From: a virus
Taxonomy: Duplodnaviria; Caudoviricetes
IMG/VR virus record: IMGVR_UViG_3300031606_000339
Span: 36,490-100,489 of that record
Length of the DNA stretch: 64,000 bases
Direction: 5' to 3' (one strand)
A model generated the notes under the pieces. That model searched no databases. It was not told the origin of the DNA and saw nothing but the letters and a program-made list of their open reading frames with translations. Position numbers and translations under genes: made by a program. Each line of letters starts with the position of its first letter. Within the stretch, counting starts at the first letter, position 1. Below, one piece after another: positions 1-64,000 of the stretch.

Positions 1-144
1 TCAGTTTGCGATTTTAAAATGGAAAAGAAACTGAACCTTAGCATTAGAAAGTGGGAGTGCCCGGAGTGTGGAACCACCCACGATAGAGACGAAAACGCCG
101 CAGACGTGATTAAAAAAGTTGCGCTCAGAGACTATACTGACTAG
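1..144 (+). CDS. tnpB: TnpB (IS200/IS605 OrfB-family RNA-guided nuclease), C-terminal part; gene starts before the window
   Basis: Frame +1 reads SVCDFKMEKKLNLSIRKWECPECGTTHDRDENAADVIKKVALRDTTD*, the TnpB zinc ribbon (CxxC...W.CP.CG) followed by the RuvC-III HDRD.NAA motif; missed by the ORF track. Confidence 0.85.
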   Translation, partial: SVCDFKMEKKLNLSIRKWECPECGTTHDRDENAADVIKKVALRDYTD

Positions 145-153
145 CTTATGCGC

Positions 154-501
154 ATGCCTACATACATCTTTGAACATCCCGAAAGCGGAGAAATTATAGA
201 AGTCATACAGAAAATTAAAGAACTCCACGCCTATATAGACGAAGAGGGCGTAAAATGGAACAGAGTTTTCACCGCTCCAAATACGAACGTAGACACTAAA
301 ATAGACCCCTTTTCACCAAAAGACTTTGCGGAAAAAACCAGAAACAAATCTCAAAACCTAGGAGACCTGTGGGACAGGTCGAAGGAGCTAAGCGAAAAGA
401 GAAAAAAAAGCTTGGGGCACGACCCCGTAGAAAAAGAATTTTTTAAAGACTACACTAAGAAAAGAAAAGGGATGAAGCACCCAAGGGACAAATCGAAATG
501 A
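154..501 (+). CDS. FmdB-like zinc-ribbon-family protein (cysteine-less variant)
   Basis: MPTYIFEHPESGE N-terminus and WNRVFTAP match the FmdB pattern MP.Y.Y.C..CG...R.FS.P; alternative start at 148. Confidence 0.6.
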   Translation: MPTYIFEHPESGEIIEVIQKIKELHAYIDEEGVKWNRVFTAPNTNVDTKIDPFSPKDFAEKTRNKSQNLGDLWDRSKELSEKRKKSLGHDPVEKEFFKDYTKKRKGMKHPRDKSK

Positions 502-1799
502 AGATATCAGTCTTTACTCCATGTCATAAACTAGACTTTCTCGTGCGAGCAGGCAAAAGCCTGCAGGAGCAAACTCACCAAGATTATGAGTGGGTAATCT
601 TGCTAAATGGCGAAGCGGCAGAACCCCAATCCCGACTGGGAGTGGCGAAAGAGGTTGGCAAGCTCCTCGAGGACAACGGAATGGAAGATGTCGCAAGCAA
701 AACTGTAGTAAAGCAATTCAGAGATTACTCTGGATACATTGGAAGGTTAAAGAAAATGTGTTGCGAGGCAGCTTCAGGAGAAGTAGTCGCCGAATTTGAC
801 CACGACGACGAACTAGAGCCAACCTGCCTAGAAGAGTTGGACAAAGCCTTCTCCGACGAATCAGTAGACTTCGCACACACCCATTGCTACCAATACCGAG
901 GAGAAAAAACCGAGACTCCCTACAACCCATACTGGGGGTGGAAATACAGAAAAGACGAAGAGACAGGCAGGAATATCACCCTATGCTTCGAGCCCCAACC
1001 AGCAAGCTTCGGCTACATATGGTATGCCCCGAACCACATAAGGGCTTGGAGAAGAAGCTTCTACAATAAAATTGGGGGACACGACGAAAACCTAGATGTT
1101 TGTGACGACCACGATATCCTGTGCAGGACCTATATACACGGGAAGGTCAAGCTCATAGACAAAGCCCTGTATAGATACCATGTAAATGAAGGGCAAAATA
1201 CTTGCTACGGAGAAAAAAATGCAAAGATTCAAGACCTGACGCGAGCGCTTCACGATAAATACATTGAAGACTTGGCAGCCAAATGGAGTGACATAAACAA
1301 TCTAAAAAAGCTGGACCTATGCTGTCACAGATTCAAAAAAGAAGGATGGCTTGGCGTAGACGCGTACGACTACCCAGAAGTGGACATCGTTTGCAATCTA
1401 GACGAAGCCCCTTGGCCGTTTGAGGACAACAGCGTGGGAGTCATAAGAATGCAGGACTCGCTAGAACACCTCAAGGACCCCATTCAGACCATGAAAGAAA
1501 TATACAGATGCCTAGCTCCCTACGGCTGGGCTCTGATTGAAGTTCCCAGCACAGACGGAAGAGGCGCGTTTCAGGACCCAACGCACGTCTCTTTCTGGAA
1601 CAGCAATAGCTTTTGGTACTACACAAAAGAACAACAGGCTCAATTTATTAACTCTCCAGTAAAATTTCAACTTAACAGAATATTAGACTACTACCCGTCA
1701 GACCATCACAAAGAGCACAAAATACTCTACACAAAAGCTCACCTGATGAAATTAGAAGAAGACAAATCAATCATTCCCCCGGGGGGCAGAGAAATTTAA
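498..1799 (+). CDS. GT2 glycosyltransferase fused to class I SAM-dependent methyltransferase
   Basis: ISVFTP, QTHQDYEWVIL, FDHDD (DxD), GGHD..L..CDDHD in the N-half; LDLCC...GVD...WPFEDNSV...LEHL...EIYRCL in the C-half. Confidence 0.8.
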   Translation: MKISVFTPCHKLDFLVRAGKSLQEQTHQDYEWVILLNGEAAEPQSRLGVAKEVGKLLEDNGMEDVASKTVVKQFRDYSGYIGRLKKMCCEAASGEVVAEFDHDDELEPTCLEELDKAFSDESVDFAHTHCYQYRGEKTETPYNPYWGWKYRKDEETGRNITLCFEPQPASFGYIWYAPNHIRAWRRSFYNKIGGHDENLDVCDDHDILCRTYIHGKVKLIDKALYRYHVNEGQNTCYGEKNAKIQDLTRALHDKYIEDLAAKWSDINNLKKLDLCCHRFKKEGWLGVDAYDYPEVDIVCNLDEAPWPFEDNSVGVIRMQDSLEHLKDPIQTMKEIYRCLAPYGWALIEVPSTDGRGAFQDPTHVSFWNSNSFWYYTKEQQAQFINSPVKFQLNRILDYYPSDHHKEHKILYTKAHLMKLEEDKSIIPPGGREI

Positions 1800-1804
1800 A
1801 CTAC

Positions 1805-4222
1805 ATGGACTATTCAAAACTTACAGTCAAGAAGAGGAACGGCAGAATTGCCAAGCTGGACATCAACAAAATCAACCTATGCGTGCAGCGTGCATGTCAC
1901 GGGCTAGAAAACGTGTCGGCTAGCGAAGTCGTAATAGACGCGAACGTCCAGCTGTATGACAAAATTCCCACGAAAGAGATAGATAAGGCTCTAATTATGT
2001 CCGCCAGAACCAAGATGGACAAAGAGCCGAACTATTCAAGGGTCGCGGCGAGACTCTTAACGGGCAACATACATAAAGAGGTTTTCGGCAGCAGTGTTGA
2101 TAAAGACGCATTCGCTCATCAGTACAAGTTATCTTTTATCAAAAACATAAAGCTCTTGGTTAACGAGGGTATACTATCTGAAAAGCTTTTAGAATATGAC
2201 CTAAAAAAACTAGCAGGAGTCCTTCAGATAGACAGAGACTCCAAGTTTAAATATCTAGGTCTGCAAATTTTATATGACAGATACCTGCACAAAATTGGTG
2301 ACCGCAGGCTTGAATCCCCCCAGTCCCTATGGATGAGGGTCGCAATGGGGCTGGCTCTGGACGAAGAGAACAAAGAAGAAAAGGCTATAGAATTTTATGA
2401 AGTGCTTTCGTCGTTTCGACTGTGCTGCTCTTCGCCTACCCTTTTTAATAGTGGGAGCGTTCGTAGTCAGCTTAGCTCTTGTTATCTTAATACTTTTGAA
2501 GATAGTATCGATGGTATCTTCGAGGGGGCGTGGCAAGAGGCTAGGAAATCTAAATATGCTGGGGGATTAGGCTTTGACGTTACGAACTTCAGGTCTGCCG
2601 GTTCTCACATCAAGGGCACCAATGGAACCTCTAGCGGTCTGGTGCCTTGGCTTAAAATCTATAACGACCTATTAGTGGCTGTTAATCAAGGAGGTAAGAG
2701 ACCCGGCGCGGGCTGTGCGTATATTGAAACTTGGCACTTGGATATCGAAGAGTTTTTAGAACTAAAGAAAAACACCGGAGATGAACGCCGAAGGTGTCAC
2801 GACCTAAACACGGCGAACTGGGTCCCTAACTTCTTCCTCGCCTGCGCCGAAAGAAATGAAGACTGGTACCTCTTTTCTCCCTCAGATGCAAAAGGTCTTC
2901 ACGAATTATACGGGAAAGAGTTTGAAAAAAAATACAAAGAGTATTGCCGCAAAGCGGACAATGGAGAAATTACCAATTTTAGAATCATAAAAGCCAAGAA
3001 ATTGTGGAAGAAAATGTTAAGGTCGCTGTTCGAAACGGGACACCCTTGGATTACATTCAAAGATAACGCGAACATCAGATACTCAAACAGTCATGAAGGA
3101 GTAATTCATAGCTCGAACCTATGCACAGAGATATTCCTGCACACTAAGCCATCGCGGTTTGAGGGGGGCGAGAAATCAGAGATTGGAGAGACAGCGGTGT
3201 GTAACCTAAGCTCCGTCAACCTGAAGGAACACATTAAAGACAACGGCAAGCTAGACTTTAAACTGCTGGCCAAAACGATTTCAACTCAAATGCGGATGCT
3301 AGACAACGTAATTGATTTGAACTTCTACCCCACTAAAGAAGCTGAAAAAGCCAACATGCTTCACAGACCGGTCGGCGCTGGCTCTATGGGCTGGGCTGAC
3401 GTCCTTCACTCTTATAAAATAGACTACTCTTCTGACGAAGCAGTTAAGTTCTCAGACGAACTATATGAATTCATATCGTACCACTGTCTGCTAAACTCTA
3501 GCAAGTTAGCTAAAGAACGCGGAAAATACGAAACATACGAAGGCTCGCTGTGGTCTGAAAACATTCTACCAATTGATTCGTATAAATATCTTATGGACTA
3601 TTTAGATTCTAAGCCTATCCTCCATAGGGGAAAAAAGTATGCGCCCGAACTGGATTGGAAAAACGTTAGAAGCCACATACGAGACAGCGGCATGCGTAAT
3701 AGTAACACTATGGCTATTGCTCCTACTGCTACTATATCTTACATTCAAGGTTGCTCTCCTTCTATTGAGCCCGATTTTTCTACTTTTTTCGTCTACGAAA
3801 ATAAATCGGGGAATCTTTTTATAACTAGCGAGTGGTTTGTGGACGAATGTAGGCAGATGGGGCTTTGGAACACAGGTCTAAGCGAGGCGTTAAAGGCTGT
3901 AGACGGAGACGTAAGCAAGCTAGACCTCCCGCAAGAACTAAAAGATAGGTACAGGACCGCCTTTGACCAAGACCAATTTAAATTAATAGATTGTGCCTCG
4001 GTCAGGCAAAAGTGGATTGACATGGGGCAATCGTTGAACCTATTTAATAACGCTAGCTCGTTAAAGTACTTGAATGATTTATATATCCATGCTAAAAACA
4101 GAGGACTTAAAAGCACGTACTACTTAAGAAACAAAAGCGCAAGCGAAATTGAGAAATCCACCGAACCGAACGATGCAGAAGCCTGCTCAATCTTAGACCC
4201 CACATGTGAAAGCTGCCAATAA
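1805..4222 (+). CDS. nrdA: Ribonucleoside-diphosphate reductase alpha subunit (class I, N-terminal ATP cone)
   Basis: VKKRNG ATP cone, SPTLFN, LSSCY, SNLCTEI, VCNL, IAPTATIS, KSTYYLR, C-terminal CSILDPTCESCQ. Confidence 0.97.
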   Translation: MDYSKLTVKKRNGRIAKLDINKINLCVQRACHGLENVSASEVVIDANVQLYDKIPTKEIDKALIMSARTKMDKEPNYSRVAARLLTGNIHKEVFGSSVDKDAFAHQYKLSFIKNIKLLVNEGILSEKLLEYDLKKLAGVLQIDRDSKFKYLGLQILYDRYLHKIGDRRLESPQSLWMRVAMGLALDEENKEEKAIEFYEVLSSFRLCCSSPTLFNSGSVRSQLSSCYLNTFEDSIDGIFEGAWQEARKSKYAGGLGFDVTNFRSAGSHIKGTNGTSSGLVPWLKIYNDLLVAVNQGGKRPGAGCAYIETWHLDIEEFLELKKNTGDERRRCHDLNTANWVPNFFLACAERNEDWYLFSPSDAKGLHELYGKEFEKKYKEYCRKADNGEITNFRIIKAKKLWKKMLRSLFETGHPWITFKDNANIRYSNSHEGVIHSSNLCTEIFLHTKPSRFEGGEKSEIGETAVCNLSSVNLKEHIKDNGKLDFKLLAKTISTQMRMLDNVIDLNFYPTKEAEKANMLHRPVGAGSMGWADVLHSYKIDYSSDEAVKFSDELYEFISYHCLLNSSKLAKERGKYETYEGSLWSENILPIDSYKYLMDYLDSKPILHRGKKYAPELDWKNVRSHIRDSGMRNSNTMAIAPTATISYIQGCSPSIEPDFSTFFVYENKSGNLFITSEWFVDECRQMGLWNTGLSEALKAVDGDVSKLDLPQELKDRYRTAFDQDQFKLIDCASVRQKWIDMGQSLNLFNNASSLKYLNDLYIHAKNRGLKSTYYLRNKSASEIEKSTEPNDAEACSILDPTCESCQ

Positions 4223-5229
4223 TGAAAGACGGATTAATACTCGGAGAAGAAATAGCGGGAGTAAACCAAATCCTGCCCCACAAGCACCCCTTTGTTTGGG
4301 ACCTGTTCCTAAAAGGCGTGGCAAACAATTGGTCGCCATCAGAGGTGAACATGAACGACGATGTAGACCAGTGGAAAAATGGCTCACTAACGCCCGACGA
4401 AAAACTACTAGTAAAAAGATGCCTAGGCTTTTTTGCTGGAAGCGAGTCTTTAGTGGGAAACAACTTGCTGCTTACCGTGGCGAGGTGGGTGACAGACCCA
4501 GAGTGTAGACAGTATATTTTAAGACAGGCATACGAGGAATCGTTACATAACTGGACAGTTGTCACCTGCTGCGACTCCTTCTCGCTAAAGGTTAGCGACG
4601 TTTACGAAGCCTACCTCAACGTGCCCTCAATCAAAGCTAAAGATGATTTTTTGATAGAAATAACAGCGGACGTTAGCAAGCAAGACTTTACCACGAGAAC
4701 CGCCGAAGGCAAAAAAGAATTCTTAAGAAACCTCGTCACCTACTACATAGTTTGTGAGGGGATATTTTTCTTTAGCGGCTTCGCCATGCTGCTAGCTCTA
4801 GGCAGGCAGAACAAGCTTCCCGGGCTGTCTGACCAAATTAGATACACGTTAAGAGATGAAAGCCTTCACATACAGTTCGGAACATATTTAATCAACTCAA
4901 TCAAGGAACAGCATCCGTCCATATGGACGAAAAAATTCGAAGAAGAAACTGTTAAACACATCAAAAAGGCAGTAGAGTTGGAAATCTCCTACGCTCACGA
5001 CGTGCTCCCTAGGGGCATACTCGGGTTGAACGCTGACATGTTTATAAACTATATGCAATTCATAGGTAACAGAAGGCTTGAGGGAATTGGGATTGACTTT
5101 CGCTTTGAAAGCGACGAGAATCCATTCCCTTGGCTATCCGAGGTCGTGGACACCCGCGCTATGACGAACTTTTTTGAAAGAAAGGTTAAGGACTACCAGC
5201 AGTCCGGCTCCTTGGTAGACGATTTTTGA
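4222..5229 (+). CDS. nrdB: Ribonucleotide reductase beta subunit, class Ic-like (no radical Tyr)
   Basis: NNWSPSE, FFAGSES, EESLH, VCEGIFFFSGF, RDESLH, NFFERKVKDYQ; overlaps the nrdA stop. Confidence 0.95.
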   Translation: MKDGLILGEEIAGVNQILPHKHPFVWDLFLKGVANNWSPSEVNMNDDVDQWKNGSLTPDEKLLVKRCLGFFAGSESLVGNNLLLTVARWVTDPECRQYILRQAYEESLHNWTVVTCCDSFSLKVSDVYEAYLNVPSIKAKDDFLIEITADVSKQDFTTRTAEGKKEFLRNLVTYYIVCEGIFFFSGFAMLLALGRQNKLPGLSDQIRYTLRDESLHIQFGTYLINSIKEQHPSIWTKKFEEETVKHIKKAVELEISYAHDVLPRGILGLNADMFINYMQFIGNRRLEGIGIDFRFESDENPFPWLSEVVDTRAMTNFFERKVKDYQQSGSLVDDF

Positions 5230-5237
5230 GAATAGAC

Positions 5238-5435
5238 ATGAAAACACTAGTAACACTAACTGTAGGGACGCTGCTTTTCGCGGCGTCAGGTTGTTCGAGT
5301 ACAATGACAATTGGACCTAACGCCAATAAAGATGGCTACCTAGGTGCATCAGCTTCCACAACGGGAGTCAGTGTCACCGTTCCATTCGTTAAGGCTGAAT
5401 CAGCCGTAACGGAAACGACCAAGAAAAAGAAGTAG
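5238..5435 (+). CDS. Small lipoprotein
   Basis: MKTLVTLTVGTLLFAASG|C lipobox signal, beta-rich Ser/Thr body, KKKK tail. Confidence 0.7.
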   Translation: MKTLVTLTVGTLLFAASGCSSTMTIGPNANKDGYLGASASTTGVSVTVPFVKAESAVTETTKKKK

Positions 5436-5458
5436 GCACCCCCTAATTCCACACTCAC

Positions 5459-5492
5459 CCCTAGAACTGAGTCAGTTCTGGGGTTTTTTTTT
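5459..5492 (+). terminator. Rho-independent terminator after the nrdAB-lipoprotein operon
   Basis: CCCTAGAACTG-AGT-CAGTTCTGGGG 11-bp stem (one G:U) followed by 9 T. Confidence 0.85.
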
Positions 5493-5522
5493 GAGTAAAT
5501 AAATAGTAATAAATATTAAAAA

Positions 5523-5756
5523 TTATCCGTCTTTTATTTTCCTTTTCTGCCTGCCCAGAAAGCCTTCGGTTATTTTGAAGACTTCCCCGCATTTCTCGCA
5601 CTTCATCGACACCTTACATTCATAGTTGTCCTCCCTGCATTCTTTGTCTTTACCAAAAAATGTTTTTTTATGACCGCACTGACTTTCCTTTACTTTCTCA
5701 GAATATAAGCGAGACTCTAAGCTCGGCGGGCAGTATGGGCATGCATAAAAATACAT
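5523..5756 (-). CDS. Small Cys-rich zinc-finger-like protein
   Basis: CPYC and CEKC plus further Cys; fills the gap; ATG at 5756 lies 11 nt after an AAGTGTA motif. Confidence 0.6.
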   Translation of the reverse strand: MYFYACPYCPPSLESRLYSEKVKESQCGHKKTFFGKDKECREDNYECKVSMKCEKCGEVFKITEGFLGRQKRKIKDG

Positions 5757-5767
5757 ATACAATAAAT

Positions 5768-5793
5768 TACACTTCTTTAAGAAACAAAGTGTA
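5768..5793. promoter_or_regulatory. Back-to-back AAGTGTA motifs (putative phage-specific promoters) for divergent genes
   Basis: TACACTT at 5768-5774 (minus strand) and AAGTGTA at 5787-5793 (plus strand), 11 and 12 nt upstream of ATGs; third copy at 55401-55407. Confidence 0.5.
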
Positions 5794-5805
5794 TTTAAAA
5801 GAGAG

Positions 5806-6090
5806 ATGGACTACCAAATATTAGTTAATATATCTGTTGGCATTGTCACCCTCATGGGTGGATGGGTCTTTAAAATGATTCTCGGTCACGTTAATGAAAT
5901 CAAGTCTGAACACCACGACTTAATGATTAAGCATCACGACGACATAGATAAAATCAAAGAAAAATACACCGACCTCGCTCTCTCCCTTCCCGAGAAGTAT
6001 GTCTCAAAAGAAGACTTCAAGATGTTCTCAGATAGAATGAACGACAGGTTTGACAGGCTAGAAGAGAAGATAGATAGCCTCAAAAACTAA
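5806..6090 (+). CDS. Small membrane-anchored coiled-coil protein (holin/XhlA-like architecture)
   Basis: N-terminal hydrophobic helix ILVNISVGIVTLMGGWVF; heptad tail YVSKEDF...RFDRLEEKID. Confidence 0.6.
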   Translation: MDYQILVNISVGIVTLMGGWVFKMILGHVNEIKSEHHDLMIKHHDDIDKIKEKYTDLALSLPEKYVSKEDFKMFSDRMNDRFDRLEEKIDSLKN

Positions 6091-6091
6091 A

Positions 6092-6120
6092 TTGACTTGC
6101 TCATTCATTACTGGTAGCAT
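6092..6120 (+). promoter_or_regulatory. Sigma70-type promoter, leaderless-type
   Basis: TTGACT-17-TAGCAT with extended TG; ATG 7 nt downstream (6128). Confidence 0.7.
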
Positions 6121-6127
6121 CTAATTG

Positions 6128-6973
6128 ATGCGCTATATACTTGCTAGTGATTTTTTTATAGATGATTTTATTGGAGGTGCCGCTCTAAATGATGAAGAGA
6201 TATATAAAGTCTTCAAAAATAAGGGCGAAGATATAGAAAAAATCAAAACCTCAAACATCACCGAGGAGTTTCTAGAGAAAGAAAAGGACTCCTTCTTCAT
6301 AGTCTCAAACTTTTTTCACCTATCTACAGAAGCCAGAGAGAAGCTATCAAGCCTTAAGTATCTTATCTATGCTCACGACTACAAGTTCGTGAAGCACACA
6401 AACCCCGCTGCTTACGACGACTTCAAGGTGCCGGAAGTCGACATAATTAATAAAGACTTCCACGAAAAAGCGGTAGTCATTATGTGCCAGAGCTCCCTGC
6501 AGCAAAAGATATACAACCTGAACCTAGACGTGGAAGACTCTACCGTAAACGTCTCCGGTAACCTTTGGTCAGATGAAGACTTTGAGGTTCTAGAAGAGAT
6601 GGAAAAGGTAAAAGAAAAAAAGCAGATGTGCTCTGTAATAAAGTCTCACTACTGGCAGAAAGGGGTGCCGGAAGCTATAAAAATTTGCATAGAAAAACAA
6701 TTCAACTACGACCTGATACACGACGACGATTACCACCAATTCCTTCGTAAGCTTGGCTTGAACGCAGCGCTTATGTTCTACCCGTTAACCCCAGAAACCC
6801 TCTGTAGGGCTGTCGCAGAAGCTAGAATGATGAACGTAAAAGTAATCACCAGCAACATGGTCGGCGCGACACACGAAAAATGGTTCGACGATATTAAAGG
6901 GAAAGAACTGATAGACTACATGAAAGATCGCAGGGACTACGTTTACTCTAGGATCAAATTATCCTCAAGCTAA
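6128..6973 (+). CDS. GT-B fold glycosyltransferase (GT4-like)
   Basis: IGGA.LN, YAHDY, QKG, PETLCRAVAEARMMNVKVITS (E-x7-E-like motif). Confidence 0.65.
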   Translation: MRYILASDFFIDDFIGGAALNDEEIYKVFKNKGEDIEKIKTSNITEEFLEKEKDSFFIVSNFFHLSTEAREKLSSLKYLIYAHDYKFVKHTNPAAYDDFKVPEVDIINKDFHEKAVVIMCQSSLQQKIYNLNLDVEDSTVNVSGNLWSDEDFEVLEEMEKVKEKKQMCSVIKSHYWQKGVPEAIKICIEKQFNYDLIHDDDYHQFLRKLGLNAALMFYPLTPETLCRAVAEARMMNVKVITSNMVGATHEKWFDDIKGKELIDYMKDRRDYVYSRIKLSSS

Positions 6974-6976
6974 CAA

Positions 6977-7765
6977 ATGAAATACTCCATAGGCATAGTA
7001 ACATACAGCAAGCGCTTTCACGCATTCTTCGAGCCCTTAGTTGACTCAATTAAAGAGCTCAAGCCCGACATTGATATCGTCGTTGCTGTGAACGGCGACT
7101 GCAAGAAAGAGTTCGACGAGACCTACAGGCAAAAAATGTTGTCTTTCTGCGCTAGTCACAAAAGAATATTCCCGATGTTTTTCACAGACCACAGGTCTTT
7201 AGCGAAGATGTGGAATAACACTATCCTCAACTGTCCGACGGAGAATATCCTGTTATTAAATGATGACGTTTATCTAACTGAAGAGTTCTGGCCGATTCTT
7301 GAAGCCTCAATTGAGCGACAAGAAAAAATGCCATTGAAATCTTTTAAAATAAACTCAAGCTGGAGCCACGTTTTTCTGAACAGGGAAGAGGTTTACGAGA
7401 ATCACTGGTTTGACGAAAGACTGCTGGGCGTAGGGTCAGAAGACGGAGACTTTGAGTGGAGGATGCTAAAGAGCAGGGGGCTGGACCAGTTTCCGGACTA
7501 CCTGATAATGAAAGGGATCATAAACCGCACGAAACAAACGGCCGACTCCACGCTCGCGCAAAAAAAAGCCAGACTCATAAACCACAAATATTTCCACATC
7601 AACAGGGAAGTAATGCACGAAGTAAAATATAAACCAAGTCCTGAATCTCCACCAAGGGGCATACTAAAACTATCTAAGTACGGAACAAGGGTTGAGGAAA
7701 AGGATCCCTGCAAGCAACAGTACCCGTACGAAAAGTTTTACTGGGAAAATAAAAAAAACATATGA
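6977..7765 (+). CDS. GT2-like glycosyltransferase
   Basis: SIGIVTY, WN...ILLLNDD, WFDERLLGVGSEDGDF. Confidence 0.75.
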   Translation: MKYSIGIVTYSKRFHAFFEPLVDSIKELKPDIDIVVAVNGDCKKEFDETYRQKMLSFCASHKRIFPMFFTDHRSLAKMWNNTILNCPTENILLLNDDVYLTEEFWPILEASIERQEKMPLKSFKINSSWSHVFLNREEVYENHWFDERLLGVGSEDGDFEWRMLKSRGLDQFPDYLIMKGIINRTKQTADSTLAQKKARLINHKYFHINREVMHEVKYKPSPESPPRGILKLSKYGTRVEEKDPCKQQYPYEKFYWENKKNI

Positions 7766-8787
7766 AAAAAGAAGTACTGATTACTGGCGTAGCGGGACTG
7801 ATTGGAGCTAACTTTGCCGATTGGATCTTAAAGAACAGACCAGAGATCGGCGTCGTCGGGGTAGACGATCTAAGCGGAGGATACGAAAGCAACGTAGACG
7901 AAAGAGTTAAGTTTTATAAGCGTAACCTAATCCACGATTCAGTTTCAGATATCCTCGAGAAGCACAACATCGCTTACGTTTTTCATTTTGCAGCTTATGC
8001 GGCTGAGGGACTTAGCCCCTTCATGAGGAAATACAACTACCTTAACAACACGGTAGCTACAGCTAATATAATAAATAACTGTATAAACCACAAAGTAGAG
8101 AGACTAGTCTTCACCTCCACGATGGCTGTATATGGACACGCAGGAATGAGCTCCAGAGATGGCCAACTTACAACTTCCTTCTCGGAGCACCAGACCCCAG
8201 AGCCCATTGATCCATATGGCATAGCGAAATACGCATGCGAGATGGACATCAATGTCGCCGGCAAACAGCACGGATTAGACTATTGCATAATTAGACCCCA
8301 CAACGTCTACGGCAAAAAGCAAAACATCTGGGACAGGTACAGAAATGTTTTGGGAATTTGGATGTACCAACACCTACACGGACAACCATTCAGCATCTTC
8401 GGAGACGGAGAGCAGAAAAGAGCCTTCAGCTGTATAGATGATTCGTTGCATTGCCTATGGACCGCGGCGGTTTCCCCGGGGTGCTCAAAGGAAATCATTA
8501 ACCTAGGAGGAACAAAAGAATACACCATCAACCAAGCGTCGAAAATACTCATGAAAGTTATTGAGAGCGGAGACGTAAGGTACCATGAAAAAAGGCACGA
8601 AGTTAAAAACGCGTGGGCTTCTTTCGAGAAGTCAGTAAGGCTACTGAACTACAAGAACAATACCCCGCTCGAGAAGGGCTTAAGAGACATGTGGAAGTGG
8701 GCACAGGTTCAACCTGATAGACCAAGGCAGTCTTGGGACGAGTATGAAGTCGAAGAAAAAATATACGACTTCTGGAAGAATAAATAA
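7762..8787 (+). CDS. NAD-dependent nucleotide-sugar epimerase/dehydratase (GalE-like SDR)
   Basis: TGVAGLIG, DDLSGG, HFAA, TSTMAVYG, YGIAK (YxxxK), RPHNVYG. Confidence 0.92.
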   Translation: MKKEVLITGVAGLIGANFADWILKNRPEIGVVGVDDLSGGYESNVDERVKFYKRNLIHDSVSDILEKHNIAYVFHFAAYAAEGLSPFMRKYNYLNNTVATANIINNCINHKVERLVFTSTMAVYGHAGMSSRDGQLTTSFSEHQTPEPIDPYGIAKYACEMDINVAGKQHGLDYCIIRPHNVYGKKQNIWDRYRNVLGIWMYQHLHGQPFSIFGDGEQKRAFSCIDDSLHCLWTAAVSPGCSKEIINLGGTKEYTINQASKILMKVIESGDVRYHEKRHEVKNAWASFEKSVRLLNYKNNTPLEKGLRDMWKWAQVQPDRPRQSWDEYEVEEKIYDFWKNK

Positions 8788-8789
8788 AG

Positions 8790-9614
8790 ATGGGGTACAA
8801 ATACCTAAGCGGCAATGCGTTTAAGAATATTTGCAAGTATTCTAGCGGACATTATTCATCCGCCAGAGAACCCCACTTTGACTTTAAGGTTAGAAAGGAC
8901 CTAGAGAACAATTATGTCTTCATTAAGACTGAGTACATCGCTACTTTTTTTGAGTATATACATTTAGATTTTCCATTTAAAATAATTACACACAACTCCG
9001 ACGAGGCGATTGACCATAGATTTTTGAAATATCTAGACAACCCCTTGGTAGAAGAATGGTACGGACAAAACATAAGCGCCGACCACCCCAAGCTTCGATC
9101 CATACCCATAGGTCTAGCTAACCCTAAATGGGCTCACGGCAACGAAAGAACAATGGACCTAGCCATAGACGCGGAGCACTGGAAAAACAAAAAAAGATTT
9201 GTATATGTCAATTTCGATATAGGAACAAATCCACCCGAGAGGCAAAAATGCCTACAGGAAACCGGACTACAAATGGCAGGAAGGGAGAGCTTCCCGAGCT
9301 ACCTGAGAGACATGGGGGAAAGCTTCTTCGCTCTATCTCCAAACGGCAACGGCATAGACTGTCATAAGCACTGGGAGTGTTTCTACATGAGGACTATTCC
9401 AATCGTAACCCGTAGTTTAAACTTAAAATATTACAGAGACTATCCGTTCCTTATAATAGACGACTGGAAAGACTTCAAGGATCTAGAACTAACCCCAGAA
9501 CTATACAAAAAAATATGGAATAACTTCAATGTAGACCATATACTACTAGACAATTATCTATTAAAAATCGGATTACAAAATGAACAAGCAACTTTTTCTG
9601 GACTTTTTAGGTGA
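8790..9614 (+). CDS. Exostosin/GT47-like glycosyltransferase
   Basis: THNSD, SIPIGLAN, FALSPNGNGIDCHKHWECFYMRTIPIV. Confidence 0.7.
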   Translation: MGYKYLSGNAFKNICKYSSGHYSSAREPHFDFKVRKDLENNYVFIKTEYIATFFEYIHLDFPFKIITHNSDEAIDHRFLKYLDNPLVEEWYGQNISADHPKLRSIPIGLANPKWAHGNERTMDLAIDAEHWKNKKRFVYVNFDIGTNPPERQKCLQETGLQMAGRESFPSYLRDMGESFFALSPNGNGIDCHKHWECFYMRTIPIVTRSLNLKYYRDYPFLIIDDWKDFKDLELTPELYKKIWNNFNVDHILLDNYLLKIGLQNEQATFSGLFR

Positions 9615-10047
9615 CAAGCTCTTATGTAGAATAAAGCCCTCAAAAATAGAGGGAGTGGGGGTGTTTGCTATAAAGGATATCCCCAAGGAAACCAAGCTTT
9701 TCGAGGCTTACTTTTCTAGCGCTTATGAGGTATTTGTGCCGTGGGAAAGGTGGTACTCTTACCCAAAGGAAGAGATCGAGGACCTAGATGAAGGAGTCAA
9801 AAAATTAGTCTATGATTTTTGCGAGGAAACGGAAGGGAGCGTGGCTGTTTGCTCAAACATGCCTAGAGACATAGAAGGGGGCTGTATTTATTTATTAAAT
9901 CACTCAGAGGAACCAAACGTGAAGTTTTTATATCCAGAAGGAGCATACGTCACTGTTAAAAAAATTGAAAAAGGAGAGGAGCTATGCTTCAATTATAGTG
10001 AAGATTTTAAAAAAGCTAAAGAAGAAATAAGCGAATGGACAGAATGA
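9580..10047 (+). CDS. SET-domain protein (lysine methyltransferase family)
   Basis: SKIEGVGVFAIKDI, LNHSEEPNV, IEKGEELCFNY. Confidence 0.9.
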   Translation: MNKQLFLDFLGDKLLCRIKPSKIEGVGVFAIKDIPKETKLFEAYFSSAYEVFVPWERWYSYPKEEIEDLDEGVKKLVYDFCEETEGSVAVCSNMPRDIEGGCIYLLNHSEEPNVKFLYPEGAYVTVKKIEKGEELCFNYSEDFKKAKEEISEWTE

Positions 10048-10048
10048 T

Positions 10049-10717
10049 ATGGCTTACCTTAATACTCCAGTACCAGTAATAACCGCCTACGTTAGGGGAA
10101 ATTTCTTGAGGAACCAAGAAGACTCTTTTGAAAAGAAGTACCCAGCGTTAATATTTGGGGTATCAAGCATTCCGGGCTACGCGCCGCTGTTTCATTTCGT
10201 AAACGAAGACGGAGGTTTATGGTGGCGCATGCCGATACATGCCTTCTGTTGGAAAGAGGAATCAGAAGAGCAAGAGCTAGACGAGCTAGTGCTGTGGGAT
10301 AGCTATAGCTATCACGTAAGCGTAACTCAATTCCCTTGGCTTAAAAATAAAAAAATGTCATTCACCAGCAGAAGAAAAAATAAATACACCGGCAGGTACC
10401 TATTCACGCTTGACTGGGCAGAAGCAGACGAACAATATACGAACTCATCCATATCAGAAGACCCCGGACACCATAAGTGTGGGCACGTCATAGAGCTAGA
10501 CAACGGTAACTACGCAATACAGCCGAACAACAGAGTAATCGTTCACGAGCCCGCATTCTCAGTTAAGCAAGGAGAACAAATTCTAGACAGAAAGTTTAAT
10601 ACGCACATATGGACTGCAGAAGGCAGCGAGAAGTGGGTGACAGAAGACACAGACTCTAGCCACTCCTACGAGTTTAAGCCAAACAAGCCCAAAGGGATTG
10701 GACCAAAATCTAAATGA
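10049..10717 (+). CDS. Hypothetical phage protein
   Basis: 222-aa ORF coupled to both neighbours; motifs R.PIHAF, LWD, YLFTLDW, HKCGH, GNYAIQPNNR resemble a family I recall from marine phages; function unknown. Confidence 0.7.
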   Translation: MAYLNTPVPVITAYVRGNFLRNQEDSFEKKYPALIFGVSSIPGYAPLFHFVNEDGGLWWRMPIHAFCWKEESEEQELDELVLWDSYSYHVSVTQFPWLKNKKMSFTSRRKNKYTGRYLFTLDWAEADEQYTNSSISEDPGHHKCGHVIELDNGNYAIQPNNRVIVHEPAFSVKQGEQILDRKFNTHIWTAEGSEKWVTEDTDSSHSYEFKPNKPKGIGPKSK

Positions 10718-11517
10718 AATTTTTCTATTCTCATATCTTTGGAGATTTTGCAGATCATCACGACTTATACTATAGCCTGAGCTACGCAGAGATAGAGCAC
10801 GGAGAGGAGAATGAAGCTCTAGAGTCCGGATTCATACCCGTTTTTGATTCAATAGAGCTATCTAAATACTGGAGCGACCACAAGAACATATGGTTCCAAG
10901 GCAGGCAGACGAGGATTAATTTAGAGAAATTTCAATGGAGGAAGTCTGTTAGAAAAAAGTCTAAAAGCAAAAACAAGGTGACCTATTACAGTAAAAGAGT
11001 GCAAGATGTAACGAGCGCAGAAGAAGAGAGGATGGGAGAGATATGCAAAGCCTACATCAAACACAAGTTCAGCAGGGAGCTTTCGGAAAAGGACGAAGAA
11101 TATTTCTATGACTACGTATTTAAAAGAGCAAGTAATAGAGAGATAATTTTTTATCTAAGGAGTAACGAAATCGTAGCGTTTAGCTGCCACCACATTTACG
11201 ATAAAGCCAAGGTAATTAGCCAATTTTGCTGGGACTATGCTGAGCCGAGGCTGGGGCTAGGGATCTACTCCCTCCATGTTGAAATTGAAAACGCCAAAGA
11301 AAATAATAATTACGTATACATGGGTCTAAGCTACGGAGACTGCTCGCTCTACAAGAAAGATATATGCGGCTTTGAATTTTGGACGGGCAGAGAATGGACA
11401 GACGACACGGCTCTTTATGAAAAAATGGTGACCCAAGAGACAGGACTGAAGACGCTCAAGGATCTAGAAAGGCTTCAAGACGCTCACTTTGAAAACCTAG
11501 AAACGATAAAAAACTAA
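10714..11517 (+). CDS. Arginyl/leucyl-tRNA-protein transferase (ATE1/Bpt family)
   Basis: ALESGF, TRINLEKF.W.KS.RK, WDYAEPRLGLGIYSLHVEIE.AK...YVYMG.....SLYK (ATE C-domain pattern). Confidence 0.75.
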   Translation: MKFFYSHIFGDFADHHDLYYSLSYAEIEHGEENEALESGFIPVFDSIELSKYWSDHKNIWFQGRQTRINLEKFQWRKSVRKKSKSKNKVTYYSKRVQDVTSAEEERMGEICKAYIKHKFSRELSEKDEEYFYDYVFKRASNREIIFYLRSNEIVAFSCHHIYDKAKVISQFCWDYAEPRLGLGIYSLHVEIENAKENNNYVYMGLSYGDCSLYKKDICGFEFWTGREWTDDTALYEKMVTQETGLKTLKDLERLQDAHFENLETIKN

Positions 11518-12447
11518 ATGAGTAGCAAAATCAAACTGAAGTTCACGTGCTTTTGGTCAAGCCCAGAAGCCACCAACAAAAGGATGATCCACAACTGGGG
11601 AGTACCCCCAGAATGTTTTGAGCTTACCGCAGGCGACGACTTCGATTATCTAGTAACACTATGTCACGGAGAAGAGATGCTAACCACGGCAAAAGAAAAA
11701 AATATTTTAGTAGGAATGGAAGCAAGCTGGAGCCTCAACTCAAGGGGAAGCCTAGCGACCATGTGCAAATTAGTGGTTACCCCAGATGAAACCGTTAAGG
11801 GAAGCAACGTAGTACACAGACACCCATTCATGTTTAACGAAGACTCCAGAAATGACCAGCAGTCGCACTTTGTAAATGGACCGAGTCCCACGGAGTACTT
11901 AAGCAACATAGATTTTCACCCAAAAGTAGACAACAAATTCTACAAGAAGAAATTGTCTTTTTTTGTAGCGAATCATTACGCGCTAGCCGGAGCCCCGCAG
12001 CACCCAGACTCTAACTACCTCATAAAAGAAAAACTACTTAAAAAAATATTAGAGTCAGACCTGAACTGTGACATCTACGGCAGGGGATGGGACATACAGG
12101 ACTCTAGATACAAAGGAGCGCCAGCGCTAAAGGTGGACGGTCTAAGAGACTATAAATACAGCATAGCAATAGACAACGCTCGCGAAAAATACTATCTATC
12201 TGAGAAATTATTTGATTGCTTTTTAAACAACTGCGTTCCAATTTACTATGGTTGTAGCACGGCTCATGAAGCTTATGACTCTAGATCTTTTGCGATTTTT
12301 TTCCCAGAAAGAGAGGACGTCATAGGAGAACTAGAAAAGCATATTAGCTTTCCCGCAGAGCCGTACCACAAGTATGTATTAGAATCGAAAAGGAAATACT
12401 ACACAGAACATAATTTATTTATTTTTTTAATGGAAAAATTGACATGA
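11518..12447 (+). CDS. GT10 alpha-1,3/4-fucosyltransferase-like protein
   Basis: DIYGRGW, YKYSIAIDN...YYLSEKLFDCF...VPIYYG alpha-1,3-FucT motif. Confidence 0.8.
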   Translation: MSSKIKLKFTCFWSSPEATNKRMIHNWGVPPECFELTAGDDFDYLVTLCHGEEMLTTAKEKNILVGMEASWSLNSRGSLATMCKLVVTPDETVKGSNVVHRHPFMFNEDSRNDQQSHFVNGPSPTEYLSNIDFHPKVDNKFYKKKLSFFVANHYALAGAPQHPDSNYLIKEKLLKKILESDLNCDIYGRGWDIQDSRYKGAPALKVDGLRDYKYSIAIDNAREKYYLSEKLFDCFLNNCVPIYYGCSTAHEAYDSRSFAIFFPEREDVIGELEKHISFPAEPYHKYVLESKRKYYTEHNLFIFLMEKLT

Positions 12448-13118
12448 AATTAAACGTAGAAAAAGTTTTCGTCGCACACTATACGCCGCTTAAGCCAAGG
12501 AAGGAATTTTTAACTCAGTATTTTGAGCGCAACGGAATAGATATCGTTCAGTGGGTCGAGACCGAGACGTACCCCGATAATTTTTGGAGAACTAATGCGG
12601 AAAAATGGACAGAAAAAATAAGCTACGCATACCCGAAAGTGCACGACACAGCGAGAAGGCTATCCCCCCAAGAAAGATCAGTAGCACTTAAGCACTATAC
12701 TATTTTTCAAGAGATCTTAAAGGAAGACGGTGAGAACTTTTTAGTATTAGAAGACGACGTCTTTTTCGCTACAGAATTCGCAGAGCTATTTAACACGAAC
12801 CTAAAAGAGACCCCCAAAGACTGGGATACAATAATGATCGGAACCGGAGCAAACCTGCGCATACCGATCAAGGAGCAAGGCAAGGTCGCCCACCTAAAAG
12901 ACCACCCAGCCACAAAGTGCCTAGATTCTTACATAATTAAAAAGAGTGTCGTAAAAAAGATAATGGAGATGGAAGACCTTTTACCCATAGACTTGCCTAT
13001 TGACTTTGAGTTAGCCTATGTATTTAAAAAACTAGATATAAAAACCTACTGGTGGGAGCCGGGGATAACAATTCAAGGCAGCCAAAACGGCTTTTATAAA
13101 TCAGCAATTCCTCACTAA
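12444..13118 (+). CDS. GT25 glycosyltransferase
   Basis: SVALKH, LVLEDD, PKDWD, SYII, LPID. Confidence 0.8.
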   Translation: MKLNVEKVFVAHYTPLKPRKEFLTQYFERNGIDIVQWVETETYPDNFWRTNAEKWTEKISYAYPKVHDTARRLSPQERSVALKHYTIFQEILKEDGENFLVLEDDVFFATEFAELFNTNLKETPKDWDTIMIGTGANLRIPIKEQGKVAHLKDHPATKCLDSYIIKKSVVKKIMEMEDLLPIDLPIDFELAYVFKKLDIKTYWWEPGITIQGSQNGFYKSAIPH

Positions 13119-13119
13119 G

Positions 13120-14100
13120 ATGAAAGTAGCATTCCACACTAACGAAATTAACGTAAGGGGCACTGAGCTTGCAACCTACAGATACGCCCACTACAACGAG
13201 ACGATGCTAGACAACGAGTCTATATACATTGCTGGACCCACCACCTCAAGATTCGAGCACCCGCTCGCTGCTGAGAAGTTTGAAAAGCGCTTTAAAGTAT
13301 TTCGATATGACAAATGGGAAGAGGTCCAAGACATATTAGATCAAGAAAAGGTCGATGTTCTATACATGCAAAAAGGCGGAGAGTTTGACGGCAAGGTCTC
13401 AGAGAAGACGAAAACCTGCGTGCACGCAGTCTTTCAAAACCACGAGCCCCACGGAGATGTATATGCGTATATTTCCGAATGGCTTAGCCTAAAAGTCACC
13501 GAGGGAAAAGAAAAGTTTGTGCCCTACATAGTCGAAGTACCAGACGTCGAAACAGACCTAAGAGAGAAGTTGGAAATCCCAGAGAACGCAACCGTTTTTG
13601 GGAGGACAGGCGGACCAGACCAGTTCGATGTCCCCTTCGTTCATGAGGCTATCAAGAAAGTTTTAGACGAAAGAGAAGATGTCTATTTTATTTTTCTAAA
13701 CACCAACAACTTCCTAGAGCATGAACGTGTCAAATATCTGCCGGCAACAGCCGATGAGGTTTACAAAACCGAATTCATAAACACTTGCGACGCGATGATT
13801 CACGCGAGATTTATGGGCGAGTCTTTTGGAATGGCGATTGCAGAATTCTCTCTAAAAAATAAGCCCGTAATAACTGGGTGGGGAGGAAACGACCAAGCAC
13901 ACTTACATATGCTCAAAGAGAAAGGGATCTACTATAACAGCTATGAATCTATTCTAGAGATTTTAAGATCAATGAAGAAGGGAGACTTCGAAGACGGGGA
14001 CTGGAACGCCTATGATGGGTTCCGCGCGGAAATAGTTATGAAGCAATTCGAAAATGTTTTCCTTGATGGTTATAGAACCGCGTGGAGGATGTCGCACTAA
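13120..14100 (+). CDS. GT-B (GT4-like) glycosyltransferase
   Basis: RGTE, FGRTGG, FINTCDAMIHARFMGESFGMAIAEF...KPVIT. Confidence 0.8.
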   Translation: MKVAFHTNEINVRGTELATYRYAHYNETMLDNESIYIAGPTTSRFEHPLAAEKFEKRFKVFRYDKWEEVQDILDQEKVDVLYMQKGGEFDGKVSEKTKTCVHAVFQNHEPHGDVYAYISEWLSLKVTEGKEKFVPYIVEVPDVETDLREKLEIPENATVFGRTGGPDQFDVPFVHEAIKKVLDEREDVYFIFLNTNNFLEHERVKYLPATADEVYKTEFINTCDAMIHARFMGESFGMAIAEFSLKNKPVITGWGGNDQAHLHMLKEKGIYYNSYESILEILRSMKKGDFEDGDWNAYDGFRAEIVMKQFENVFLDGYRTAWRMSH

Positions 14101-14103
14101 GTA

Positions 14104-14859
14104 ATGAAAACGTGCTTGATAAAGCAGCCCCAAGGAATAGGGGACATATTTTTTACTCAAAAAATAGCTTACCACTTTCGCCACCTTGGATACAGGGTAA
14201 TCTGGCCGGTGGTTCCAGTATACAAAAGTATAAAAGAATACATGACCAACTTCGAATACCCCTGTATCGAGGATGACTTTGAGCATAAAGACCTTTACGA
14301 ATCCTGCGGTAAAGATAAAATATTTCGATGGAAAGAAGGCTCACCAGATGAGATCATAGTGGTTCCCACAAATCATCTGTCAACGCCAGAAGAGATCCCG
14401 GTTATGTTCAGGAAGTTCGCCTTAGTTGGTTTAGATTATTCTGACTGGGCGGATTGGTTTAATTTTAAAAGAAACACAGAGAAGGAAAACAGGCTTTACT
14501 ACGACGTACTGGGTCTAAAGGATAATGAAGAATACATATTTGTAAACCGAAACATAGGAACGCCGCCTCATGACTTCAGCCGGTGGGATGTGCCTGTCGA
14601 TTCGAAAATAGGAAAACAAATAGATAGCTCATTTGAAAATGGGTTCACGCTATTTGATTGGTGCAAGGTCCTAGAAAACGCTAGCGAATTCCACGTCTTA
14701 GAGACGTCAATAACCTACTTGATAGAAAAAATAAACACGAAAGCCTCAGTATACAACATGTTTAGCCGTAACCTTCATAACGACTTCTCTGAGTATAAAG
14801 AGATCTATAAGAACAAAAGCTGGAACTGGCGCAAGTTCAATCATCGCAGGATAATATAA
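14104..14859 (+). CDS. Putative glycosyltransferase-like protein
   Basis: QPQGIGDI N-terminal GxGD motif; LFDW.KVLENASEFH...TS; position in the glycan cluster. Confidence 0.5.
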   Translation: MKTCLIKQPQGIGDIFFTQKIAYHFRHLGYRVIWPVVPVYKSIKEYMTNFEYPCIEDDFEHKDLYESCGKDKIFRWKEGSPDEIIVVPTNHLSTPEEIPVMFRKFALVGLDYSDWADWFNFKRNTEKENRLYYDVLGLKDNEEYIFVNRNIGTPPHDFSRWDVPVDSKIGKQIDSSFENGFTLFDWCKVLENASEFHVLETSITYLIEKINTKASVYNMFSRNLHNDFSEYKEIYKNKSWNWRKFNHRRII

Positions 14860-14860
14860 C

Positions 14861-15520
14861 ATGGAAGACGGCGAAAAAATGGTATGGTGCTGCGGCAATT
14901 ACAGGAGCGGGTCTACCCTAATCTATAGAATAATCAAAAGCCTCCTCAAAGAGGCTGGATACAATTCAATTTACAGCACAATGAAAGTCCACCAAGATTG
15001 GATGGAAAAATTTAACGAAAGAGACCTCTCCGTATACAGCTATCGAGACATGAGGGACGTAATGGCTTCTTTTTTCTACAGAGATAAAGTAAACTTTGAA
15101 ACCTTTCGAGATCACACAGGCGCAGGGAGAAACGTTGTAGAATTTATCAAGTGGATGATAGACTATGACGACTTCATCAAGAGCTACGAGCGCGAGAATC
15201 CAAGCAAGGTAATCATATTTAAATATGAAGAAGACATCATAAACAAAAACTTTAATTTAGTAGAGTCCATACGTGATTTTTTATTAATCTTAGATGATAG
15301 ACACAGTCAGGGGATAGCAGAGAAGCTCTCGTTTGAGAACTCCAAGAGGATAAGCGACAGTCTAACTCAACACGATCAATCCACTCAGCTTCACCCAAAC
15401 CACCTGAAAGACGGGAAGCCAAACAAATACAAGGAAGCCTTCACAGAAGATCAGTTAAAAAAGATAAATCAAGACGATAAAATTTCCGACTGGCTGAAAA
15501 GAAACGGATACGAAATATGA
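14861..15520 (+). CDS. PAPS-dependent sulfotransferase
   Basis: YRSGST 5'-PSB loop, KVH, YRDMRDVMASF 3'-PB motif, FKYE. Confidence 0.85.
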   Translation: MEDGEKMVWCCGNYRSGSTLIYRIIKSLLKEAGYNSIYSTMKVHQDWMEKFNERDLSVYSYRDMRDVMASFFYRDKVNFETFRDHTGAGRNVVEFIKWMIDYDDFIKSYERENPSKVIIFKYEEDIINKNFNLVESIRDFLLILDDRHSQGIAEKLSFENSKRISDSLTQHDQSTQLHPNHLKDGKPNKYKEAFTEDQLKKINQDDKISDWLKRNGYEI

Positions 15521-16332
15521 AAAAGTTTTGCGTATTAGAGCAGGGCAAGTATGTTAACCACCGAATTACTGTGGAAAAAAGAGACCTGTATGACAGCAGC
15601 GTTTCTGGTTATTACCGTTTTAATTGGTACACAGACGAAGACCCGCTTGCGGACATAACCAAAAAGGATGCCGGAGAAAAGACCCTAAGGTGGGCGGAGG
15701 GAAGAAACTTTCTCTTCGAGAACGTAAATAAAGACTATGAATATTTTATATTTATGGACGAAGACGTTAAGGTAAAGACTTACCCAGAAAAAAAACATGA
15801 CAAAGAAAAAATTTTAAGCAGGATCTATGACTTTTTAGAGGAATGGAATCCAATTGCGGCAGTCGCGCACACAGTGAATGTATGGGGCTCAAACGGAGGA
15901 GAGGAGCTTTCGGAAGGAATGGTCAAAGAGGGAGAGCCTAAGTGCGTCAAAAAACACGACGCGTGCATGAGTGTGCTGAGAAAAAGCTTCGCCGAAAGAG
16001 TGTTCCCAATAAAGCACGACGGATCAGACCTGTGCTCAGCTTACCAGCAGTGGCTTGCGGCGACATATTACCCCAGCAAGTTCATGTTTATACCTGAGGT
16101 TTTCAGCATAAACGCAATAGAAGAACAACACCACCACGTAGATGACAGGGGCGACGAGTGGAGGTTAAGGGTTATCAATGGGTTTGCTGACGAACTGATA
16201 GACCCGAGTAAGTGGTTATCTAATTTCACGAAAGACGGGTACTGGAAAGACCAAGAGGTACTGAGCGGCCATGAGCCGAGCAAAGAAATTGTAGAGGCTA
16301 CGGATGAAAAATTTTCCCAGATTTTTAAATAG
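15517..16332 (+). CDS. Putative GT-A fold glycosyltransferase
   Basis: WAEGRN.L, YEYFIFMDED (DxD), HDAC. Confidence 0.55.
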   Translation: MKKFCVLEQGKYVNHRITVEKRDLYDSSVSGYYRFNWYTDEDPLADITKKDAGEKTLRWAEGRNFLFENVNKDYEYFIFMDEDVKVKTYPEKKHDKEKILSRIYDFLEEWNPIAAVAHTVNVWGSNGGEELSEGMVKEGEPKCVKKHDACMSVLRKSFAERVFPIKHDGSDLCSAYQQWLAATYYPSKFMFIPEVFSINAIEEQHHHVDDRGDEWRLRVINGFADELIDPSKWLSNFTKDGYWKDQEVLSGHEPSKEIVEATDEKFSQIFK

Positions 16333-17026
16333 GCAAACGACACACCCCAGTGATATGGACAACCTGAAAGACACAATCGAAACCCTTAAACAGACGACGG
16401 GCACGCCCAAGTGCACCGGGTGGATGTATGACGAGCAAGGGCTATTAATCTACTCATTAATAAAATATATTAAGCCAGAAATCGTCATACAAACGGGTCA
16501 CCTCTGGGGCAAGTCCGCGTGCTTTATACTGGAAGCGCTAAACGACGGGCTATTAAACACGCGCCACCTTGAAGAATCGCAAGAGTCTGACAAAAATTAC
16601 ACAGGCTTTGTTGACAGTCATAAACCAGACGCGCAAGAAGAAGCGAAGTTAATTAGCATAGATCCGTTTAGAAGCCCAGAGAGACATACGCCTCCTAGAT
16701 GGGAAAAAGGAATAGAATACTTAAAAGAAAAATATGGAAACAGTTTTGAATTTTACCACGAAACAAGCGATCAGTTTTTCGCGGACAACAGAGAGAAATA
16801 CGCAGGCAAGCATGTCCTAGCCGTGGTTGATGGAGACCATAGTCCCGAAGGCTTACTCAGGGACCTAGAAAACCTAGACGTGATGCAGTGCAAATATATT
16901 ATCGTTGATGATGTATTATTTCTACCTCACCTAGGGAAAGTGTGCAAAGATTTTGCGAGTCGAAAAAGCTTTGAATATGCCCCAATCAATCTGTATAACG
17001 GGTTCGGACTGCTAACCAAAATCTAA
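16304..17026 (+). CDS. Class I SAM-dependent methyltransferase (Methyltransf_24-like)
   Basis: KPEIVIQTG..WGKS, LISIDP, VDGDHS, IIVDD; alternative start at 16355. Confidence 0.8.
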   Translation: MKNFPRFLNRQTTHPSDMDNLKDTIETLKQTTGTPKCTGWMYDEQGLLIYSLIKYIKPEIVIQTGHLWGKSACFILEALNDGLLNTRHLEESQESDKNYTGFVDSHKPDAQEEAKLISIDPFRSPERHTPPRWEKGIEYLKEKYGNSFEFYHETSDQFFADNREKYAGKHVLAVVDGDHSPEGLLRDLENLDVMQCKYIIVDDVLFLPHLGKVCKDFASRKSFEYAPINLYNGFGLLTKI

Positions 17027-17028
17027 CC

Positions 17029-17057
17029 TTGCGACTTTAGTAAATTTAATTTAATAT
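17029..17057 (+). promoter_or_regulatory. Sigma70-type promoter, leaderless-type
   Basis: TTGCGA-17-TAATAT, ATG 8 nt downstream. Confidence 0.5.
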
Positions 17058-17065
17058 AAATAACT

Positions 17066-17737
17066 ATGGAAAAATATTCCTATAACACGAACAAGTATCC
17101 GTTCAGAAAGATTACCGAAGAATATCTAAAAATTTCTAATTTAGAAAATCTACACGGAGACCACGAGTTCGAGGGAGTTCTCACCTCATCAAAGGGAGAG
17201 CATTCCGACCAGAAACAAGAGCTCCATAGGAAATTCTACGACAGGATGGATCAGGATAACTTACTAAAAGAAAGATACGACCACTTCATTAAAGAGATCA
17301 TCGCTCCGATTTTTGACGAGGAGATATATTTTCAAAAATATCCCACCTTCAGGATTCACCAGCCAGACAACATAGCAGTCTTCGAGTTTCACAAGGATAA
17401 AACGTACAACCACCCCGAGGGAGAGGTAAACATATACCTGCCAATAACAAAAGCTTATGACTCAAACACAATATGGGTAGAGAGCGAAGAAGACAAAGGC
17501 GACCACTCCCCCATGAATGCTGACTACGGAGAAGTCTACGTTTGGGACGGCAACAACTTAGAGCACGGGAATAAGCTAAACGAAACCGGAGAGACTAGAC
17601 TTAGCTTTGACCTTAGGGTAATTACTAAGTCAAATTACAAAAATCGCAAAGAAAAAGGGAGCAGCGTCACAAGCGATACCAAATTTATTCTCGGAGAATA
17701 CTATGATAGAATACCAGCCTTCATGAAGCATAGATGA
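17066..17737 (+). CDS. 2OG-Fe(II) oxygenase-like protein (StrG-like)
   Basis: QKYPTFRIH, FHKD (HxD), EVN.YLP.T, HGN..N.TG.TR.S.D.R. Confidence 0.75.
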   Translation: MEKYSYNTNKYPFRKITEEYLKISNLENLHGDHEFEGVLTSSKGEHSDQKQELHRKFYDRMDQDNLLKERYDHFIKEIIAPIFDEEIYFQKYPTFRIHQPDNIAVFEFHKDKTYNHPEGEVNIYLPITKAYDSNTIWVESEEDKGDHSPMNADYGEVYVWDGNNLEHGNKLNETGETRLSFDLRVITKSNYKNRKEKGSSVTSDTKFILGEYYDRIPAFMKHR

Positions 17738-18711
17738 AAGCAAATATAATAGGGTGCGGGCTAGCCGGGGTGACCTCAGCGATAACCTTAAGAGAAAAAG
17801 GTTATGATGTAGAAATTTTTGAGTCCCGCAATCACATCGGCGGAAACTGTTACGACGAAAAAATTAACGGCGTCACCGTTCATAAATATGGACCGCACGG
17901 ATTCCACACAAACAACGATCAAGTCTGGGATTTTCTAAATAGATATACTAAATTCAATAAGGTTTGCCTGAGGGTAAAAGCGAACACCAAAGAGGGCATA
18001 ATACCCATACCGTTCAACAGGGAATCCGAAAAAATAATAGGAAAGAAGACTCCCGAAGAAATAATAGATCTGATTTTCAAAGACTATAGCGAAAAAATGT
18101 GGGGAGTTCCTTGGGAGAAGTTGCCGACAAGCATCACGTCCAGAGTGCCGAAGCTAAGAGACGATTTCAGTGCGTGTTTTCACACGGACAAGCACCAAGG
18201 CGTGCCGGAGAAAGGATACACTCATATGTTCCAAAACATGCTTAATGGAATTAAGGTAAACCTTGGCTGCGACACGAGCGAGTGGAGAAGGCGCGACTGC
18301 GACCTATTAATCTACACGGGCAAGATAGATGAGTATTTTAACTACTGCTACGGGTGGCTAGAGTATCGCTCGCTATTAATACAATTAGAAACCGCGCCCA
18401 AAAGGAAAGACATTTTTCAGCTAAACGAATGCAACAAAAAAGACTCGACAAGAAGCGTGGACCACTCTCACTGGCACGAACAAGACGTCGAAGAAACCGT
18501 GATATCGAGAGAGTACCCACAAGAACACGACGAATCAAACACTCCCTTTTACCCAAAGCCTTTCGGAGACAACGTCTCCAGATATAAAAAATACAAAGAG
18601 CTTGCCAATCGAGAAAAACATACGATTTTTATCGGAAGGTTAGCGACCTATAAATACCTAGACATGGATGACGTGATAGCACAAGCCCTAACTAAACTTA
18701 AAAAAACATGA
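17734..18711 (+). CDS. glf: UDP-galactopyranose mutase
   Basis: IIGCGLAG, HIGGNCYD, HKYGPH.FHT, YTGKIDEYF, LEYRSL, GRLATYKYLDMD. Confidence 0.95.
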   Translation: MKANIIGCGLAGVTSAITLREKGYDVEIFESRNHIGGNCYDEKINGVTVHKYGPHGFHTNNDQVWDFLNRYTKFNKVCLRVKANTKEGIIPIPFNRESEKIIGKKTPEEIIDLIFKDYSEKMWGVPWEKLPTSITSRVPKLRDDFSACFHTDKHQGVPEKGYTHMFQNMLNGIKVNLGCDTSEWRRRDCDLLIYTGKIDEYFNYCYGWLEYRSLLIQLETAPKRKDIFQLNECNKKDSTRSVDHSHWHEQDVEETVISREYPQEHDESNTPFYPKPFGDNVSRYKKYKELANREKHTIFIGRLATYKYLDMDDVIAQALTKLKKT

Positions 18712-19670
18712 CAAAAGATTCTACCATTTTTATCGCAGGAGCTAGGGGAATGGTTGGCTCAGCCATAGCAAGGGCTCTAAAAAAAGCTGGGCACAAAAAT
18801 CTACTCACACCCAACAGGGAAGAGCTTGACCTAACGAGACAGCTAGACGTCGAAGACTTTTTTAAATCTAACAACATAGAGACAGTAATAGACTGCGCGG
18901 CAAAGGTCGGAGGAATACATTCCAACAATCTGTACAGAGCAGACTTTATATACAGCAATCTACAGATACAAAATAATGTAATCCATTCCGCCTATCAACA
19001 TGGTGTAAAAAAATTGTTATTTTTAGGCAGTTCTTGCATATACCCTAAGTTTACTGATCAGCCAATTAAGGAGGAGTACCTGCTAAGAGCTCCCCTAGAA
19101 TATACAAATGAGCCCTACTCCATAGCAAAGATTGCAGGCATTAAGATGTGCGAGTCATACTTCAAACAATATGGTTGTAATTTTTTATCCCTTATGCCGT
19201 GCAATCAATATGGTCCGAACGACAATTTCCACCCTGAAAACTCCCATGTACTACCCGCGCTCTTAAGAAAGTTCCATGAGGCTTATGTATACAATTATAA
19301 AACCGTAAAGATATGGGGAACAGGCAGGGCGAAAAGAGAATTCCTACACGTAGACGACTTAGCCTCTGCTTGCCTAACGGTATTAGATAAAGTAGAAGCG
19401 GAAGAGATGTACGGAGAAGGAATATCCCATTTCAATGCGGGCTATGGAGAAGATATTTCTATAGCCGAACTAGCGGAGAGCATAAAAGAGACCACGAAAT
19501 ACAGCGGAGACATCGAATTTGAAATAGACAAGCCAGAAGGAACGCTTAGAAAAGTTATGGACATCTCTAGACTTAAAAAATATGGATGGGAGCCACAAAT
19601 CCCCCTAAAAGAAGGCTTATCTTCAACCTATGAGTGGTTTAAGAACGCTAAGGAGGTGAGAAGCGTATGA
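18708..19670 (+). CDS. fcl: GDP-L-fucose synthase
   Basis: AGARGMVGSA, AAKVGGI, FLGSSCIYPK, EPYSIAKIAG, YGPNDNF, SHVLPAL, REFLHVDD. Confidence 0.96.
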   Translation: MTKDSTIFIAGARGMVGSAIARALKKAGHKNLLTPNREELDLTRQLDVEDFFKSNNIETVIDCAAKVGGIHSNNLYRADFIYSNLQIQNNVIHSAYQHGVKKLLFLGSSCIYPKFTDQPIKEEYLLRAPLEYTNEPYSIAKIAGIKMCESYFKQYGCNFLSLMPCNQYGPNDNFHPENSHVLPALLRKFHEAYVYNYKTVKIWGTGRAKREFLHVDDLASACLTVLDKVEAEEMYGEGISHFNAGYGEDISIAELAESIKETTKYSGDIEFEIDKPEGTLRKVMDISRLKKYGWEPQIPLKEGLSSTYEWFKNAKEVRSV

Positions 19671-20758
19671 TAAATTCTAAAACCGTATTGGTAACAGGGG
19701 TGACAGGTCAAGACGGAGCAAACATGTGCGAGTTTCTTCTAAGAATGCCGGGGTACAAGGTCTACGGCATGGTCAGAAGGTCTTCAAATCCTAACTTTAG
19801 CAACTGCAAAGCCTTCATAAACCACAACAAGTTTCAGTTGGTGCACGGAGACCTAACAGACCCAACTAGCCTAGACAATTTAGTCAGAGAAATCCAACCT
19901 GACTTCTTTATTAATTTCGCCGCGAACTCTTTCGTCGGATGCTCTTGGAACATGCCGCATCAAGTCTTCAACACCAACGCCTTGGGAGTAATAAACTGCT
20001 TGGAGGCGATTAGAAAGTTTAAGCCGCAATGTAGATTTTATAGCGCAGGTAGCAGCGAAGAATTCGGAGACGTAGACTATTTCCCGCAAGACATGAAGCA
20101 CCCCATCAAACCCCGAAGCCCATATGGGGCAGCCAAAGCAGCAGCAAGGCACATAGTAAAAGTTTACAGAGAGTCCTATGGCATGTACGCCGTACACGGC
20201 ATACTGTTCAATCATGAAGGAACCAAAAGGGGAGAAGAGTTTGTAACGAGAAAAATAACGAAAGGAGTAGCAAGGATTTACTGGGCTATAAAAAACAAAA
20301 AAGATTTTGAATCTATTAAGCTAGGAAACCTAAACGCCAAAAGAGACTGGAGCGATTCAGAGGATTTCGTAGAGGGAATCTGGTTAATGATGAACCGAAA
20401 CAAGCCGAAAGATTTTTTGTTAGCCAGTGGAAAGACTCACACGATTGCAGACTTTGTTAATGCCGCGTTTATGTGCGCCAAGATAGAGGGAACGTGGCAA
20501 GAGCTCGGAGAAGGTGTGCTTGGAGAATACGTGCCCCTACCCAAATCCGCAAAACTTATCCACAAAGACAGCGGGAAACCGCTTGTCGAAATTGATGCCA
20601 AGTTTTTTAGACCAGCAGAAATTAATTTATTACTAGGCGACCCAACGGAGGCAGTCTCAGAGCTAGGCTGGAGACCTAAAATTTCGTTTGACAAATTAGT
20701 TAAAAAAATGGTAGCATGGGATATCAATGAAGGGGAAGAAAAAACAGGTTCAACCTAA
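19667..20758 (+). CDS. gmd: GDP-mannose 4,6-dehydratase
   Basis: TGVTGQDG, PRSPYGAAK, GILFNHE, FVTRKIT, LGNLNAKRDW, FRPAE. Confidence 0.96.
   Translation: MINSKTVLVTGVTGQDGANMCEFLLRMPGYKVYGMVRRSSNPNFSNCKAFINHNKFQLVHGDLTDPTSLDNLVREIQPDFFINFAANSFVGCSWNMPHQVFNTNALGVINCLEAIRKFKPQCRFYSAGSSEEFGDVDYFPQDMKHPIKPRSPYGAAKAAARHIVKVYRESYGMYAVHGILFNHEGTKRGEEFVTRKITKGVARIYWAIKNKKDFESIKLGNLNAKRDWSDSEDFVEGIWLMMNRNKPKDFLLASGKTHTIADFVNAAFMCAKIEGTWQELGEGVLGEYVPLPKSAKLIHKDSGKPLVEIDAKFFRPAEINLLLGDPTEAVSELGWRPKISFDKLVKKMVAWDINEGEEKTGST
20688..20717 (+). promoter_or_regulatory. Sigma70-type promoter inside the 3' end of gmd
   Basis: TTGACA-18-TAGCAT with extended TG; ATG 20727 is 9 nt downstream. Confidence 0.55.
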
Positions 20759-21170
20759 GAGATTGATTTTTGACAAAAAGGGCAAGCCGCCCGTAGTTAA
20801 AAACAAATATCAATTAATGGTTTGGCAACTTTTAAAAATACCCGACGATTTATCAAGAAACGAATGGATGAGGGAAGTAAAAATAGGGAAGGATTTATTC
20901 GAAGAGTATCCCGACGAAAAGTTTTGGAGTCAACTAGATTTAGGTTTTTATTTAAATTCTTTAGCCTTTTTTAAAAGAAAAGAGGGCTCAGAAACCTTAA
21001 GAGAAGCGAGGTCAAAATACGTTGGCTTCCTAAATATAGACGTCCAGCCAAAAGAGAAAATTAAATTAGAGAAGAATAAGATAGGAAACGACACTGTAAT
21101 ACAGAAAAGGGGGAAAAACTTTAAAGATGTATTTGACTTCTTAAAAAATTATGGCCAAAAAACAAAATGA
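20727..21170 (+). CDS. Hypothetical basic protein
   Basis: 147-aa Lys-rich ORF with its own putative promoter. Confidence 0.65.
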   Translation: MKGKKKQVQPKRLIFDKKGKPPVVKNKYQLMVWQLLKIPDDLSRNEWMREVKIGKDLFEEYPDEKFWSQLDLGFYLNSLAFFKRKEGSETLREARSKYVGFLNIDVQPKEKIKLEKNKIGNDTVIQKRGKNFKDVFDFLKNYGQKTK

Positions 21171-22482
21171 AGTGAAGGTCTGTCTTTGGACCCACGTACA
21201 AGATGAGTCTGCGATCATAGAGAAAATGCTCGAGAGTTGCGCGGATTATATCGACTATTGGGTGCTGGTTGATAACGGCTCCAAAGACAACACTAAGGAA
21301 CTTATCCAAAACCTCTTTGATAAAAAGGGTATTCCCGGGAAACTCTACGATAGCGAGATCGGCTGGAAAGGGCACGGCATTAATAGACAGCATTCGTGGG
21401 ACCTCCTGACTAAAACTGACCACGGGTGCGACTACATTTTAAGAGTAGATGCGGACGAGGGGATTCTCGTCGAAGACGACTTTGATTGGTCAATCATAAA
21501 GCAAAAAGAAGCTTGGCACATCACAATGAAGTCGGACAACCACTGCATAGCTAGAATGTGGATGTGGAAGTGGGGTCTCCCGTGGTTTTGGGCTGAAGAC
21601 GTTGCCCATGAAACCATACATCTAAAGAAGCACCTTGACGCGGGAAAAGAAGAGACAAGAAGCCCAGACGTAGGAATGATGCCGCAGGACTTTGTGCACA
21701 TACCTATGGGGGGAGGCAAAAGCTACGAAAACCCAATCAAATATATACAAGACGTTCTGAGGTTAGAAAATCAGATTTTTGAAAGACTACGCGACGGAAG
21801 CACGCTGGAAAAAGAAGCGTACCACCTTTATTATCTTTGTCAGTCTTTTAATTATGCGGGAATGGATTCAAATTCAGAATATCACTGTGACCTATTCCCG
21901 TATGGTCGCGAAAACGCCATAGAGTTTAACAAAAGGGGAATCTTTTACTGGACTAAGTACATGGAGAACTTCGGGGAAGACTGGTACGTCCTTAAAGAAA
22001 GGGGGTACCTTCACAAGTTCGCTGGAGACAAGCGGCTAGCGATTAAAGACTGGATTAAGTCTTACTCACTAAACCCCAAGAGATCCGAGTCCCTCTTCGA
22101 GGCTGTCCGGTCTCTTTTCGAAATCGGAGAGTATTCTATGGCAGCGAAGTTAGGGAAAAAATTATTAGACATCAAGTGCCCATACCCTGAAGACACTTAC
22201 TTCGTTGAGTATAATAAATACCACGATACCGGCTGGTGGGTTGGAGACTTGGTAGCGAGAAGCCTCCATAAGATAGGAATGGAAACCGAAGATAAGGCTC
22301 CAGTTAAAATGGCAGATAAGATAATTGAACAGCTTTTAAAAAGGAAGGAGATAGAAGAGGAGACGAGGGAAATGTTTTCTGATTACAGGGGGTTTTTTAA
22401 GTCTTTCCTATTAAACGCAAACAAGGTCAGCGTTATCGCTTCTGAGCCGGAAAGGGAAAAGAAGGGCTCGACCGGTGTCTGA
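21151..22482 (+). CDS. GT2 glycosyltransferase with C-terminal TPR-like helices
   Basis: VQDESAIIEKML, VDNGSKDNT, VDADE, VAHE; C-terminal YYL.QS, A...WIKSY..NPKRSESL TPR-like segments. Confidence 0.8.
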   Translation: MAKKQNEVKVCLWTHVQDESAIIEKMLESCADYIDYWVLVDNGSKDNTKELIQNLFDKKGIPGKLYDSEIGWKGHGINRQHSWDLLTKTDHGCDYILRVDADEGILVEDDFDWSIIKQKEAWHITMKSDNHCIARMWMWKWGLPWFWAEDVAHETIHLKKHLDAGKEETRSPDVGMMPQDFVHIPMGGGKSYENPIKYIQDVLRLENQIFERLRDGSTLEKEAYHLYYLCQSFNYAGMDSNSEYHCDLFPYGRENAIEFNKRGIFYWTKYMENFGEDWYVLKERGYLHKFAGDKRLAIKDWIKSYSLNPKRSESLFEAVRSLFEIGEYSMAAKLGKKLLDIKCPYPEDTYFVEYNKYHDTGWWVGDLVARSLHKIGMETEDKAPVKMADKIIEQLLKRKEIEEETREMFSDYRGFFKSFLLNANKVSVIASEPEREKKGSTGV

Positions 22483-22612
22483 AGATAAATTTCAATTAGT
22501 TTTAGAGTTACTAAAACAACAAGCCGAGACTCTACAGTCAATAAAGTGGATGCTAGCTTCTATCGGAATAGCTATATTGTGGCAATGGATTCGTGGGGGA
22601 GATAAGAAATGA
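22475..22612 (+). CDS. 45-aa membrane micro-protein (not in the ORF track)
   Basis: GTG start; MSEDKFQLVLELLKQQAETLQSIKWMLASIGIAILWQWIRGGDKK; overlaps the upstream stop and has an ATGA overlap with the next gene. Confidence 0.65.
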   Translation: MSEDKFQLVLELLKQQAETLQSIKWMLASIGIAILWQWIRGGDKK

Positions 22613-23184
22613 GACTAGACCACATTGCCTACAGAGTAAATAACAGATATAAAACCGCCACCTTCTTCAGAGAGGCTTTCGGCTACGCTCTCGGAACCGA
22701 ATTCCGAATTGAATTTGATGACGGTAGCGGGGCTGACTGCCTAGCGTTAGAGCCACCAGAGACAAGGCATCCAGATACAGACAGCTGGTCCTATAAGGCG
22801 TTGATGGGAACACATTTAGCGGGACCAGTAGACCCAGTATACAGCGTTCATTGCGAGTTTCATGCGCCTCCAGAAATTTTTGTGAGTGACGGGACAGAGG
22901 GCTCAATTGTCGGAGACTGGGTAAAAGAAAGGGGCAATGTAGGAGGAATACACCACATAGCCTACCAAGTAGAAGACGTGAAGACTGTTATGGACGAGTG
23001 GAAGAAAAAAAGGTATGCTGAATTTTACTCAGAGAAGCCAATCACTTGCGAAGACCCAAGCCTAACTCAGGTTTTCACAAAGCCCTCTGAGCTAACGGGA
23101 GTAATATATGAATTTATTAATAGAGAAGGCGCGGGATTTTGTAAAGGCAGCGTTAAAGAGCTCATGGAAAGCACTAAAGGATAA
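22609..23184 (+). CDS. VOC-superfamily protein resembling the catalytic C-domain of 4-hydroxyphenylpyruvate dioxygenase
   Basis: LDHIAY, GGIHHIAY, LTQVFTKP, IYEFINR, GFCKGSVKELM parallel the HPPD motifs DH, GVQHIA, LLQIFTKP, FEIIQR, GFG.GNF.AL. Confidence 0.75.
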   Translation: MRLDHIAYRVNNRYKTATFFREAFGYALGTEFRIEFDDGSGADCLALEPPETRHPDTDSWSYKALMGTHLAGPVDPVYSVHCEFHAPPEIFVSDGTEGSIVGDWVKERGNVGGIHHIAYQVEDVKTVMDEWKKKRYAEFYSEKPITCEDPSLTQVFTKPSELTGVIYEFINREGAGFCKGSVKELMESTKG

Positions 23185-23191
23185 TAATGAT

Positions 23192-24730
23192 ATGAGAGAC
23201 TTTGAAGGGAGAAATTACATAAACGGAGAATGGAGAGCTACTTCAGAAATGTACACTAAGATTAATCCTGCAACAGGAAAAGCTCAAGGAGCGTACCCGA
23301 ATAGCGGACCGAGCGAAGTGAGTAAAGCTGTTCTCTCAGCAAGGAAAGCTTTTAAAAAATGGAGGAAAGTCAGCAGGTTCGTGCGTTCAGACTACATGAA
23401 CAAAGTAGCTCAACTGATCGAAGAAAGAAAAGAAAAGCTAGCTAAGGTGATCTCGTTGGAGACCGGAAAAAACTACAACGAATCTATCGCAGAGGTTAAC
23501 GAAGCCCTGCACATGGCGCAATTTGCTTTTGGGTCTGGCCGCTATTCCCACGGGGAAGCGGTAGCCTCAGAGATAGAAGATAAAGATTCTTATATGCTTC
23601 GCAAGCCCAAAGGTGTAATAGCTATTGTAACGCCTTTTAATTTTCCGCTGGCAATTGGTATGTTTTGGAACGCAGCCCCAGCGCTAGTTGAAGGAAATAC
23701 CATAGTAATTAAACCAAGTGAAGATGCTCCGATGTCAACTCAAATGGCTGTCCAAATTTATGCGGACGCTGGTATCCCACGCGGCGTCGTTAATTTGGTG
23801 CATGGCGACGGCGGTGCTGGCGATCTTTTGGTTCATGATGATGTCGATCATATTTGCTTTACTGGCAGTGCCGACGTCGGGCAACACATTCGTAAAGTGG
23901 CTGCAGAGTCTTGGCATAAAACTACCTCCTGTGAATTAGGGAGCAAGTCTGCCTGCATCATCTTTGACGACGTTGAATTTAAATTGGGCATGGAAGCAGC
24001 AGTGGCTAGCGCTTTTAAGTTGTCCGGACAACGCTGCGTTTCCTCTGGAAGAATGATTGTCCAAAGAACCATCTATGACCAGTTCGCCAAGGCGTTCGCA
24101 GAGGAAGCTTCCAAATTAAAAACAGGAAACCCACTCAGGTCTAATCTTGGCACCTCTGGTTGCCCCGACGGCATGGTTTGGGAAGAGCTTGTGCCGAATG
24201 AAGACATCTATTATGGTCCAATCATTAACGAACAAGGTTTTAATAAGATAAAAAAATATAACGACATGGTTTTGTCAGACCCAAAAGCGGAAGTCCTATT
24301 GGAGCCAGAATATGAGACAGTAAACGATAAAGCTTTTTATTGCACTCCAACAGTCTACAAGTCTGAATGGAGAGGGCATGAAGCGCCCTACCTAAGAGAA
24401 GAAGTGTTTGGTCCTCACGTGGCCATCATACCCTTTGACACAATCGAAGACGCAATAAGAATATACAACGACACAGAGTATGGTCTCTCTGTTGGAGTGT
24501 TGACTAATGACTTTAGGAAAGCCCGCATAATGAGGGACGAATGTGATGCCGGAATGATTTACTGGAACGGTGGCTCTATCGCGGCGGAATCTCACCTTGC
24601 TTTCGGGGGGGTGAAAAAATCCGGTAATGGCTTCCCAAGCGCAGCCAGAACATTCAGGGCAGTCACCCATGAAATAAGTTGGACAGTTAACCACGCAGAC
24701 AAATTAACTTTTCCCCAAGGAATGAAATGA
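23192..24730 (+). CDS. Aldehyde dehydrogenase
   Basis: NYINGEW, PFNFP, KPSE, FTGS, CELGSK, SGQRC, EEVFGP, YGLS, FGGVKKSG; start placed at MRDFEG (23192). Confidence 0.95.
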   Translation: MRDFEGRNYINGEWRATSEMYTKINPATGKAQGAYPNSGPSEVSKAVLSARKAFKKWRKVSRFVRSDYMNKVAQLIEERKEKLAKVISLETGKNYNESIAEVNEALHMAQFAFGSGRYSHGEAVASEIEDKDSYMLRKPKGVIAIVTPFNFPLAIGMFWNAAPALVEGNTIVIKPSEDAPMSTQMAVQIYADAGIPRGVVNLVHGDGGAGDLLVHDDVDHICFTGSADVGQHIRKVAAESWHKTTSCELGSKSACIIFDDVEFKLGMEAAVASAFKLSGQRCVSSGRMIVQRTIYDQFAKAFAEEASKLKTGNPLRSNLGTSGCPDGMVWEELVPNEDIYYGPIINEQGFNKIKKYNDMVLSDPKAEVLLEPEYETVNDKAFYCTPTVYKSEWRGHEAPYLREEVFGPHVAIIPFDTIEDAIRIYNDTEYGLSVGVLTNDFRKARIMRDECDAGMIYWNGGSIAAESHLAFGGVKKSGNGFPSAARTFRAVTHEISWTVNHADKLTFPQGMK

Positions 24731-25080
24731 GTTGGAAAGATTTAGCCCCAGACATATGCAGGCAGAGAATGGTTGTAGAAGGAACTTTGCACAACTCCTT
24801 CTCGCCCGAAGAAATGAAAACATTCTGTTGCGAAATATCAACAGTATTAGACATGACGCCTGTTTCCAAGCCTCAAATAGACCACGCAGAAGAATACGGA
24901 TGGTGTTGCTTTATGCACTGGAAAGAGAGCGGCATGCACATCTACGGTTGGGACAACAGAGATCCAAAGTTTTTTTCAATTGATATTTATACATGTAAAA
25001 AATTTAAATGCTCGGAGGTAATTGGATATACCACAGAGTTCTTTGGAGACAACCTAGTTGAGCTAACTTGGAGGGAATAA
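24727..25080 (+). CDS. Pyruvoyl-dependent decarboxylase proenzyme, AdoMetDC (SpeD)-like, divergent
   Basis: W.ES self-cleavage site, W....F.SIDIYTCK.F; canonical ESHxxxHTW is ESGMHIYGW here. Confidence 0.75.
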   Translation: MSWKDLAPDICRQRMVVEGTLHNSFSPEEMKTFCCEISTVLDMTPVSKPQIDHAEEYGWCCFMHWKESGMHIYGWDNRDPKFFSIDIYTCKKFKCSEVIGYTTEFFGDNLVELTWRE

Positions 25081-25081
25081 A

Positions 25082-26173
25082 ATGAAAGCAGTAATTTATG
25101 GAGTAGGCAGAATGGGTCAAGTAATTGGCTATGCAATGGACAAGTTCGGCTATGACATTATGGGCGTCGATGTTCATCGTGACGGCATAGATAATCTCCG
25201 AGACCTAGTTGGCAAAGACATATCTTTTTCTTTAAACCCTGCGGAGTTTGACTCCGTATTGCATTATGAGCCAGACGTAATTATATCGTCACTGCCTTAT
25301 CATAAAACTGAAGCGGTAGCGAAATGGTGCATCGACAACAACATGCGGTACTGCGACCTAGGCGGAAGAGTAGACGTTTCCGCGAGCATTAATGAGTGGG
25401 GTAGACAGCGGGCAACTAAACCAATTTTTACAGACCTTGGCTTGGCTCCCGGCTGGGTTAATATACTTGCGGAGCAAGGAAGCAAAGAAATACACAGGGA
25501 AGTAAAAGAAGTCGAAATGATGGTGGGGGGCATTCCCGGCATACCCTCTAATCCGCCCTTGAACTACGCAGTGACTTGGTCTACGGACGGATTAATAAAC
25601 GAGTACATTGATGATTGTGAAGTCCTTTATCAAGGGGAAATTAAATCTGTGCCCGGAATGGATGGTCTAGAGACGGTCCATATAGATTTGATTGACGAAG
25701 ACATGGAGGCATTTTTTACTAGCGGGGGCGCAAGCCACACTCTTGAAAGCATGAAAGCGCGTGGGGTAGAAAATTGTTTTTATAAAACTATTAGGTGGCC
25801 GGGTCACTGCGAGGCAATTAAATTTTTAATTAAAACGTGCGATCTTTCTGAGGAGTGCTTGATGGAAGTGTTCAAAAAAGGCTGCGCCGATAACGGTGGA
25901 GACATTGTGCTTATCAGAGCCTTGGTAAAGTCTGATGAGGTTAGCTGGAAAAAAGAAAAAATTATTCCATGCGATCCAGCGACAGGCTTTAGCGCGATGC
26001 AAAGATCAACAGCATTCCCCATTTCTTCTATTGCAAAAATCATGGCAGAGGGTTACTTTGATAATCGAGTAACTCAAAACCGTGTCGGAGAGACAAAACT
26101 GCCTATAGTTTTAAATTATTCCGATATACCTTTCGATGAGTTTAACAAGAACCTAGAGACACTAGGCATTTAA
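25082..26173 (+). CDS. Saccharopine dehydrogenase / lysine 6-dehydrogenase family oxidoreductase
   Basis: YGVGRMG, SSLPY, YCDLGG, GLAPG, VGGIP..P.NY..TWS.DGLINEY, EAFFTSGG, YKTIRWPGH, SAMQRST. Confidence 0.9.
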   Translation: MKAVIYGVGRMGQVIGYAMDKFGYDIMGVDVHRDGIDNLRDLVGKDISFSLNPAEFDSVLHYEPDVIISSLPYHKTEAVAKWCIDNNMRYCDLGGRVDVSASINEWGRQRATKPIFTDLGLAPGWVNILAEQGSKEIHREVKEVEMMVGGIPGIPSNPPLNYAVTWSTDGLINEYIDDCEVLYQGEIKSVPGMDGLETVHIDLIDEDMEAFFTSGGASHTLESMKARGVENCFYKTIRWPGHCEAIKFLIKTCDLSEECLMEVFKKGCADNGGDIVLIRALVKSDEVSWKKEKIIPCDPATGFSAMQRSTAFPISSIAKIMAEGYFDNRVTQNRVGETKLPIVLNYSDIPFDEFNKNLETLGI

Positions 26174-26179
26174 TAAGGC

Positions 26180-27271
26180 ATGAAGAAAAAACCAGCCAAT
26201 GACGCTCCTTCCCCCTTGGAGCAAATACAGGCGTATTTAAATCAGAATAAGGGAGACCATTTTAACTTTGAAGAAGAGCGCACCTACACTGTGTCAAGCG
26301 GCTCCCTGCTTCTAGACATTGAAATGGGAGGAGGGATAGGTCCGGGTATTATACGAGCCTCAGGAATCACTGAAGGAGGTAAAACTTCCTGCGCTTTAGC
26401 TTTCGCTAAGAACTTTCAAAAAATGGACAACGCAATGGTTGTTTACGTGAAGTCTGAGGGCAGGCTTTCTAAAGACATGATAGCGCGGTCAGGAGTTAGC
26501 ACTGAAGAGGAGAAATGGTTTGTCTATAAAAGCAATGTATACGAATCAGTAATTAGCTTAATGAGGGAGCTCGTAAAGAACAACCCCTCAAACACTAAAT
26601 ACATGTTCATTATCGACTCCATGGACTCTCTTGTGCCAAAAAACGACTTGGACAAACCGCCAGAAGAAGCTAACAAAGTCGCTGGAGGAGCTCTATTAAG
26701 TACTGATTTTTTGAGAAAGATGGCTCTTGGTCTCACGATCCGTGGACACATTTGTTACATGGTGTCGCAGGTAAGAAGTAAGGTTTCGATAAACCCCTAC
26801 GAAAGGACAGACGCGAGAGTGACTAACGCTTCAGGAGGGAATGCCCTACTTCATTTTAGCGATTGGATTTTAGAGTTTCAACATCGACACCTAAAAGATG
26901 TAATTTCTACCGAAGCGAATGGTAAGGGCGACTTGCTGGGGCACTGGTGCAAGGTTGTATTCAGGAAAACCCCGAACGAAAAGACAGGGGCATTAGTTAG
27001 GTACCCAATACGCTACCATAGACTCGATGGCAAAAGCATTTGGGTGGAATACGAGGTGGTAGACATGCTCCTAGCCTTTGACATGGCAAAAAAGGCTGGT
27101 GCATGGGTAACGATTTCAGACGAACTAGTAGGAGAGGTAGAAAAAGAAACTAACCTCGAATTTAAAAAGCAACACCAAGGGATGGATAATTTAAGAAAAT
27201 ACTTTGAAGAAAACCCCATGATTGGTAAGTATTTGTTCAATAAATTTAGAGAAGTTCTTAAGAAATCTTGA
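26180..27271 (+). CDS. recA: RecA/UvsX-family recombinase
   Basis: SSGSLLLD..MGGG, GITEGGKTS Walker A, IIDS Walker B, SQVR, SGGNAL.HF. Confidence 0.88.
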   Translation: MKKKPANDAPSPLEQIQAYLNQNKGDHFNFEEERTYTVSSGSLLLDIEMGGGIGPGIIRASGITEGGKTSCALAFAKNFQKMDNAMVVYVKSEGRLSKDMIARSGVSTEEEKWFVYKSNVYESVISLMRELVKNNPSNTKYMFIIDSMDSLVPKNDLDKPPEEANKVAGGALLSTDFLRKMALGLTIRGHICYMVSQVRSKVSINPYERTDARVTNASGGNALLHFSDWILEFQHRHLKDVISTEANGKGDLLGHWCKVVFRKTPNEKTGALVRYPIRYHRLDGKSIWVEYEVVDMLLAFDMAKKAGAWVTISDELVGEVEKETNLEFKKQHQGMDNLRKYFEENPMIGKYLFNKFREVLKKS

Positions 27272-27289
27272 TAAAGAACATGATTCCCT

Positions 27290-27706
27290 ATGAGGCTGTA
27301 CAATATACACGGTAAACCCCAGAAGAGAAACGTATCCAAATTCGCCATTGATTGGGATAAGCCCTCTAGGTCTAAGATACAATATAAAGTAAAGCAATTT
27401 CTAAAGCCATTCTGGAAGGCGCAGATTATATATGAAGAGTTTCCGGTCTACGGCTCAAGGATGAAGGTAGACATCCTAAACGCAACGCGCAAAATAGCGA
27501 TAGAAGTACAAGGCGCTCAGCACAACCATTTTAATAAATTTTTTCATAATAATTCAAGATTACAATATTTAAGAGCAATTAAAAGAGACCACGAAAAAGC
27601 AGAGTGGCTAGAGAAGAACGACTTCAAACTGGTTGAAATTTTTCAACACGAGATAGACAAAATATCAAAAGAATTCTTTGAAAAAAAGTTTGATATTATT
27701 TTATAA
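27290..27706 (+). CDS. PD-(D/E)XK endonuclease (DUF559/Vsr-like)
   Basis: EEFP, VDI, IAIEVQGAQH, RD.EK.EWLE.N...LVEI. Confidence 0.75.
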   Translation: MRLYNIHGKPQKRNVSKFAIDWDKPSRSKIQYKVKQFLKPFWKAQIIYEEFPVYGSRMKVDILNATRKIAIEVQGAQHNHFNKFFHNNSRLQYLRAIKRDHEKAEWLEKNDFKLVEIFQHEIDKISKEFFEKKFDIIL

Positions 27707-27715
27707 AGTTTATCC

Positions 27716-27744
27716 TTGACTGCTTTTCAAAGCTCAGATAAGAT
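27716..27744 (+). promoter_or_regulatory. Sigma70-type promoter before the helicase gene
   Basis: TTGACT-17-TAAGAT, ATG 9 nt downstream. Confidence 0.7.
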
Positions 27745-27753
27745 CAGGTAGAG

Positions 27754-29298
27754 ATGTCAGACATTTATTCATTAGACAAAGAAAAGGTTGTATTAGCGGG
27801 AATCATAAAATTCCCCAAGGTTTACCACGAGAGTCAAAGATTCCTAGAAGAGGAAAGCTTTTTTCACCCCACTCACAAGAAGATATTTTCCACAATCAAG
27901 TACCAGTATAACGCGCAAAAACAACCCGACCCGCTGGTAATAATAGAACACTTAAAGGAAATTGGGATATACGACAAAGACAATATACCCATAGAAGCCT
28001 ACGTCTCCGCCCTACCAGACAGCAGCATAACAGAAGACGGTACGAGAACGTTTCTAAAAGACTTAACATGGCTAAGATATAGGAGAGACGTCGAAGGCAA
28101 GGGGCAGGGCTTAGTAAAGCTAGCTAACAGTAACAGAGTTTCTGACGACGAGATTAGAAAAGAGGTCGATAGCATTAGCTCCGAAAAAATATCCTCTTCT
28201 TTCAACCACAAAGTAAAGCCTCAAAAAGTCCAAGAAGGTCTCAGGGAATGGGCGGAAGAATTAGGCAACAACCCGATAGACAGCATAGGACTACTCACTC
28301 CATACTCGAAATTCAACGCCTATACGGGGGGCTTAAGACCTGCTGAGATAACTTTATTTTCAGCGCGAGGAGGTAAAGGCAAAAGCACCCTAATCAATGA
28401 GTTCTGCTACGGCACGGGAAAAATAAACAAGTGTCCGGTTCTTATAATAGACACGGAAATGGCTTTTGATTCCATCCGTACCCGTTTTTTAGCAAGTAAA
28501 TCTCAAGCTGGTTTCCACTATGTAGAAACCGGAAAATGGAGAAGAAGCGACGCGCTTATCACAAAAGTGAGAAACGCGCTAGACGTAATTGAAAACGACG
28601 ACGTTGAATATTATCACATGTATATTGGCTCAGGCACTCCCGCGCTAGAGGTTCGGTCCATAGTACTGGAGTGGTACTATAACGAGGTCGGTCGAGGAAA
28701 CCCATGCATACTTGGCTACGATTGGCTGAGTTCTGACTTCGGAGGAACGTGGGGCAACCAACAAGAGTACCAACACCTAGGAGAAAAAATATCTATACTT
28801 AAAGATATCGCCGTAGAGGTAGGCGCGCCCCTTATTACTTGCTGTCAATCAAATAGGGCTGGAGAATCTTATGGTAAAAAAGGAGGAGTAACAGACGACA
28901 CGACTCAAATAGGCGGCTCAGACAGATTCCAGATGATAGCAGCTAACGTTGTCATATGGAGAATCAAGACTCTCGATGAAATCATAATGGATGAAGGAGT
29001 AAGCCGCGAACGGGCAACAGAAATGGAGGAACGTAGAGATTGGAATGATTTACGATGGGGCAGCCACAAGATGATTTTCCCGAAAATTCGACACCAAGGA
29101 GAAGGTTCATTTGGATATCACGATATGCTTCGGCGCACAGGCATTAACGGTCAATTAATAGTAGAGAACAACTACTTGTCATATGACGTCGCTAACTTCG
29201 GCTTGGTCGAGAAGGGTGATGGTAATGATATTATTCGCGCCCAACAAGAACAGTACGAAGTAGAAGACTTTAACCTAAATGACGGAGAAACGCTTTAA
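27754..29298 (+). CDS. dnaB: Replicative DNA helicase (DnaB family)
   Basis: EKVVLAG, FF...HKKIF N-domain; GGLRP, ARGGKGKST Walker A, DTEM, YDWL, QSNR. Confidence 0.9.
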   Translation: MSDIYSLDKEKVVLAGIIKFPKVYHESQRFLEEESFFHPTHKKIFSTIKYQYNAQKQPDPLVIIEHLKEIGIYDKDNIPIEAYVSALPDSSITEDGTRTFLKDLTWLRYRRDVEGKGQGLVKLANSNRVSDDEIRKEVDSISSEKISSSFNHKVKPQKVQEGLREWAEELGNNPIDSIGLLTPYSKFNAYTGGLRPAEITLFSARGGKGKSTLINEFCYGTGKINKCPVLIIDTEMAFDSIRTRFLASKSQAGFHYVETGKWRRSDALITKVRNALDVIENDDVEYYHMYIGSGTPALEVRSIVLEWYYNEVGRGNPCILGYDWLSSDFGGTWGNQQEYQHLGEKISILKDIAVEVGAPLITCCQSNRAGESYGKKGGVTDDTTQIGGSDRFQMIAANVVIWRIKTLDEIIMDEGVSRERATEMEERRDWNDLRWGSHKMIFPKIRHQGEGSFGYHDMLRRTGINGQLIVENNYLSYDVANFGLVEKGDGNDIIRAQQEQYEVEDFNLNDGETL

Positions 29299-30211
29299 CA
29301 TAAAAGAGGCTCTATTTAACTTAGGGTACTCTAATATAAGCGACTACGGGGCATACTACCGGACTCGCCCAATATATAGAGATTCAGATAGCAACACTTC
29401 GTTATCCGTCAACAAGACGACGGGGAGGTATAGAGACTTTGGTAGGAATAAAGGCGGGTCCTTTGAGGAACTGGTTAAGCTCTCCTTAGACCTCTTAGAC
29501 ATAGACGAGGCTAAAGAGTGGATTGAAAAGACCCAAAAGCCTAGCTCCGAAAAAATAGAAAAACGGATTGAGCCCCTAAAATACATGAAAACTTATAGCG
29601 GAGAAAATTTATCAAGCCTGACGCCTGACCACTCTTATTGGATCGAAAGAGGAGTCTCGGAAGAGGTGGTCAAAGAGTTTCGCGGAGGCGTCGATAACGG
29701 AATAGAGGGAGGTAAGATGCAAGGGAGATATGTCTTCCCCATCTTTAACTCAAAAGAAAAAATAGTCGGATTCTCTGGACGCTTAATATCAAGCCCAACA
29801 GGGAAAAGCACGCCGAAGTGGAAGCATTTAGGGCAAAAAATTAACTGGGTCTATCCCGCGTTTCTAAGTAAAAGGACGTTGCAGAACGAAAAAAAAGTTA
29901 TCCTAGTCGAGAGCATAGGGGACGCCCTTGCTCTTTATAATTGCGGAATACGAAATGCTATAGTAACTTTTGGGTTAGATATCGGGTTGGGCGTTCTTAC
30001 CTATCTATTAAGGCTAAACTGTAAGGGGATTATAGTCTCATTAAATAATGACGCAGAGACAGGAGCGGGCAACAACGCCGCACACAAAATGTACGACACA
30101 ATTACCAAGCACTTCGACAAAGACAGGGTCCATATTTGCTTACCAGACAAAAATGACTTTGGAGACATGGACAAGGAAGAAATATTAAGCTGGAGTCAGC
30201 AAATTAACTAA
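29279..30211 (+). CDS. dnaG: DNA primase (DnaG-like TOPRIM)
   Basis: YWIERG, GRYVFPI, VGFSGR, PKWKH, ILVESIGDAL, NND..AG, NDFGD; follows the helicase. Confidence 0.85.
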   Translation: MTEKRFNIKEALFNLGYSNISDYGAYYRTRPIYRDSDSNTSLSVNKTTGRYRDFGRNKGGSFEELVKLSLDLLDIDEAKEWIEKTQKPSSEKIEKRIEPLKYMKTYSGENLSSLTPDHSYWIERGVSEEVVKEFRGGVDNGIEGGKMQGRYVFPIFNSKEKIVGFSGRLISSPTGKSTPKWKHLGQKINWVYPAFLSKRTLQNEKKVILVESIGDALALYNCGIRNAIVTFGLDIGLGVLTYLLRLNCKGIIVSLNNDAETGAGNNAAHKMYDTITKHFDKDRVHICLPDKNDFGDMDKEEILSWSQQIN

Positions 30212-30213
30212 TT

Positions 30214-31200
30214 ATGTCAAACAAACCAAAAGAAAGGATGCTTTCCGCATCTCGCATAGGAACGCTTGAGAAATGCACTTGGTCATATTGGTGCGGATAC
30301 CACCTAAAAGTGCCTCAGAACACCCATCCTGCGGCTTCTAGGGGCACCATATGCCACCTCGTGCTAGAGGTCTTACTCAAGAAGCGCCACAAAAAACATT
30401 TTAATTTACTGATTAAATCTGAGACTATTAAGTCGAGCCCAGCGGTAGATAGGCTCATAATAAAACACCTTAAAAAACGAGGGCTTTTCATCCCCGAACA
30501 CTACGAAATGTGTGACGAGATGATTATCGTCGGACTTAAAGCAGACTTTTTTGGAAAAGAATTCGGAGGCAAGGTGGATGTTCCAGAGATGAAGATAGAA
30601 CTAACAGGTAAAGGCGGATTAAAATATAAAGTAATAGGATTCATAGACAAGCCTCTAATAAACTCTAAGGAGAAAAAGGTTAAAATCGTAGACTATAAAT
30701 CTAGCAAAAACAAATTTAAAGGAGAAGAACTCTCCGCCAACACTCAAGCCATCATCTACACGATGGCAGCAAAAGAGATATGGCCAAAGATGAAAAAGTT
30801 TGTTATGGAGTTTTTGTTTCTCCGCTACCCCAGAAAGCCCGCGCAACAAATTGAAGTAACTGATGATCAAATCAAAGGCTATAAATATTATTTAGAACAT
30901 TTATATAAATTAATAAATAATTTTACAGAGAAAAAAGCGCGCGATAGTTATGCAAAAGATAAGCCCGGAACCAAATGGTTATGCGGGTGGCCGGGAACCT
31001 CTTGGGTTTGCCCGTATAGAGACCCGCTAAAATACTTCGTTCTATTAGATGAGGACGGAGAAGCGTTACAGGGCTCTTTCAAGAACGACCTTAACCCAAA
31101 GGAGAACCAAACTGTCGAAGAAAAATATTATAAGGGTTGCCCAGCTTACTATACTCAAAACCAGATAGAAGGAGAGAAGGGCAATGATTTCTGGTTCTAA
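30214..31200 (+). CDS. PD-(D/E)XK exonuclease (RecB/Cas4-like)
   Basis: LSASRI...C, RGTICH.VLE, GFID, VDYKS, QA.IY, C-terminal C.W...CPY. Confidence 0.85.
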   Translation: MSNKPKERMLSASRIGTLEKCTWSYWCGYHLKVPQNTHPAASRGTICHLVLEVLLKKRHKKHFNLLIKSETIKSSPAVDRLIIKHLKKRGLFIPEHYEMCDEMIIVGLKADFFGKEFGGKVDVPEMKIELTGKGGLKYKVIGFIDKPLINSKEKKVKIVDYKSSKNKFKGEELSANTQAIIYTMAAKEIWPKMKKFVMEFLFLRYPRKPAQQIEVTDDQIKGYKYYLEHLYKLINNFTEKKARDSYAKDKPGTKWLCGWPGTSWVCPYRDPLKYFVLLDEDGEALQGSFKNDLNPKENQTVEEKYYKGCPAYYTQNQIEGEKGNDFWF

Positions 31201-31208
31201 CTTTTGAG

Positions 31209-31237
31209 TTGACTAAATGTTAAAATTTTACTTTACT
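31209..31237 (+). promoter_or_regulatory. Sigma70-type promoter before the PHP gene
   Basis: TTGACT-17-TTTACT, ATG 8 nt downstream; -10 is imperfect. Confidence 0.5.
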
Positions 31238-31245
31238 TGAGGTAG

Positions 31246-32001
31246 ATGGTTATACCACTGTTTAAATCCCATTATAGCCTAGGAAAATCGATTCTTACGC
31301 TTGATAAGCCAGAAGACTCCCTAGAAGACGGTCCAGATTCTATAATCAAGCTCTGTAAAGACTCGGGCATAGAGGAGATGTTCTTGGTTGATGACAGTAT
31401 GAGCGGCTTCTTGCAAGCGTTTATAAATAGCAAAGAGAATAACATCAAGCTCAACTTCGGGCTAAGGATAACAATATGCGAGAACATAGAAAACAAATCA
31501 GAAAGCTCGCTAGAGACGAACAGTAAACACATAATCTTCTGTAGAAACAGGAAGGGCTACGACAGGCTTATTAAGATATACACTCTAGCCGCAAAGGAGG
31601 GCTTCTACTACCACCCCAGAATAGACTTCGAGTCGCTAAAGAATTTTTGGGATGAAAAAGACTTACTGATGTGCGTCCCCTTTTACGACTCGTTCATTCA
31701 TAATAATTTCTTAAAAGGCAAATCTTCCATGCCAGATTACTCTTACATAAATCCGACGTTCCTGATAGAAGATAACAAAATTCCGTTTGACTACTTGATA
31801 GAAAACAGAGTCAAAAATTACATTAAAGATAAATACGAAACGGCAAAAGTTAAAAGCATTTTTTACGCAAACAAAAAAGACTTTAAGGCTTATTTGACGT
31901 TTCGTTGCATTAATAACAGAAGCTCCTTAGACAGACCAAACCTAGACCACATGTGTAGTGACGAATTTAGCTTGGAAAGCTGGAAGGAGGCGCAAGTATG
32001 A
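31246..32001 (+). CDS. Stand-alone PHP domain of DNA polymerase III alpha (N-terminal part of split DnaE)
   Basis: FKSHYSL..S, LVDD.MSGF, KL.FG, IF..N..GY..L.K....A..EGFYY.PRID: the DnaE N-terminal PHP pattern. Confidence 0.8.
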   Translation: MVIPLFKSHYSLGKSILTLDKPEDSLEDGPDSIIKLCKDSGIEEMFLVDDSMSGFLQAFINSKENNIKLNFGLRITICENIENKSESSLETNSKHIIFCRNRKGYDRLIKIYTLAAKEGFYYHPRIDFESLKNFWDEKDLLMCVPFYDSFIHNNFLKGKSSMPDYSYINPTFLIEDNKIPFDYLIENRVKNYIKDKYETAKVKSIFYANKKDFKAYLTFRCINNRSSLDRPNLDHMCSDEFSLESWKEAQV

Positions 32002-32633
32002 AAAAATTGCTAAGGTACGACAAGGAGAAAGAGTTTGTCTTCATCGACTGTGAAACCTTTAACCTATGCCTCAACTCATGCCATAATTTGCCTTGGCAAA
32101 TAGCCATGCTTAAAGTCAAAGGGGACAAGGTGATTGACTCAAAAGACTTTTACGTAAAATGGGATACCCATCTAAAAATTGGCAAAGAAGCTGCGAAAAT
32201 AACTCGCTACAACCCCGCCAATATGGACAAAAAAGGACTCCCGCCAGAAGAAATCTTCCCGACGGTTCAAGACTGGCTAGATAATAGCGACTTCATAGTG
32301 GGGCACAATGTGTTAGGCTTTGATATTTACTTAATCAAGGGGCTTTATGAGTACATGGGCGAAGAATACTCTCATTTAACCAAAAAAGTCATAGATACAA
32401 TGTGTTTGTCTCGAGGTCTAAAGCTAGAAATGTCACACGGACCCGATGAAGACCTAACTGAATATCAATACAGAATGATAGAGACGAGACGCAAGGGGGT
32501 AAGAACAAATCTCAAAGCGATGGGCAAATACTTTAACATCGAACATGAATACGACAATCTGCATAACGCATTAGTAGACCTAGAGTTAAACCTAAAAGTT
32601 TGGAATAAAATTAAATGGCAGACAGAAATATAA
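31998..32633 (+). CDS. DEDDh 3'-5' exonuclease (DnaQ/epsilon-like)
   Basis: FIDCET (ExoI), VGHNVLGFD (ExoII), IDTM, LHNALVD (ExoIII). Confidence 0.9.
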   Translation: MKKLLRYDKEKEFVFIDCETFNLCLNSCHNLPWQIAMLKVKGDKVIDSKDFYVKWDTHLKIGKEAAKITRYNPANMDKKGLPPEEIFPTVQDWLDNSDFIVGHNVLGFDIYLIKGLYEYMGEEYSHLTKKVIDTMCLSRGLKLEMSHGPDEDLTEYQYRMIETRRKGVRTNLKAMGKYFNIEHEYDNLHNALVDLELNLKVWNKIKWQTEI

Positions 32634-32634
32634 T

Positions 32635-32973
32635 ATGCCCTCATTAGACAACATATACGATTTAACAGAAAGGCTCTCCGAAGAGGGCATAGAATACGTA
32701 GTCATAACCGTTCAAAAGGGAAAGAAAGAGCACAGATGCGACGTCATGTTAGACTTGTCGTCTGACGACACCACGCTGGCTGCGTGCGCCGTTATCGAGC
32801 ACCTTCACCAATCGTTAATGGGAGATATCGACATAGCTGGAGAAGAGTTTTCATTAGACATTGTCTCAGACTCAGAATTTCCTTCCGGGTTTGATTTCTC
32901 TCCAGAAGACGAAGACGAAGACGAAGACGAAAACGAGAGCGAGGAGGATGAGAATGACGAATACGAAAAATAA
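32635..32973 (+). CDS. Highly acidic small protein
   Basis: About 37 Asp/Glu vs 6 Lys/Arg in 112 aa by my count; GAAGAC repeat encodes the EDEDEDED tail. Confidence 0.7.
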   Translation: MPSLDNIYDLTERLSEEGIEYVVITVQKGKKEHRCDVMLDLSSDDTTLAACAVIEHLHQSLMGDIDIAGEEFSLDIVSDSEFPSGFDFSPEDEDEDEDENESEEDENDEYEK

Positions 32974-35521
32974 AAGTTCATTTCTAGAAAAATTTGAAGG
33001 CATTTCTATGCCGCTTCACGGTGTTCGATTGCCGTCTTTCGAAATCGATAAAAAATACAAAAGGAAGCTTGGCTTAAGTGAGGATATAGACAACGAAAAC
33101 TTTTTGAAATCCCTTTGCGAGATAGGTATGCGTGAGATTAAAAAGGAAGGGAATGCAAAATATCAAGAAAGACTAGACCACGAACTCAAGACCATTAAAG
33201 AACTAGGGTTCGTAGACTACCTCCTTTTAGTGTGGGATGTAATTAATTTTTGCAAAGAAAACGACATACCCACTGGTCTGGGAAGGGGCTCAGCAGCAGG
33301 TAGCTTAATACTTTACTTGATTGGCGTCACCCGAATGGACCCAGTTAAATATGGTCTATATTTTGAGAGGTTTGTTTCGAAAATCCGAGCGAAGAAGAAG
33401 GTCGTAAACGGCGTTACCTACCTCGACGGCTCCCTCATGTGTGATGTTGACCTAGATATATGCTACTATAACCGCTCAAGAGTTTTAGAATATATAGATA
33501 AAAAATTCAAAGGAAGGACATCCAAGATATTGACTCTAAATACCTTAAGCACGAAGCTCTTGATTAAAGAATGCGGCAAAATCGTGGCAGACAAATCTGA
33601 ATCAGACATGAACTCTGTATCATCCATGATTCCAAAAATATTCGGTCGAGTTAAAGACCTCGAATCTTCATACGAAGAAGTAGAAGACTTTAGAGACTGG
33701 TGCGACGAAAATAAAGAATGTTACAATATAGCCCTAAAGCTCAGGAACTTGGTTAAAAACAAGGGAGTCCACCCTTCTGCGGTCTGCATATCTTACAGCC
33801 CAATGGACGAATCTTGTCCGGTCGAATTAGATTCTAAAAAAGAGTCGGGGGTATCATCGTATGATATGAATTGGGTCTCGCTGTTCAATGTCAAGCTAGA
33901 CGTGTTAGGTCTGCGCGCGGTATCAGTAGTAGATGATGTATGTAAAAATGTGGGAATCTCTACCTCCGACATTGATTTAGATGACGCCATTATTTATCAA
34001 AATTTATACGACCTGAAGAACCCACACGGCTTGTTTCAGATTGAAGCAGATACCAATTTCAGGGTCTGCCAAAAAGTTAAGCCCAAAGATTTGGAAGAAC
34101 TTTCTGCTGTGCTAGCTCTTGCTAGACCGGGCGCGCTAGCCTTCGTAGACCAGTACGCAAGTTATACTAATGATAATATATACGAACCAATTCACCCATT
34201 TTTTGACGACATATTGAAAGAGACAGGCGGAGTAGCTCTATATCAAGAACAGTTAATGAAGATGGCAAATAAGGTAGGCTTTACCTTAGATGAAGCAGAA
34301 ATTCTTCGTCGAATCGTGGGTAAGAAAAAGACTTCTGAGGTCCGAAAATGGAAGAAGAAAATTAAAGAGAAGATTGAAGAAAATAAAATCCAAAGTGAGG
34401 TCGGAGATATCCTTTGGGGTGTTCTCGAGGACAGCGCGTCTTACTCGTTCAACAAGAGTCACTCCTGTTGTTACGCAGCCTTAGCGGCGATAACCACATA
34501 TCTCAAATTTAAATATCCTCAACAGTTCTTTTTGAGTTTGCTTAAAATGACTAGGCATGAACCAGAGCCGATTACTGAGATATCAAAAATACACAAGGAG
34601 ATGGCGAGTTTCAATATACAACTACTACCCCCGCACCTTGTTAAATCTGAAATGGATTTTTCACTCGAAAATGAAAACATTCGGTTCGGATTGCTGTCAA
34701 TCAAAGGCATATCTGACAAATCAATAGAGAAACTAAGCCACTTTAAAAATCAATACTCCACCAAGTTCCAAGTATTTGAGGCTGCAAAAGAAGCTGGCTT
34801 AGGTATCGGCGTTTTATGCGCCCTGATTCAGGCTGGCGCATTTGAAGGCTTCGCCCAGTCGAGAAGCAAGGTCGTTTACGAGGCTCAATTATGGAACCTG
34901 CTTACGATGCGCGAGAAAAGGCACGCCAACAAGTATGGAGAAAAATATGAATTCGACTTAGTGAAGCTAGTAAAAGACCTGCTTAAGCTATCGGACGAAA
35001 AGAACAAGCCGGTCATTAAAAAAAGCAGATTCGAGACGTTAAAGAAAAGGAGCGCGCCATATTTAAGAATATATACTTTAAATAAGAAGTCAGAGAACTT
35101 CGCTAATTGGTTTTACGAAAAGAACCTGCTTGGCTACACGTACGGCAAAACTTTAAAAGACATCTTCTCCACCAAGAGAGGCGGATTGATGCCCGTCAAC
35201 GAGGTCGAAGAATTGCCTGTTCGCAGCAGGGTTTTAATGGTAGCAAGGATAGAAGACGACCCGCAACAAGGGAAATCCAGAGAAAAAGGCAATAAATACA
35301 TGAGAATGATGGTCGGAGACGAAACGTCCTCGATTAAGACAATGATATTTAATAAGAAGCTAGAAGAGTGCATTAGAATTAACAACGGAACGCCAGAAAA
35401 GAAGCAGATAGTCGTGATAAAAGGGACGAAATTCGAAGATGTAGTCTTTGCTGACCTTATTTCTGTCCAAGACAACAAGGTATATACAAAATTATCTGAG
35501 ATTAAGAATATAGAAGCTTGA
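32954..35521 (+). CDS. dnaE: DNA polymerase III alpha catalytic core (lacks PHP domain)
   Basis: GRGSAAGS, YGLYFERF, CDVDLD, GVHP, KLDVLGL, YQEQLM, YSFNKSH, IRFGL..IKG; start at ATG 32954 after GAGGAGG. Confidence 0.95.
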   Translation: MTNTKNKSSFLEKFEGISMPLHGVRLPSFEIDKKYKRKLGLSEDIDNENFLKSLCEIGMREIKKEGNAKYQERLDHELKTIKELGFVDYLLLVWDVINFCKENDIPTGLGRGSAAGSLILYLIGVTRMDPVKYGLYFERFVSKIRAKKKVVNGVTYLDGSLMCDVDLDICYYNRSRVLEYIDKKFKGRTSKILTLNTLSTKLLIKECGKIVADKSESDMNSVSSMIPKIFGRVKDLESSYEEVEDFRDWCDENKECYNIALKLRNLVKNKGVHPSAVCISYSPMDESCPVELDSKKESGVSSYDMNWVSLFNVKLDVLGLRAVSVVDDVCKNVGISTSDIDLDDAIIYQNLYDLKNPHGLFQIEADTNFRVCQKVKPKDLEELSAVLALARPGALAFVDQYASYTNDNIYEPIHPFFDDILKETGGVALYQEQLMKMANKVGFTLDEAEILRRIVGKKKTSEVRKWKKKIKEKIEENKIQSEVGDILWGVLEDSASYSFNKSHSCCYAALAAITTYLKFKYPQQFFLSLLKMTRHEPEPITEISKIHKEMASFNIQLLPPHLVKSEMDFSLENENIRFGLLSIKGISDKSIEKLSHFKNQYSTKFQVFEAAKEAGLGIGVLCALIQAGAFEGFAQSRSKVVYEAQLWNLLTMREKRHANKYGEKYEFDLVKLVKDLLKLSDEKNKPVIKKSRFETLKKRSAPYLRIYTLNKKSENFANWFYEKNLLGYTYGKTLKDIFSTKRGGLMPVNEVEELPVRSRVLMVARIEDDPQQGKSREKGNKYMRMMVGDETSSIKTMIFNKKLEECIRINNGTPEKKQIVVIKGTKFEDVVFADLISVQDNKVYTKLSEIKNIEA

Positions 35522-35546
35522 CTAAAACTTAAAACTTAAATATTAT
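35518..35546 (+). promoter_or_regulatory. Sigma70-type promoter, leaderless-type
   Basis: TTGACT (overlapping the dnaE TGA)-17-TATTAT, ATG 6 nt downstream. Confidence 0.75.
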
Positions 35547-35552
35547 AAAGAT

Positions 35553-36164
35553 ATGCTACAGTTCTATAAACCAACCAAGACAGTTAAGGGCACAGCCTGC
35601 TCATTTTGGAGAAATTCTGACGATAATTCCTTTTGGGCTAGCATGATTAAACAAGACTCTTGGAACGACAAAACGAGAACAGGTTCTTTTTCCAAGAATA
35701 AAAATGACCCCCAGAAAAGAGTCATAGTTAAATTTAGCGCTACAGAAATTGCGGGATTCATAGACTCAATTGAAAGAAACGCAGAATACTCTGGCTACCA
35801 CGGAAGCCAAAAGCAGGTGGTAAAATTTAAGTTTTGTCCTTACATAAAAGGGGAAGAAACGGTTGAGTTGGGAGACGTAGTGGTCGCTAATGAAAAAGCT
35901 ACCTTAGCGGGAAAATTGACCAAAACGGAAAAGAAACAAATTGGATTCTCTCTTTCAATAAACAGGGAAGCAAAAGAGGACTCTACCGACAAGCAAAGCT
36001 ATGTCATCGGGTTTAATTTTGCAGAAGCAAGACTATTAAAGTGCCACCTAGAAAGCTCCCTAAGAGACAGCTTTATAAGTAAGTCCAACAAGCAGTTTAA
36101 AGCCCCGCAAGAGAACAACGACGGCGCTTTGTCTAAAAAAGACGAAGACGATATAGACTTCTAG
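35553..36164 (+). CDS. Putative single-stranded DNA-binding protein
   Basis: Follows dnaE; aromatic/basic beta-strand body; acidic C-terminus DEDDIDF like the SSB tail DDIPF. Confidence 0.55.
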   Translation: MLQFYKPTKTVKGTACSFWRNSDDNSFWASMIKQDSWNDKTRTGSFSKNKNDPQKRVIVKFSATEIAGFIDSIERNAEYSGYHGSQKQVVKFKFCPYIKGEETVELGDVVVANEKATLAGKLTKTEKKQIGFSLSINREAKEDSTDKQSYVIGFNFAEARLLKCHLESSLRDSFISKSNKQFKAPQENNDGALSKKDEDDIDF

Positions 36165-38050
36165 TGAAAAGAAAGAAAAAGATACTTTTCCAGAGCGACT
36201 TTTCTTTAATCAAAACGGGATTCGCTAGGAACGCAAAAGAGGTTCTATCTTATCTCTATAAGACAGGAAAGTACGAGATCGTACATTACTGTTGTGGAAT
36301 AGAGGAGGACTCTCCCGACCTAAAAAGGACCCCTTGGAGATCGATAGGCTCGCTTCCGAAATCGAAAGAGAAGATGGAGGTGATCAGAAAGACCCCGGGG
36401 GGCGAAAAAATGGCCGCTTACGGAGCTTATTACATCGACGAAGTAATAGAGAGAGAAAGACCAGACGTCTACATCGCCGCGCAAGATATTTGGGGAGTAG
36501 ACTTCGCCGTAAACAAGCACTGGTTCAACAAAATAAGCTCTGTAATTTGGACAACGCTAGACTCTTTGCCTCTGCTGCCTTCCGCAATACACATTGCACC
36601 AAAAATAAATAATTATTGGGTGTGGAGCTCTTTCGCGACTAAAGAGCTTAACAAATTAGGACATACTCACGTCAAAACGTTTCACGGCGCGCTTGATGAC
36701 GAGGAGTTTTCTCCCTTAGCTAAAGAAGAAAAGCTTGAGCTTAGAAAGCAGAACGGAATTTCTCCCGAGTGTTACGTAATAGGGTTCGTATTTAGGAATC
36801 AATTAAGAAAGTCTGTTCCGAACCTGTTCCAAGGCTTTAGGAAATTTAGAGAAGAGAATCCTTACGTAAAAAACTGCAAGCTCTTGCTACACACTGATTT
36901 CAGGGAAGGCTGGGATATTAAGAGATTAGCGGACGAAATCAAAATAGACGGCAATGATATTTTAACTACCCACGTTTGCGGGAAATGCTTTAAGTATGAG
37001 ATTAAACCCTACGATGGTCCAAACAAAGACTGCTCTCGTTGCGGCGCGGAGTCGATAGTTAACACTGCGGGTGTCGCCTTGGGCGTCACAGAAAAATATT
37101 TAAATGAAATATATAATTTAATGGACGTATATTGTCACCCATTTACCTCTGGAGGGCAAGAGATACCCATACAAGAAGCAAAATTTGCAGGAGTACCCAC
37201 TCTAGTGACCAACTACAGCTGCGGAGAAGAAATGTGCTCAAAAGAAGCGCATTCACTCCCGCTTGACTGGAATGAATTCCGAGAATTTGGAACCAATTTT
37301 ATAAAAGCCTCAACGTGCCCCAAGTCTATAGCGAAACAGTTGAAAAAAATATACTCAATGACTAGGGAGAAAAGGCAGGCTCTAGGCGAAAAGGGAAGAA
37401 AGTGGGCTCTTGAAAACTATTCCATTAAAAACCTTGGCAAAAAATTAGAAGAGTTCTTAGACCCCTTGCCTCTTATAGATAAAAATAAATTTCCTAAGTT
37501 ACAAAAGAAAAATCCAAGCGCCGAAATACCAGAGGCAGAAGATGACAGAGAGTGGATTAAGCTGCTGTACAAGCTGATCTTAAAGGTAGAAGTAAGTGAT
37601 GACGATGACGGAGTAAAACATTGGCTGGACGAAATCAAAAAGGAGAACGCAAGACCCGCAATTGAAAATTATTTTAGGCAAGTGGCCGCAAAAGAAAATT
37701 ATAAGGAAGAAAAGAAGGACTTTCTCGGCTCGCTAGACGAAGAAGACAAGGGCGCAAGAATTTTATACGTTATGCCCGAATCAGAGAGGGAAGTATTTCT
37801 CTCAACCAGCTTATTTAGGTCTATTAAAGAACTGTATCCATCCCATAATCTATATGTCGCCATTAATGAGTCCTTGGAGGACATGCTTGCATTTAACCCC
37901 TACGTGCACAAGGTTTTGAGGTACGAAGGGGAGATGGAAGACTTTAAAAAGCTAGAAGAAGAAGAGTTTGAAATAGTTTTCACCCCCCACCACCTTAAGA
38001 ACTACGCGCACAATAACAAAGACAAGACTTTCCATGATTTAAACTATTAA
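36164..38050 (+). CDS. GT4 glycosyltransferase with zinc-finger insert and C-terminal GT9-like N-domain
   Basis: TGFA, QDIW, RNQLRK, CGKC...CSRC, YNLMDVY..P..SGG.EIP..EA; tail RILYVMP...FRSIKELYP...NPYVHKV. Confidence 0.85.
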   Translation: MKRKKKILFQSDFSLIKTGFARNAKEVLSYLYKTGKYEIVHYCCGIEEDSPDLKRTPWRSIGSLPKSKEKMEVIRKTPGGEKMAAYGAYYIDEVIERERPDVYIAAQDIWGVDFAVNKHWFNKISSVIWTTLDSLPLLPSAIHIAPKINNYWVWSSFATKELNKLGHTHVKTFHGALDDEEFSPLAKEEKLELRKQNGISPECYVIGFVFRNQLRKSVPNLFQGFRKFREENPYVKNCKLLLHTDFREGWDIKRLADEIKIDGNDILTTHVCGKCFKYEIKPYDGPNKDCSRCGAESIVNTAGVALGVTEKYLNEIYNLMDVYCHPFTSGGQEIPIQEAKFAGVPTLVTNYSCGEEMCSKEAHSLPLDWNEFREFGTNFIKASTCPKSIAKQLKKIYSMTREKRQALGEKGRKWALENYSIKNLGKKLEEFLDPLPLIDKNKFPKLQKKNPSAEIPEAEDDREWIKLLYKLILKVEVSDDDDGVKHWLDEIKKENARPAIENYFRQVAAKENYKEEKKDFLGSLDEEDKGARILYVMPESEREVFLSTSLFRSIKELYPSHNLYVAINESLEDMLAFNPYVHKVLRYEGEMEDFKKLEEEEFEIVFTPHHLKNYAHNNKDKTFHDLNY

Positions 38051-38055
38051 GACTC

Positions 38056-39216
38056 ATGCACGCTCTAGAATCATATGCAGCAAGCTGCAATTTAAAGATA
38101 GATAAGCCTCACATCTCTGAGCTATTTTTTCCCGTCGCTGAAAAAAGGTATATCAGCTTGGATACATCTAATTTTAGCAATCCATACGTATATGACTACT
38201 GGCAAGAAGCGGTAAATATACTAAAGCCCTTTTTAGATAAAGAAAACATATCTATTATTCAAGTTGGTAAGGAAGACGATAAAACCATAGCCTCAGTCAA
38301 CAGGAGCAACGGCAACGCTAACGACAATCAACTTGCGTACATCATAAGGCATTCCCTGCTGCACCTTAGCGGCGACGCGCTCTCTAACCAAATAGCCTCT
38401 TACTATAACAAAAAAATGGTCGTAGTCTTTTCGGAGGGGAACAATAAGCGATTTGAACCCTACTGGGGAGAGCAGGAAAATCAATTTTACCTTAACGGCG
38501 AGAAGAAAGAAAATCAAAAATCGATTAACTCAATTAAACCAGAGGAAATAGCCAAAAAGGTATGTAAATCGCTCGACATAGACTTCACGTATAACTACGA
38601 GACCTTATACATGGGGGCGAAGTTCGTGGATGGTCTAGAGTTTGTTGAAACAATACCTAATCAATGCGTTAACCTAGAGTCAATAGGAGTAAAGAACATC
38701 CTGTTCAGAATGGACTTACTTTTTAACGAGCGATACTTGGTGGAGCAACTACAGGAGGGGCGCTGTTCCGTTATCACTAGCAAGCCAATAAATATTAATA
38801 TTATTAAAAATTTTAAAGAAAAAATTTCTGAGATGGTTTACTTCATGGAGAAAGACGATGACTCCTCGTTCTGCAGAGAGTGCCAAAATCTAGGCGTTAA
38901 TGTCGTATTAGTGTCATATCTAGCGGGGGAGGAGTTAGATAAAGAAAAATTAAAGTTCATGGAGATAAATAGAATAATCGAACAGCCCCAAAACGACCCG
39001 TCAAACATAAAAGAGTTACAAGATTACAGCCCTGAAGAACTATTCTATAAGTCTAACAAGTATACGCTAAGCGAAGCAAAAATATACGCTTCTGAAGCTG
39101 GCTGGCACGAAAATAAAGACGTAAAGACGAAAAACGAAATATCGAAAGTGATAAACACCCCCGTTTTCTGGAGACAATTAGAAAATTTCTGCATTCTGAA
39201 AAAGAAATCTGCTTGA
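38056..39216 (+). CDS. GT9 (heptosyltransferase)-like C-domain protein
   Basis: MHALESYA, YDYWQE, IIQVG, QLAYIIRHS.LH...D....IAS...KKMVVVF. Confidence 0.6.
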   Translation: MHALESYAASCNLKIDKPHISELFFPVAEKRYISLDTSNFSNPYVYDYWQEAVNILKPFLDKENISIIQVGKEDDKTIASVNRSNGNANDNQLAYIIRHSLLHLSGDALSNQIASYYNKKMVVVFSEGNNKRFEPYWGEQENQFYLNGEKKENQKSINSIKPEEIAKKVCKSLDIDFTYNYETLYMGAKFVDGLEFVETIPNQCVNLESIGVKNILFRMDLLFNERYLVEQLQEGRCSVITSKPININIIKNFKEKISEMVYFMEKDDDSSFCRECQNLGVNVVLVSYLAGEELDKEKLKFMEINRIIEQPQNDPSNIKELQDYSPEELFYKSNKYTLSEAKIYASEAGWHENKDVKTKNEISKVINTPVFWRQLENFCILKKKSA

Positions 39217-39241
39217 CAATTTATTAAAATAAGACCATAAT
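39213..39241 (+). promoter_or_regulatory. Sigma70-type promoter, leaderless-type
   Basis: TTGACA (overlapping the upstream TGA)-17-CATAAT, ATG 6 nt downstream. Confidence 0.75.
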
Positions 39242-39247
39242 TGAGTT

Positions 39248-39940
39248 ATGGCTAAGAAGAAAATTGAACGGACTGCCGATGGCTTAATCAAAGGCGTAAA
39301 ATATATATTTACGGATGATGGGCTAATCGATTGGCGCAAGATGGTGAAAACCGAATACCTTGTCCCTAATCGCTCGCGCACAAAAGAAACAGATGTATCA
39401 AAACTTGAAGATAACCAATTGTTGGTTCTTCTTGGAGGCATTAAAGAACTCTCTCAGATTCGCGGCTACACAAGCCTTGAATACGACACGGTTTCCCCCT
39501 CCCCAGACTACGTCGTGGCCACATGCAAAATCGCTTGGACCCCCAATTACGAAACAGAGGGGCAAGCTGTAACGTTTTCTGCCATAGGGGACGCTTCACC
39601 AAGCAACACTAGCAGTTTCGCTAAGTTTTTCTTAGGACCGATTGCGGAGAATCGGGCTTTTGTCAGGTGCGTTAGAAACTTTCTTAAAATTAACATTGTG
39701 GGGCAAGAAGAGTTAGGCAACGCAAAACTCGCTGCGGGAGAACCTGAAGCAGAGAACCTAGCGGACCCTAAGACGCTTCTAGAAAAAATGATGAAAGAAA
39801 AGGGCGTGTCTTTTGACACGTTAAAAAGCAAGCTGATTAAAGAAAAGTATGAAAAGGCAGACAGCCTTGAGTCCTTGGCAGATATCCCCAAGATGAAAAC
39901 ATTTGAATTGATAGAGAGAATTAAAAATATGGGTAAATAA
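39248..39940 (+). CDS. Putative single-strand annealing protein (Rad52/Sak/RecT-like)
   Basis: GG..EL...RG, VVATC, FSAIGDA, IAENRAFVR.VRNFL.I....EEL. Confidence 0.55.
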   Translation: MAKKKIERTADGLIKGVKYIFTDDGLIDWRKMVKTEYLVPNRSRTKETDVSKLEDNQLLVLLGGIKELSQIRGYTSLEYDTVSPSPDYVVATCKIAWTPNYETEGQAVTFSAIGDASPSNTSSFAKFFLGPIAENRAFVRCVRNFLKINIVGQEELGNAKLAAGEPEAENLADPKTLLEKMMKEKGVSFDTLKSKLIKEKYEKADSLESLADIPKMKTFELIERIKNMGK

Positions 39941-39960
39941 CACTTCGAAAGAGAATAAAC

Positions 39961-40551
39961 ATGAAAAAACTAATATTAGCTGTGGTGCTACTAGTTAATT
40001 CCTCGAACCTTACTAAAGGAGAAGTCTTTAAATTTAAAGATGGAACAATAGTAAAAGGTAAAATTCTCTACCTAAAGGAAAGAGACACTTTTAACATTAA
40101 CGCTAAGGGGCTACATATTATATCAGAAAAGGGAGGTCTTTATGTCCACCACTACCCTTACAGTCGTGGCGCGTCCGAAGAATATGTTCCTCGTCCCCCG
40201 ATAGGTAGCGCGCTGAACCCAGCAGGCTTGCCGAACTGTGTCCCTACAAGGATTAATTTTATACAATTTAGTAAGCCAACGATTAGGAATATCCTTTGGG
40301 GGTATCAAGAGGAATTAAAGTATCACGCTAACAAATATTCTTCTGACGATTTATTTGATATGGGTAGGGCTGTCGCCGCTCTCCATAAAGCTTACTACTG
40401 GAAGCCGCGTAACAAATTCGAATTAAGAAGCCCTATCGATACTCGTGCATGGAATAACGAAATCAATACGAAGTTTAAGGCGCACCACGGCTTTTTCGTC
40501 TATGGGAAATATTTAAAGGGTCGTACAAATGTACACAGCCGTTCTCCTTGA
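39961..40551 (+). CDS. Hypothetical exported protein
   Basis: MKKLILAVVLLV signal-like N-terminus; FKDGTIVKGKI motif. Confidence 0.6.
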   Translation: MKKLILAVVLLVNSSNLTKGEVFKFKDGTIVKGKILYLKERDTFNINAKGLHIISEKGGLYVHHYPYSRGASEEYVPRPPIGSALNPAGLPNCVPTRINFIQFSKPTIRNILWGYQEELKYHANKYSSDDLFDMGRAVAALHKAYYWKPRNKFELRSPIDTRAWNNEINTKFKAHHGFFVYGKYLKGRTNVHSRSP

Positions 40552-41251
40552 GTAGCTGATATTTTGCTATTTTTAATTTCAAGAGATCTTTCTTGGACGC
40601 TCTGTCGTTGACGGAGCCTTTTCTTTTTATATACGTGTGAGTTAATAAGCCTTTTGCTTTTACTATTTTTAAATTTTTATTAATTCTTAAATGCCACGAA
40701 GTATATATGTCTGAATATGCGTTGAATTTTTCATCCCATATCTTTCCGGTTTGGGGAATCAGAGAATAGTGAAATGCTGTAGCCCACCACCCGAAACTCA
40801 TATATAACCACGCATAATCTGTATCAACTAGCTTTCTGTTACCGTCGGGATATAGTATTTCATAGTCTCCAAACGCAAATTTTGAGCCTGTGTTTGCTAA
40901 AATTTCTACTAGATCTAGCCTTTCCTTACGCATTAAATCGTCGCTGTCCATCATGCAAATCGCTGGATATTCATGACCATTTTCTAGACACATTTTAAAA
41001 ACTCTATTTTTTGCCGCAGCGCAGTTCTTTGCCTTGCTAAATTTTTTCATCTTCCAATGACGTGCAGAACTTTTTTCAGAAAAACGCTCAGCTATTTCGT
41101 AAGTTGAATCAGCGCTTCCATCATCTCCGAATAGCATGATCCATTTTTGACCTTGCATCACTTCTTCGATGCTCTGTAAGCATTCAGATAAATAATCTTC
41201 TGAATTGAACGCGGAGATTACGACTTGAACACCCTTATTTTTCCAAAGCAT
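40475..41251 (-). CDS. GT2 glycosyltransferase
   Basis: VVISAFN...L..CL.SI, DDGSADST, AKN, MDSDD. Confidence 0.85.
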   Translation of the reverse strand: MLWKNKGVQVVISAFNSEDYLSECLQSIEEVMQGQKWIMLFGDDGSADSTYEIAERFSEKSSARHWKMKKFSKAKNCAAAKNRVFKMCLENGHEYPAICMMDSDDLMRKERLDLVEILANTGSKFAFGDYEILYPDGNRKLVDTDYAWLYMSFGWWATAFHYSLIPQTGKIWDEKFNAYSDIYTSWHLRINKNLKIVKAKGLLTHTYIKRKGSVNDRASKKDLLKLKIAKYQLLKENGCVHLYDPLNISHRRKSRGAP

Positions 41252-41254
41252 TGT

Positions 41255-44200
41255 CTATTTTTTCCAGCTGCTCCAGAAAGCGTTATTGTCTTTCATTTCG
41301 TCTTCTGAATATTCCATGAACCTTCTGCCCATTCTACCTTTTCTTATTCCAGATATTTTTATGTAAATCTCTTCGGGTACTGATCCTCCGAACTTGATCC
41401 TGACAGTGTTACCATCTATTTTGATTCCGCACGCGGACGGCTCACTAGTTGTATGGCTGATTGCTATAATAGAATTACTTTCGCAAGCATGATAAAATTC
41501 TTTGTCTATCGTTATAGTGAGATAATCTTTGCCTTCTGTTTTAATAGCTAGTATATCTTCAAATCTTGTTTCGGGCATTTCTACGCAAACTAATGCCACG
41601 TATTTTTCTCCATAAACACTGGGCACTATAGCCGCCTTATCTCCTTGGTCGCCTTGGGGTCCGCCAGACTTACCCGGTGCACCCACAAAGCCTTGCGCGC
41701 CTTGCGCTCCATCCGATTCGCCTTGATAACCCTGATAGCCTTGTGCTCCATCCGATTCGCCTTGATAACCCTGATAGCCAAGTGCGCCTTGTGCTCCATC
41801 CGATTCGCCTTGGAAGCCTTGTTTGCCTTGGTAACCTTGAATGCCCTGTATACCCTGTTTGCCTTGGTAACCTTGAATGCCCTGTATGCCCTGTTTGCCT
41901 TGGTAACCTTGAATGCCTTGTACGCCCTGTTTGCCTTGGTAACCTTGTATACCTTGTACGCCTTGAACGCCTTGAACGCCTTGAACGCCTTGAACGCCTT
42001 GCACACCTTGCGCGCCTGCTGCTCCTTGTGCTCCTTGTGCTCCATCCGATTCGCCTTGTGCTCCATCTTGCCCTGACGCGCCAAACCCACCTTGTGCGCC
42101 TTGCTCTCCGTCTGTCTCGCCTTGGTTACCTTGATTACCTTGAAAGCCTTGTTTACCTTGAATGCCCGGACCACCCCATCTGCCTTGATAACCCTGATAG
42201 CCTTGTGCTCCATCCGATTCGCCTTGATAACCCTGATAGCCTTGTGCTCCATCCGATTCGCCTTGGTAACCTTGTATACCTTGTACGCCTTGAACGCCTT
42301 GTTTGCCTTGGTAACCTTGAATGCCCTGTATACCCTGTTTGCCTTGATAACCTTGTGCGCCACCCCCGCCGCCGCTGCCATCCTTGCCCGGTACACCCTC
42401 AAGACCTTGGTAACCTTGCGCTCCATTGCCCACAAAGCCTTGCGCTCCTTGTGCTCCATCCGATTCGCCTTGATAACCCTGATCGCCTTGTGCTCCATCC
42501 GATTCGCCTTGGAAGCCTTGTTTGCCTTGGTAACCTTGAATGCCCTGTATACCCTGTTTGCCTTGGTAACCTTGAATGCCTTGGAAACCTTGTACACCTA
42601 TATTGCCTTGAGACCCTTTGTGACCTTGGTTGCCGTTCGAGCCTTGGTTTCCTTGAACGCCCTGTATGCCCTGTTTGCCTTGGTAACCTTGAATGCCCTG
42701 TATGCCCTGTTTACCTTGGTAACCTTGAACGCCCTGTATGCCCTGTTTGCCTTGGTAACCTTGAACGCCCTGTATGCCCTGTTTGCCTTGGTAACCTTGT
42801 ACGCCTTGAGCGCCTTGAATGCCTACATTACCTTGGGCTCCTATTACTCCTTGTTCTCCTCGTGCGCCTTGTGCTCCTTGATTACCCTGATAGCCTTGCG
42901 AGCCTTGAAATCCTTGGTAGCCTTGTTTACCGTCTGAGCCTTGGGATCCTTGTTTACCTTGATAGCCTTGGGCTCCTTGGGCTCCTTGTTTACCCGTCAA
43001 GCCTTGCGTACCTGTGCCAGTTGCTCCTTGGTCTCCTTGACCTCCTTGTAACCCTTGGCAACCTTGGGCTCCTTGATCGCCTTGGACTCCTTGGACTCCT
43101 TGAACTCCTTGAACTCCAACTCCTGCGTAACCTTGGCTACCCTGTTTGCCCCCCGTATCTCCTTGAGACCCTTGATCACCTAAGCCTTGTACTCCTTGAT
43201 TACCTTGATCGCCTTGCGTGCCGCCCGTACCCGAACCACCTTGGGTTCCTTGATTTCCCGGGAGCCCTTGCGCTCCATCAAGACCCTGACAGCCTTGCAC
43301 GCCTTGGTCACCCTGCTTACCTTGAACACCTTGAACGCCTTGATCTCCCGCACCAGTTAAGCCTTGAACCCCTTGCGCTCCATCTGCAGCCGTAGGTCCT
43401 TGTTCGCCTATCGCGCCTTGACCTCCTGTGCCAACTGCGCCTTGTCCGCCCTGTTTGCCTTGGTAACCTTGAACGCCCTGTATGCCCTGTTTGCCTTGGT
43501 AACCTTGAATGCCCTGTATGCCCTGTTTACCTTGGTAACCTTGAACGCCCTGTATGCCCTGTTTGCCTTGGTAACCTTGAACGCCCTGTATGCCCTGTTT
43601 GCCTTGGTAACCTTGAATGCCCTGTATGCCCTGTTTGCCTTGGTAACCTTGGTTGCCTTGGCCGCCTTGGTTGCCTATGGTTCCTTGAACACCTTGTTTA
43701 CCGTCTGTGCCTGCCCCGCCTTGATTGCCTTGAAAACCTTGTTTGCCCTGAACACCGATGTCTCCTTGATCGCCTTGTACGCCTTGTACGCCTTGTACGC
43801 CTTGTACGCCTTGTACGCCTTGCACGCCTTGGGCTCCTATATTACCTTGGTCGCCTTGGTTACCTATGGTTCCTTGAACGCCTTGACCGCCTTGAACGCC
43901 TTGTTTGCCAGTTGAGCCTTGGTTGCCGTAACCAATTGAGCCTTGCACACCCGCTCCACCTTGTACGCCTTGTACGCCTTGAACACCCACGCCGCCTTGT
44001 CCACCTATTGAGCCCTGTCCACCTATTGAACCTTGACTGCCTGTAGTTCCTTTTAATCCTTGGTCACCTTGACCGCCTAAAGCCCCTTGGTCACCTTGAC
44101 CGCCTAAAGCCCCTTGGTCACCTTGTACACCCAGTTCGCCTTGGTAACCCTGTTCACCAATCGCGCCTTGATTACCTTGGTTGCCTGAGGACCCTTGATT

Positions 44201-47200
44201 ACCCTGATCACCTTGTTTCCCAGCTAAGCCTTGATCACCTGTCGCTCCTTGGTTGCCTTGGTCGCCTTGGTTACCTTGGAAACCCTGTATGCCTTCCTTG
44301 CCTTGAGCTCCTTGATCGCCCTTAGCTCCTTGATTACCCTGATAGCCTTGCGAGCCTTGAAAGCCTTGTCTCCCCTGAGCGCCTCCGCCTCCTTGATCAC
44401 CTTGGTAACCTTGTTTACCTTGGTAACCTTGAACGCCCTGCTTACCTTGGTAACCTTGCTTGCCTTGGTAACCTTGCTTGCCTGTTACGCCCTGTATTCC
44501 TTGATACCCCTGTTTACCTTGTACGCCTTGTACGCCTTGATAACCTTGTTTCCCTTGATACCCTTGTCTCCCCTGAGCGCCTCCGCCTCCTTGAACGCCT
44601 TGCCAACCTTGCTTGCCTTGGTAACCTTGCTTGCCGGTTGCGCCTTGGTCGCCGTCTATGCCTTGAGCGCCTACGCCTCCTTGTTTGCCAGTATGCCCTT
44701 GAACTCCGACGTTCCCTTGCGAACCTTTCGAGCCCTGTTTGCCATTACCAATTGAACCTTGGTAACCTTGTTTACCTTGGTAACCTTCAACGCCCTGTAC
44801 GCCTTGTCCGCCAGTACCAGTGACTCCTTGGCTGCCCTGATTACCCTGATTGCCTTGGTAACCTCGAAAGCCTTGCATGCCCAAGTCGCCCCAGCGCCCT
44901 TGGTCGCCTGCATCTCCTTGAACTCCAACTCCTGTGTAACCTTGTCCGCCTTGGTAACCCTGCTTGCCTTGGTAACCTTGTACGCCAGCCTCACCGCCGC
45001 TGCCATCTTTGCCCGGTGCACCCACAAAGCCATGCTCGCCTTGAAAACCCATATTACCTTGAGAGCCTTTACGTCCTTGGTAACCTTGTTTACCTTGATA
45101 GCCAAATCTGCCTTGGAAACCTTGAACGCCTTGGTTGCCTTGGTAACCTTGCTTACCTTGTACGCCTTGGTTACCTTTTTTGCCTTGGTAACCTTGAATG
45201 CCTTGAATACCTTGAATGCCTTGTTTACCTTGGTACCCTTGAATGCCTTGTTTACCTTGGTACCCTTGAACGCCTTGGTCGCCTTGGTTGCCTTGCACGC
45301 CTTGGACTCCAATTACACCCCGAAAACCTAACAGCCCTCGTTTACCCTGTTCGCCTTGAGTGCCCGCGTTTCCTTGCCTCCCTCTAGCGCCTTGTACTCC
45401 TGCTCCTTGATAACCTTGTTTGCCGTTTGTGCCCGCGTTGCCTTGATCACCTTGATTGCCTTGATCGCCTTGGTCGCCTTGATTGCCTTGATCGCCTTGG
45501 TCGCCTTGATTGCCTTGGTTACCTTGGTATCCTTTTTTTCCTTGATCACCAGTTTTACCTTGTGCGCCTTGGACGCCAGCGTTACCCTGAGAACCTTTAT
45601 GTCCTTGGTTTCCGTTTTTGCCTTGGTAACCCTGCTTACCTTGTGCGCCCTGTTCGCCTTGCACGCCTTGCTTTCCAGTGCCTTGGTCGCCTTGGTTGCC
45701 TTGGTAGCCTCTATTCCCTTGATTTCCTTGGTAGCCTTGACCCCCTTGTTTGCCGTCTACGCCTGCTCCGCCTTGATTACCTTGGAAGCCTTGGCCACCT
45801 CTGTAACCTTGTTGACCTCTTAGACCTTGATAGCCCTGTGCTCCTTGTGCTCCGTCAGAAGGACCTTGTACGCCTTGTACGCCCTGTACACCTTGTTTAC
45901 CTTGATAACCTTGTCCGCCAACATGACCTTGGAAGCCTTGCGCTCCATCAGAAGGACCTTGCACGCCCTGAATGCCCTGTATGCCCTGTATGCCCTGTAT
46001 ACCCTGTTCGCCTTGTACGCCCTGTAAACCTTGTTTACCTTGATAACCTTGTCCGCCAATATGACCTTGCGAGCCTTTGCCACCTTGATTACCTTGGTAA
46101 CCTTGACCACCTTGATTACCTTGTGCTCCTTGGAAGCCTTGATAACCTTGCTTGCCTCGCAATCCTTGGTCGCCTTGAGCTCCTTGGTCTCCTTGTCCGC
46201 CAAGAGTTCCTTGACGACCTTGGTAACCTTGATTACCCTGCTTGCCAGTTTCGCCTTGAAGACCTTGTCCGCCTGTAGAGCCTTGGTTACCTTGGTTGCC
46301 TTGCGCTCCGTATGAACCTTGACTACCTTGTTTGCCGTTTATTCCGATAGTACCCTGATAGCCTTGTCCACCTTGGTTGCCTTGATAGCCTCGCAAACCT
46401 TGCCAGCCCAGCGTGCCTTGAACGCCTTGATCGCCTTGCTTGCCAGTGGCACCTTGGTAACCTTGTTCGCCCTGTATGCCCTGTTTGCCTTGGTAGCCTT
46501 GAATGCCCTGTATGCCCTGTTTGCCTTGGAAGCCTTGAGCTCCTTGATAACCTTGAACGCCCTGTCCGCCTTGTTTGCCTTGGTGACCTTGTTTACCTTG
46601 GTAACCTTGAACGCCCTGTACGCCTTGCCCGCCTTGATAACCTTGTTTACCGTCTGTGCCTGCTCCGCCTTGGTTACCTTGGTTACCTTGGTTGCCTTGG
46701 TTGCCCTGCACGCCAGCATTACCTTGGCGTCCTTTATGTCCTTGCGAGCCATTAGTTCCTTGATCCCCTTGATTACCTTGACCGCCTTGAACACCTTGGT
46801 AGCCTTGCACGCCTTGATGACCCTGCGCTCCATCTGAAGGACCTTGCACTCCTTGACTACCTTGCTTGCCGTCTGTTCCGATAGTACCCTGACCGCCTTG
46901 GTAGCCTCGTTTACCCTGATCCCCATCTGAAGGACCTTGCACTCCTTGAAAACCTTGTACTCCTATATTACCTTGAGCCCCTTTGTGACCTTGATTGCCG
47001 GCTTTACCTTGATAGCCTTGAGCGCCTTGGTCTCCGGTTTTGCCTTGCTTCCCTTGATAACCTTGCTTGCCTTGATAGCCCTGAGCTCCTTGATAACCTT
47101 GAACGCCCTGTCCGCCTTGTTTGCCTTGGTAACCTTGTTTGCCTTGGTAACCTTGTACCCCTTGTTTGCCCTGTATGCCTTGGTAGCCTTGGTAACCTTG

Positions 47201-50200
47201 ATAACCCTGTTCGCCTGTTGAGCCGGTTACTATTCCCCCATGACAAACCGTAACACTACCACCGAGACCGTATGGAGTCTCTTCGCCTATCGCAGAGTGT
47301 TGTACAGAAATTTGAGTGGGGCTAACTCCACCGACCGTTGCTGACGCAGTTGTAACTCCTCCGTCGTCATTTGGGTAAGAAATGGTACAGTTCTCTCCAA
47401 CGCTCCAGCGACTTGCGTCTGAAAGATTAATGACAAACCACCAAGCTCCAACGCCACCACCACCAGAAGACCAGCTAGCTGAAGTTTCACATGGCGTAGC
47501 TTCGCCGCCCGTTAATCCTTGACCGCCTTGGTATCCTTGTTTGCCTGCGTCTCCTTGAAAGCCTTGTCCGCCTTGTTTACCTTGATAACCTTGACCGCCC
47601 TGCTTACCTTGTCTGCCTTGGTAGCCTTGCTCGCCTTGTTTACCATGCGGCGGACCTTGTATGCCCTGTATGCCCTGTTTACCTTGAAATCCTTGGTAGC
47701 CTTGCTTGCCCTGTTTGCCTTGATAGCCTTGGCGACCTTGAACGCCTTGAACGCCTTGCCAACCTTGTACGCCCTGTTCGCCTTGTCTGCCTTGTGCGCC
47801 TTGGTAGCCTTGATTACCTTGATTACCTTGGTTGCCTCTATTTCCTTGATTGCCTTGATTACCCTGATTACCTTGATAGCCTTGTGCGCCCTGTGAACCT
47901 TGATTACCCTGATTACCTTGCTTGCCTCGCAATCCTTGTCCGCCAATAGAGCCTTGATTACCTTGATTACCTTGGTAACCTTGTCCGCCTTGATTACCCT
48001 GATTACCTTGAAAGCCTTGATAACCTTGTTTACCTTGATAACCTTGACCGCCAATAGAGCCTTGTGAGCCAGTAGTGCCTTTCCTTCCTTGTACTCCTTG
48101 ATAACCTTGTCTGCCCAGAAATCCTTGATCGCCTCGTAATCCTTGAACGCCTTGATAACCTTGATTGCCCTGCTTACCAGTGAATCCTTGTACGCCTTGG
48201 TTACCTTTTTTGCCTTGAAGTCCTTGATCGCCTTGTGAACCTTGGTAACCTTGGTCGCCTTGCTTACCAGCGCCTTGGTAGCCTTGGAGACCTCGAAAAC
48301 CTTGACCGCCTTGATTACCCTGATTACCCTGATAACCTTGGCTGCCCTGATTACCTTGGTCTCCTGAGCCAGTTTGACCTTGAACGCCTTGAATGCCTTG
48401 CACGCCTTGAACGCCTTGGTAACCTTGTCTGCCCTGCTTCCCTTGCGCACCTAGCGCGCCTAGCATACCTTGAGAACCTTGACCGCCCAGCTTACCTTGT
48501 CTACCTTGGTAACCTTGATCGCCTTGTTTACCATGCGGCGGACCTTGCACGCCTTGGAAACCTTGTTTGCCTTGGTAACCTTGAATGCCCTGTATGCCCT
48601 GTTTGCCTTGGTAGCCCTGTTTGCCTTGGTAGCCTTGAACGCCTTGGGCTCCTTGTCTGCCCTGTACGCCTTGTTTGCCTTGGTAACCTTGCTTCCCTTG
48701 ATCGCCCTGCTCACCAACGAATCCTTGTTTACCTTGGTAACCTTGAACGCCCTGTACGCCTTGTACGCCTTGCGCTCCTTGTTCACCTATTTTACCCTGT
48801 GCGCCAATAATGCCTTGAAATCCTCGTAGTCCTTGTTTGCCCTGTGCGCCCTGATTGCCTTGGTTACCTTGGCCACCTTGCTTACCTTGATGACCTTGTA
48901 CACCTTGTTTGCCTTGGTAACCTTGCCTTCCTTGATAACCTTGAGCTCCTTGTTTGCCATGCGCGGGACCTTGTATGCCCTGTACGCCTTGATAACCCTG
49001 CTTGCCTTGAAAACCTACGTTGCCCTGATGCCCTCTATGTCCTTGGTTTCCGTTTTTGCCTTGGTAACCCTGTTTACCTTGATAACCCTGCCTGCCTTGA
49101 AAACCCACATTACCTTGAGAGCCTTTATGTCCTTGGTTTCCGTTTTTGCCTTGGTAACCCTGCACGCCTTGGAAGCCTTGCCTTCCTTGATAACCTTGCT
49201 CGCCTTGTTTACCATGCGGCGGACCTTGCACGCCTTGGAAACCTTGTTTGCCTTGGTAACCTTGAATGCCCTGTATGCCCTGTTTGCCTTGGTAGCCCTG
49301 TTTGCCTTGGTAGCCTTGAACGCCTTGGGCTCCTTGTATGCCCTGTACGCCTTGATAGCCTTGGTAACCTTGCTTCCCTTGGTAACCCTGTACGCCCTGC
49401 TCGCCTCGCAAACCCTGAACGCCCTGTACGCCTTGATAACCTTGCTTCCCTTGGTAACCCTGTACGCCCTGCTTGCCTCGTAAACCCTGAACGCCCTGTA
49501 CGCCTTGATAACCTTGCTTACCTTGTTCGCCTTGGTAACCTTGTTTGCCTTGGTAACCTTGAACGCCCTGTACGCCTTGAAAACCTTGTCTGCCCTGTAT
49601 CCCCTGTCTTCCTTGGTAACCTTGAACGCCCTGTACGCCTTGAATACCCTGTGCGCCCTGTTTGCCTTGGTAACCTTGAACGCCCTGTATGCCCTGTTTG
49701 CCTTGGTAACCTTGAACGCCCTGTTCGCCTTGTTTACCTTGTACACCCAAGCAGTTTACAGCATCAACAGCAACTACATTCCCATCGCCATAAGCAAGGA
49801 GAAACGCGTTGTACGCGCCTATCGCGCTTCCATAGAAAAAATTCCCCGGTACAGATAAAGACTCCCAGCACTGAGGAGTTTCTCCTAGTAAACCCTGATC
49901 GCCTTGGAAACCTTGTCTGCCCTGTACCCCTTGTTTGCCTTGGTAACCCTGTTTACCTTGTCCGCCAATAGCTCCTTGCGCGCCATGAGTTCCCTTCTTA
50001 CCTTGGTAACCTTGTGCTCCTTGAGCTCCTTGAATGCCCTGTATGCCCTGTTTGCCTTGGTAACCTTGAATGCCCTGTATACCCTGTTTACCTTGGTAAC
50101 CTTGAATGCCCTGTATGCCCTGTTTACCTTGGTAACCTTGAATGCCCTGTATGCCCTGTTTGCCTTGGTAACCTTGAACGCCCTGTATGCCCTGTTTGCC

Positions 50201-51079
50201 TTGGTAACCTTGAATGCCCTGTATACCCTGTTTGCCTTGGTAACCTTGAATGCCCTGTATGCCCTGTTTGCCTTGGTAACCTTGAACGCCCTGTATGCCC
50301 TGTTTGCCTTGGTAACCTTGAACGCCCTGTATGCCCTGTTTGCCTTGGTGACCTTGAACGCCCTGTATGCCCTGTTTGCCTTGGTAACCTTGAACGCCCT
50401 GTATGCCCTGTTTGCCCTGTTTGCCTTGGTAACCTTGAACGCCCTGTACGCCTTGAATACCTTGTACGCCCTGTTCGCCTTGTTTGCCTTGATGACCCTG
50501 TACCCCCTGTTCACCCTGTTCGCCTTGACCACCTTGATCGCCTTGATCGCCGGCATCTCCTCCGGAGGTTACCTTCCTTCTCCTACTGTGTACGTTAAGA
50601 TCTTCGTATAGAAAAGTAATGGTATCATTTCTTCCCGAGGGAGGAGTATCTATTAAACAATTATAAAACTGAGCAAATTTTAAAAGATCAGCAGGAGCAA
50701 CAGTTTCGATAGGCGCGGGCAATGCTTTTACGGCAAGCTTTTCTCCTTCCGCGTAACCGGGCAGGACCCCGTCACTATAATTGCCAGTAGGATAGCTAGG
50801 TCCTCTTAAACCTCTAGGTCTTAAAACGAGATAGTTCTTTAGCGTCGTCGGGTCAGCGCAGACGAGAATAGATGAAGATAGATAATCAAATAAACCCTGT
50901 TGGGGGTGGGCATTTGGCGGAATGATGCCGCCAATCATAAATCGTCCAGCCGGGTTCATTCCTCTTACGTCACCCACTTCATAAAAGGCAACGATAGTCA
51001 TCTCATGAAGATCTTCCTTAGCGACTCCCTCGCCTAAGTCATCTCCTCTTATGAAACCACCTTTTATTCCAAAACCCAT
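41255..51079 (-). CDS. Giant collagen-like (Gly-X-Gln) fibre protein, 3274 aa
   Basis: Unbroken ORF; ~170-aa N-domain, roughly 900-950 G-X-Y triplets mostly with Y=Gln, two non-collagen inserts, ~125-aa C-domain. Confidence 0.9.
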   Translation of the reverse strand: MGFGIKGGFIRGDDLGEGVAKEDLHEMTIVAFYEVGDVRGMNPAGRFMIGGIIPPNAHPQQGLFDYLSSSILVCADPTTLKNYLVLRPRGLRGPSYPTGNYSDGVLPGYAEGEKLAVKALPAPIETVAPADLLKFAQFYNCLIDTPPSGRNDTITFLYEDLNVHSRRRKVTSGGDAGDQGDQGGQGEQGEQGVQGHQGKQGEQGVQGIQGVQGVQGYQGKQGKQGIQGVQGYQGKQGIQGVQGHQGKQGIQGVQGYQGKQGIQGVQGYQGKQGIQGIQGYQGKQGIQGIQGYQGKQGIQGVQGYQGKQGIQGIQGYQGKQGIQGIQGYQGKQGIQGIQGYQGKQGIQGIQGAQGAQGYQGKKGTHGAQGAIGGQGKQGYQGKQGVQGRQGFQGDQGLLGETPQCWESLSVPGNFFYGSAIGAYNAFLLAYGDGNVVAVDAVNCLGVQGKQGEQGVQGYQGKQGIQGVQGYQGKQGAQGIQGVQGVQGYQGRQGIQGRQGFQGVQGVQGYQGKQGYQGEQGKQGYQGVQGVQGLRGKQGVQGYQGKQGYQGVQGVQGLRGEQGVQGYQGKQGYQGYQGVQGIQGAQGVQGYQGKQGYQGKQGIQGIQGYQGKQGFQGVQGPPHGKQGEQGYQGRQGFQGVQGYQGKNGNQGHKGSQGNVGFQGRQGYQGKQGYQGKNGNQGHRGHQGNVGFQGKQGYQGVQGIQGPAHGKQGAQGYQGRQGYQGKQGVQGHQGKQGGQGNQGNQGAQGKQGLRGFQGIIGAQGKIGEQGAQGVQGVQGVQGYQGKQGFVGEQGDQGKQGYQGKQGVQGRQGAQGVQGYQGKQGYQGKQGIQGIQGYQGKQGFQGVQGPPHGKQGDQGYQGRQGKLGGQGSQGMLGALGAQGKQGRQGYQGVQGVQGIQGVQGQTGSGDQGNQGSQGYQGNQGNQGGQGFRGLQGYQGAGKQGDQGYQGSQGDQGLQGKKGNQGVQGFTGKQGNQGYQGVQGLRGDQGFLGRQGYQGVQGRKGTTGSQGSIGGQGYQGKQGYQGFQGNQGNQGGQGYQGNQGNQGSIGGQGLRGKQGNQGNQGSQGAQGYQGNQGNQGNQGNRGNQGNQGNQGYQGAQGRQGEQGVQGWQGVQGVQGRQGYQGKQGKQGYQGFQGKQGIQGIQGPPHGKQGEQGYQGRQGKQGGQGYQGKQGGQGFQGDAGKQGYQGGQGLTGGEATPCETSASWSSGGGGVGAWWFVINLSDASRWSVGENCTISYPNDDGGVTTASATVGGVSPTQISVQHSAIGEETPYGLGGSVTVCHGGIVTGSTGEQGYQGYQGYQGIQGKQGVQGYQGKQGYQGKQGGQGVQGYQGAQGYQGKQGYQGKQGKTGDQGAQGYQGKAGNQGHKGAQGNIGVQGFQGVQGPSDGDQGKRGYQGGQGTIGTDGKQGSQGVQGPSDGAQGHQGVQGYQGVQGGQGNQGDQGTNGSQGHKGRQGNAGVQGNQGNQGNQGNQGGAGTDGKQGYQGGQGVQGVQGYQGKQGHQGKQGGQGVQGYQGAQGFQGKQGIQGIQGYQGKQGIQGEQGYQGATGKQGDQGVQGTLGWQGLRGYQGNQGGQGYQGTIGINGKQGSQGSYGAQGNQGNQGSTGGQGLQGETGKQGNQGYQGRQGTLGGQGDQGAQGDQGLRGKQGYQGFQGAQGNQGGQGYQGNQGGKGSQGHIGGQGYQGKQGLQGVQGEQGIQGIQGIQGIQGVQGPSDGAQGFQGHVGGQGYQGKQGVQGVQGVQGPSDGAQGAQGYQGLRGQQGYRGGQGFQGNQGGAGVDGKQGGQGYQGNQGNRGYQGNQGDQGTGKQGVQGEQGAQGKQGYQGKNGNQGHKGSQGNAGVQGAQGKTGDQGKKGYQGNQGNQGDQGDQGNQGDQGDQGNQGDQGNAGTNGKQGYQGAGVQGARGRQGNAGTQGEQGKRGLLGFRGVIGVQGVQGNQGDQGVQGYQGKQGIQGYQGKQGIQGIQGIQGYQGKKGNQGVQGKQGYQGNQGVQGFQGRFGYQGKQGYQGRKGSQGNMGFQGEHGFVGAPGKDGSGGEAGVQGYQGKQGYQGGQGYTGVGVQGDAGDQGRWGDLGMQGFRGYQGNQGNQGSQGVTGTGGQGVQGVEGYQGKQGYQGSIGNGKQGSKGSQGNVGVQGHTGKQGGVGAQGIDGDQGATGKQGYQGKQGWQGVQGGGGAQGRQGYQGKQGYQGVQGVQGKQGYQGIQGVTGKQGYQGKQGYQGKQGVQGYQGKQGYQGDQGGGGAQGRQGFQGSQGYQGNQGAKGDQGAQGKEGIQGFQGNQGDQGNQGATGDQGLAGKQGDQGNQGSSGNQGNQGAIGEQGYQGELGVQGDQGALGGQGDQGALGGQGDQGLKGTTGSQGSIGGQGSIGGQGGVGVQGVQGVQGGAGVQGSIGYGNQGSTGKQGVQGGQGVQGTIGNQGDQGNIGAQGVQGVQGVQGVQGVQGVQGDQGDIGVQGKQGFQGNQGGAGTDGKQGVQGTIGNQGGQGNQGYQGKQGIQGIQGYQGKQGIQGVQGYQGKQGIQGVQGYQGKQGIQGIQGYQGKQGIQGVQGYQGKQGGQGAVGTGGQGAIGEQGPTAADGAQGVQGLTGAGDQGVQGVQGKQGDQGVQGCQGLDGAQGLPGNQGTQGGSGTGGTQGDQGNQGVQGLGDQGSQGDTGGKQGSQGYAGVGVQGVQGVQGVQGDQGAQGCQGLQGGQGDQGATGTGTQGLTGKQGAQGAQGYQGKQGSQGSDGKQGYQGFQGSQGYQGNQGAQGARGEQGVIGAQGNVGIQGAQGVQGYQGKQGIQGVQGYQGKQGIQGVQGYQGKQGIQGIQGYQGKQGIQGVQGNQGSNGNQGHKGSQGNIGVQGFQGIQGYQGKQGIQGIQGYQGKQGFQGESDGAQGDQGYQGESDGAQGAQGFVGNGAQGYQGLEGVPGKDGSGGGGGAQGYQGKQGIQGIQGYQGKQGVQGVQGIQGYQGESDGAQGYQGYQGESDGAQGYQGYQGRWGGPGIQGKQGFQGNQGNQGETDGEQGAQGGFGASGQDGAQGESDGAQGAQGAAGAQGVQGVQGVQGVQGVQGVQGIQGYQGKQGVQGIQGYQGKQGIQGIQGYQGKQGIQGIQGYQGKQGFQGESDGAQGALGYQGYQGESDGAQGYQGYQGESDGAQGAQGFVGAPGKSGGPQGDQGDKAAIVPSVYGEKYVALVCVEMPETRFEDILAIKTEGKDYLTITIDKEFYHACESNSIIAISHTTSEPSACGIKIDGNTVRIKFGGSVPEEIYIKISGIRKGRMGRRFMEYSEDEMKDNNAFWSSWKK
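41640..50570 (-). repeat. 9-bp-periodic coding repeat (GGN NNN CAR) with 36-bp tandem sub-arrays
   Basis: Plus strand is dominated by ccttg/ccctg every 9 nt; the 36-bp unit gccttggtaaccttgaacgccctgtatgccctgttt is tandem at ~50030-50450, 43450-43650 and 42660-42800. Confidence 0.95.
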
Positions 51080-51080
51080 T

Positions 51081-52745
51081 TTATTTTATTCCTGTGATGT
51101 ATAGCCCAGTAGTATAACTCCCGCTGCCAGATATAGTTAGTAGCGCTACCAAAGGCTCTTCGTCATAATAAATGTTGTTAGTTATAATTAAATTTACAGA
51201 TGATTCATTGTAATTTTCTTTACTCTTGAAGAATATTCTGTCATTTTCATATCCATAAGGCTCATCAGATGAACCAGAGATGTAATGCCCCTCTTTCCTA
51301 AAATCATCATATCCGCTTAGATCATTTATATTGGACTGCTTATGGATATATACTCCTGATCCCGTATAAAAATTCCAAGACCCAGTAAATGTTTTTAAAT
51401 AAGTTCCTATCAAAGGGGTAGCTTTCGCTCCCGTTGCTAAAACTGCATATCCTGTAGCATCAACGAATACGCCTGTTCCGCTCTGCTGAGTGAAAACAAC
51501 ATTTGGAACGCTGGAATAGCCAGAGCCATAAGACACCATAAGCACCTCTGTCCCTCCACTATAACTTCCGGTTATATGGAGTAAGCCTGATGCTCCTGTT
51601 CCTCCCCCTCCGACGAAATTAACCAAAGGTTGCCCCGTGTAGCTTTTCCCCGAAGCTGTCATAATTACCCCGCTGACGTTAGAATAGATTATGGCGCTTG
51701 CGGAAGAATACCCCGACCCCGGACTAGTTATATCTATCCCGGTGACTTGACCATTACCTACGAAGCTCCTTGCAACCGCCTTGTCGCTTGAGCCATTTAT
51801 TTCTATGTATGGATCACCATAATATCCTGTTCCGCCTTGGTCTATTTTTATTCCCGTAATATATCCAGAAAATAATCCCGTCCTCCCAGAGTGATGAGTT
51901 AAGTTGGCGTCCAGCTTTATCCCGCTAATATAGTTTCTATCTAAAGCATGGTAGTGCGTAACCATATATGTACCGGTTTTTTCCAAGAAGGGGTTTCCGC
52001 CAGACGCAACATTATCGCTACCGACCTCTACAAAAGATTGGCTTTGCGGGAAGGAGGTCAAACTAAACTCCGTGGAATAAGTGTCCTCTCTTCCGGAGAT
52101 CTCGAAGGTTTTTTTGAAGTTTCCAAACGAAGTATAAAAAAGAGTAGAAACATTATAAAGAACTCGGTTATCCGCACGAATACCGGAGAAAACTATATTG
52201 CCGTCACCACTAACATTTTTTGGTAGCTCATATATCGCAAGGTGCCCAGTTAAAGCTTCGTCTATATCTCCAGATAAAATATCAAAAGCATATCCAGATC
52301 CACTATTTACGACCTTGCCAGTAATTAATTGGTCTTTATAAAAAGACTGCGGAAACCCAGAAAAAGCGAAGTCCCCAGAGCCACTACCATAAAATTTTGG
52401 ATACACTCTAAGATTACAGCCAGTGCAGTCAATGAACATCCTTTGCGTTTTGAAATTTTCCTTTGCTCCGTCTTGAGAAATTAAGACTTTATCTACGTAA
52501 TAATTATATTCTGAACCGTTTACGCTACCAGACAAATTAAAACTTGTGTTTTTTCTGTAAGAACTTACGTATCTTCCCTCTGGGTCAATGATCCTTCCGC
52601 TCTGAAAATCAAATTTAAATATTTTATCTTCTCCTGAAAAGCCGAAAGACGCCAAGCCCGACAAAGTGTCAATAGACAAGTCTGCGTTAAAGGTAAAATC
52701 CTCTCTTTCTTGCACCCTCCTATATGCCGCAGAAGTAAAGATCAT
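51081..52745 (-). CDS. Putative virion structural/tail protein
   Basis: Gly/Ser/Thr-rich beta protein with repeated I.I...G.GY...P units as in phage tail/baseplate proteins; lies in the structural operon. Confidence 0.65.
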   Translation of the reverse strand: MIFTSAAYRRVQEREDFTFNADLSIDTLSGLASFGFSGEDKIFKFDFQSGRIIDPEGRYVSSYRKNTSFNLSGSVNGSEYNYYVDKVLISQDGAKENFKTQRMFIDCTGCNLRVYPKFYGSGSGDFAFSGFPQSFYKDQLITGKVVNSGSGYAFDILSGDIDEALTGHLAIYELPKNVSGDGNIVFSGIRADNRVLYNVSTLFYTSFGNFKKTFEISGREDTYSTEFSLTSFPQSQSFVEVGSDNVASGGNPFLEKTGTYMVTHYHALDRNYISGIKLDANLTHHSGRTGLFSGYITGIKIDQGGTGYYGDPYIEINGSSDKAVARSFVGNGQVTGIDITSPGSGYSSASAIIYSNVSGVIMTASGKSYTGQPLVNFVGGGGTGASGLLHITGSYSGGTEVLMVSYGSGYSSVPNVVFTQQSGTGVFVDATGYAVLATGAKATPLIGTYLKTFTGSWNFYTGSGVYIHKQSNINDLSGYDDFRKEGHYISGSSDEPYGYENDRIFFKSKENYNESSVNLIITNNIYYDEEPLVALLTISGSGSYTTGLYITGIK

Positions 52746-52749
52746 TTGT

Positions 52750-55371
52750 CTAAAGTACTTTCGGTCCGATTTTAGTCATAAAGATGTCTCCCTTGGCAAC
52801 ACTAGCCGGTCTACTGCTAAATTTAAGAATAGAGCTTATTCCTTCTTCGCTAAGTGAAGCGGTAAAACCTTCAAATCCTTTTTCTGGGTCCATGAAGGGT
52901 TCCAAATCCCCGAAGTCTAATCCCTGCATATTTACGGTCACAGACTTTCTAGGAAATTTCGCGCTGACATTCAATAAACCCATAAGATAATTGTGATGAT
53001 CATCCACAGTAATTAGCCCCTGTCCGGGAATATAAACATTGATAAGCTCTGGCTGCCCCTTACTAACAAAGGCGTCTATTGCTTGGCTAACGTCTTTATC
53101 AATTATTTTCATTTTTGCTACGTTGCCCGGCGCGCCAAAGTTGTTCTTCACAATTTTGGTCGTCCTCATGGTCTCTGAAAATCTTATGTCTTCTGTATAG
53201 TTAGCTCTATACCAGATATTCATGTTCCCAGCGCCAGTCATGCCGTGCGAGCCAACGGGAAAAATGATTCGCTTAGTAACTCCCCTAAACCTCAAATCAA
53301 AAGCTAAAGCATTCCTTGAGTAAAGTCCCGGGTACCAAGGGGTCGTCGTGCTGTTGTCGTAAAGTTGGTTAAAATTGTTTGTGTTAATTGCGCCTGATGG
53401 GTTTTTTGTGCATTGGCAAACTGTCGCGGCTAGGTTTGATTGTTGCTCGCAGGGTAGACTGCAACTGGGGGAGTTTTGTTTATCGTCAATTTTTTCATTC
53501 CACAACAACTCTTCTGGATTATCGGTAGTGATTATGTTCCCAAATCCAATTATTTGATTTATCTTCGCCGCAGTGGGGACTAAAATAACCATTGGAGTTA
53601 TTCCTTGCTGCTTTAAGTTGGAAACTTCGGTTGCTAAATTTTGTAAAATAGGCGCATTCCCGCATCTAGCTATTAATCTAGCGTGGATTTTTCCTTCAAG
53701 CGGAATGTATAGGGGCATGTATGGCTCTAGGTAGTCAACTTGGTTAGGCTCTGGTCCGTTAAAAAGATCGTTCACTTCTTTTTCGTCTGTCGACCAAACC
53801 GCGTCAGACCTATTAAAAACCCTGATGTAATTAGAAGACCCCCAAGGGTCATGAGACATTGGACCGTACATTTGGTCAGACCAAGGCAGTTGTTTCTTTC
53901 CGTTTTTATAAAAGAGATCCCCGCCCGGGTTTAATTTAGCCTGAACAGTATATTTTATCAGGTTCGCTTGGTCGCAAACGTTATTTTCTTCCAAGAAATT
54001 TAAATTTGTATACCAATACTTACCTATAATGTTATTTGCGATATCCGACTCCCAGCTTTCCCAAGAATCGTGTTGCTTTTCGCTATAATGGCCGATGTAA
54101 ACCTTAAACTGACCACCCCACCTGTCAATCAGCCTGTCTTTATATGTCTTGGTGTTGAAGCAATCTTCTATCAGCTCATCTCTGACGTTATTGGGGACTT
54201 CATATACATTTCTCACTCCCAATGCCTGCCAAGCGTTTGGCGCATATCCTTGAGCTAGGGAGGTTATATATAAGTCCCTAACCTTGCCGTTGTATTTAGC
54301 TAACGCGCAAGAATAATTAAAGTCCGCCTCTAATCGACCAGACCTAGCCGAAGCAGTAAAAATGCTGGTCGTAGTTAAGGCTTCATAATAAGTTAGAAAG
54401 TGAGTGCTCATGTCAAACGGACGGGGAAACGCCTGCCTAGCGTGTCTAGTGACAACGTACTGTTGCTCCGTTTGTGTTATGTCTGTTTCCTCTTCTACTG
54501 AAGTTACTAATGGTCCGGATGTATTCGTTATTGACTTAGCTACGGAGGATACATTGTCTATCGTAGCGGCTAAAGCTGGACTGCTCATGTCTATTTCAAT
54601 AACTTTCCCGGGGAACTTCGAAAAATCCCACCTGAAGGATACCCCGAAGTCACTGCACCAGTTATTCAGGACATCCCTTAAGCTACCTGAATAAGCTTGT
54701 CTATAATTTGGCGCACGGTCTACTATGTCCGTCATTATGCCCATATTTTGCATGGCTTTTTTTAATTCTGAAAAATTATAATTAACCTCTGGAAGTTCGC
54801 ATTGCGATTTTCCCCATTCTTCTCTTCCTAAAATGAGAAAGCCTCCATCTTCATTATTACCTATGGGTATTAGCCTAGAGTAGTCTAAAACTCTGGTCGC
54901 TAACGGACCCGAATAGTTCACCTGAGTTGCGCTTCTGTTTAATATATTGCAAGAAGGACACAATACAGGTATTTCAAACCCAACAGACTCAGTAGCTATA
55001 TTGGAAGCTGTTTGATCTTGTCGATGTATTAAACCTACTTGAACTCTATCTAAAATGTGAGAGCCATCAATAAAATTAACAGAGAGGTCTTTTTTTTCTG
55101 CTGAATGACTAGAGCTAGAAGAGACAAGATACATGTAATATGTAAAGCCCCCCATCGTGATCGTGTAAGGTTCCAGAAAGCTTAGCTTTCCACCCAGATC
55201 CGGAAAGTTACCGTCGCTATTTACGATGTTTAAACTAAGCTGAGAGGGCTGGTCGGCATAGTTTGTCTGCATATTGAATGCGTAAATTTGCCCATTGAAA
55301 GCGGTCCCGTGCTTCGGATTCGGATTCGCTGCGTTCGCAACGCTAATTTTTTCTATGTACCTAAACGCCAT
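52750..55371 (-). CDS. Putative tail/baseplate hub-like protein
   Basis: 873-aa ORF with SD AAGGAG; YSGSLRDVLNNWCSDFG segment reminiscent of hub proteins; context only. Confidence 0.5.
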   Translation of the reverse strand: MAFRYIEKISVANAANPNPKHGTAFNGQIYAFNMQTNYADQPSQLSLNIVNSDGNFPDLGGKLSFLEPYTITMGGFTYYMYLVSSSSSHSAEKKDLSVNFIDGSHILDRVQVGLIHRQDQTASNIATESVGFEIPVLCPSCNILNRSATQVNYSGPLATRVLDYSRLIPIGNNEDGGFLILGREEWGKSQCELPEVNYNFSELKKAMQNMGIMTDIVDRAPNYRQAYSGSLRDVLNNWCSDFGVSFRWDFSKFPGKVIEIDMSSPALAATIDNVSSVAKSITNTSGPLVTSVEEETDITQTEQQYVVTRHARQAFPRPFDMSTHFLTYYEALTTTSIFTASARSGRLEADFNYSCALAKYNGKVRDLYITSLAQGYAPNAWQALGVRNVYEVPNNVRDELIEDCFNTKTYKDRLIDRWGGQFKVYIGHYSEKQHDSWESWESDIANNIIGKYWYTNLNFLEENNVCDQANLIKYTVQAKLNPGGDLFYKNGKKQLPWSDQMYGPMSHDPWGSSNYIRVFNRSDAVWSTDEKEVNDLFNGPEPNQVDYLEPYMPLYIPLEGKIHARLIARCGNAPILQNLATEVSNLKQQGITPMVILVPTAAKINQIIGFGNIITTDNPEELLWNEKIDDKQNSPSCSLPCEQQSNLAATVCQCTKNPSGAINTNNFNQLYDNSTTTPWYPGLYSRNALAFDLRFRGVTKRIIFPVGSHGMTGAGNMNIWYRANYTEDIRFSETMRTTKIVKNNFGAPGNVAKMKIIDKDVSQAIDAFVSKGQPELINVYIPGQGLITVDDHHNYLMGLLNVSAKFPRKSVTVNMQGLDFGDLEPFMDPEKGFEGFTASLSEEGISSILKFSSRPASVAKGDIFMTKIGPKVL

Positions 55372-55392
55372 TATATTTACTCCTTTTGCCCT

Positions 55393-55407
55393 CTTATACT
55401 TACACTT
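55393..55407 (-). promoter_or_regulatory. AAGTGTA motif (putative late promoter)
   Basis: Minus strand reads AAGTGTAAGTATAAG in the only sizeable gap of the structural block; same core as 5768-5793. Confidence 0.45.
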
Positions 55408-55440
55408 CTGATATTAATTCATAATTTTTAAAATTTATTA

Positions 55441-57357
55441 TCAGTATACCCCACTGTCATTCCAAAAAGTATCATAGTTATCAAATAATACAGTATTATA
55501 TCCAGTAAGAAACTGATTAGTTAACAATAAGCTCTTGTCCGTCACTATCGAATATTGCTCCTTAGTTTGTCTTCGCCCATTTACCCACGCAACTTCGTCC
55601 TGCATAGAATATGTATTCTTTATAAAGCCAACTCCTGAGTCGAAACTTTGGGAGTCTTCCCCTCGCCTCTTGGAGACGAAAATGAATTCTCCGCTGTTGT
55701 TAGAGCCGCCAACTAAATTTTTAATAAAGCTATTGCTTGAATAAACTTCCAGCTGAGAGCCTACCAAATCATAATCGGCTCCAGATATAAGTTTGGTTGC
55801 TCCGATTTCCCCTATTGGACGCAAGTAAATATCTTTATTAAAATAATCAGAGTCAGTTATAGTAACCTTGGGCACATCACCAGAGTAGGAAAGATATTTT
55901 TCTGCGCCCACGGTCCGATGGTAAATTATGGTGTTCGTGTGATCAAAGGAAGAATCGCTAAATTTAACCTTATAGTCACTAGCTGTGACCGTGTACTCTT
56001 TAGCAGGAACAAGTAAGCCATTAGAATAAATAGCTAAATTCTCACCAGAGAATCCCGTGTCCAAGAAATAACTTCCCGGCGAAGTAACACGCTCAGGTTC
56101 CCATGTTCTGTCCGGCTCCTGAATTGTGGTTTCGCCCGGTTTAAAAGAAGCCGTCTGACTTTTGTTGCTTTCGTTTATATCGCTAGAATAGACCTCAACC
56201 CTATCAGAGCTCTCAGCTATAATATTTGAAAAACATATATTATTCCTAGCGTAGTTAGAGACGGTTGAGTAGCTAACGATTTTCGCGCCCGGCTCTGTAA
56301 CAATCTCGACGCCCGTAACCATTTCTGTCCCAGTTAAATAGCTTATCAATTCTCCAGTCAAGCTGCCGCTCTGTTCAGTGGGAATGTAAATATCTACATA
56401 AGGACCACACTTTGGGTAGACTCTAAAAAACGTATCGTAAGAGACGCCGGTTTGACCATAGCCAGTAACCCCTGTTGGGTTAACAGTTACCCCGGTGACC
56501 TTACGAGAAAGAACGTTATTGCCGGAAGTTATGCCCGAGGTCACAGATGTATAACAACTACCTGAGCAAATTTGCTCCTTGGTAGTCTTAGACATAGACC
56601 CATTAAAAAACATGAACTCATCAATCCACCCGCTGAATCCAGTATAACGAGCGTCAGTCAAGAGACCGTTATCTAAACTTCCGTAAGGATTACCACCATC
56701 CTTAGGGTTACCTTGGTCATAAAAGTGACCGATGTACCAGTCTTGAGATTTTACAAAGCCGCTAAGGGAAAATCCTTGATGATAATTAACACCATCTGAT
56801 AGGTCGTAGTAAGACAGTTCTATTTTACCTAAGCCTTTTGACACCGATATAACATTCTGATCGCCTAATTCTTTAAAGTGAGTAAAAATTATATTTTCCC
56901 CCTCGACGTTGGGGTACTCAAAAAACAGCCTGTTAGAAGCGTTGACACCCACGCTAAAACCAGATGTCCCAGAGTAACTATCTTTCGTGGACAAGAGCAT
57001 TAAGCAGCTGTTCCCAGAGAACTTCCAATCAGATTTATAATTTAAAAAAAATGTCCAGTTATCTTCGGTCATCGCTCTGGACGCCTGAACCATATCGGTA
57101 AACCTAAAGTACCCAGAGCTATCTCTTTTACTGGTTACCGGTCTGTTCGTGTGACCTATAGAGATTCCGGGATAAACAGACTCAACCATGGACTGTTGGT
57201 TCTGAGCTAAAGACTTAACGAAGTGTTGCCCAGTGTTATAAATTTCATTAAAGATAATTTCTCCAGAAGCATGATTCCAGTCATACAATAGCTTTAGATC
57301 GCCAGTTGGGATTGCCGCTGACTTTAAAGTGTTTATTATTATTCCGGTATCAAACAT
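55441..57357 (-). CDS. Putative virion protein with LamG/ConA-like beta-sandwich region
   Basis: WTFF, SGFSVGVN, WYIG...FSGWIDEFMFFN LamG-like pattern; TG/SG-rich linker; NG...Y repeats. Confidence 0.6.
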   Translation of the reverse strand: MFDTGIIINTLKSAAIPTGDLKLLYDWNHASGEIIFNEIYNTGQHFVKSLAQNQQSMVESVYPGISIGHTNRPVTSKRDSSGYFRFTDMVQASRAMTEDNWTFFLNYKSDWKFSGNSCLMLLSTKDSYSGTSGFSVGVNASNRLFFEYPNVEGENIIFTHFKELGDQNVISVSKGLGKIELSYYDLSDGVNYHQGFSLSGFVKSQDWYIGHFYDQGNPKDGGNPYGSLDNGLLTDARYTGFSGWIDEFMFFNGSMSKTTKEQICSGSCYTSVTSGITSGNNVLSRKVTGVTVNPTGVTGYGQTGVSYDTFFRVYPKCGPYVDIYIPTEQSGSLTGELISYLTGTEMVTGVEIVTEPGAKIVSYSTVSNYARNNICFSNIIAESSDRVEVYSSDINESNKSQTASFKPGETTIQEPDRTWEPERVTSPGSYFLDTGFSGENLAIYSNGLLVPAKEYTVTASDYKVKFSDSSFDHTNTIIYHRTVGAEKYLSYSGDVPKVTITDSDYFNKDIYLRPIGEIGATKLISGADYDLVGSQLEVYSSNSFIKNLVGGSNNSGEFIFVSKRRGEDSQSFDSGVGFIKNTYSMQDEVAWVNGRRQTKEQYSIVTDKSLLLTNQFLTGYNTVLFDNYDTFWNDSGVY

Positions 57358-57369
57358 ATCAACTATTAA

Positions 57370-59118
57370 TTAATGAAATACTGTGCCGCCTTTATTGCCT
57401 TTTCGACTATAATTATGCCCAAATCCAATAGAAAAGTAAGGCTCAGCTTCGACGTTAACATTTTCCCCCTCCAAAAGAATCGGTCCAGCTAAATCCACAT
57501 TCACTCCATTTATTAATACGGAGTTACCATCAACATATTGTTCTTTTCCTGAGTCAATAAAGTCTCCGACTATAGATTTGTAACTTGTATTGCTTGCGTC
57601 GGAAACAAAGTTACCGCCGAAGTTTACCTTTTCTCTTTTGGCCACTCCCAAATCATATATTCCATAAAGACCATTTTTATTAGCGCTCGGCTTACTAGAG
57701 TAAAGGTTTAAAGAAGGCTGCACGTCTAAATCAAATCTCGATTCAGTAAACCCGCTAAGAAAATCCCTATTATCAAAAGACGCCTTTAAAGATATTTCCC
57801 CCTTGAAAGCGTTTTTTCTAACTGAAAAGCTACCCGGGAGATCATTTAAATTCCACGGAGTTGTCGTGCCTAGCCTCCCCGTATAAATAGGATAAGCCAG
57901 ACCCCACAACCAAGCTTCTGTACCGTAAGCCACTATTGTGTTTAAATAGTAATTATTTACTGCTTCGTATTTGTTTCTGTGATTCGACCTCGCTTTTAAA
58001 TCTCCCTCAATAGATACCGTAGTTGTCGACGTGACTTCGTCAGTTTCAATACTGATCGTATAGTCAAAATAGGCTGAGCCAATGACACCATCGTGAATAT
58101 TGTCGTTATTGTAAGCAGCTCTAACCGAGACTTGCCTAGATGCGTCTGCATTGTCGCTTACATCATAAGAGATTGGAATCGTATTGAGAACTATTGCCGG
58201 AGACAAGCCATGAAGCAACTGCCCGCAGGCTCCAGTAGCTAACCTATATAGTTCGTTTTCACTATCAGTGGCCGTCTGATATGCTGACCTAACTTCTGCG
58301 GCAGTTTTGGATTTCCCTCCATTGATCGAAAACTCTACGCTAACATTTATAAATTCTTCAGATATACCCGAGGAGACGCTAGTACTTACCTCCGTGGTGT
58401 ACCCTGCGGTAAGTGGCACGTCATAGATGTTTCCCGTTTGCACAGAGTATTGCTCATCGACGGAATAAGTTGCGGTGGTTCTATCTACGTTTTTACTTAA
58501 ATTTTCTAAAACAAAATTGCTAGCAGGAACTCCAGCTAAGTGATGACTAGCTGCACCAGTTAACCCGTTCACAAAATTAATAGCGGTATTTAGCGCTTGA
58601 TTGGGAGTAGCTGTTGAGCTACCGCTTTGCAAGCCTCTTGCGGAGATAGAATGCCTAACAGAGACTATGCCGTTTTCCCCCGCTTCATATGAAAAAGTAT
58701 TCTCAGGATCAATAACCCCAAAAGCCCCATTGAACTCGCTTTCTAAATAGCATTCTAGGCTAATTGTGTAATCTATTTTACCTTGATTTGCTTCGGAAAA
58801 ATTTACGCCCCTTATTATGCAGTTCTTAAATTCTAGAATGTTTGAAGAGTCCTCCGTGACAGTTAAAGTTTGAAAGTCTTTGGAAAAAGCTCCAAGAATC
58901 TCATCTCTTTCCCTGTTTAGAGCGACCCAATTGCCTTTGCCGGCGGGAGTGGCTGAACTAGCGCCTATTATGCTACCCATTAACTCAATGGAAGTAGCTT
59001 GCGCCCATTTTTTGCCATGGAAAACCATCTCCTGACTCCTACTAACGTATGGAGTAGGCATATTAGAGAAGTTAAAACTCCCGTAGCTAATTGTTACTGT
59101 TGATGATCCTAAAGGCAT
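57370..59118 (-). CDS. Putative tail/baseplate structural protein
   Basis: 582-aa Ser/Thr-rich beta protein coupled to neighbours in the structural block. Confidence 0.55.
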   Translation of the reverse strand: MPLGSSTVTISYGSFNFSNMPTPYVSRSQEMVFHGKKWAQATSIELMGSIIGASSATPAGKGNWVALNRERDEILGAFSKDFQTLTVTEDSSNILEFKNCIIRGVNFSEANQGKIDYTISLECYLESEFNGAFGVIDPENTFSYEAGENGIVSVRHSISARGLQSGSSTATPNQALNTAINFVNGLTGAASHHLAGVPASNFVLENLSKNVDRTTATYSVDEQYSVQTGNIYDVPLTAGYTTEVSTSVSSGISEEFINVSVEFSINGGKSKTAAEVRSAYQTATDSENELYRLATGACGQLLHGLSPAIVLNTIPISYDVSDNADASRQVSVRAAYNNDNIHDGVIGSAYFDYTISIETDEVTSTTTVSIEGDLKARSNHRNKYEAVNNYYLNTIVAYGTEAWLWGLAYPIYTGRLGTTTPWNLNDLPGSFSVRKNAFKGEISLKASFDNRDFLSGFTESRFDLDVQPSLNLYSSKPSANKNGLYGIYDLGVAKREKVNFGGNFVSDASNTSYKSIVGDFIDSGKEQYVDGNSVLINGVNVDLAGPILLEGENVNVEAEPYFSIGFGHNYSRKGNKGGTVFH

Positions 59119-59123
59119 AATAG

Positions 59124-60896
59124 TTACGGTAATAAGGCTCTATATTGCGTTTCCGTCCTCTCCATAACATACTGCACTTCTATAGATAATGTTATTTCAT
59201 TTTCAGATGAAAATTGATATGTCGCATTTGTGACTCTAATAACGTTCCTGTCACTAGAGATTAAAGCGCTGTGATCAGAAAACACTTCGTACGCTTTATT
59301 TATCGCGGCTTTTTTCAATTCGTTTATAACGTTAGTCGGATCTCTGAAAGTTATTAAATTATTAGTGTACTTATCTCGAGCTAATGTGGCCGTAATTTCT
59401 ACGGTCCTTGTCCCCATATTGGTTTGATTTGGCAGATGGATAAATTCATAGCCCGCATTAGGAATGATGTGAGGCTTCATTATTATCGTTCCCGGGTTAT
59501 CGGTTGTTTTTATTTTTCTTTTGGTCCAGAGAGTACCGAGACCCGTAAAAATATCTGGATCATCCGAGAAGATGTAGGAATAAGAAAACTCTTTTCCGTA
59601 TTTAGGCACCTCACAAGAGCTTGAAACCATCCTTAGGGTGGATGGTCCCCCGCTATCGTTATAAAATGTTTGACATCTCGACTGAGACGTTCCTGCTGCT
59701 GGAATTTCCCCTAAAGCATCAGTCCCAACGTCCATCCAGTCTTCCCCCTTGGGCAAATAACTAGTAAAACTTCCATTCTCTCCGATTGAATATACATTCC
59801 CCTTTTTGGTTAGATCTAAGTTCCGTTCAGTCGTGTATTGAGTATTAGACATCGTAACGTCGTCAGTGTATTCTACTTCGTAAGAGGCTGTGCCTAAGTT
59901 ATTGTTTATTTCTCTAGATATAGATACAGGCTTCGCGTTTAGAACCATTCCGGCTTCATCATAAGTCGTTTGATAAGATATCGCCATTTTGTTGTAAGCG
60001 CTGTATACATTACTACATCTATTAAATGAGTTGGTATTTATTTCTGATTCCATTGCGTTTTTTGAACGTTCCAGCAGGCTTCCGTTAAGCGGTACCCTAC
60101 CTACAATCTCCCCCCTCTCTGAGACCTTTATAACGCCGTCTTCTCCATAAGTATAATTGTTGGTGACTTTAACGCCATACGTCGTTTTGTCTTCTCCGCC
60201 TATTAGCTTTCTACTTTTCGAAAAGTTGGCTGATCCGTTAATGGAGTCATAGCTCTCCGTAAGATAAGTTTTCCCTGCTGAATTATAATCTCCGTAATGA
60301 CTTCCCAAGTCTCCGCTAAAAGAAACCAGAGTTTGACCGTATATATTATTAGATAAAGCTTTAGCTTGAGTTAACGGGTCAATGGGGCTTCCGTTAGGAG
60401 CTAATCCAGAAATATAGGTTATATTAAGATCATGGTTATAGCTGTACCCTTCCTCTTCATCTCTAGAAAAACTAAAGCTTTCAGAAAAATCTTCTAAAAA
60501 TTCCGGATACGGAACTGTAACTCCATCCATGACTGAGTTCGTAGACAAGTCGCCTTCTGAATAAAATTCTATTTGAGCAGAATAATGACCCACTTGTATT
60601 TGGGCAGAGGCGGTTTCTGGGCTCGCGTTAAATTCTAAAGAAGTAATTCTTCCTGTGCCGTAGCCAGAGCCATTAATGACTATCCCCTCCATAATTGCTT
60701 CTGAATTAGTGGAAGTGATTAACGATTTAATTGTGTTAACTGTCTCTGTTACGCCTTTTAAGTCTGAATTTGAAGAGCGACTATCCACGAACCCCTCTAT
60801 AGAGAGAGTCTTTACCGTCTTATAACGCGCAGAGTCACCAAAAAATTCTCCCTTTTGATCTACGCCTAAAAAACTTGCGTTTGTAAATATAGCCAT
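59124..60896 (-). CDS. Putative tail/baseplate structural protein
   Basis: 590-aa Ser/Thr-rich beta protein, SD AAGGA; directly after the tape-measure-like gene. Confidence 0.55.
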   Translation of the reverse strand: MAIFTNASFLGVDQKGEFFGDSARYKTVKTLSIEGFVDSRSSNSDLKGVTETVNTIKSLITSTNSEAIMEGIVINGSGYGTGRITSLEFNASPETASAQIQVGHYSAQIEFYSEGDLSTNSVMDGVTVPYPEFLEDFSESFSFSRDEEEGYSYNHDLNITYISGLAPNGSPIDPLTQAKALSNNIYGQTLVSFSGDLGSHYGDYNSAGKTYLTESYDSINGSANFSKSRKLIGGEDKTTYGVKVTNNYTYGEDGVIKVSERGEIVGRVPLNGSLLERSKNAMESEINTNSFNRCSNVYSAYNKMAISYQTTYDEAGMVLNAKPVSISREINNNLGTASYEVEYTDDVTMSNTQYTTERNLDLTKKGNVYSIGENGSFTSYLPKGEDWMDVGTDALGEIPAAGTSQSRCQTFYNDSGGPSTLRMVSSSCEVPKYGKEFSYSYIFSDDPDIFTGLGTLWTKRKIKTTDNPGTIIMKPHIIPNAGYEFIHLPNQTNMGTRTVEITATLARDKYTNNLITFRDPTNVINELKKAAINKAYEVFSDHSALISSDRNVIRVTNATYQFSSENEITLSIEVQYVMERTETQYRALLP

Positions 60897-60906
60897 TTCA
60901 CTTTCC

Positions 60907-63900
60907 TTATCCCAATCCTGTTGCTGAGTTCACTTGCGCCGCTTGCCCCGGGTCCAAAGTCTTGCCAAGCAATGCTCCGACTTTAGACTCTAATTGTTTT
61001 ACTATCGCATCGCTTGCGTTCGCAACCGAACCCGCGACATCAACCTTAACCGGTAGAGTCTTAAATTCTAACGTATCTTTGGATATGTTTTCTTGCATAG
61101 CTCCGAATCCATCTGCCATGGTCCCCTGTAGATTCCCCAAGCCCTCTTGCAACACTCCTAAAGCCGCAACTACGTCAGAATTGTCTAAGTTAACTGTCCC
61201 CGTAGCGTCTGGACCCTGCTCAGATATAGCTGAGGTTTGCTCTTGGACTAAGGAGCTTAGAGTTACCAGCGTATCGTTTAGAACGCTTAGCGCTGGTAAT
61301 TGTAAATTACTTGGTGCTTGCAGATTAGGAACAAAGCCGGTCGCTTTACCGTAAGTATTTATATTTGAGCCTTCTTTAACCGCTCTATTTATGCCTTGAC
61401 TAGCTCCCTTGGGCTCGTCAATTTTGTTAAATACTCCCAGACCCCCAGAATTAGCTGTGATACTTGAGTGTTTCGCTACGTAAATAGAGGACTTAGCTTG
61501 AGACTTTGATAAGCCTCGCTTCATTAAGCCTTGAGTTTCTCTGCCTACAGCTTCTTTAACAGCACTAAAGTTAGGTATAAATCCTTCGCTTGCGTTTCTG
61601 TTTCTCATGTGCCCCAAGCGCATGGTCTCAAATCCCCCCTGATAAGCGCCGCCCATATTTCTATCTTGTCCAAGCGCCATCCCTCTGCTCATTACCCCAG
61701 AAGATTGTTGCCCTTGATTAAATTGTTGTCGTGCAGACGTTTGAGGTCCACCCATCATGCCTCCACCCATCATGCCTCCACCCATCATGCCTCCACCCAT
61801 CATGACTCCACCCATCATGCCTCCACTCATCATCATTTGCATCATTTGCATCTGCATCATTTGCTGCATCATAGCTTGCTGTTGAGCCTGCTGCATCATG
61901 ATCATCATCATGGGATTCATACCCATGCCCCCGCCCATCATGCCCCCGCCCATCATACCCCCGCCCATGCGATTCATTCCCATGGTCATTGGGTTCGTTT
62001 GCTGTGTGCCACCGCCGCCTCTTCCTCCTTGTTGCATCCGACCGCGGAGCCGCTGTGGATCAACAGTAGGCGCAGGAGATGGCCGCCCCCGACGATTGCT
62101 CGAGCCTCCTCGGCCAGCTTCTTGCATCAGATTGCGCCCGTGAAGCTCCCGCGCTCTTTGCGCAGCTCTTTGCGCAGCTTGTTGCTCAGCCCCTTGCCCT
62201 TGTCGTCCCTCCCAACCCAGAGGTAGGATTCCTCGATTCGTTCCACCATGATTGCTCGAGCCTCCTCGGCCAGCTTCTTGCATCAGATTGCGCCCGTGAA
62301 GCTCCCGCGCTCTTTGCGCAGCTCTTTGCGCAGCTTGTTGCTCAGCCCCTTGCCCTTGTCGTCCCTCCCAACCCAGAGGTAGGATTCCTCGATTCATTCC
62401 CATGGTCATTGGGTTCGTTTGCTGTGTGCCACCGCCGCCTCTTCCTCCTTGTTGCATCCGACCGCGGAGCCGCCGTGGATCAACAGTAGGCGCAGGAGAT
62501 GGCCGCCCTCCAAACGCGGCACCGTCAAAACCACCATCCGCTGTGAAGCCTGCACTTAAATCTCTGCCACCCAGCTGGCGATGCCCTCCTCCCCCAAACG
62601 CGGCACCGTCAAAACCACCATCCGCTGTGAAGCCTGCACTTAAATCTCTGGGATTGGATCCTCCCCCAAACGCGGCACCGTCAAAACCACCATCCGCTGT
62701 GAAGCCTGCACTTAACGCACTGGGCAGGTGCCGGCTTCCGGGGACACCGTCAAAACCAACGCCCCCGCCGGGCTCAACGGTAAAGCCTGCACTTGCCCAG
62801 CCGCGAGGCAGGATTCCCCGATTTGTTCCACCTCGATGGTTGCTCGACCCAACATTAATCCCCTTGGGATTGAGCCGACGTGGATCAACAGTAGGCGCAG
62901 GAGATGGCCGCCCTCCCATTGGAAGTCCCCCACCTCGATGGTTGCTCGACCCAACATTAATCCCCTTGGGATTGTGAAATCCTTGACCATACCCCGGAAG
63001 CCGACGTGGATCAACAGTAGGCGCAGGAGATGGCCGCGTGCCTTGGTTCCGACCTTTTGGACCTGCAAACCCGCCGGTTGGATTTGCGCGCTTTCCGCTC
63101 CCGGAGCCTGATGTTTGCCCGCTCGACCGCTGCCTAGGCGAGTAGAAGTTGGGAACAAAACCTAGTGCCCCAAATAATGACCCGCTCATTCCTCTGTGCT
63201 CTTTTATTCCCCAATCAACGCCGTCGGTAGAGGAATCATATCCTTCTGTGCCAGCTATTTGTCCAAGTCCCAACCATTCTGAACCTCCCCCTGTTGTATT
63301 CCAAAGACTAGATTCATCGACGCGCTTAAAAGTCCCCAAAGATTTTTGAGATGCTATGTCTAACATCGTGTTGTACGCAAGACCTTTCATACTCGAATCT
63401 TCTGAATAGTCGCCTAAAGCGTACGCGCCAAACTGCGCTCTTTGTCCAAATCTACCACTTTGACCGAGCCTAGTCTCTCCGCCTTCCCAAAAGGACGATC
63501 CAAACCCGAGGGTCTTTGTAGCTTGTAGCCCAGAGTCCTGATCTATGCCAATGTATTCTCCCATTGGTCCCATTGCCATGTTTTCTGTTTGATATGGTCC
63601 AAATACTCCTGCCATTGATTGCTGTTGAAGATCAAATCCAGACGAATCATAATTTTCTTGGTACATTCCTCCTGCTGCGACCGGACTCCAAGCTTCCATG
63701 CTTGGGTCATAGTTGCCTTGATTTTCCCACATCCAATGTCCGCCTGCCCCTCCAGTTTGTTGTAATGACCGCGCGTTTTGAGACTGCATGAGTCCGCCCG
63801 AGCTGCTACCGGTTGAGCTGCTACCGCCCGAGCTGCTACCGGCTGAGCTGCTACCGGCTGAGCTGCTACCGGTTGAGCTGCTACCGGTTGAGCTGCTACC

Positions 63901-64000
63901 GGTTGAGCTGCTGCCGGAGGAACCGGCACCTGCCGATAGCTGACTCCGTAATTCACGAATACGTTGACTGATAAAGCCACCAGCAATTCCTCCACCAACA
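60907..64000 (-). CDS. Large low-complexity virion protein, tape-measure-like, C-terminal part (starts beyond the window)
   Basis: The frame of 60907..63789 stays open to 64000 (...GGGIAGGFISQRIRELRSQLSAGAGSSGSSSTG...); recurring GF[IV]PN[FL] motif; position upstream of tail genes. Confidence 0.65.
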   Translation of the reverse strand, partial: VGGGIAGGFISQRIRELRSQLSAGAGSSGSSSTGSSSTGSSSTGSSSAGSSSAGSSSGGSSSTGSSSGGLMQSQNARSLQQTGGAGGHWMWENQGNYDPSMEAWSPVAAGGMYQENYDSSGFDLQQQSMAGVFGPYQTENMAMGPMGEYIGIDQDSGLQATKTLGFGSSFWEGGETRLGQSGRFGQRAQFGAYALGDYSEDSSMKGLAYNTMLDIASQKSLGTFKRVDESSLWNTTGGGSEWLGLGQIAGTEGYDSSTDGVDWGIKEHRGMSGSLFGALGFVPNFYSPRQRSSGQTSGSGSGKRANPTGGFAGPKGRNQGTRPSPAPTVDPRRLPGYGQGFHNPKGINVGSSNHRGGGLPMGGRPSPAPTVDPRRLNPKGINVGSSNHRGGTNRGILPRGWASAGFTVEPGGGVGFDGVPGSRHLPSALSAGFTADGGFDGAAFGGGSNPRDLSAGFTADGGFDGAAFGGGGHRQLGGRDLSAGFTADGGFDGAAFGGRPSPAPTVDPRRLRGRMQQGGRGGGGTQQTNPMTMGMNRGILPLGWEGRQGQGAEQQAAQRAAQRARELHGRNLMQEAGRGGSSNHGGTNRGILPLGWEGRQGQGAEQQAAQRAAQRARELHGRNLMQEAGRGGSSNRRGRPSPAPTVDPQRLRGRMQQGGRGGGGTQQTNPMTMGMNRMGGGMMGGGMMGGGMGMNPMMMIMMQQAQQQAMMQQMMQMQMMQMMMSGGMMGGVMMGGGMMGGGMMGGGMMGGPQTSARQQFNQGQQSSGVMSRGMALGQDRNMGGAYQGGFETMRLGHMRNRNASEGFIPNFSAVKEAVGRETQGLMKRGLSKSQAKSSIYVAKHSSITANSGGLGVFNKIDEPKGASQGINRAVKEGSNINTYGKATGFVPNLQAPSNLQLPALSVLNDTLVTLSSLVQEQTSAISEQGPDATGTVNLDNSDVVAALGVLQEGLGNLQGTMADGFGAMQENISKDTLEFKTLPVKVDVAGSVANASDAIVKQLESKVGALLGKTLDPGQAAQVNSATGLG
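61748..61970 (-). repeat. 15-bp GGMMG repeats and Met/Gln tract
   Basis: ccacccatcatgcct about 5 times, ccgcccatcatgccc about 3 times; catcat/tgc runs. Confidence 0.9.
61970..63037 (-). repeat. Mosaic of interleaved exact coding repeats
   Basis: 146 bp x2 (62094-62239, 62250-62395); ~118 bp x2 (61970-62087, 62390-62507); ~50 bp x3 (62510, 62594, 62666); ~45 bp x2 (62828, 62930); ~30 bp x4 (62057, 62477, 62882, 63008). Confidence 0.9.
63799..63913 (-). repeat. 15-bp tandem repeat (gagctgctaccggtt) encoding GSSS[T/A/G]
   Basis: About 8 tandem units. Confidence 0.9.

Follow-up and report, generated by a model that had tools for sequence, protein, structure and literature searches.

A phage gene island for fucose, galactofuranose and sulfate chemistry and its possible link to a collagen-like tail fibre

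Described glycan clusters and the present locus

The cultured marine Synechococcus siphovirus S-SKS1 (Llyrvirus) carries a co-directional sugar cluster (HQ633071.1, ∼33.2-48.5 kb, SWZG_00036-00055) in which gmd and fcl are accompanied by a fucosyltransferase, a sugar epimerase and GT25-like and GT4-like genes. We analyzed a stretch of 64,000 nucleotides (the window) of the IMG/VR record IMGVR_UViG_3300031606_000339, an uncultured marine siphovirus-like phage with an estimated completeness of 63% and ∼100 kb of genome at hand. The window contains a similar cluster, with identities to S-SKS1 of 52% for fcl, 47% over 318 aa for the GT4-like gene (SWZG_00038), 42% for gmd and 28% for GT25 (SWZG_00051). 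S-SKS1 differs in that it shares no replication or tail genes with the present lineage and has no collagen domain; within its cluster locus, to which the comparison refers, glf, the sulfotransferase and the CmcI-type methyltransferase have no counterparts.

Large marine cyanomyophages and pelagimyophages (S-SCSM2R, S-SCSM1, P-SSM2) also carry NDP-sugar epimerases and glycosyltransferases (GTs) of the GT10, GT25, GT2 and GT1 families. They have up to 13 GTs, whose genes often lie close to those for tail fibres in hypervariable regions; neither a flippase nor a polymerase has been reported for them (PMC12801897; PMC7029224). Unlike the present phage, they are T4-like myoviruses, and their genes are read as modifying host O-chains or DNA; they are not described as having a sulfotransferase with APS kinase, glf, a homologue of prolyl-4-hydroxylase (P4H) or a giant collagen fibre with a GT of its own.

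The collagen-like exosporium filaments of Bacillus (BclA) and Clostridioides (SgtA-BclA3) are made in the cytoplasm and O-glycosylated by soluble GTs encoded nearby, on Thr residues in GXT repeats. In contrast, the fibre of the present phage has Gly-X-Gln triplets and few Thr. Mycobacteriophages (Freeman et al. 2023, Cell Host Microbe) offer a parallel in soluble GTs, encoded beside structural genes, that glycosylate virion proteins in the cytoplasm; these systems, cited in PMC12619734 and PMC12801897, have one to few GTs acting on capsid and tail-tube C-termini, without sugar-nucleotide pathways, sulfation or a collagen fibre. Among the Megavirinae, clade-specific clusters of 6-33 genes mix NDP-sugar pathways, GTs, methyltransferases and sulfate metabolism (SAT/APS kinase) and decorate virion fibrils in the cytoplasm, and Mimivirus L230, which combines 2OG oxygenase and GLT25D1-like transferase, hydroxylates and glycosylates a proline-poor viral collagen (PMC9614988, PMC9546862). 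The present phage resembles some of these giant-virus clusters in encoding both APS kinase and a sulfotransferase (PMC9614988). However, the Megavirinae genes, including Mimivirus L230/R699, belong to eukaryotic giant viruses and are unrelated in sequence to those of the phage; the hydroxylase is lysyl in Mimivirus and prolyl 4-hydroxylase-like in the phage, and collagen Lys occupies the Y position in Mimivirus and mostly the X position in the phage.

The contig encodes RNR, RecA, DnaB, primase and a split DnaE. These replication genes, together with a tape-measure and tail-tip operon common to IMG/VR phages, identify it as a phage and rule out a bacterial island. The capsid genes lie in the portion of the genome beyond the ∼100-kb contig. 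We compared four relatives of the lineage, G001-G004, of which G001 is 91% and G004 100% complete.

Gene content of the island and the wider glycan kit

The island (6128-22482) consists of 20 ORFs running in one direction, with gaps of no more than 39 nt and overlaps at 12 of the 19 junctions (Table 1). It adjoins replication genes outside the structural operon, is transcribed with these early or middle genes apart from the structural ones, and forms a transcription unit separate from that of the fibre-operon GT2. The island is accessory: its genes have no homologues in the four relatives, which retain the flanking gene order, a pattern that fits a surface structure under diversifying selection. 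The gmd gene adjoins recA across the lineage and is 57-58% identical to its counterparts in G001 and G003.

Table 1. Features of the window, with positions counted from its first nucleotide
Feature	Position	Strand	Evidence or remark
GT2-methyltransferase fusion	498..1799	+	Pfam GT2 35 bits + Methyltransf_23
Strong terminator	5459-5483		upstream of promoter-like site
Promoter-like site	6092..6120	+	TTGACT-17-TAGCAT with TG extension, ahead of operon
First operon gene	6128..6973	+	single-sequence AF2 model pLDDT 34
Probable GT-A (GT2-like)	6977..7765	+	Pfam GT2 17 bits, sub-cut-off; PHROG galactosyl transferase 7.5e-4
NAD-dependent sugar epimerase/dehydratase (SDR)	7762..8787	+	Pfam Epimerase 3.9e-38
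Possible GT47/RXYLT1-like GT, weak	8790..9614	+	Pfam 16.5-16.7 bits, sub-cut-off
SET-domain protein, lysine methyltransferase fold	9580..10047	+	Pfam SET 2.1e-11
phrog_3704, conserved phage protein	10049..10717	+	PHROG 4.7e-51
ATE/Bpt-like aminoacyl-tRNA-protein transferase homologue	10714..11517	+	Pfam ATE_C 3.7e-7
GT10 fucosyltransferase homologue	11518..12447	+	Pfam Glyco_transf_10 28.8 bits, over cut-off
GT25 glycosyltransferase	12444..13118	+	Pfam 42.2 bits, over cut-off
Probable GT-B (GT4-like)	13120..14100	+	Pfam GT1 16.8 bits, sub-cut-off
Probable GT-A-like, DUF5672-like	14104..14859	+	no Pfam; ESM Atlas structure TM 0.82, viral DUF5672+GT2 cluster
PAPS-dependent sulfotransferase, minimal 219-aa form	14861..15520	+	Pfam Sulfotransfer_1 31.8 bits, over cut-off
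Probable GT-A-like, DUF5672/DUF707-like	15517..16332	+	no Pfam; ESM Atlas feature scores 0.97-0.99, viral clusters
SAM methyltransferase, CmcI/TylF type	16304..17026	+	Pfam Methyltransf_24 2.3e-7; RMNT_CmcI 9.4e-5
ORF	17066..17737	+	no match in searches including Pfam and PHROG
glf, UDP-galactopyranose mutase	17734..18711	+	Pfam GLF 1.1e-51; TIGR00031 280.7 bits
fcl, GDP-L-fucose synthase	18708..19670	+	NF047922 443.8 bits, full length
gmd, GDP-mannose 4,6-dehydratase	19667..20758	+	Pfam GDP_Man_Dehyd 1.1e-108
147-aa protein	20727..21170	+	kept beside gmd in relatives
GT2 with 300-aa C-terminal extension	21151..22482	+	Pfam GT2 28.0 bits, over cut-off
Four-enzyme amine pathway	22609-26173		adjoins operon
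628-aa GT1-domain protein and 386-aa partner	36164..39216	+	Pfam GT1 32 bits
Soluble GT2, final gene of tail-fibre operon	40475..41251	-	Pfam GT2 54.3 bits
Gly-X-Gln collagen-like tail fibre, 3,274 aa, candidate acceptor	41255..51079	-	63 Pfam Collagen matches
Tail-tip module (554, 873, 638, 582, 590 aa)	51081..63999	-	plus tape-measure-like C-terminal part

Pfam and NCBIfam matches confirm the fucose, galactofuranose, sulfate and methyl gene set that a sequence-only reading had assigned to the island. The NCBIfam matches of fcl, gmd (346.5 bits) and glf are full-length and slightly under the equivalog cut-offs. Pfam Epimerase is over its cut-off in two operon genes, and the top NCBIfam match of the SDR epimerase is GalE, below cut-off. 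Where that reading had counted about nine GTs, we find three firm ones (GT10, GT25, GT2) and five probable ones, the GT2-like gene at 6977 scoring 18 bits in a GT2 HMM search. The best solved relatives of the GT25 protein are human COLGALT1 (1.3e-5) and Mimivirus R655, a match that does not discriminate because these were the sole GT25-family entries returned by the PDB search. The CmcI-type enzyme is, judging by its family matches, likely a sugar O-methyltransferase. Three non-glycan genes, encoding the SET-domain, ATE-like (NCBIfam arginyltransferase match below cut-off) and phrog_3704 proteins, had been missing from the earlier summary, and the first ORF had no match in Pfam, PHROG and PDB searches.

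The sulfotransferase conserves the YRSGST and RDxRDxxxS motifs and is modelled with a SULT fold (AF2 pLDDT 96). Its closest solved relatives are cytosolic phenol and alcohol sulfotransferases, with carbohydrate ones not among them. A cassette on another viral contig contains the trio of DUF5672-like, sulfotransferase and DUF5672/707-like genes together with a homologue of the epimerase (60% identity; 35% for each of the two GT-A-like genes), and this recurrence ties the sulfotransferase to sugar chemistry. The small phenol and alcohol substrates of the sulfotransferase's nearest solved relatives, and the amine pathway nearby, would suit the synthesis, during infection, of a small glycoconjugate that is soluble or secreted, such as a natural product or a sulfated glycoside. 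However, scaffold-forming enzymes (PKS, NRPS, terpene synthases) are absent and the sulfotransferase recurs with GT-A-like genes and an epimerase, and we consider such a product very unlikely.

The glycan kit of the phage exceeds the island: about a dozen further genes are scattered on the contig, including APS kinase, phosphomannomutase, an NDP-sugar dehydrogenase, a second GT25 and further methyltransferases. A collagen-type P4H homologue is also present, its top solved relatives being collagen prolyl hydroxylases (2.6e-15). GTs beyond the operon probably number at least six; the GT1-domain protein and its partner lie between DnaE and the tail module in all four relatives, with 40-54% identity and a gene order common to G001-G004 and 16 loci. 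Co-occurrence of sulfotransferase and APS kinase was seen in one of the five lineage records tested, that of the present phage. A P4H-type oxygenase occurred once among 17 viral records (relatives and comparisons), in the one that encodes the giant collagen and two GT25 genes. To call the locus self-contained, as had been done, is too strong: the 63% of the genome at hand yielded no GDP-mannose pyrophosphorylase.

Could the GTs decorate modified phage DNA bases and thereby evade restriction? PMC12619734 cites phage GTs that can build DNA glycans, and the contig encodes a dUTPase, a dCMP deaminase and a weak dNMP kinase match. The annotated contig genes include neither a hydroxymethylase nor a gene resembling thymidylate synthase, and the collagen-operon link would stay unexplained. 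We know of no DNA modified with fucose, galactofuranose, sulfation and O-methylation by at least eight GTs, and we regard this explanation as highly implausible.

Exporters and the host surface

A six-frame hydropathy scan of the 100-kb contig revealed no multi-pass membrane protein beyond antisense artefacts of the collagen gene, and HMMs for Wzx, Bac_transf, Wzy_C, Glycos_transf_4 and ABC2_membrane, run with positive controls, gave nothing over cut-off. The reported lack of multi-pass membrane and exporter genes in the window is thus borne out and extends to the contig (63% complete); no exporter, flippase, polymerase or initiating phosphoglycosyl transferase was found in the record or in G001-G004. 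The cytoplasmic acceptor deduced from this lack does not follow. Exporter absence is not decisive, because soluble transferases could equally build on host lipid (undecaprenyl-linked) carriers and rely on host exporters; O-antigen and capsule transferases are likewise soluble.

Soluble phage GTs might build on or modify the host's own O-antigen, core or capsule intermediates while these are lipid-linked on the cytoplasmic side of the membrane, with a host flippase or ABC exporter moving the altered glycan out. The GT10 and GT25 families include bacterial members that act on LPS or LOS, and the lack of a detected phage initiating enzyme suits a host-primed carrier. Transcription of the island with replication genes and the homologous S-SKS1 cluster without a collagen fibre point the same way. 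However, the experimentally shown seroconversion systems (Gtr, Oac, Wzy-beta) include integral membrane proteins, which were not found on the contig, and a chain from at least eight foreign GTs would need acceptance by host Wzx, Wzy or ligase. The GT2 in the fibre operon, the P4H homologue and the SET and ATE-like genes are also left unexplained. Published work on pelagimyophages (PMC7029224) and cyanomyophages (PMC12801897) interprets their GT-rich hypervariable regions, GT10 and GT25 included, as serving host-surface remodelling; for the present phage we hold it to be somewhat unlikely. If true, the infected-cell surface would change, for example blocking superinfection or keeping progeny from adsorbing to debris.

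The collagen-like fibre as candidate acceptor

The fibre contains 856 triplets, with Gln at 699 Y positions and Tyr (137) and Lys (133) frequent at X; Lys occurs at Y 15 times, and Thr, Ser and Pro are rare. Collagen ORFs occupy the matching position in 14 related loci. The GT2 gene starts 3 nt past the stop of the collagen gene, and no transmembrane segment is predicted in its product. Among solved proteins, this product comes closest to the Listeria flagellin glycosyltransferase GmaR (1.8e-5), a cytoplasmic O-glycosyltransferase, and this similarity may offer a weak lead to its function.

Tentatively, with a confidence somewhat short of even, we propose that the glycan is attached to the virion of the phage itself, above all to this fibre. 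The island would be the core of a larger kit acting in the host cytoplasm. By homology, gmd and fcl yield GDP-L-fucose and glf UDP-galactofuranose; the epimerase, phosphomannomutase and NDP-sugar dehydrogenase provide further sugars, and APS kinase supplies PAPS. The approximately eight soluble operon GTs and at least six elsewhere may build a hetero-oligosaccharide, to be sulfated by the sulfotransferase and methylated by several SAM methyltransferases. The fibre, presumably folded in the cytoplasm and encoded by an operon ending in its own GT2, would receive it, and the P4H-like oxygenase and GT25s could hydroxylate and then glycosylate its residues, much as happens to the collagens of animals and Mimivirus. 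The finished fibre would bear a variable, strain-specific anionic glycan that may affect adsorption, stability or recognition.

Fibre glycosylation is favored by the coupling of the GT2 to the collagen gene in a late structural operon, by the protein-modifying folds (SET, ATE-like) inside the island, by the P4H homologue with two GT25 genes, members of the family of collagen galactosyltransferases, and by the Megavirinae and Mimivirus precedents. Against it stand the transcription of the island with replication genes, the equal fit of soluble transferases without an exporter to undecaprenyl-linked host acceptors, the scarcity of the usual acceptor residues (Lys in X rather than Y; Thr, Ser and Pro rare), the action of GT25 enzymes on lipo-oligosaccharides too, and the 37% of the genome unseen. 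The partly homologous S-SKS1 cluster also counts against it, as there the fucose chemistry gets by without a collagen fibre.

Alternatively, the island might glycosylate capsid, decoration or tail-tube proteins, in the manner of mycobacteriophages, or host proteins, with the fibre GT2 alone serving collagen; the mechanism class is otherwise the same. The separate transcription units, the fucose genes of S-SKS1, a phage lacking collagen, and the location of the capsid genes beyond the contig would accommodate this. However, no Ser/Thr-rich candidate acceptor was seen in the ∼100-kb contig, and we judge such targets improbable. The virion glycan coat proposed earlier remains the best reading, given the fibre GT2, the P4H, the GT25s and the missing exporter, but is tempered by an island outside the structural operon and by S-SKS1; the accompanying idea that the coat mimics fucoidan as bait found no support.

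Beyond the fibre gene, the 554-aa tail-tip protein has PHROG structural matches. The tape-measure-like protein is represented by its C-terminal part, the gene being cut at the contig end. The gene order of the tail-tip homologues is kept in 40-90 related loci, where ORFs of 2,279-3,187 aa precede them.

The record and its glycan operon

The 100,489-bp record is a single linear sequence with an estimated completeness of 63% (CheckV); the window covers its bases 36490-100489. The island is flanked by genes for class I RNR, RecA, DnaB, primase, a PD-(D/E)XK nuclease and a split DnaE, and the minus strand from 63999 to 40475 is one operon. In order from 63999, this operon encodes a Gly/Met-rich tape-measure-like protein that ends at the contig edge, proteins of 590, 582, 638, 873 and 554 aa, the 3,274-aa collagen-like fibre and a GT2; its final three junctions have gaps of 4, 1 and 3 nt. 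The tail module and the phage replication module in this virus record rule out a bacterial chromosome island, the case that the sequence-only reading had named against itself. A giant eukaryotic virus was considered in view of the eukaryote-flavoured domains (SET, ATE, GT10, GT47, Anp1 and a eukaryotic-type PMM), and was rejected because of DnaB/DnaG/DnaE/RecA, the overlapping operon genes and the order of tape-measure and tail genes. Since no tail sheath family was found, the lineage is probably siphovirus-like. A GT41 match of the 873-aa tail protein (E 0.006) was taken as chance. A short plus-strand ORF of SCYRL/SCYRP repeats (63813-63971), which runs antisense to the tape-measure-like gene right at the contig end, is probably a repeat artefact.

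Homologues of the 873-aa tail protein are rare, with only nine in 5.8 billion clusters. IMG/VR scans with single proteins (this one and DnaB) gave no match; an alignment of the 873-aa homologues led to 22 loci in IMG/VR and 71 in metagenomes, many of them from ocean surveys such as Tara. No cultured relative of the lineage was found. As for host clues, no tRNAs were found, and searches of genome contigs with gmd and TnpB gave no match. Among four larger relatives fetched whole (G001-G004), G001 (203 kb) is 91% complete and G004 (179 kb, with terminal repeats) is 100% complete. Their common gene order runs from a GT1-like 360-aa protein, a 117-aa protein, a variable region, gmd, a 147-aa gene, RecA, DnaB, primase and nuclease to PHP, exonuclease, DnaE, a 203-aa protein, a 628-aa GT, and proteins of 386 and 230 aa, followed by the tail module, where the 590-aa homologue is preceded by ORFs of 2,279-3,187 aa. 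In every relative, the 628-aa GT1 protein and its 386-aa partner keep their place between the tail module and DnaE (23-54% identity), and this conservation marks them as a putative lineage-core glycosyltransferase pair.

The island (6125/6128-22482) comprises 20 co-directional genes with a longest gap of 39 nt and overlaps at 12 of the 19 junctions, preceded by a strong terminator (5459-5483) and a promoter-like site (6092-6120). The first gene most likely starts at the ATG at 6128, as had been proposed. Genes were assigned using Pfam, NCBIfam and PHROG. Gmd and Fcl, whose genes are adjacent with a 4-nt overlap, constitute the GDP-L-fucose pathway and score slightly below the equivalog cut-offs. 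The glf product has both the FAD-binding N-terminus and the GLF domain; it is ~40 aa shorter than the TIGR00031 model and scores 280.7 bits against a cut-off of 303.75. Two protein-modifying folds, SET and ATE-like, are located within the operon. The searches gave no assignment for 6128-6973 and 17066-17737, a PDB sequence search of five unassigned ORFs returned chance-level matches only, and a single-sequence AF2 model of 6125-6973 reached a pLDDT of 34. Where about nine glycosyltransferases had been counted from the sequence, we find three firm and five probable ones; the remaining items of that list stand.

Coordinates of carbohydrate-related and neighbouring genes. Positions without prefix refer to the window; C1 is the whole record, L001 and L002 are stretches upstream of the window.
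Feature	Position	Strand	Evidence or remark
GT2-methyltransferase fusion	498-1799	+	inside window
GT2-like	6977-7765	+	weak
SDR epimerase	7762-8787	+	3.9e-38
GT47/RXYLT1-like	8790-9614	+	weak
SET domain	9580-10047	+	2.1e-11
phrog_3704	10049-10717	+	4.7e-51
ATE-like	10714-11517	+	3.7e-7
GT10	11518-12447	+	over cut-off
GT25	12444-13118	+	over cut-off
GT1-like	13120-14100	+	weak
viral DUF5672/DUF707/GT2-type resemblance	14104-14859		no Pfam match; structure match TM 0.82 (ESM Atlas)
Sulfotransfer_1	14861-15520	+	over cut-off
viral DUF5672/DUF707/GT2-type resemblance	15517-16332		no Pfam match; feature scores 0.97-0.99 (ESM Atlas)
Methyltransf_24/CmcI	16304-17026	+	2.3e-7
glf	17734-18711	+	GLF 1.1e-51; NAD_binding_8 1.5e-20
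fcl	18708-19670	+	NF047922, 443.8 bits, full length
gmd	19667-20758	+	1.1e-108; TIGR01472, 346.5 bits, full length
GT2	21151-22482	+	over cut-off
628-aa GT1-domain protein	36164-38050	+	pair with 386-aa partner (no Pfam match), 36164-39216
soluble GT2 of the fibre operon	40475-41251	-	inside window
MotA/TolQ/ExbB-like, 159 aa	C1:16853-17332 (L001)		26.3 bits
APS kinase homologue	C1:17351-17809 (L001:17351-17809)	-	PF01583, 35.5 bits
phosphomannomutase, eukaryotic-type	C1:21379-22179 (L002:3379-4179)		PF03332, 7.9e-31
signal peptidase I	C1:23819-24355 (L002:5819-6355)		Peptidase_S26, 1.2e-17
trypsin-like peptidase	C1:25756-26703 (L002:7756-8703)		N-terminal hydrophobic segment
2OG-Fe(II) oxygenase	C1:32479-33162 (L002:14479-15162)		collagen prolyl 4-hydroxylases, 2.6e-15

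Genes 6128-18711 and 21151-22482 have no homologue in G001-G004, and gmd and the 147-aa gene are the only island genes common to the relatives. GT2 matches number four in this record versus none or one in the relatives, whose regions at this position are smaller and hold other genes. On this comparison of gene content the island is accessory, as diversifying selection on a surface structure would lead one to expect.

Predicted sulfation and the wider gene set

Among 1.8 billion representative proteins, a full HMMER search identified 275 relatives of the sulfotransferase. Conserved family features are a YRSGST loop and an RDxRDxxxS motif, corresponding to the PAPS 5'-phosphosulfate and 3'-phosphate sites, and the AlphaFold model (pLDDT 96) has a sulfotransferase fold (Foldseek probability 1.00 to SULT structures). 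With loop, 3'-phosphate motif and fold all present, the protein is predicted to be a PAPS-dependent sulfotransferase. In profile comparison with the PDB, its nearest solved relatives are cytosolic phenol, alcohol and steroid sulfotransferases (3.6e-16); protein-tyrosine sulfotransferases (TPST) match at ~1e-4, and no carbohydrate sulfotransferase appears among the best 60 matches. Although the solved relatives are non-carbohydrate enzymes, the gene recurs beside epimerase and GT-A-like genes, and sulfation of a glycan may be its role.

This recurrence is seen in another viral contig (L129; IMGVR_UViG_3300030333_007144), where the cassette of DUF5672-like, sulfotransferase and DUF5672/707-like genes occurs together with a homologue of the epimerase (60% identity). 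Its overlapping genes (L129:68-4802) encode a DUF5672-like protein, the epimerase, an SDR, the sulfotransferase, a 205-aa ORF and a DUF5672/707-like protein, four of them with homologues in the window (7762-8787 and 14104-16332). The locus search used a narrow sulfotransferase alignment, the wider one being too diverse, and gave three loci. The L129 contig ends in a Thr/Ser/Gln-rich ORF. The APS kinase homologue, which has P-loop and DGD motifs, lies 18.7-19.1 kb upstream of the window start, and among five lineage records only this one has either a sulfotransferase or an APS kinase. The presence of the APS kinase in the same record and the L129 cassette point to real sulfation in a sugar context.

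Further enzymes lie elsewhere in the window and in the 36 kb upstream of it. The upstream stretch encodes a second GT25, methyltransferases (FkbM, Methyltransf_24 and class-I SAM), a pfkB sugar kinase, an NDP-sugar dehydrogenase, a weak Anp1-like protein (phrog_1574), a GT1-like 360-aa protein and the phosphomannomutase. As no ManC-type nucleotidyltransferase was found in the record, estimated to be 63% complete, the description of the set as self-contained was too strong. Judging from this 63% of the genome, the host still supplies GDP-mannose, UDP-glucose or UDP-galactose, APS and SAM. The upstream stretch also holds a phage-encoded signal peptidase I and, 1.4 kb from it, the trypsin-like peptidase.

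Membrane proteins and export

In a six-frame hydropathy scan, no real protein of this record exceeded four hydrophobic segments; the many matches at 78-87 kb of the contig come from frames antisense to the collagen gene. The sole protein with three or four such segments is the MotA/TolQ/ExbB-like protein, whose gene adjoins that of the APS kinase. In the five lineage records (G000-G004), neither an initiating phosphoglycosyl transferase (Bac_transf, Glycos_transf_4) nor a flippase (Polysacc_synt/Wzx, PF01943), Wzy_C (PF04932) or ABC2_membrane (PF01061) exceeded the cut-offs, while control genomes scored. By these profiles, the record, at an estimated 63% of the genome, appears to carry no Wzx/Wzy- or ABC-transporter-dependent O-antigen or capsule cluster. 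Nor does it hold a GtrA/GtrB/GtrC seroconversion set: the sole GtrB-like match, the fibre-operon GT2 (PHROG 2.6e-5), lacks transmembrane segments and is not accompanied by partner membrane proteins.

The membrane proteins of the relatives are an ion channel in G004 and, in G001 and G002, two proteins of ~280-295 aa that match no Pfam family and have six hydrophobic segments at most. The channel, of voltage-gated type (Ion_trans, 1.5e-27; L110:3474-4190), is encoded next to a peptidoglycan-binding protein gene and sugar-nucleotide genes. The lack of export machinery noticed in the window extends, by hydropathy and HMM searches, to the rest of the record and to the relatives. Since relatives that are 100% and 91% complete have none either, it holds beyond this fragment.

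The collagen-like fibre and candidate targets of the glycan

The fibre consists of a 173-aa N-terminal domain, Gly-X-Y repeats (residues 174-3148) and a 126-aa C-terminal domain. The repeats form 856 triplets in runs of three or more, broken by two globular inserts. Position Y is Gln in 699 triplets, position X is mainly Tyr (137), Lys (133), Val (123) or Asn (76), and Pro, Thr and Ser are rare. At ~0.29 nm per residue the calculated length is ~0.85 micrometres. The N-terminus has no obvious signal peptide, so any modification of the fibre would have to be cytoplasmic. In 14 related loci the next gene after the 554-aa homologue is a collagen-like ORF, in most cases incomplete as assemblies break within the repeats. 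The commonest Y residue is Gln, Lys or Thr (loci with varying Y residue include L025, L029, L030, L033, L038, L046-L050, L053 and L059), with Lys the commonest in six. Across these loci the fibre appears to be a lineage trait of variable repeat chemistry.

The observation behind the sequence-only reading stands, and its interpretation, a virion glycan coat, does so in part: we give glycosylation of the fibre or virion slightly less than an even chance. Missing exporters cannot decide between the readings, since O-antigen and capsule pathways, too, work with soluble or peripheral transferases. In favour of a virion target, the fibre-operon GT2 starts 3 nt after the fibre gene and closes this late operon, coupling a transferase to the fibre. 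Among solved proteins it is closest to Listeria GmaR, which O-glycosylates flagellin in the cytoplasm (1.8e-5), a match that serves as a lead only since the next ones are polyprenyl-phosphate transferases. The SET and ATE-like folds inside the island and the conservation of the 628-aa GT and its partner beside the tail module likewise favour virion glycosylation. Against it, the 16-kb island is transcribed with replication genes and is not adjacent to the fibre operon.

A virion target is also favoured by the occurrence of the P4H-like oxygenase, two GT25 genes and the largest collagen in one record. Among 17 viral records, only this one has the oxygenase; it accounts for two of the five GT25 genes in the set, and its collagen is by far the largest. 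With very few positives, the co-occurrence is only suggestive. The solved relatives of the oxygenase are prolyl 4-hydroxylases of Bacillus anthracis, human, PBCV-1 and Chlamydomonas, with no lysyl hydroxylase among its matches, while the fibre is nearly proline-free. Hydroxylysine of collagen calls for Lys in position Y, and the fibre has 133 Lys in X versus 15 in Y, which counts against a fibre target. Both GT25 genes exceed the Pfam cut-off, with COLGALT1 as the best solved relative. This match leaves lipo-oligosaccharide GT25 enzymes undistinguished and says nothing on the acceptor, because COLGALT1 and R655 were the sole GT25-family entries among the results of the PDB search.

Giant viruses provide the precedent for virion glycosylation. 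Megavirinae fibril glycans are made by clade-specific clusters with glycosyltransferases, methyltransferases and SAT/APS kinase (PMC9614988), and L230, which has a GLT25D1-like domain, hydroxylates and glycosylates a proline-poor viral collagen (PMC9614988, PMC9546862). As in virion glycosylation by giant viruses and mycobacteriophages, glycosyltransferases and sugar-nucleotide enzymes are virus-encoded with no export machinery, and a transferase gene (the fibre-operon GT2, not the island) lies next to the structural gene of the candidate acceptor. In its fullest form, a complete collagen-type post-translational pathway would act on the tail fibre: hydroxylation by the P4H-like oxygenase, priming by a GT25 or the fibre-operon GT2, chain extension with fucose and galactofuranose, and finally O-methylation and sulfation with PAPS from the phage APS kinase. 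The product, a proteoglycan-like, sulfated virion appendage, is an unlikely outcome in our estimate. We know of no bacteriophage for which such an appendage has been shown. Nothing supports the further proposal that the glycan mimics fucoidan and baits polysaccharide-degrading hosts.

The most important counterpoint to virion glycosylation comes from S-SKS1 (HQ633071.1), a cultured Synechococcus siphovirus with a partly homologous fucose cluster at 33.2-48.5 kb and no collagen domain in its whole 208 kb. Its gene order starts with gmd and fcl, followed by two unknowns, a GT25-like gene and a fucosyltransferase, then other genes, a GT4-like one and an epimerase; identities to the window are 52% for fcl, 47% for the GT4-like gene, 42% for gmd and 28% for GT25. 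Remodelling of the host surface, which we hold possible but rather doubtful, is the literature's reading of comparable marine-phage sets: the 13 glycosyltransferases of cyanomyovirus S-SCSM2R, including GT10 and GT25 (PMC12801897), and pelagimyophage hypervariable regions were read, without experiments, as serving host-surface or DNA modification (PMC12801897, PMC7029224). Other protein targets seem improbable, a small-molecule glycoside very improbable, and DNA modification hardly credible.

Glycosyltransferase genes are common and numerous in large marine phages, and the usual guess for their target is host LPS. To our knowledge, nobody has shown what these enzymes modify. Glycosyltransferase-rich islands of such phages are already published, and the fucose cluster has its homologue in S-SKS1; what is new is that one phage combines glf, a sulfotransferase plus APS kinase, a homologue of P4H, a pair of GT25 genes and a giant collagen-like fibre with an operon-ending transferase. 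We found no paper on a phage sulfotransferase together with a glycosyltransferase and a tail fibre. The defined 20-gene operon, the sulfation pair, the collagen-type hydroxylase and the giant fibre with its own transferase make this phage an unusually testable case. A glycosylated fibre would place phages beside giant viruses as makers of their own complex and even sulfated glycan coats; this would matter for adsorption, for the stickiness of particles in marine organic matter, and for how grazers or hosts recognise them. Should the glycan instead go to the host surface, the phage would have a seroconversion system that needs no membrane protein, likewise a novelty. S-SKS1, in which the genes of the fucose-glycan cluster are mostly annotated as 'hypothetical', could serve as an experimental model for the target of phage glycan clusters.
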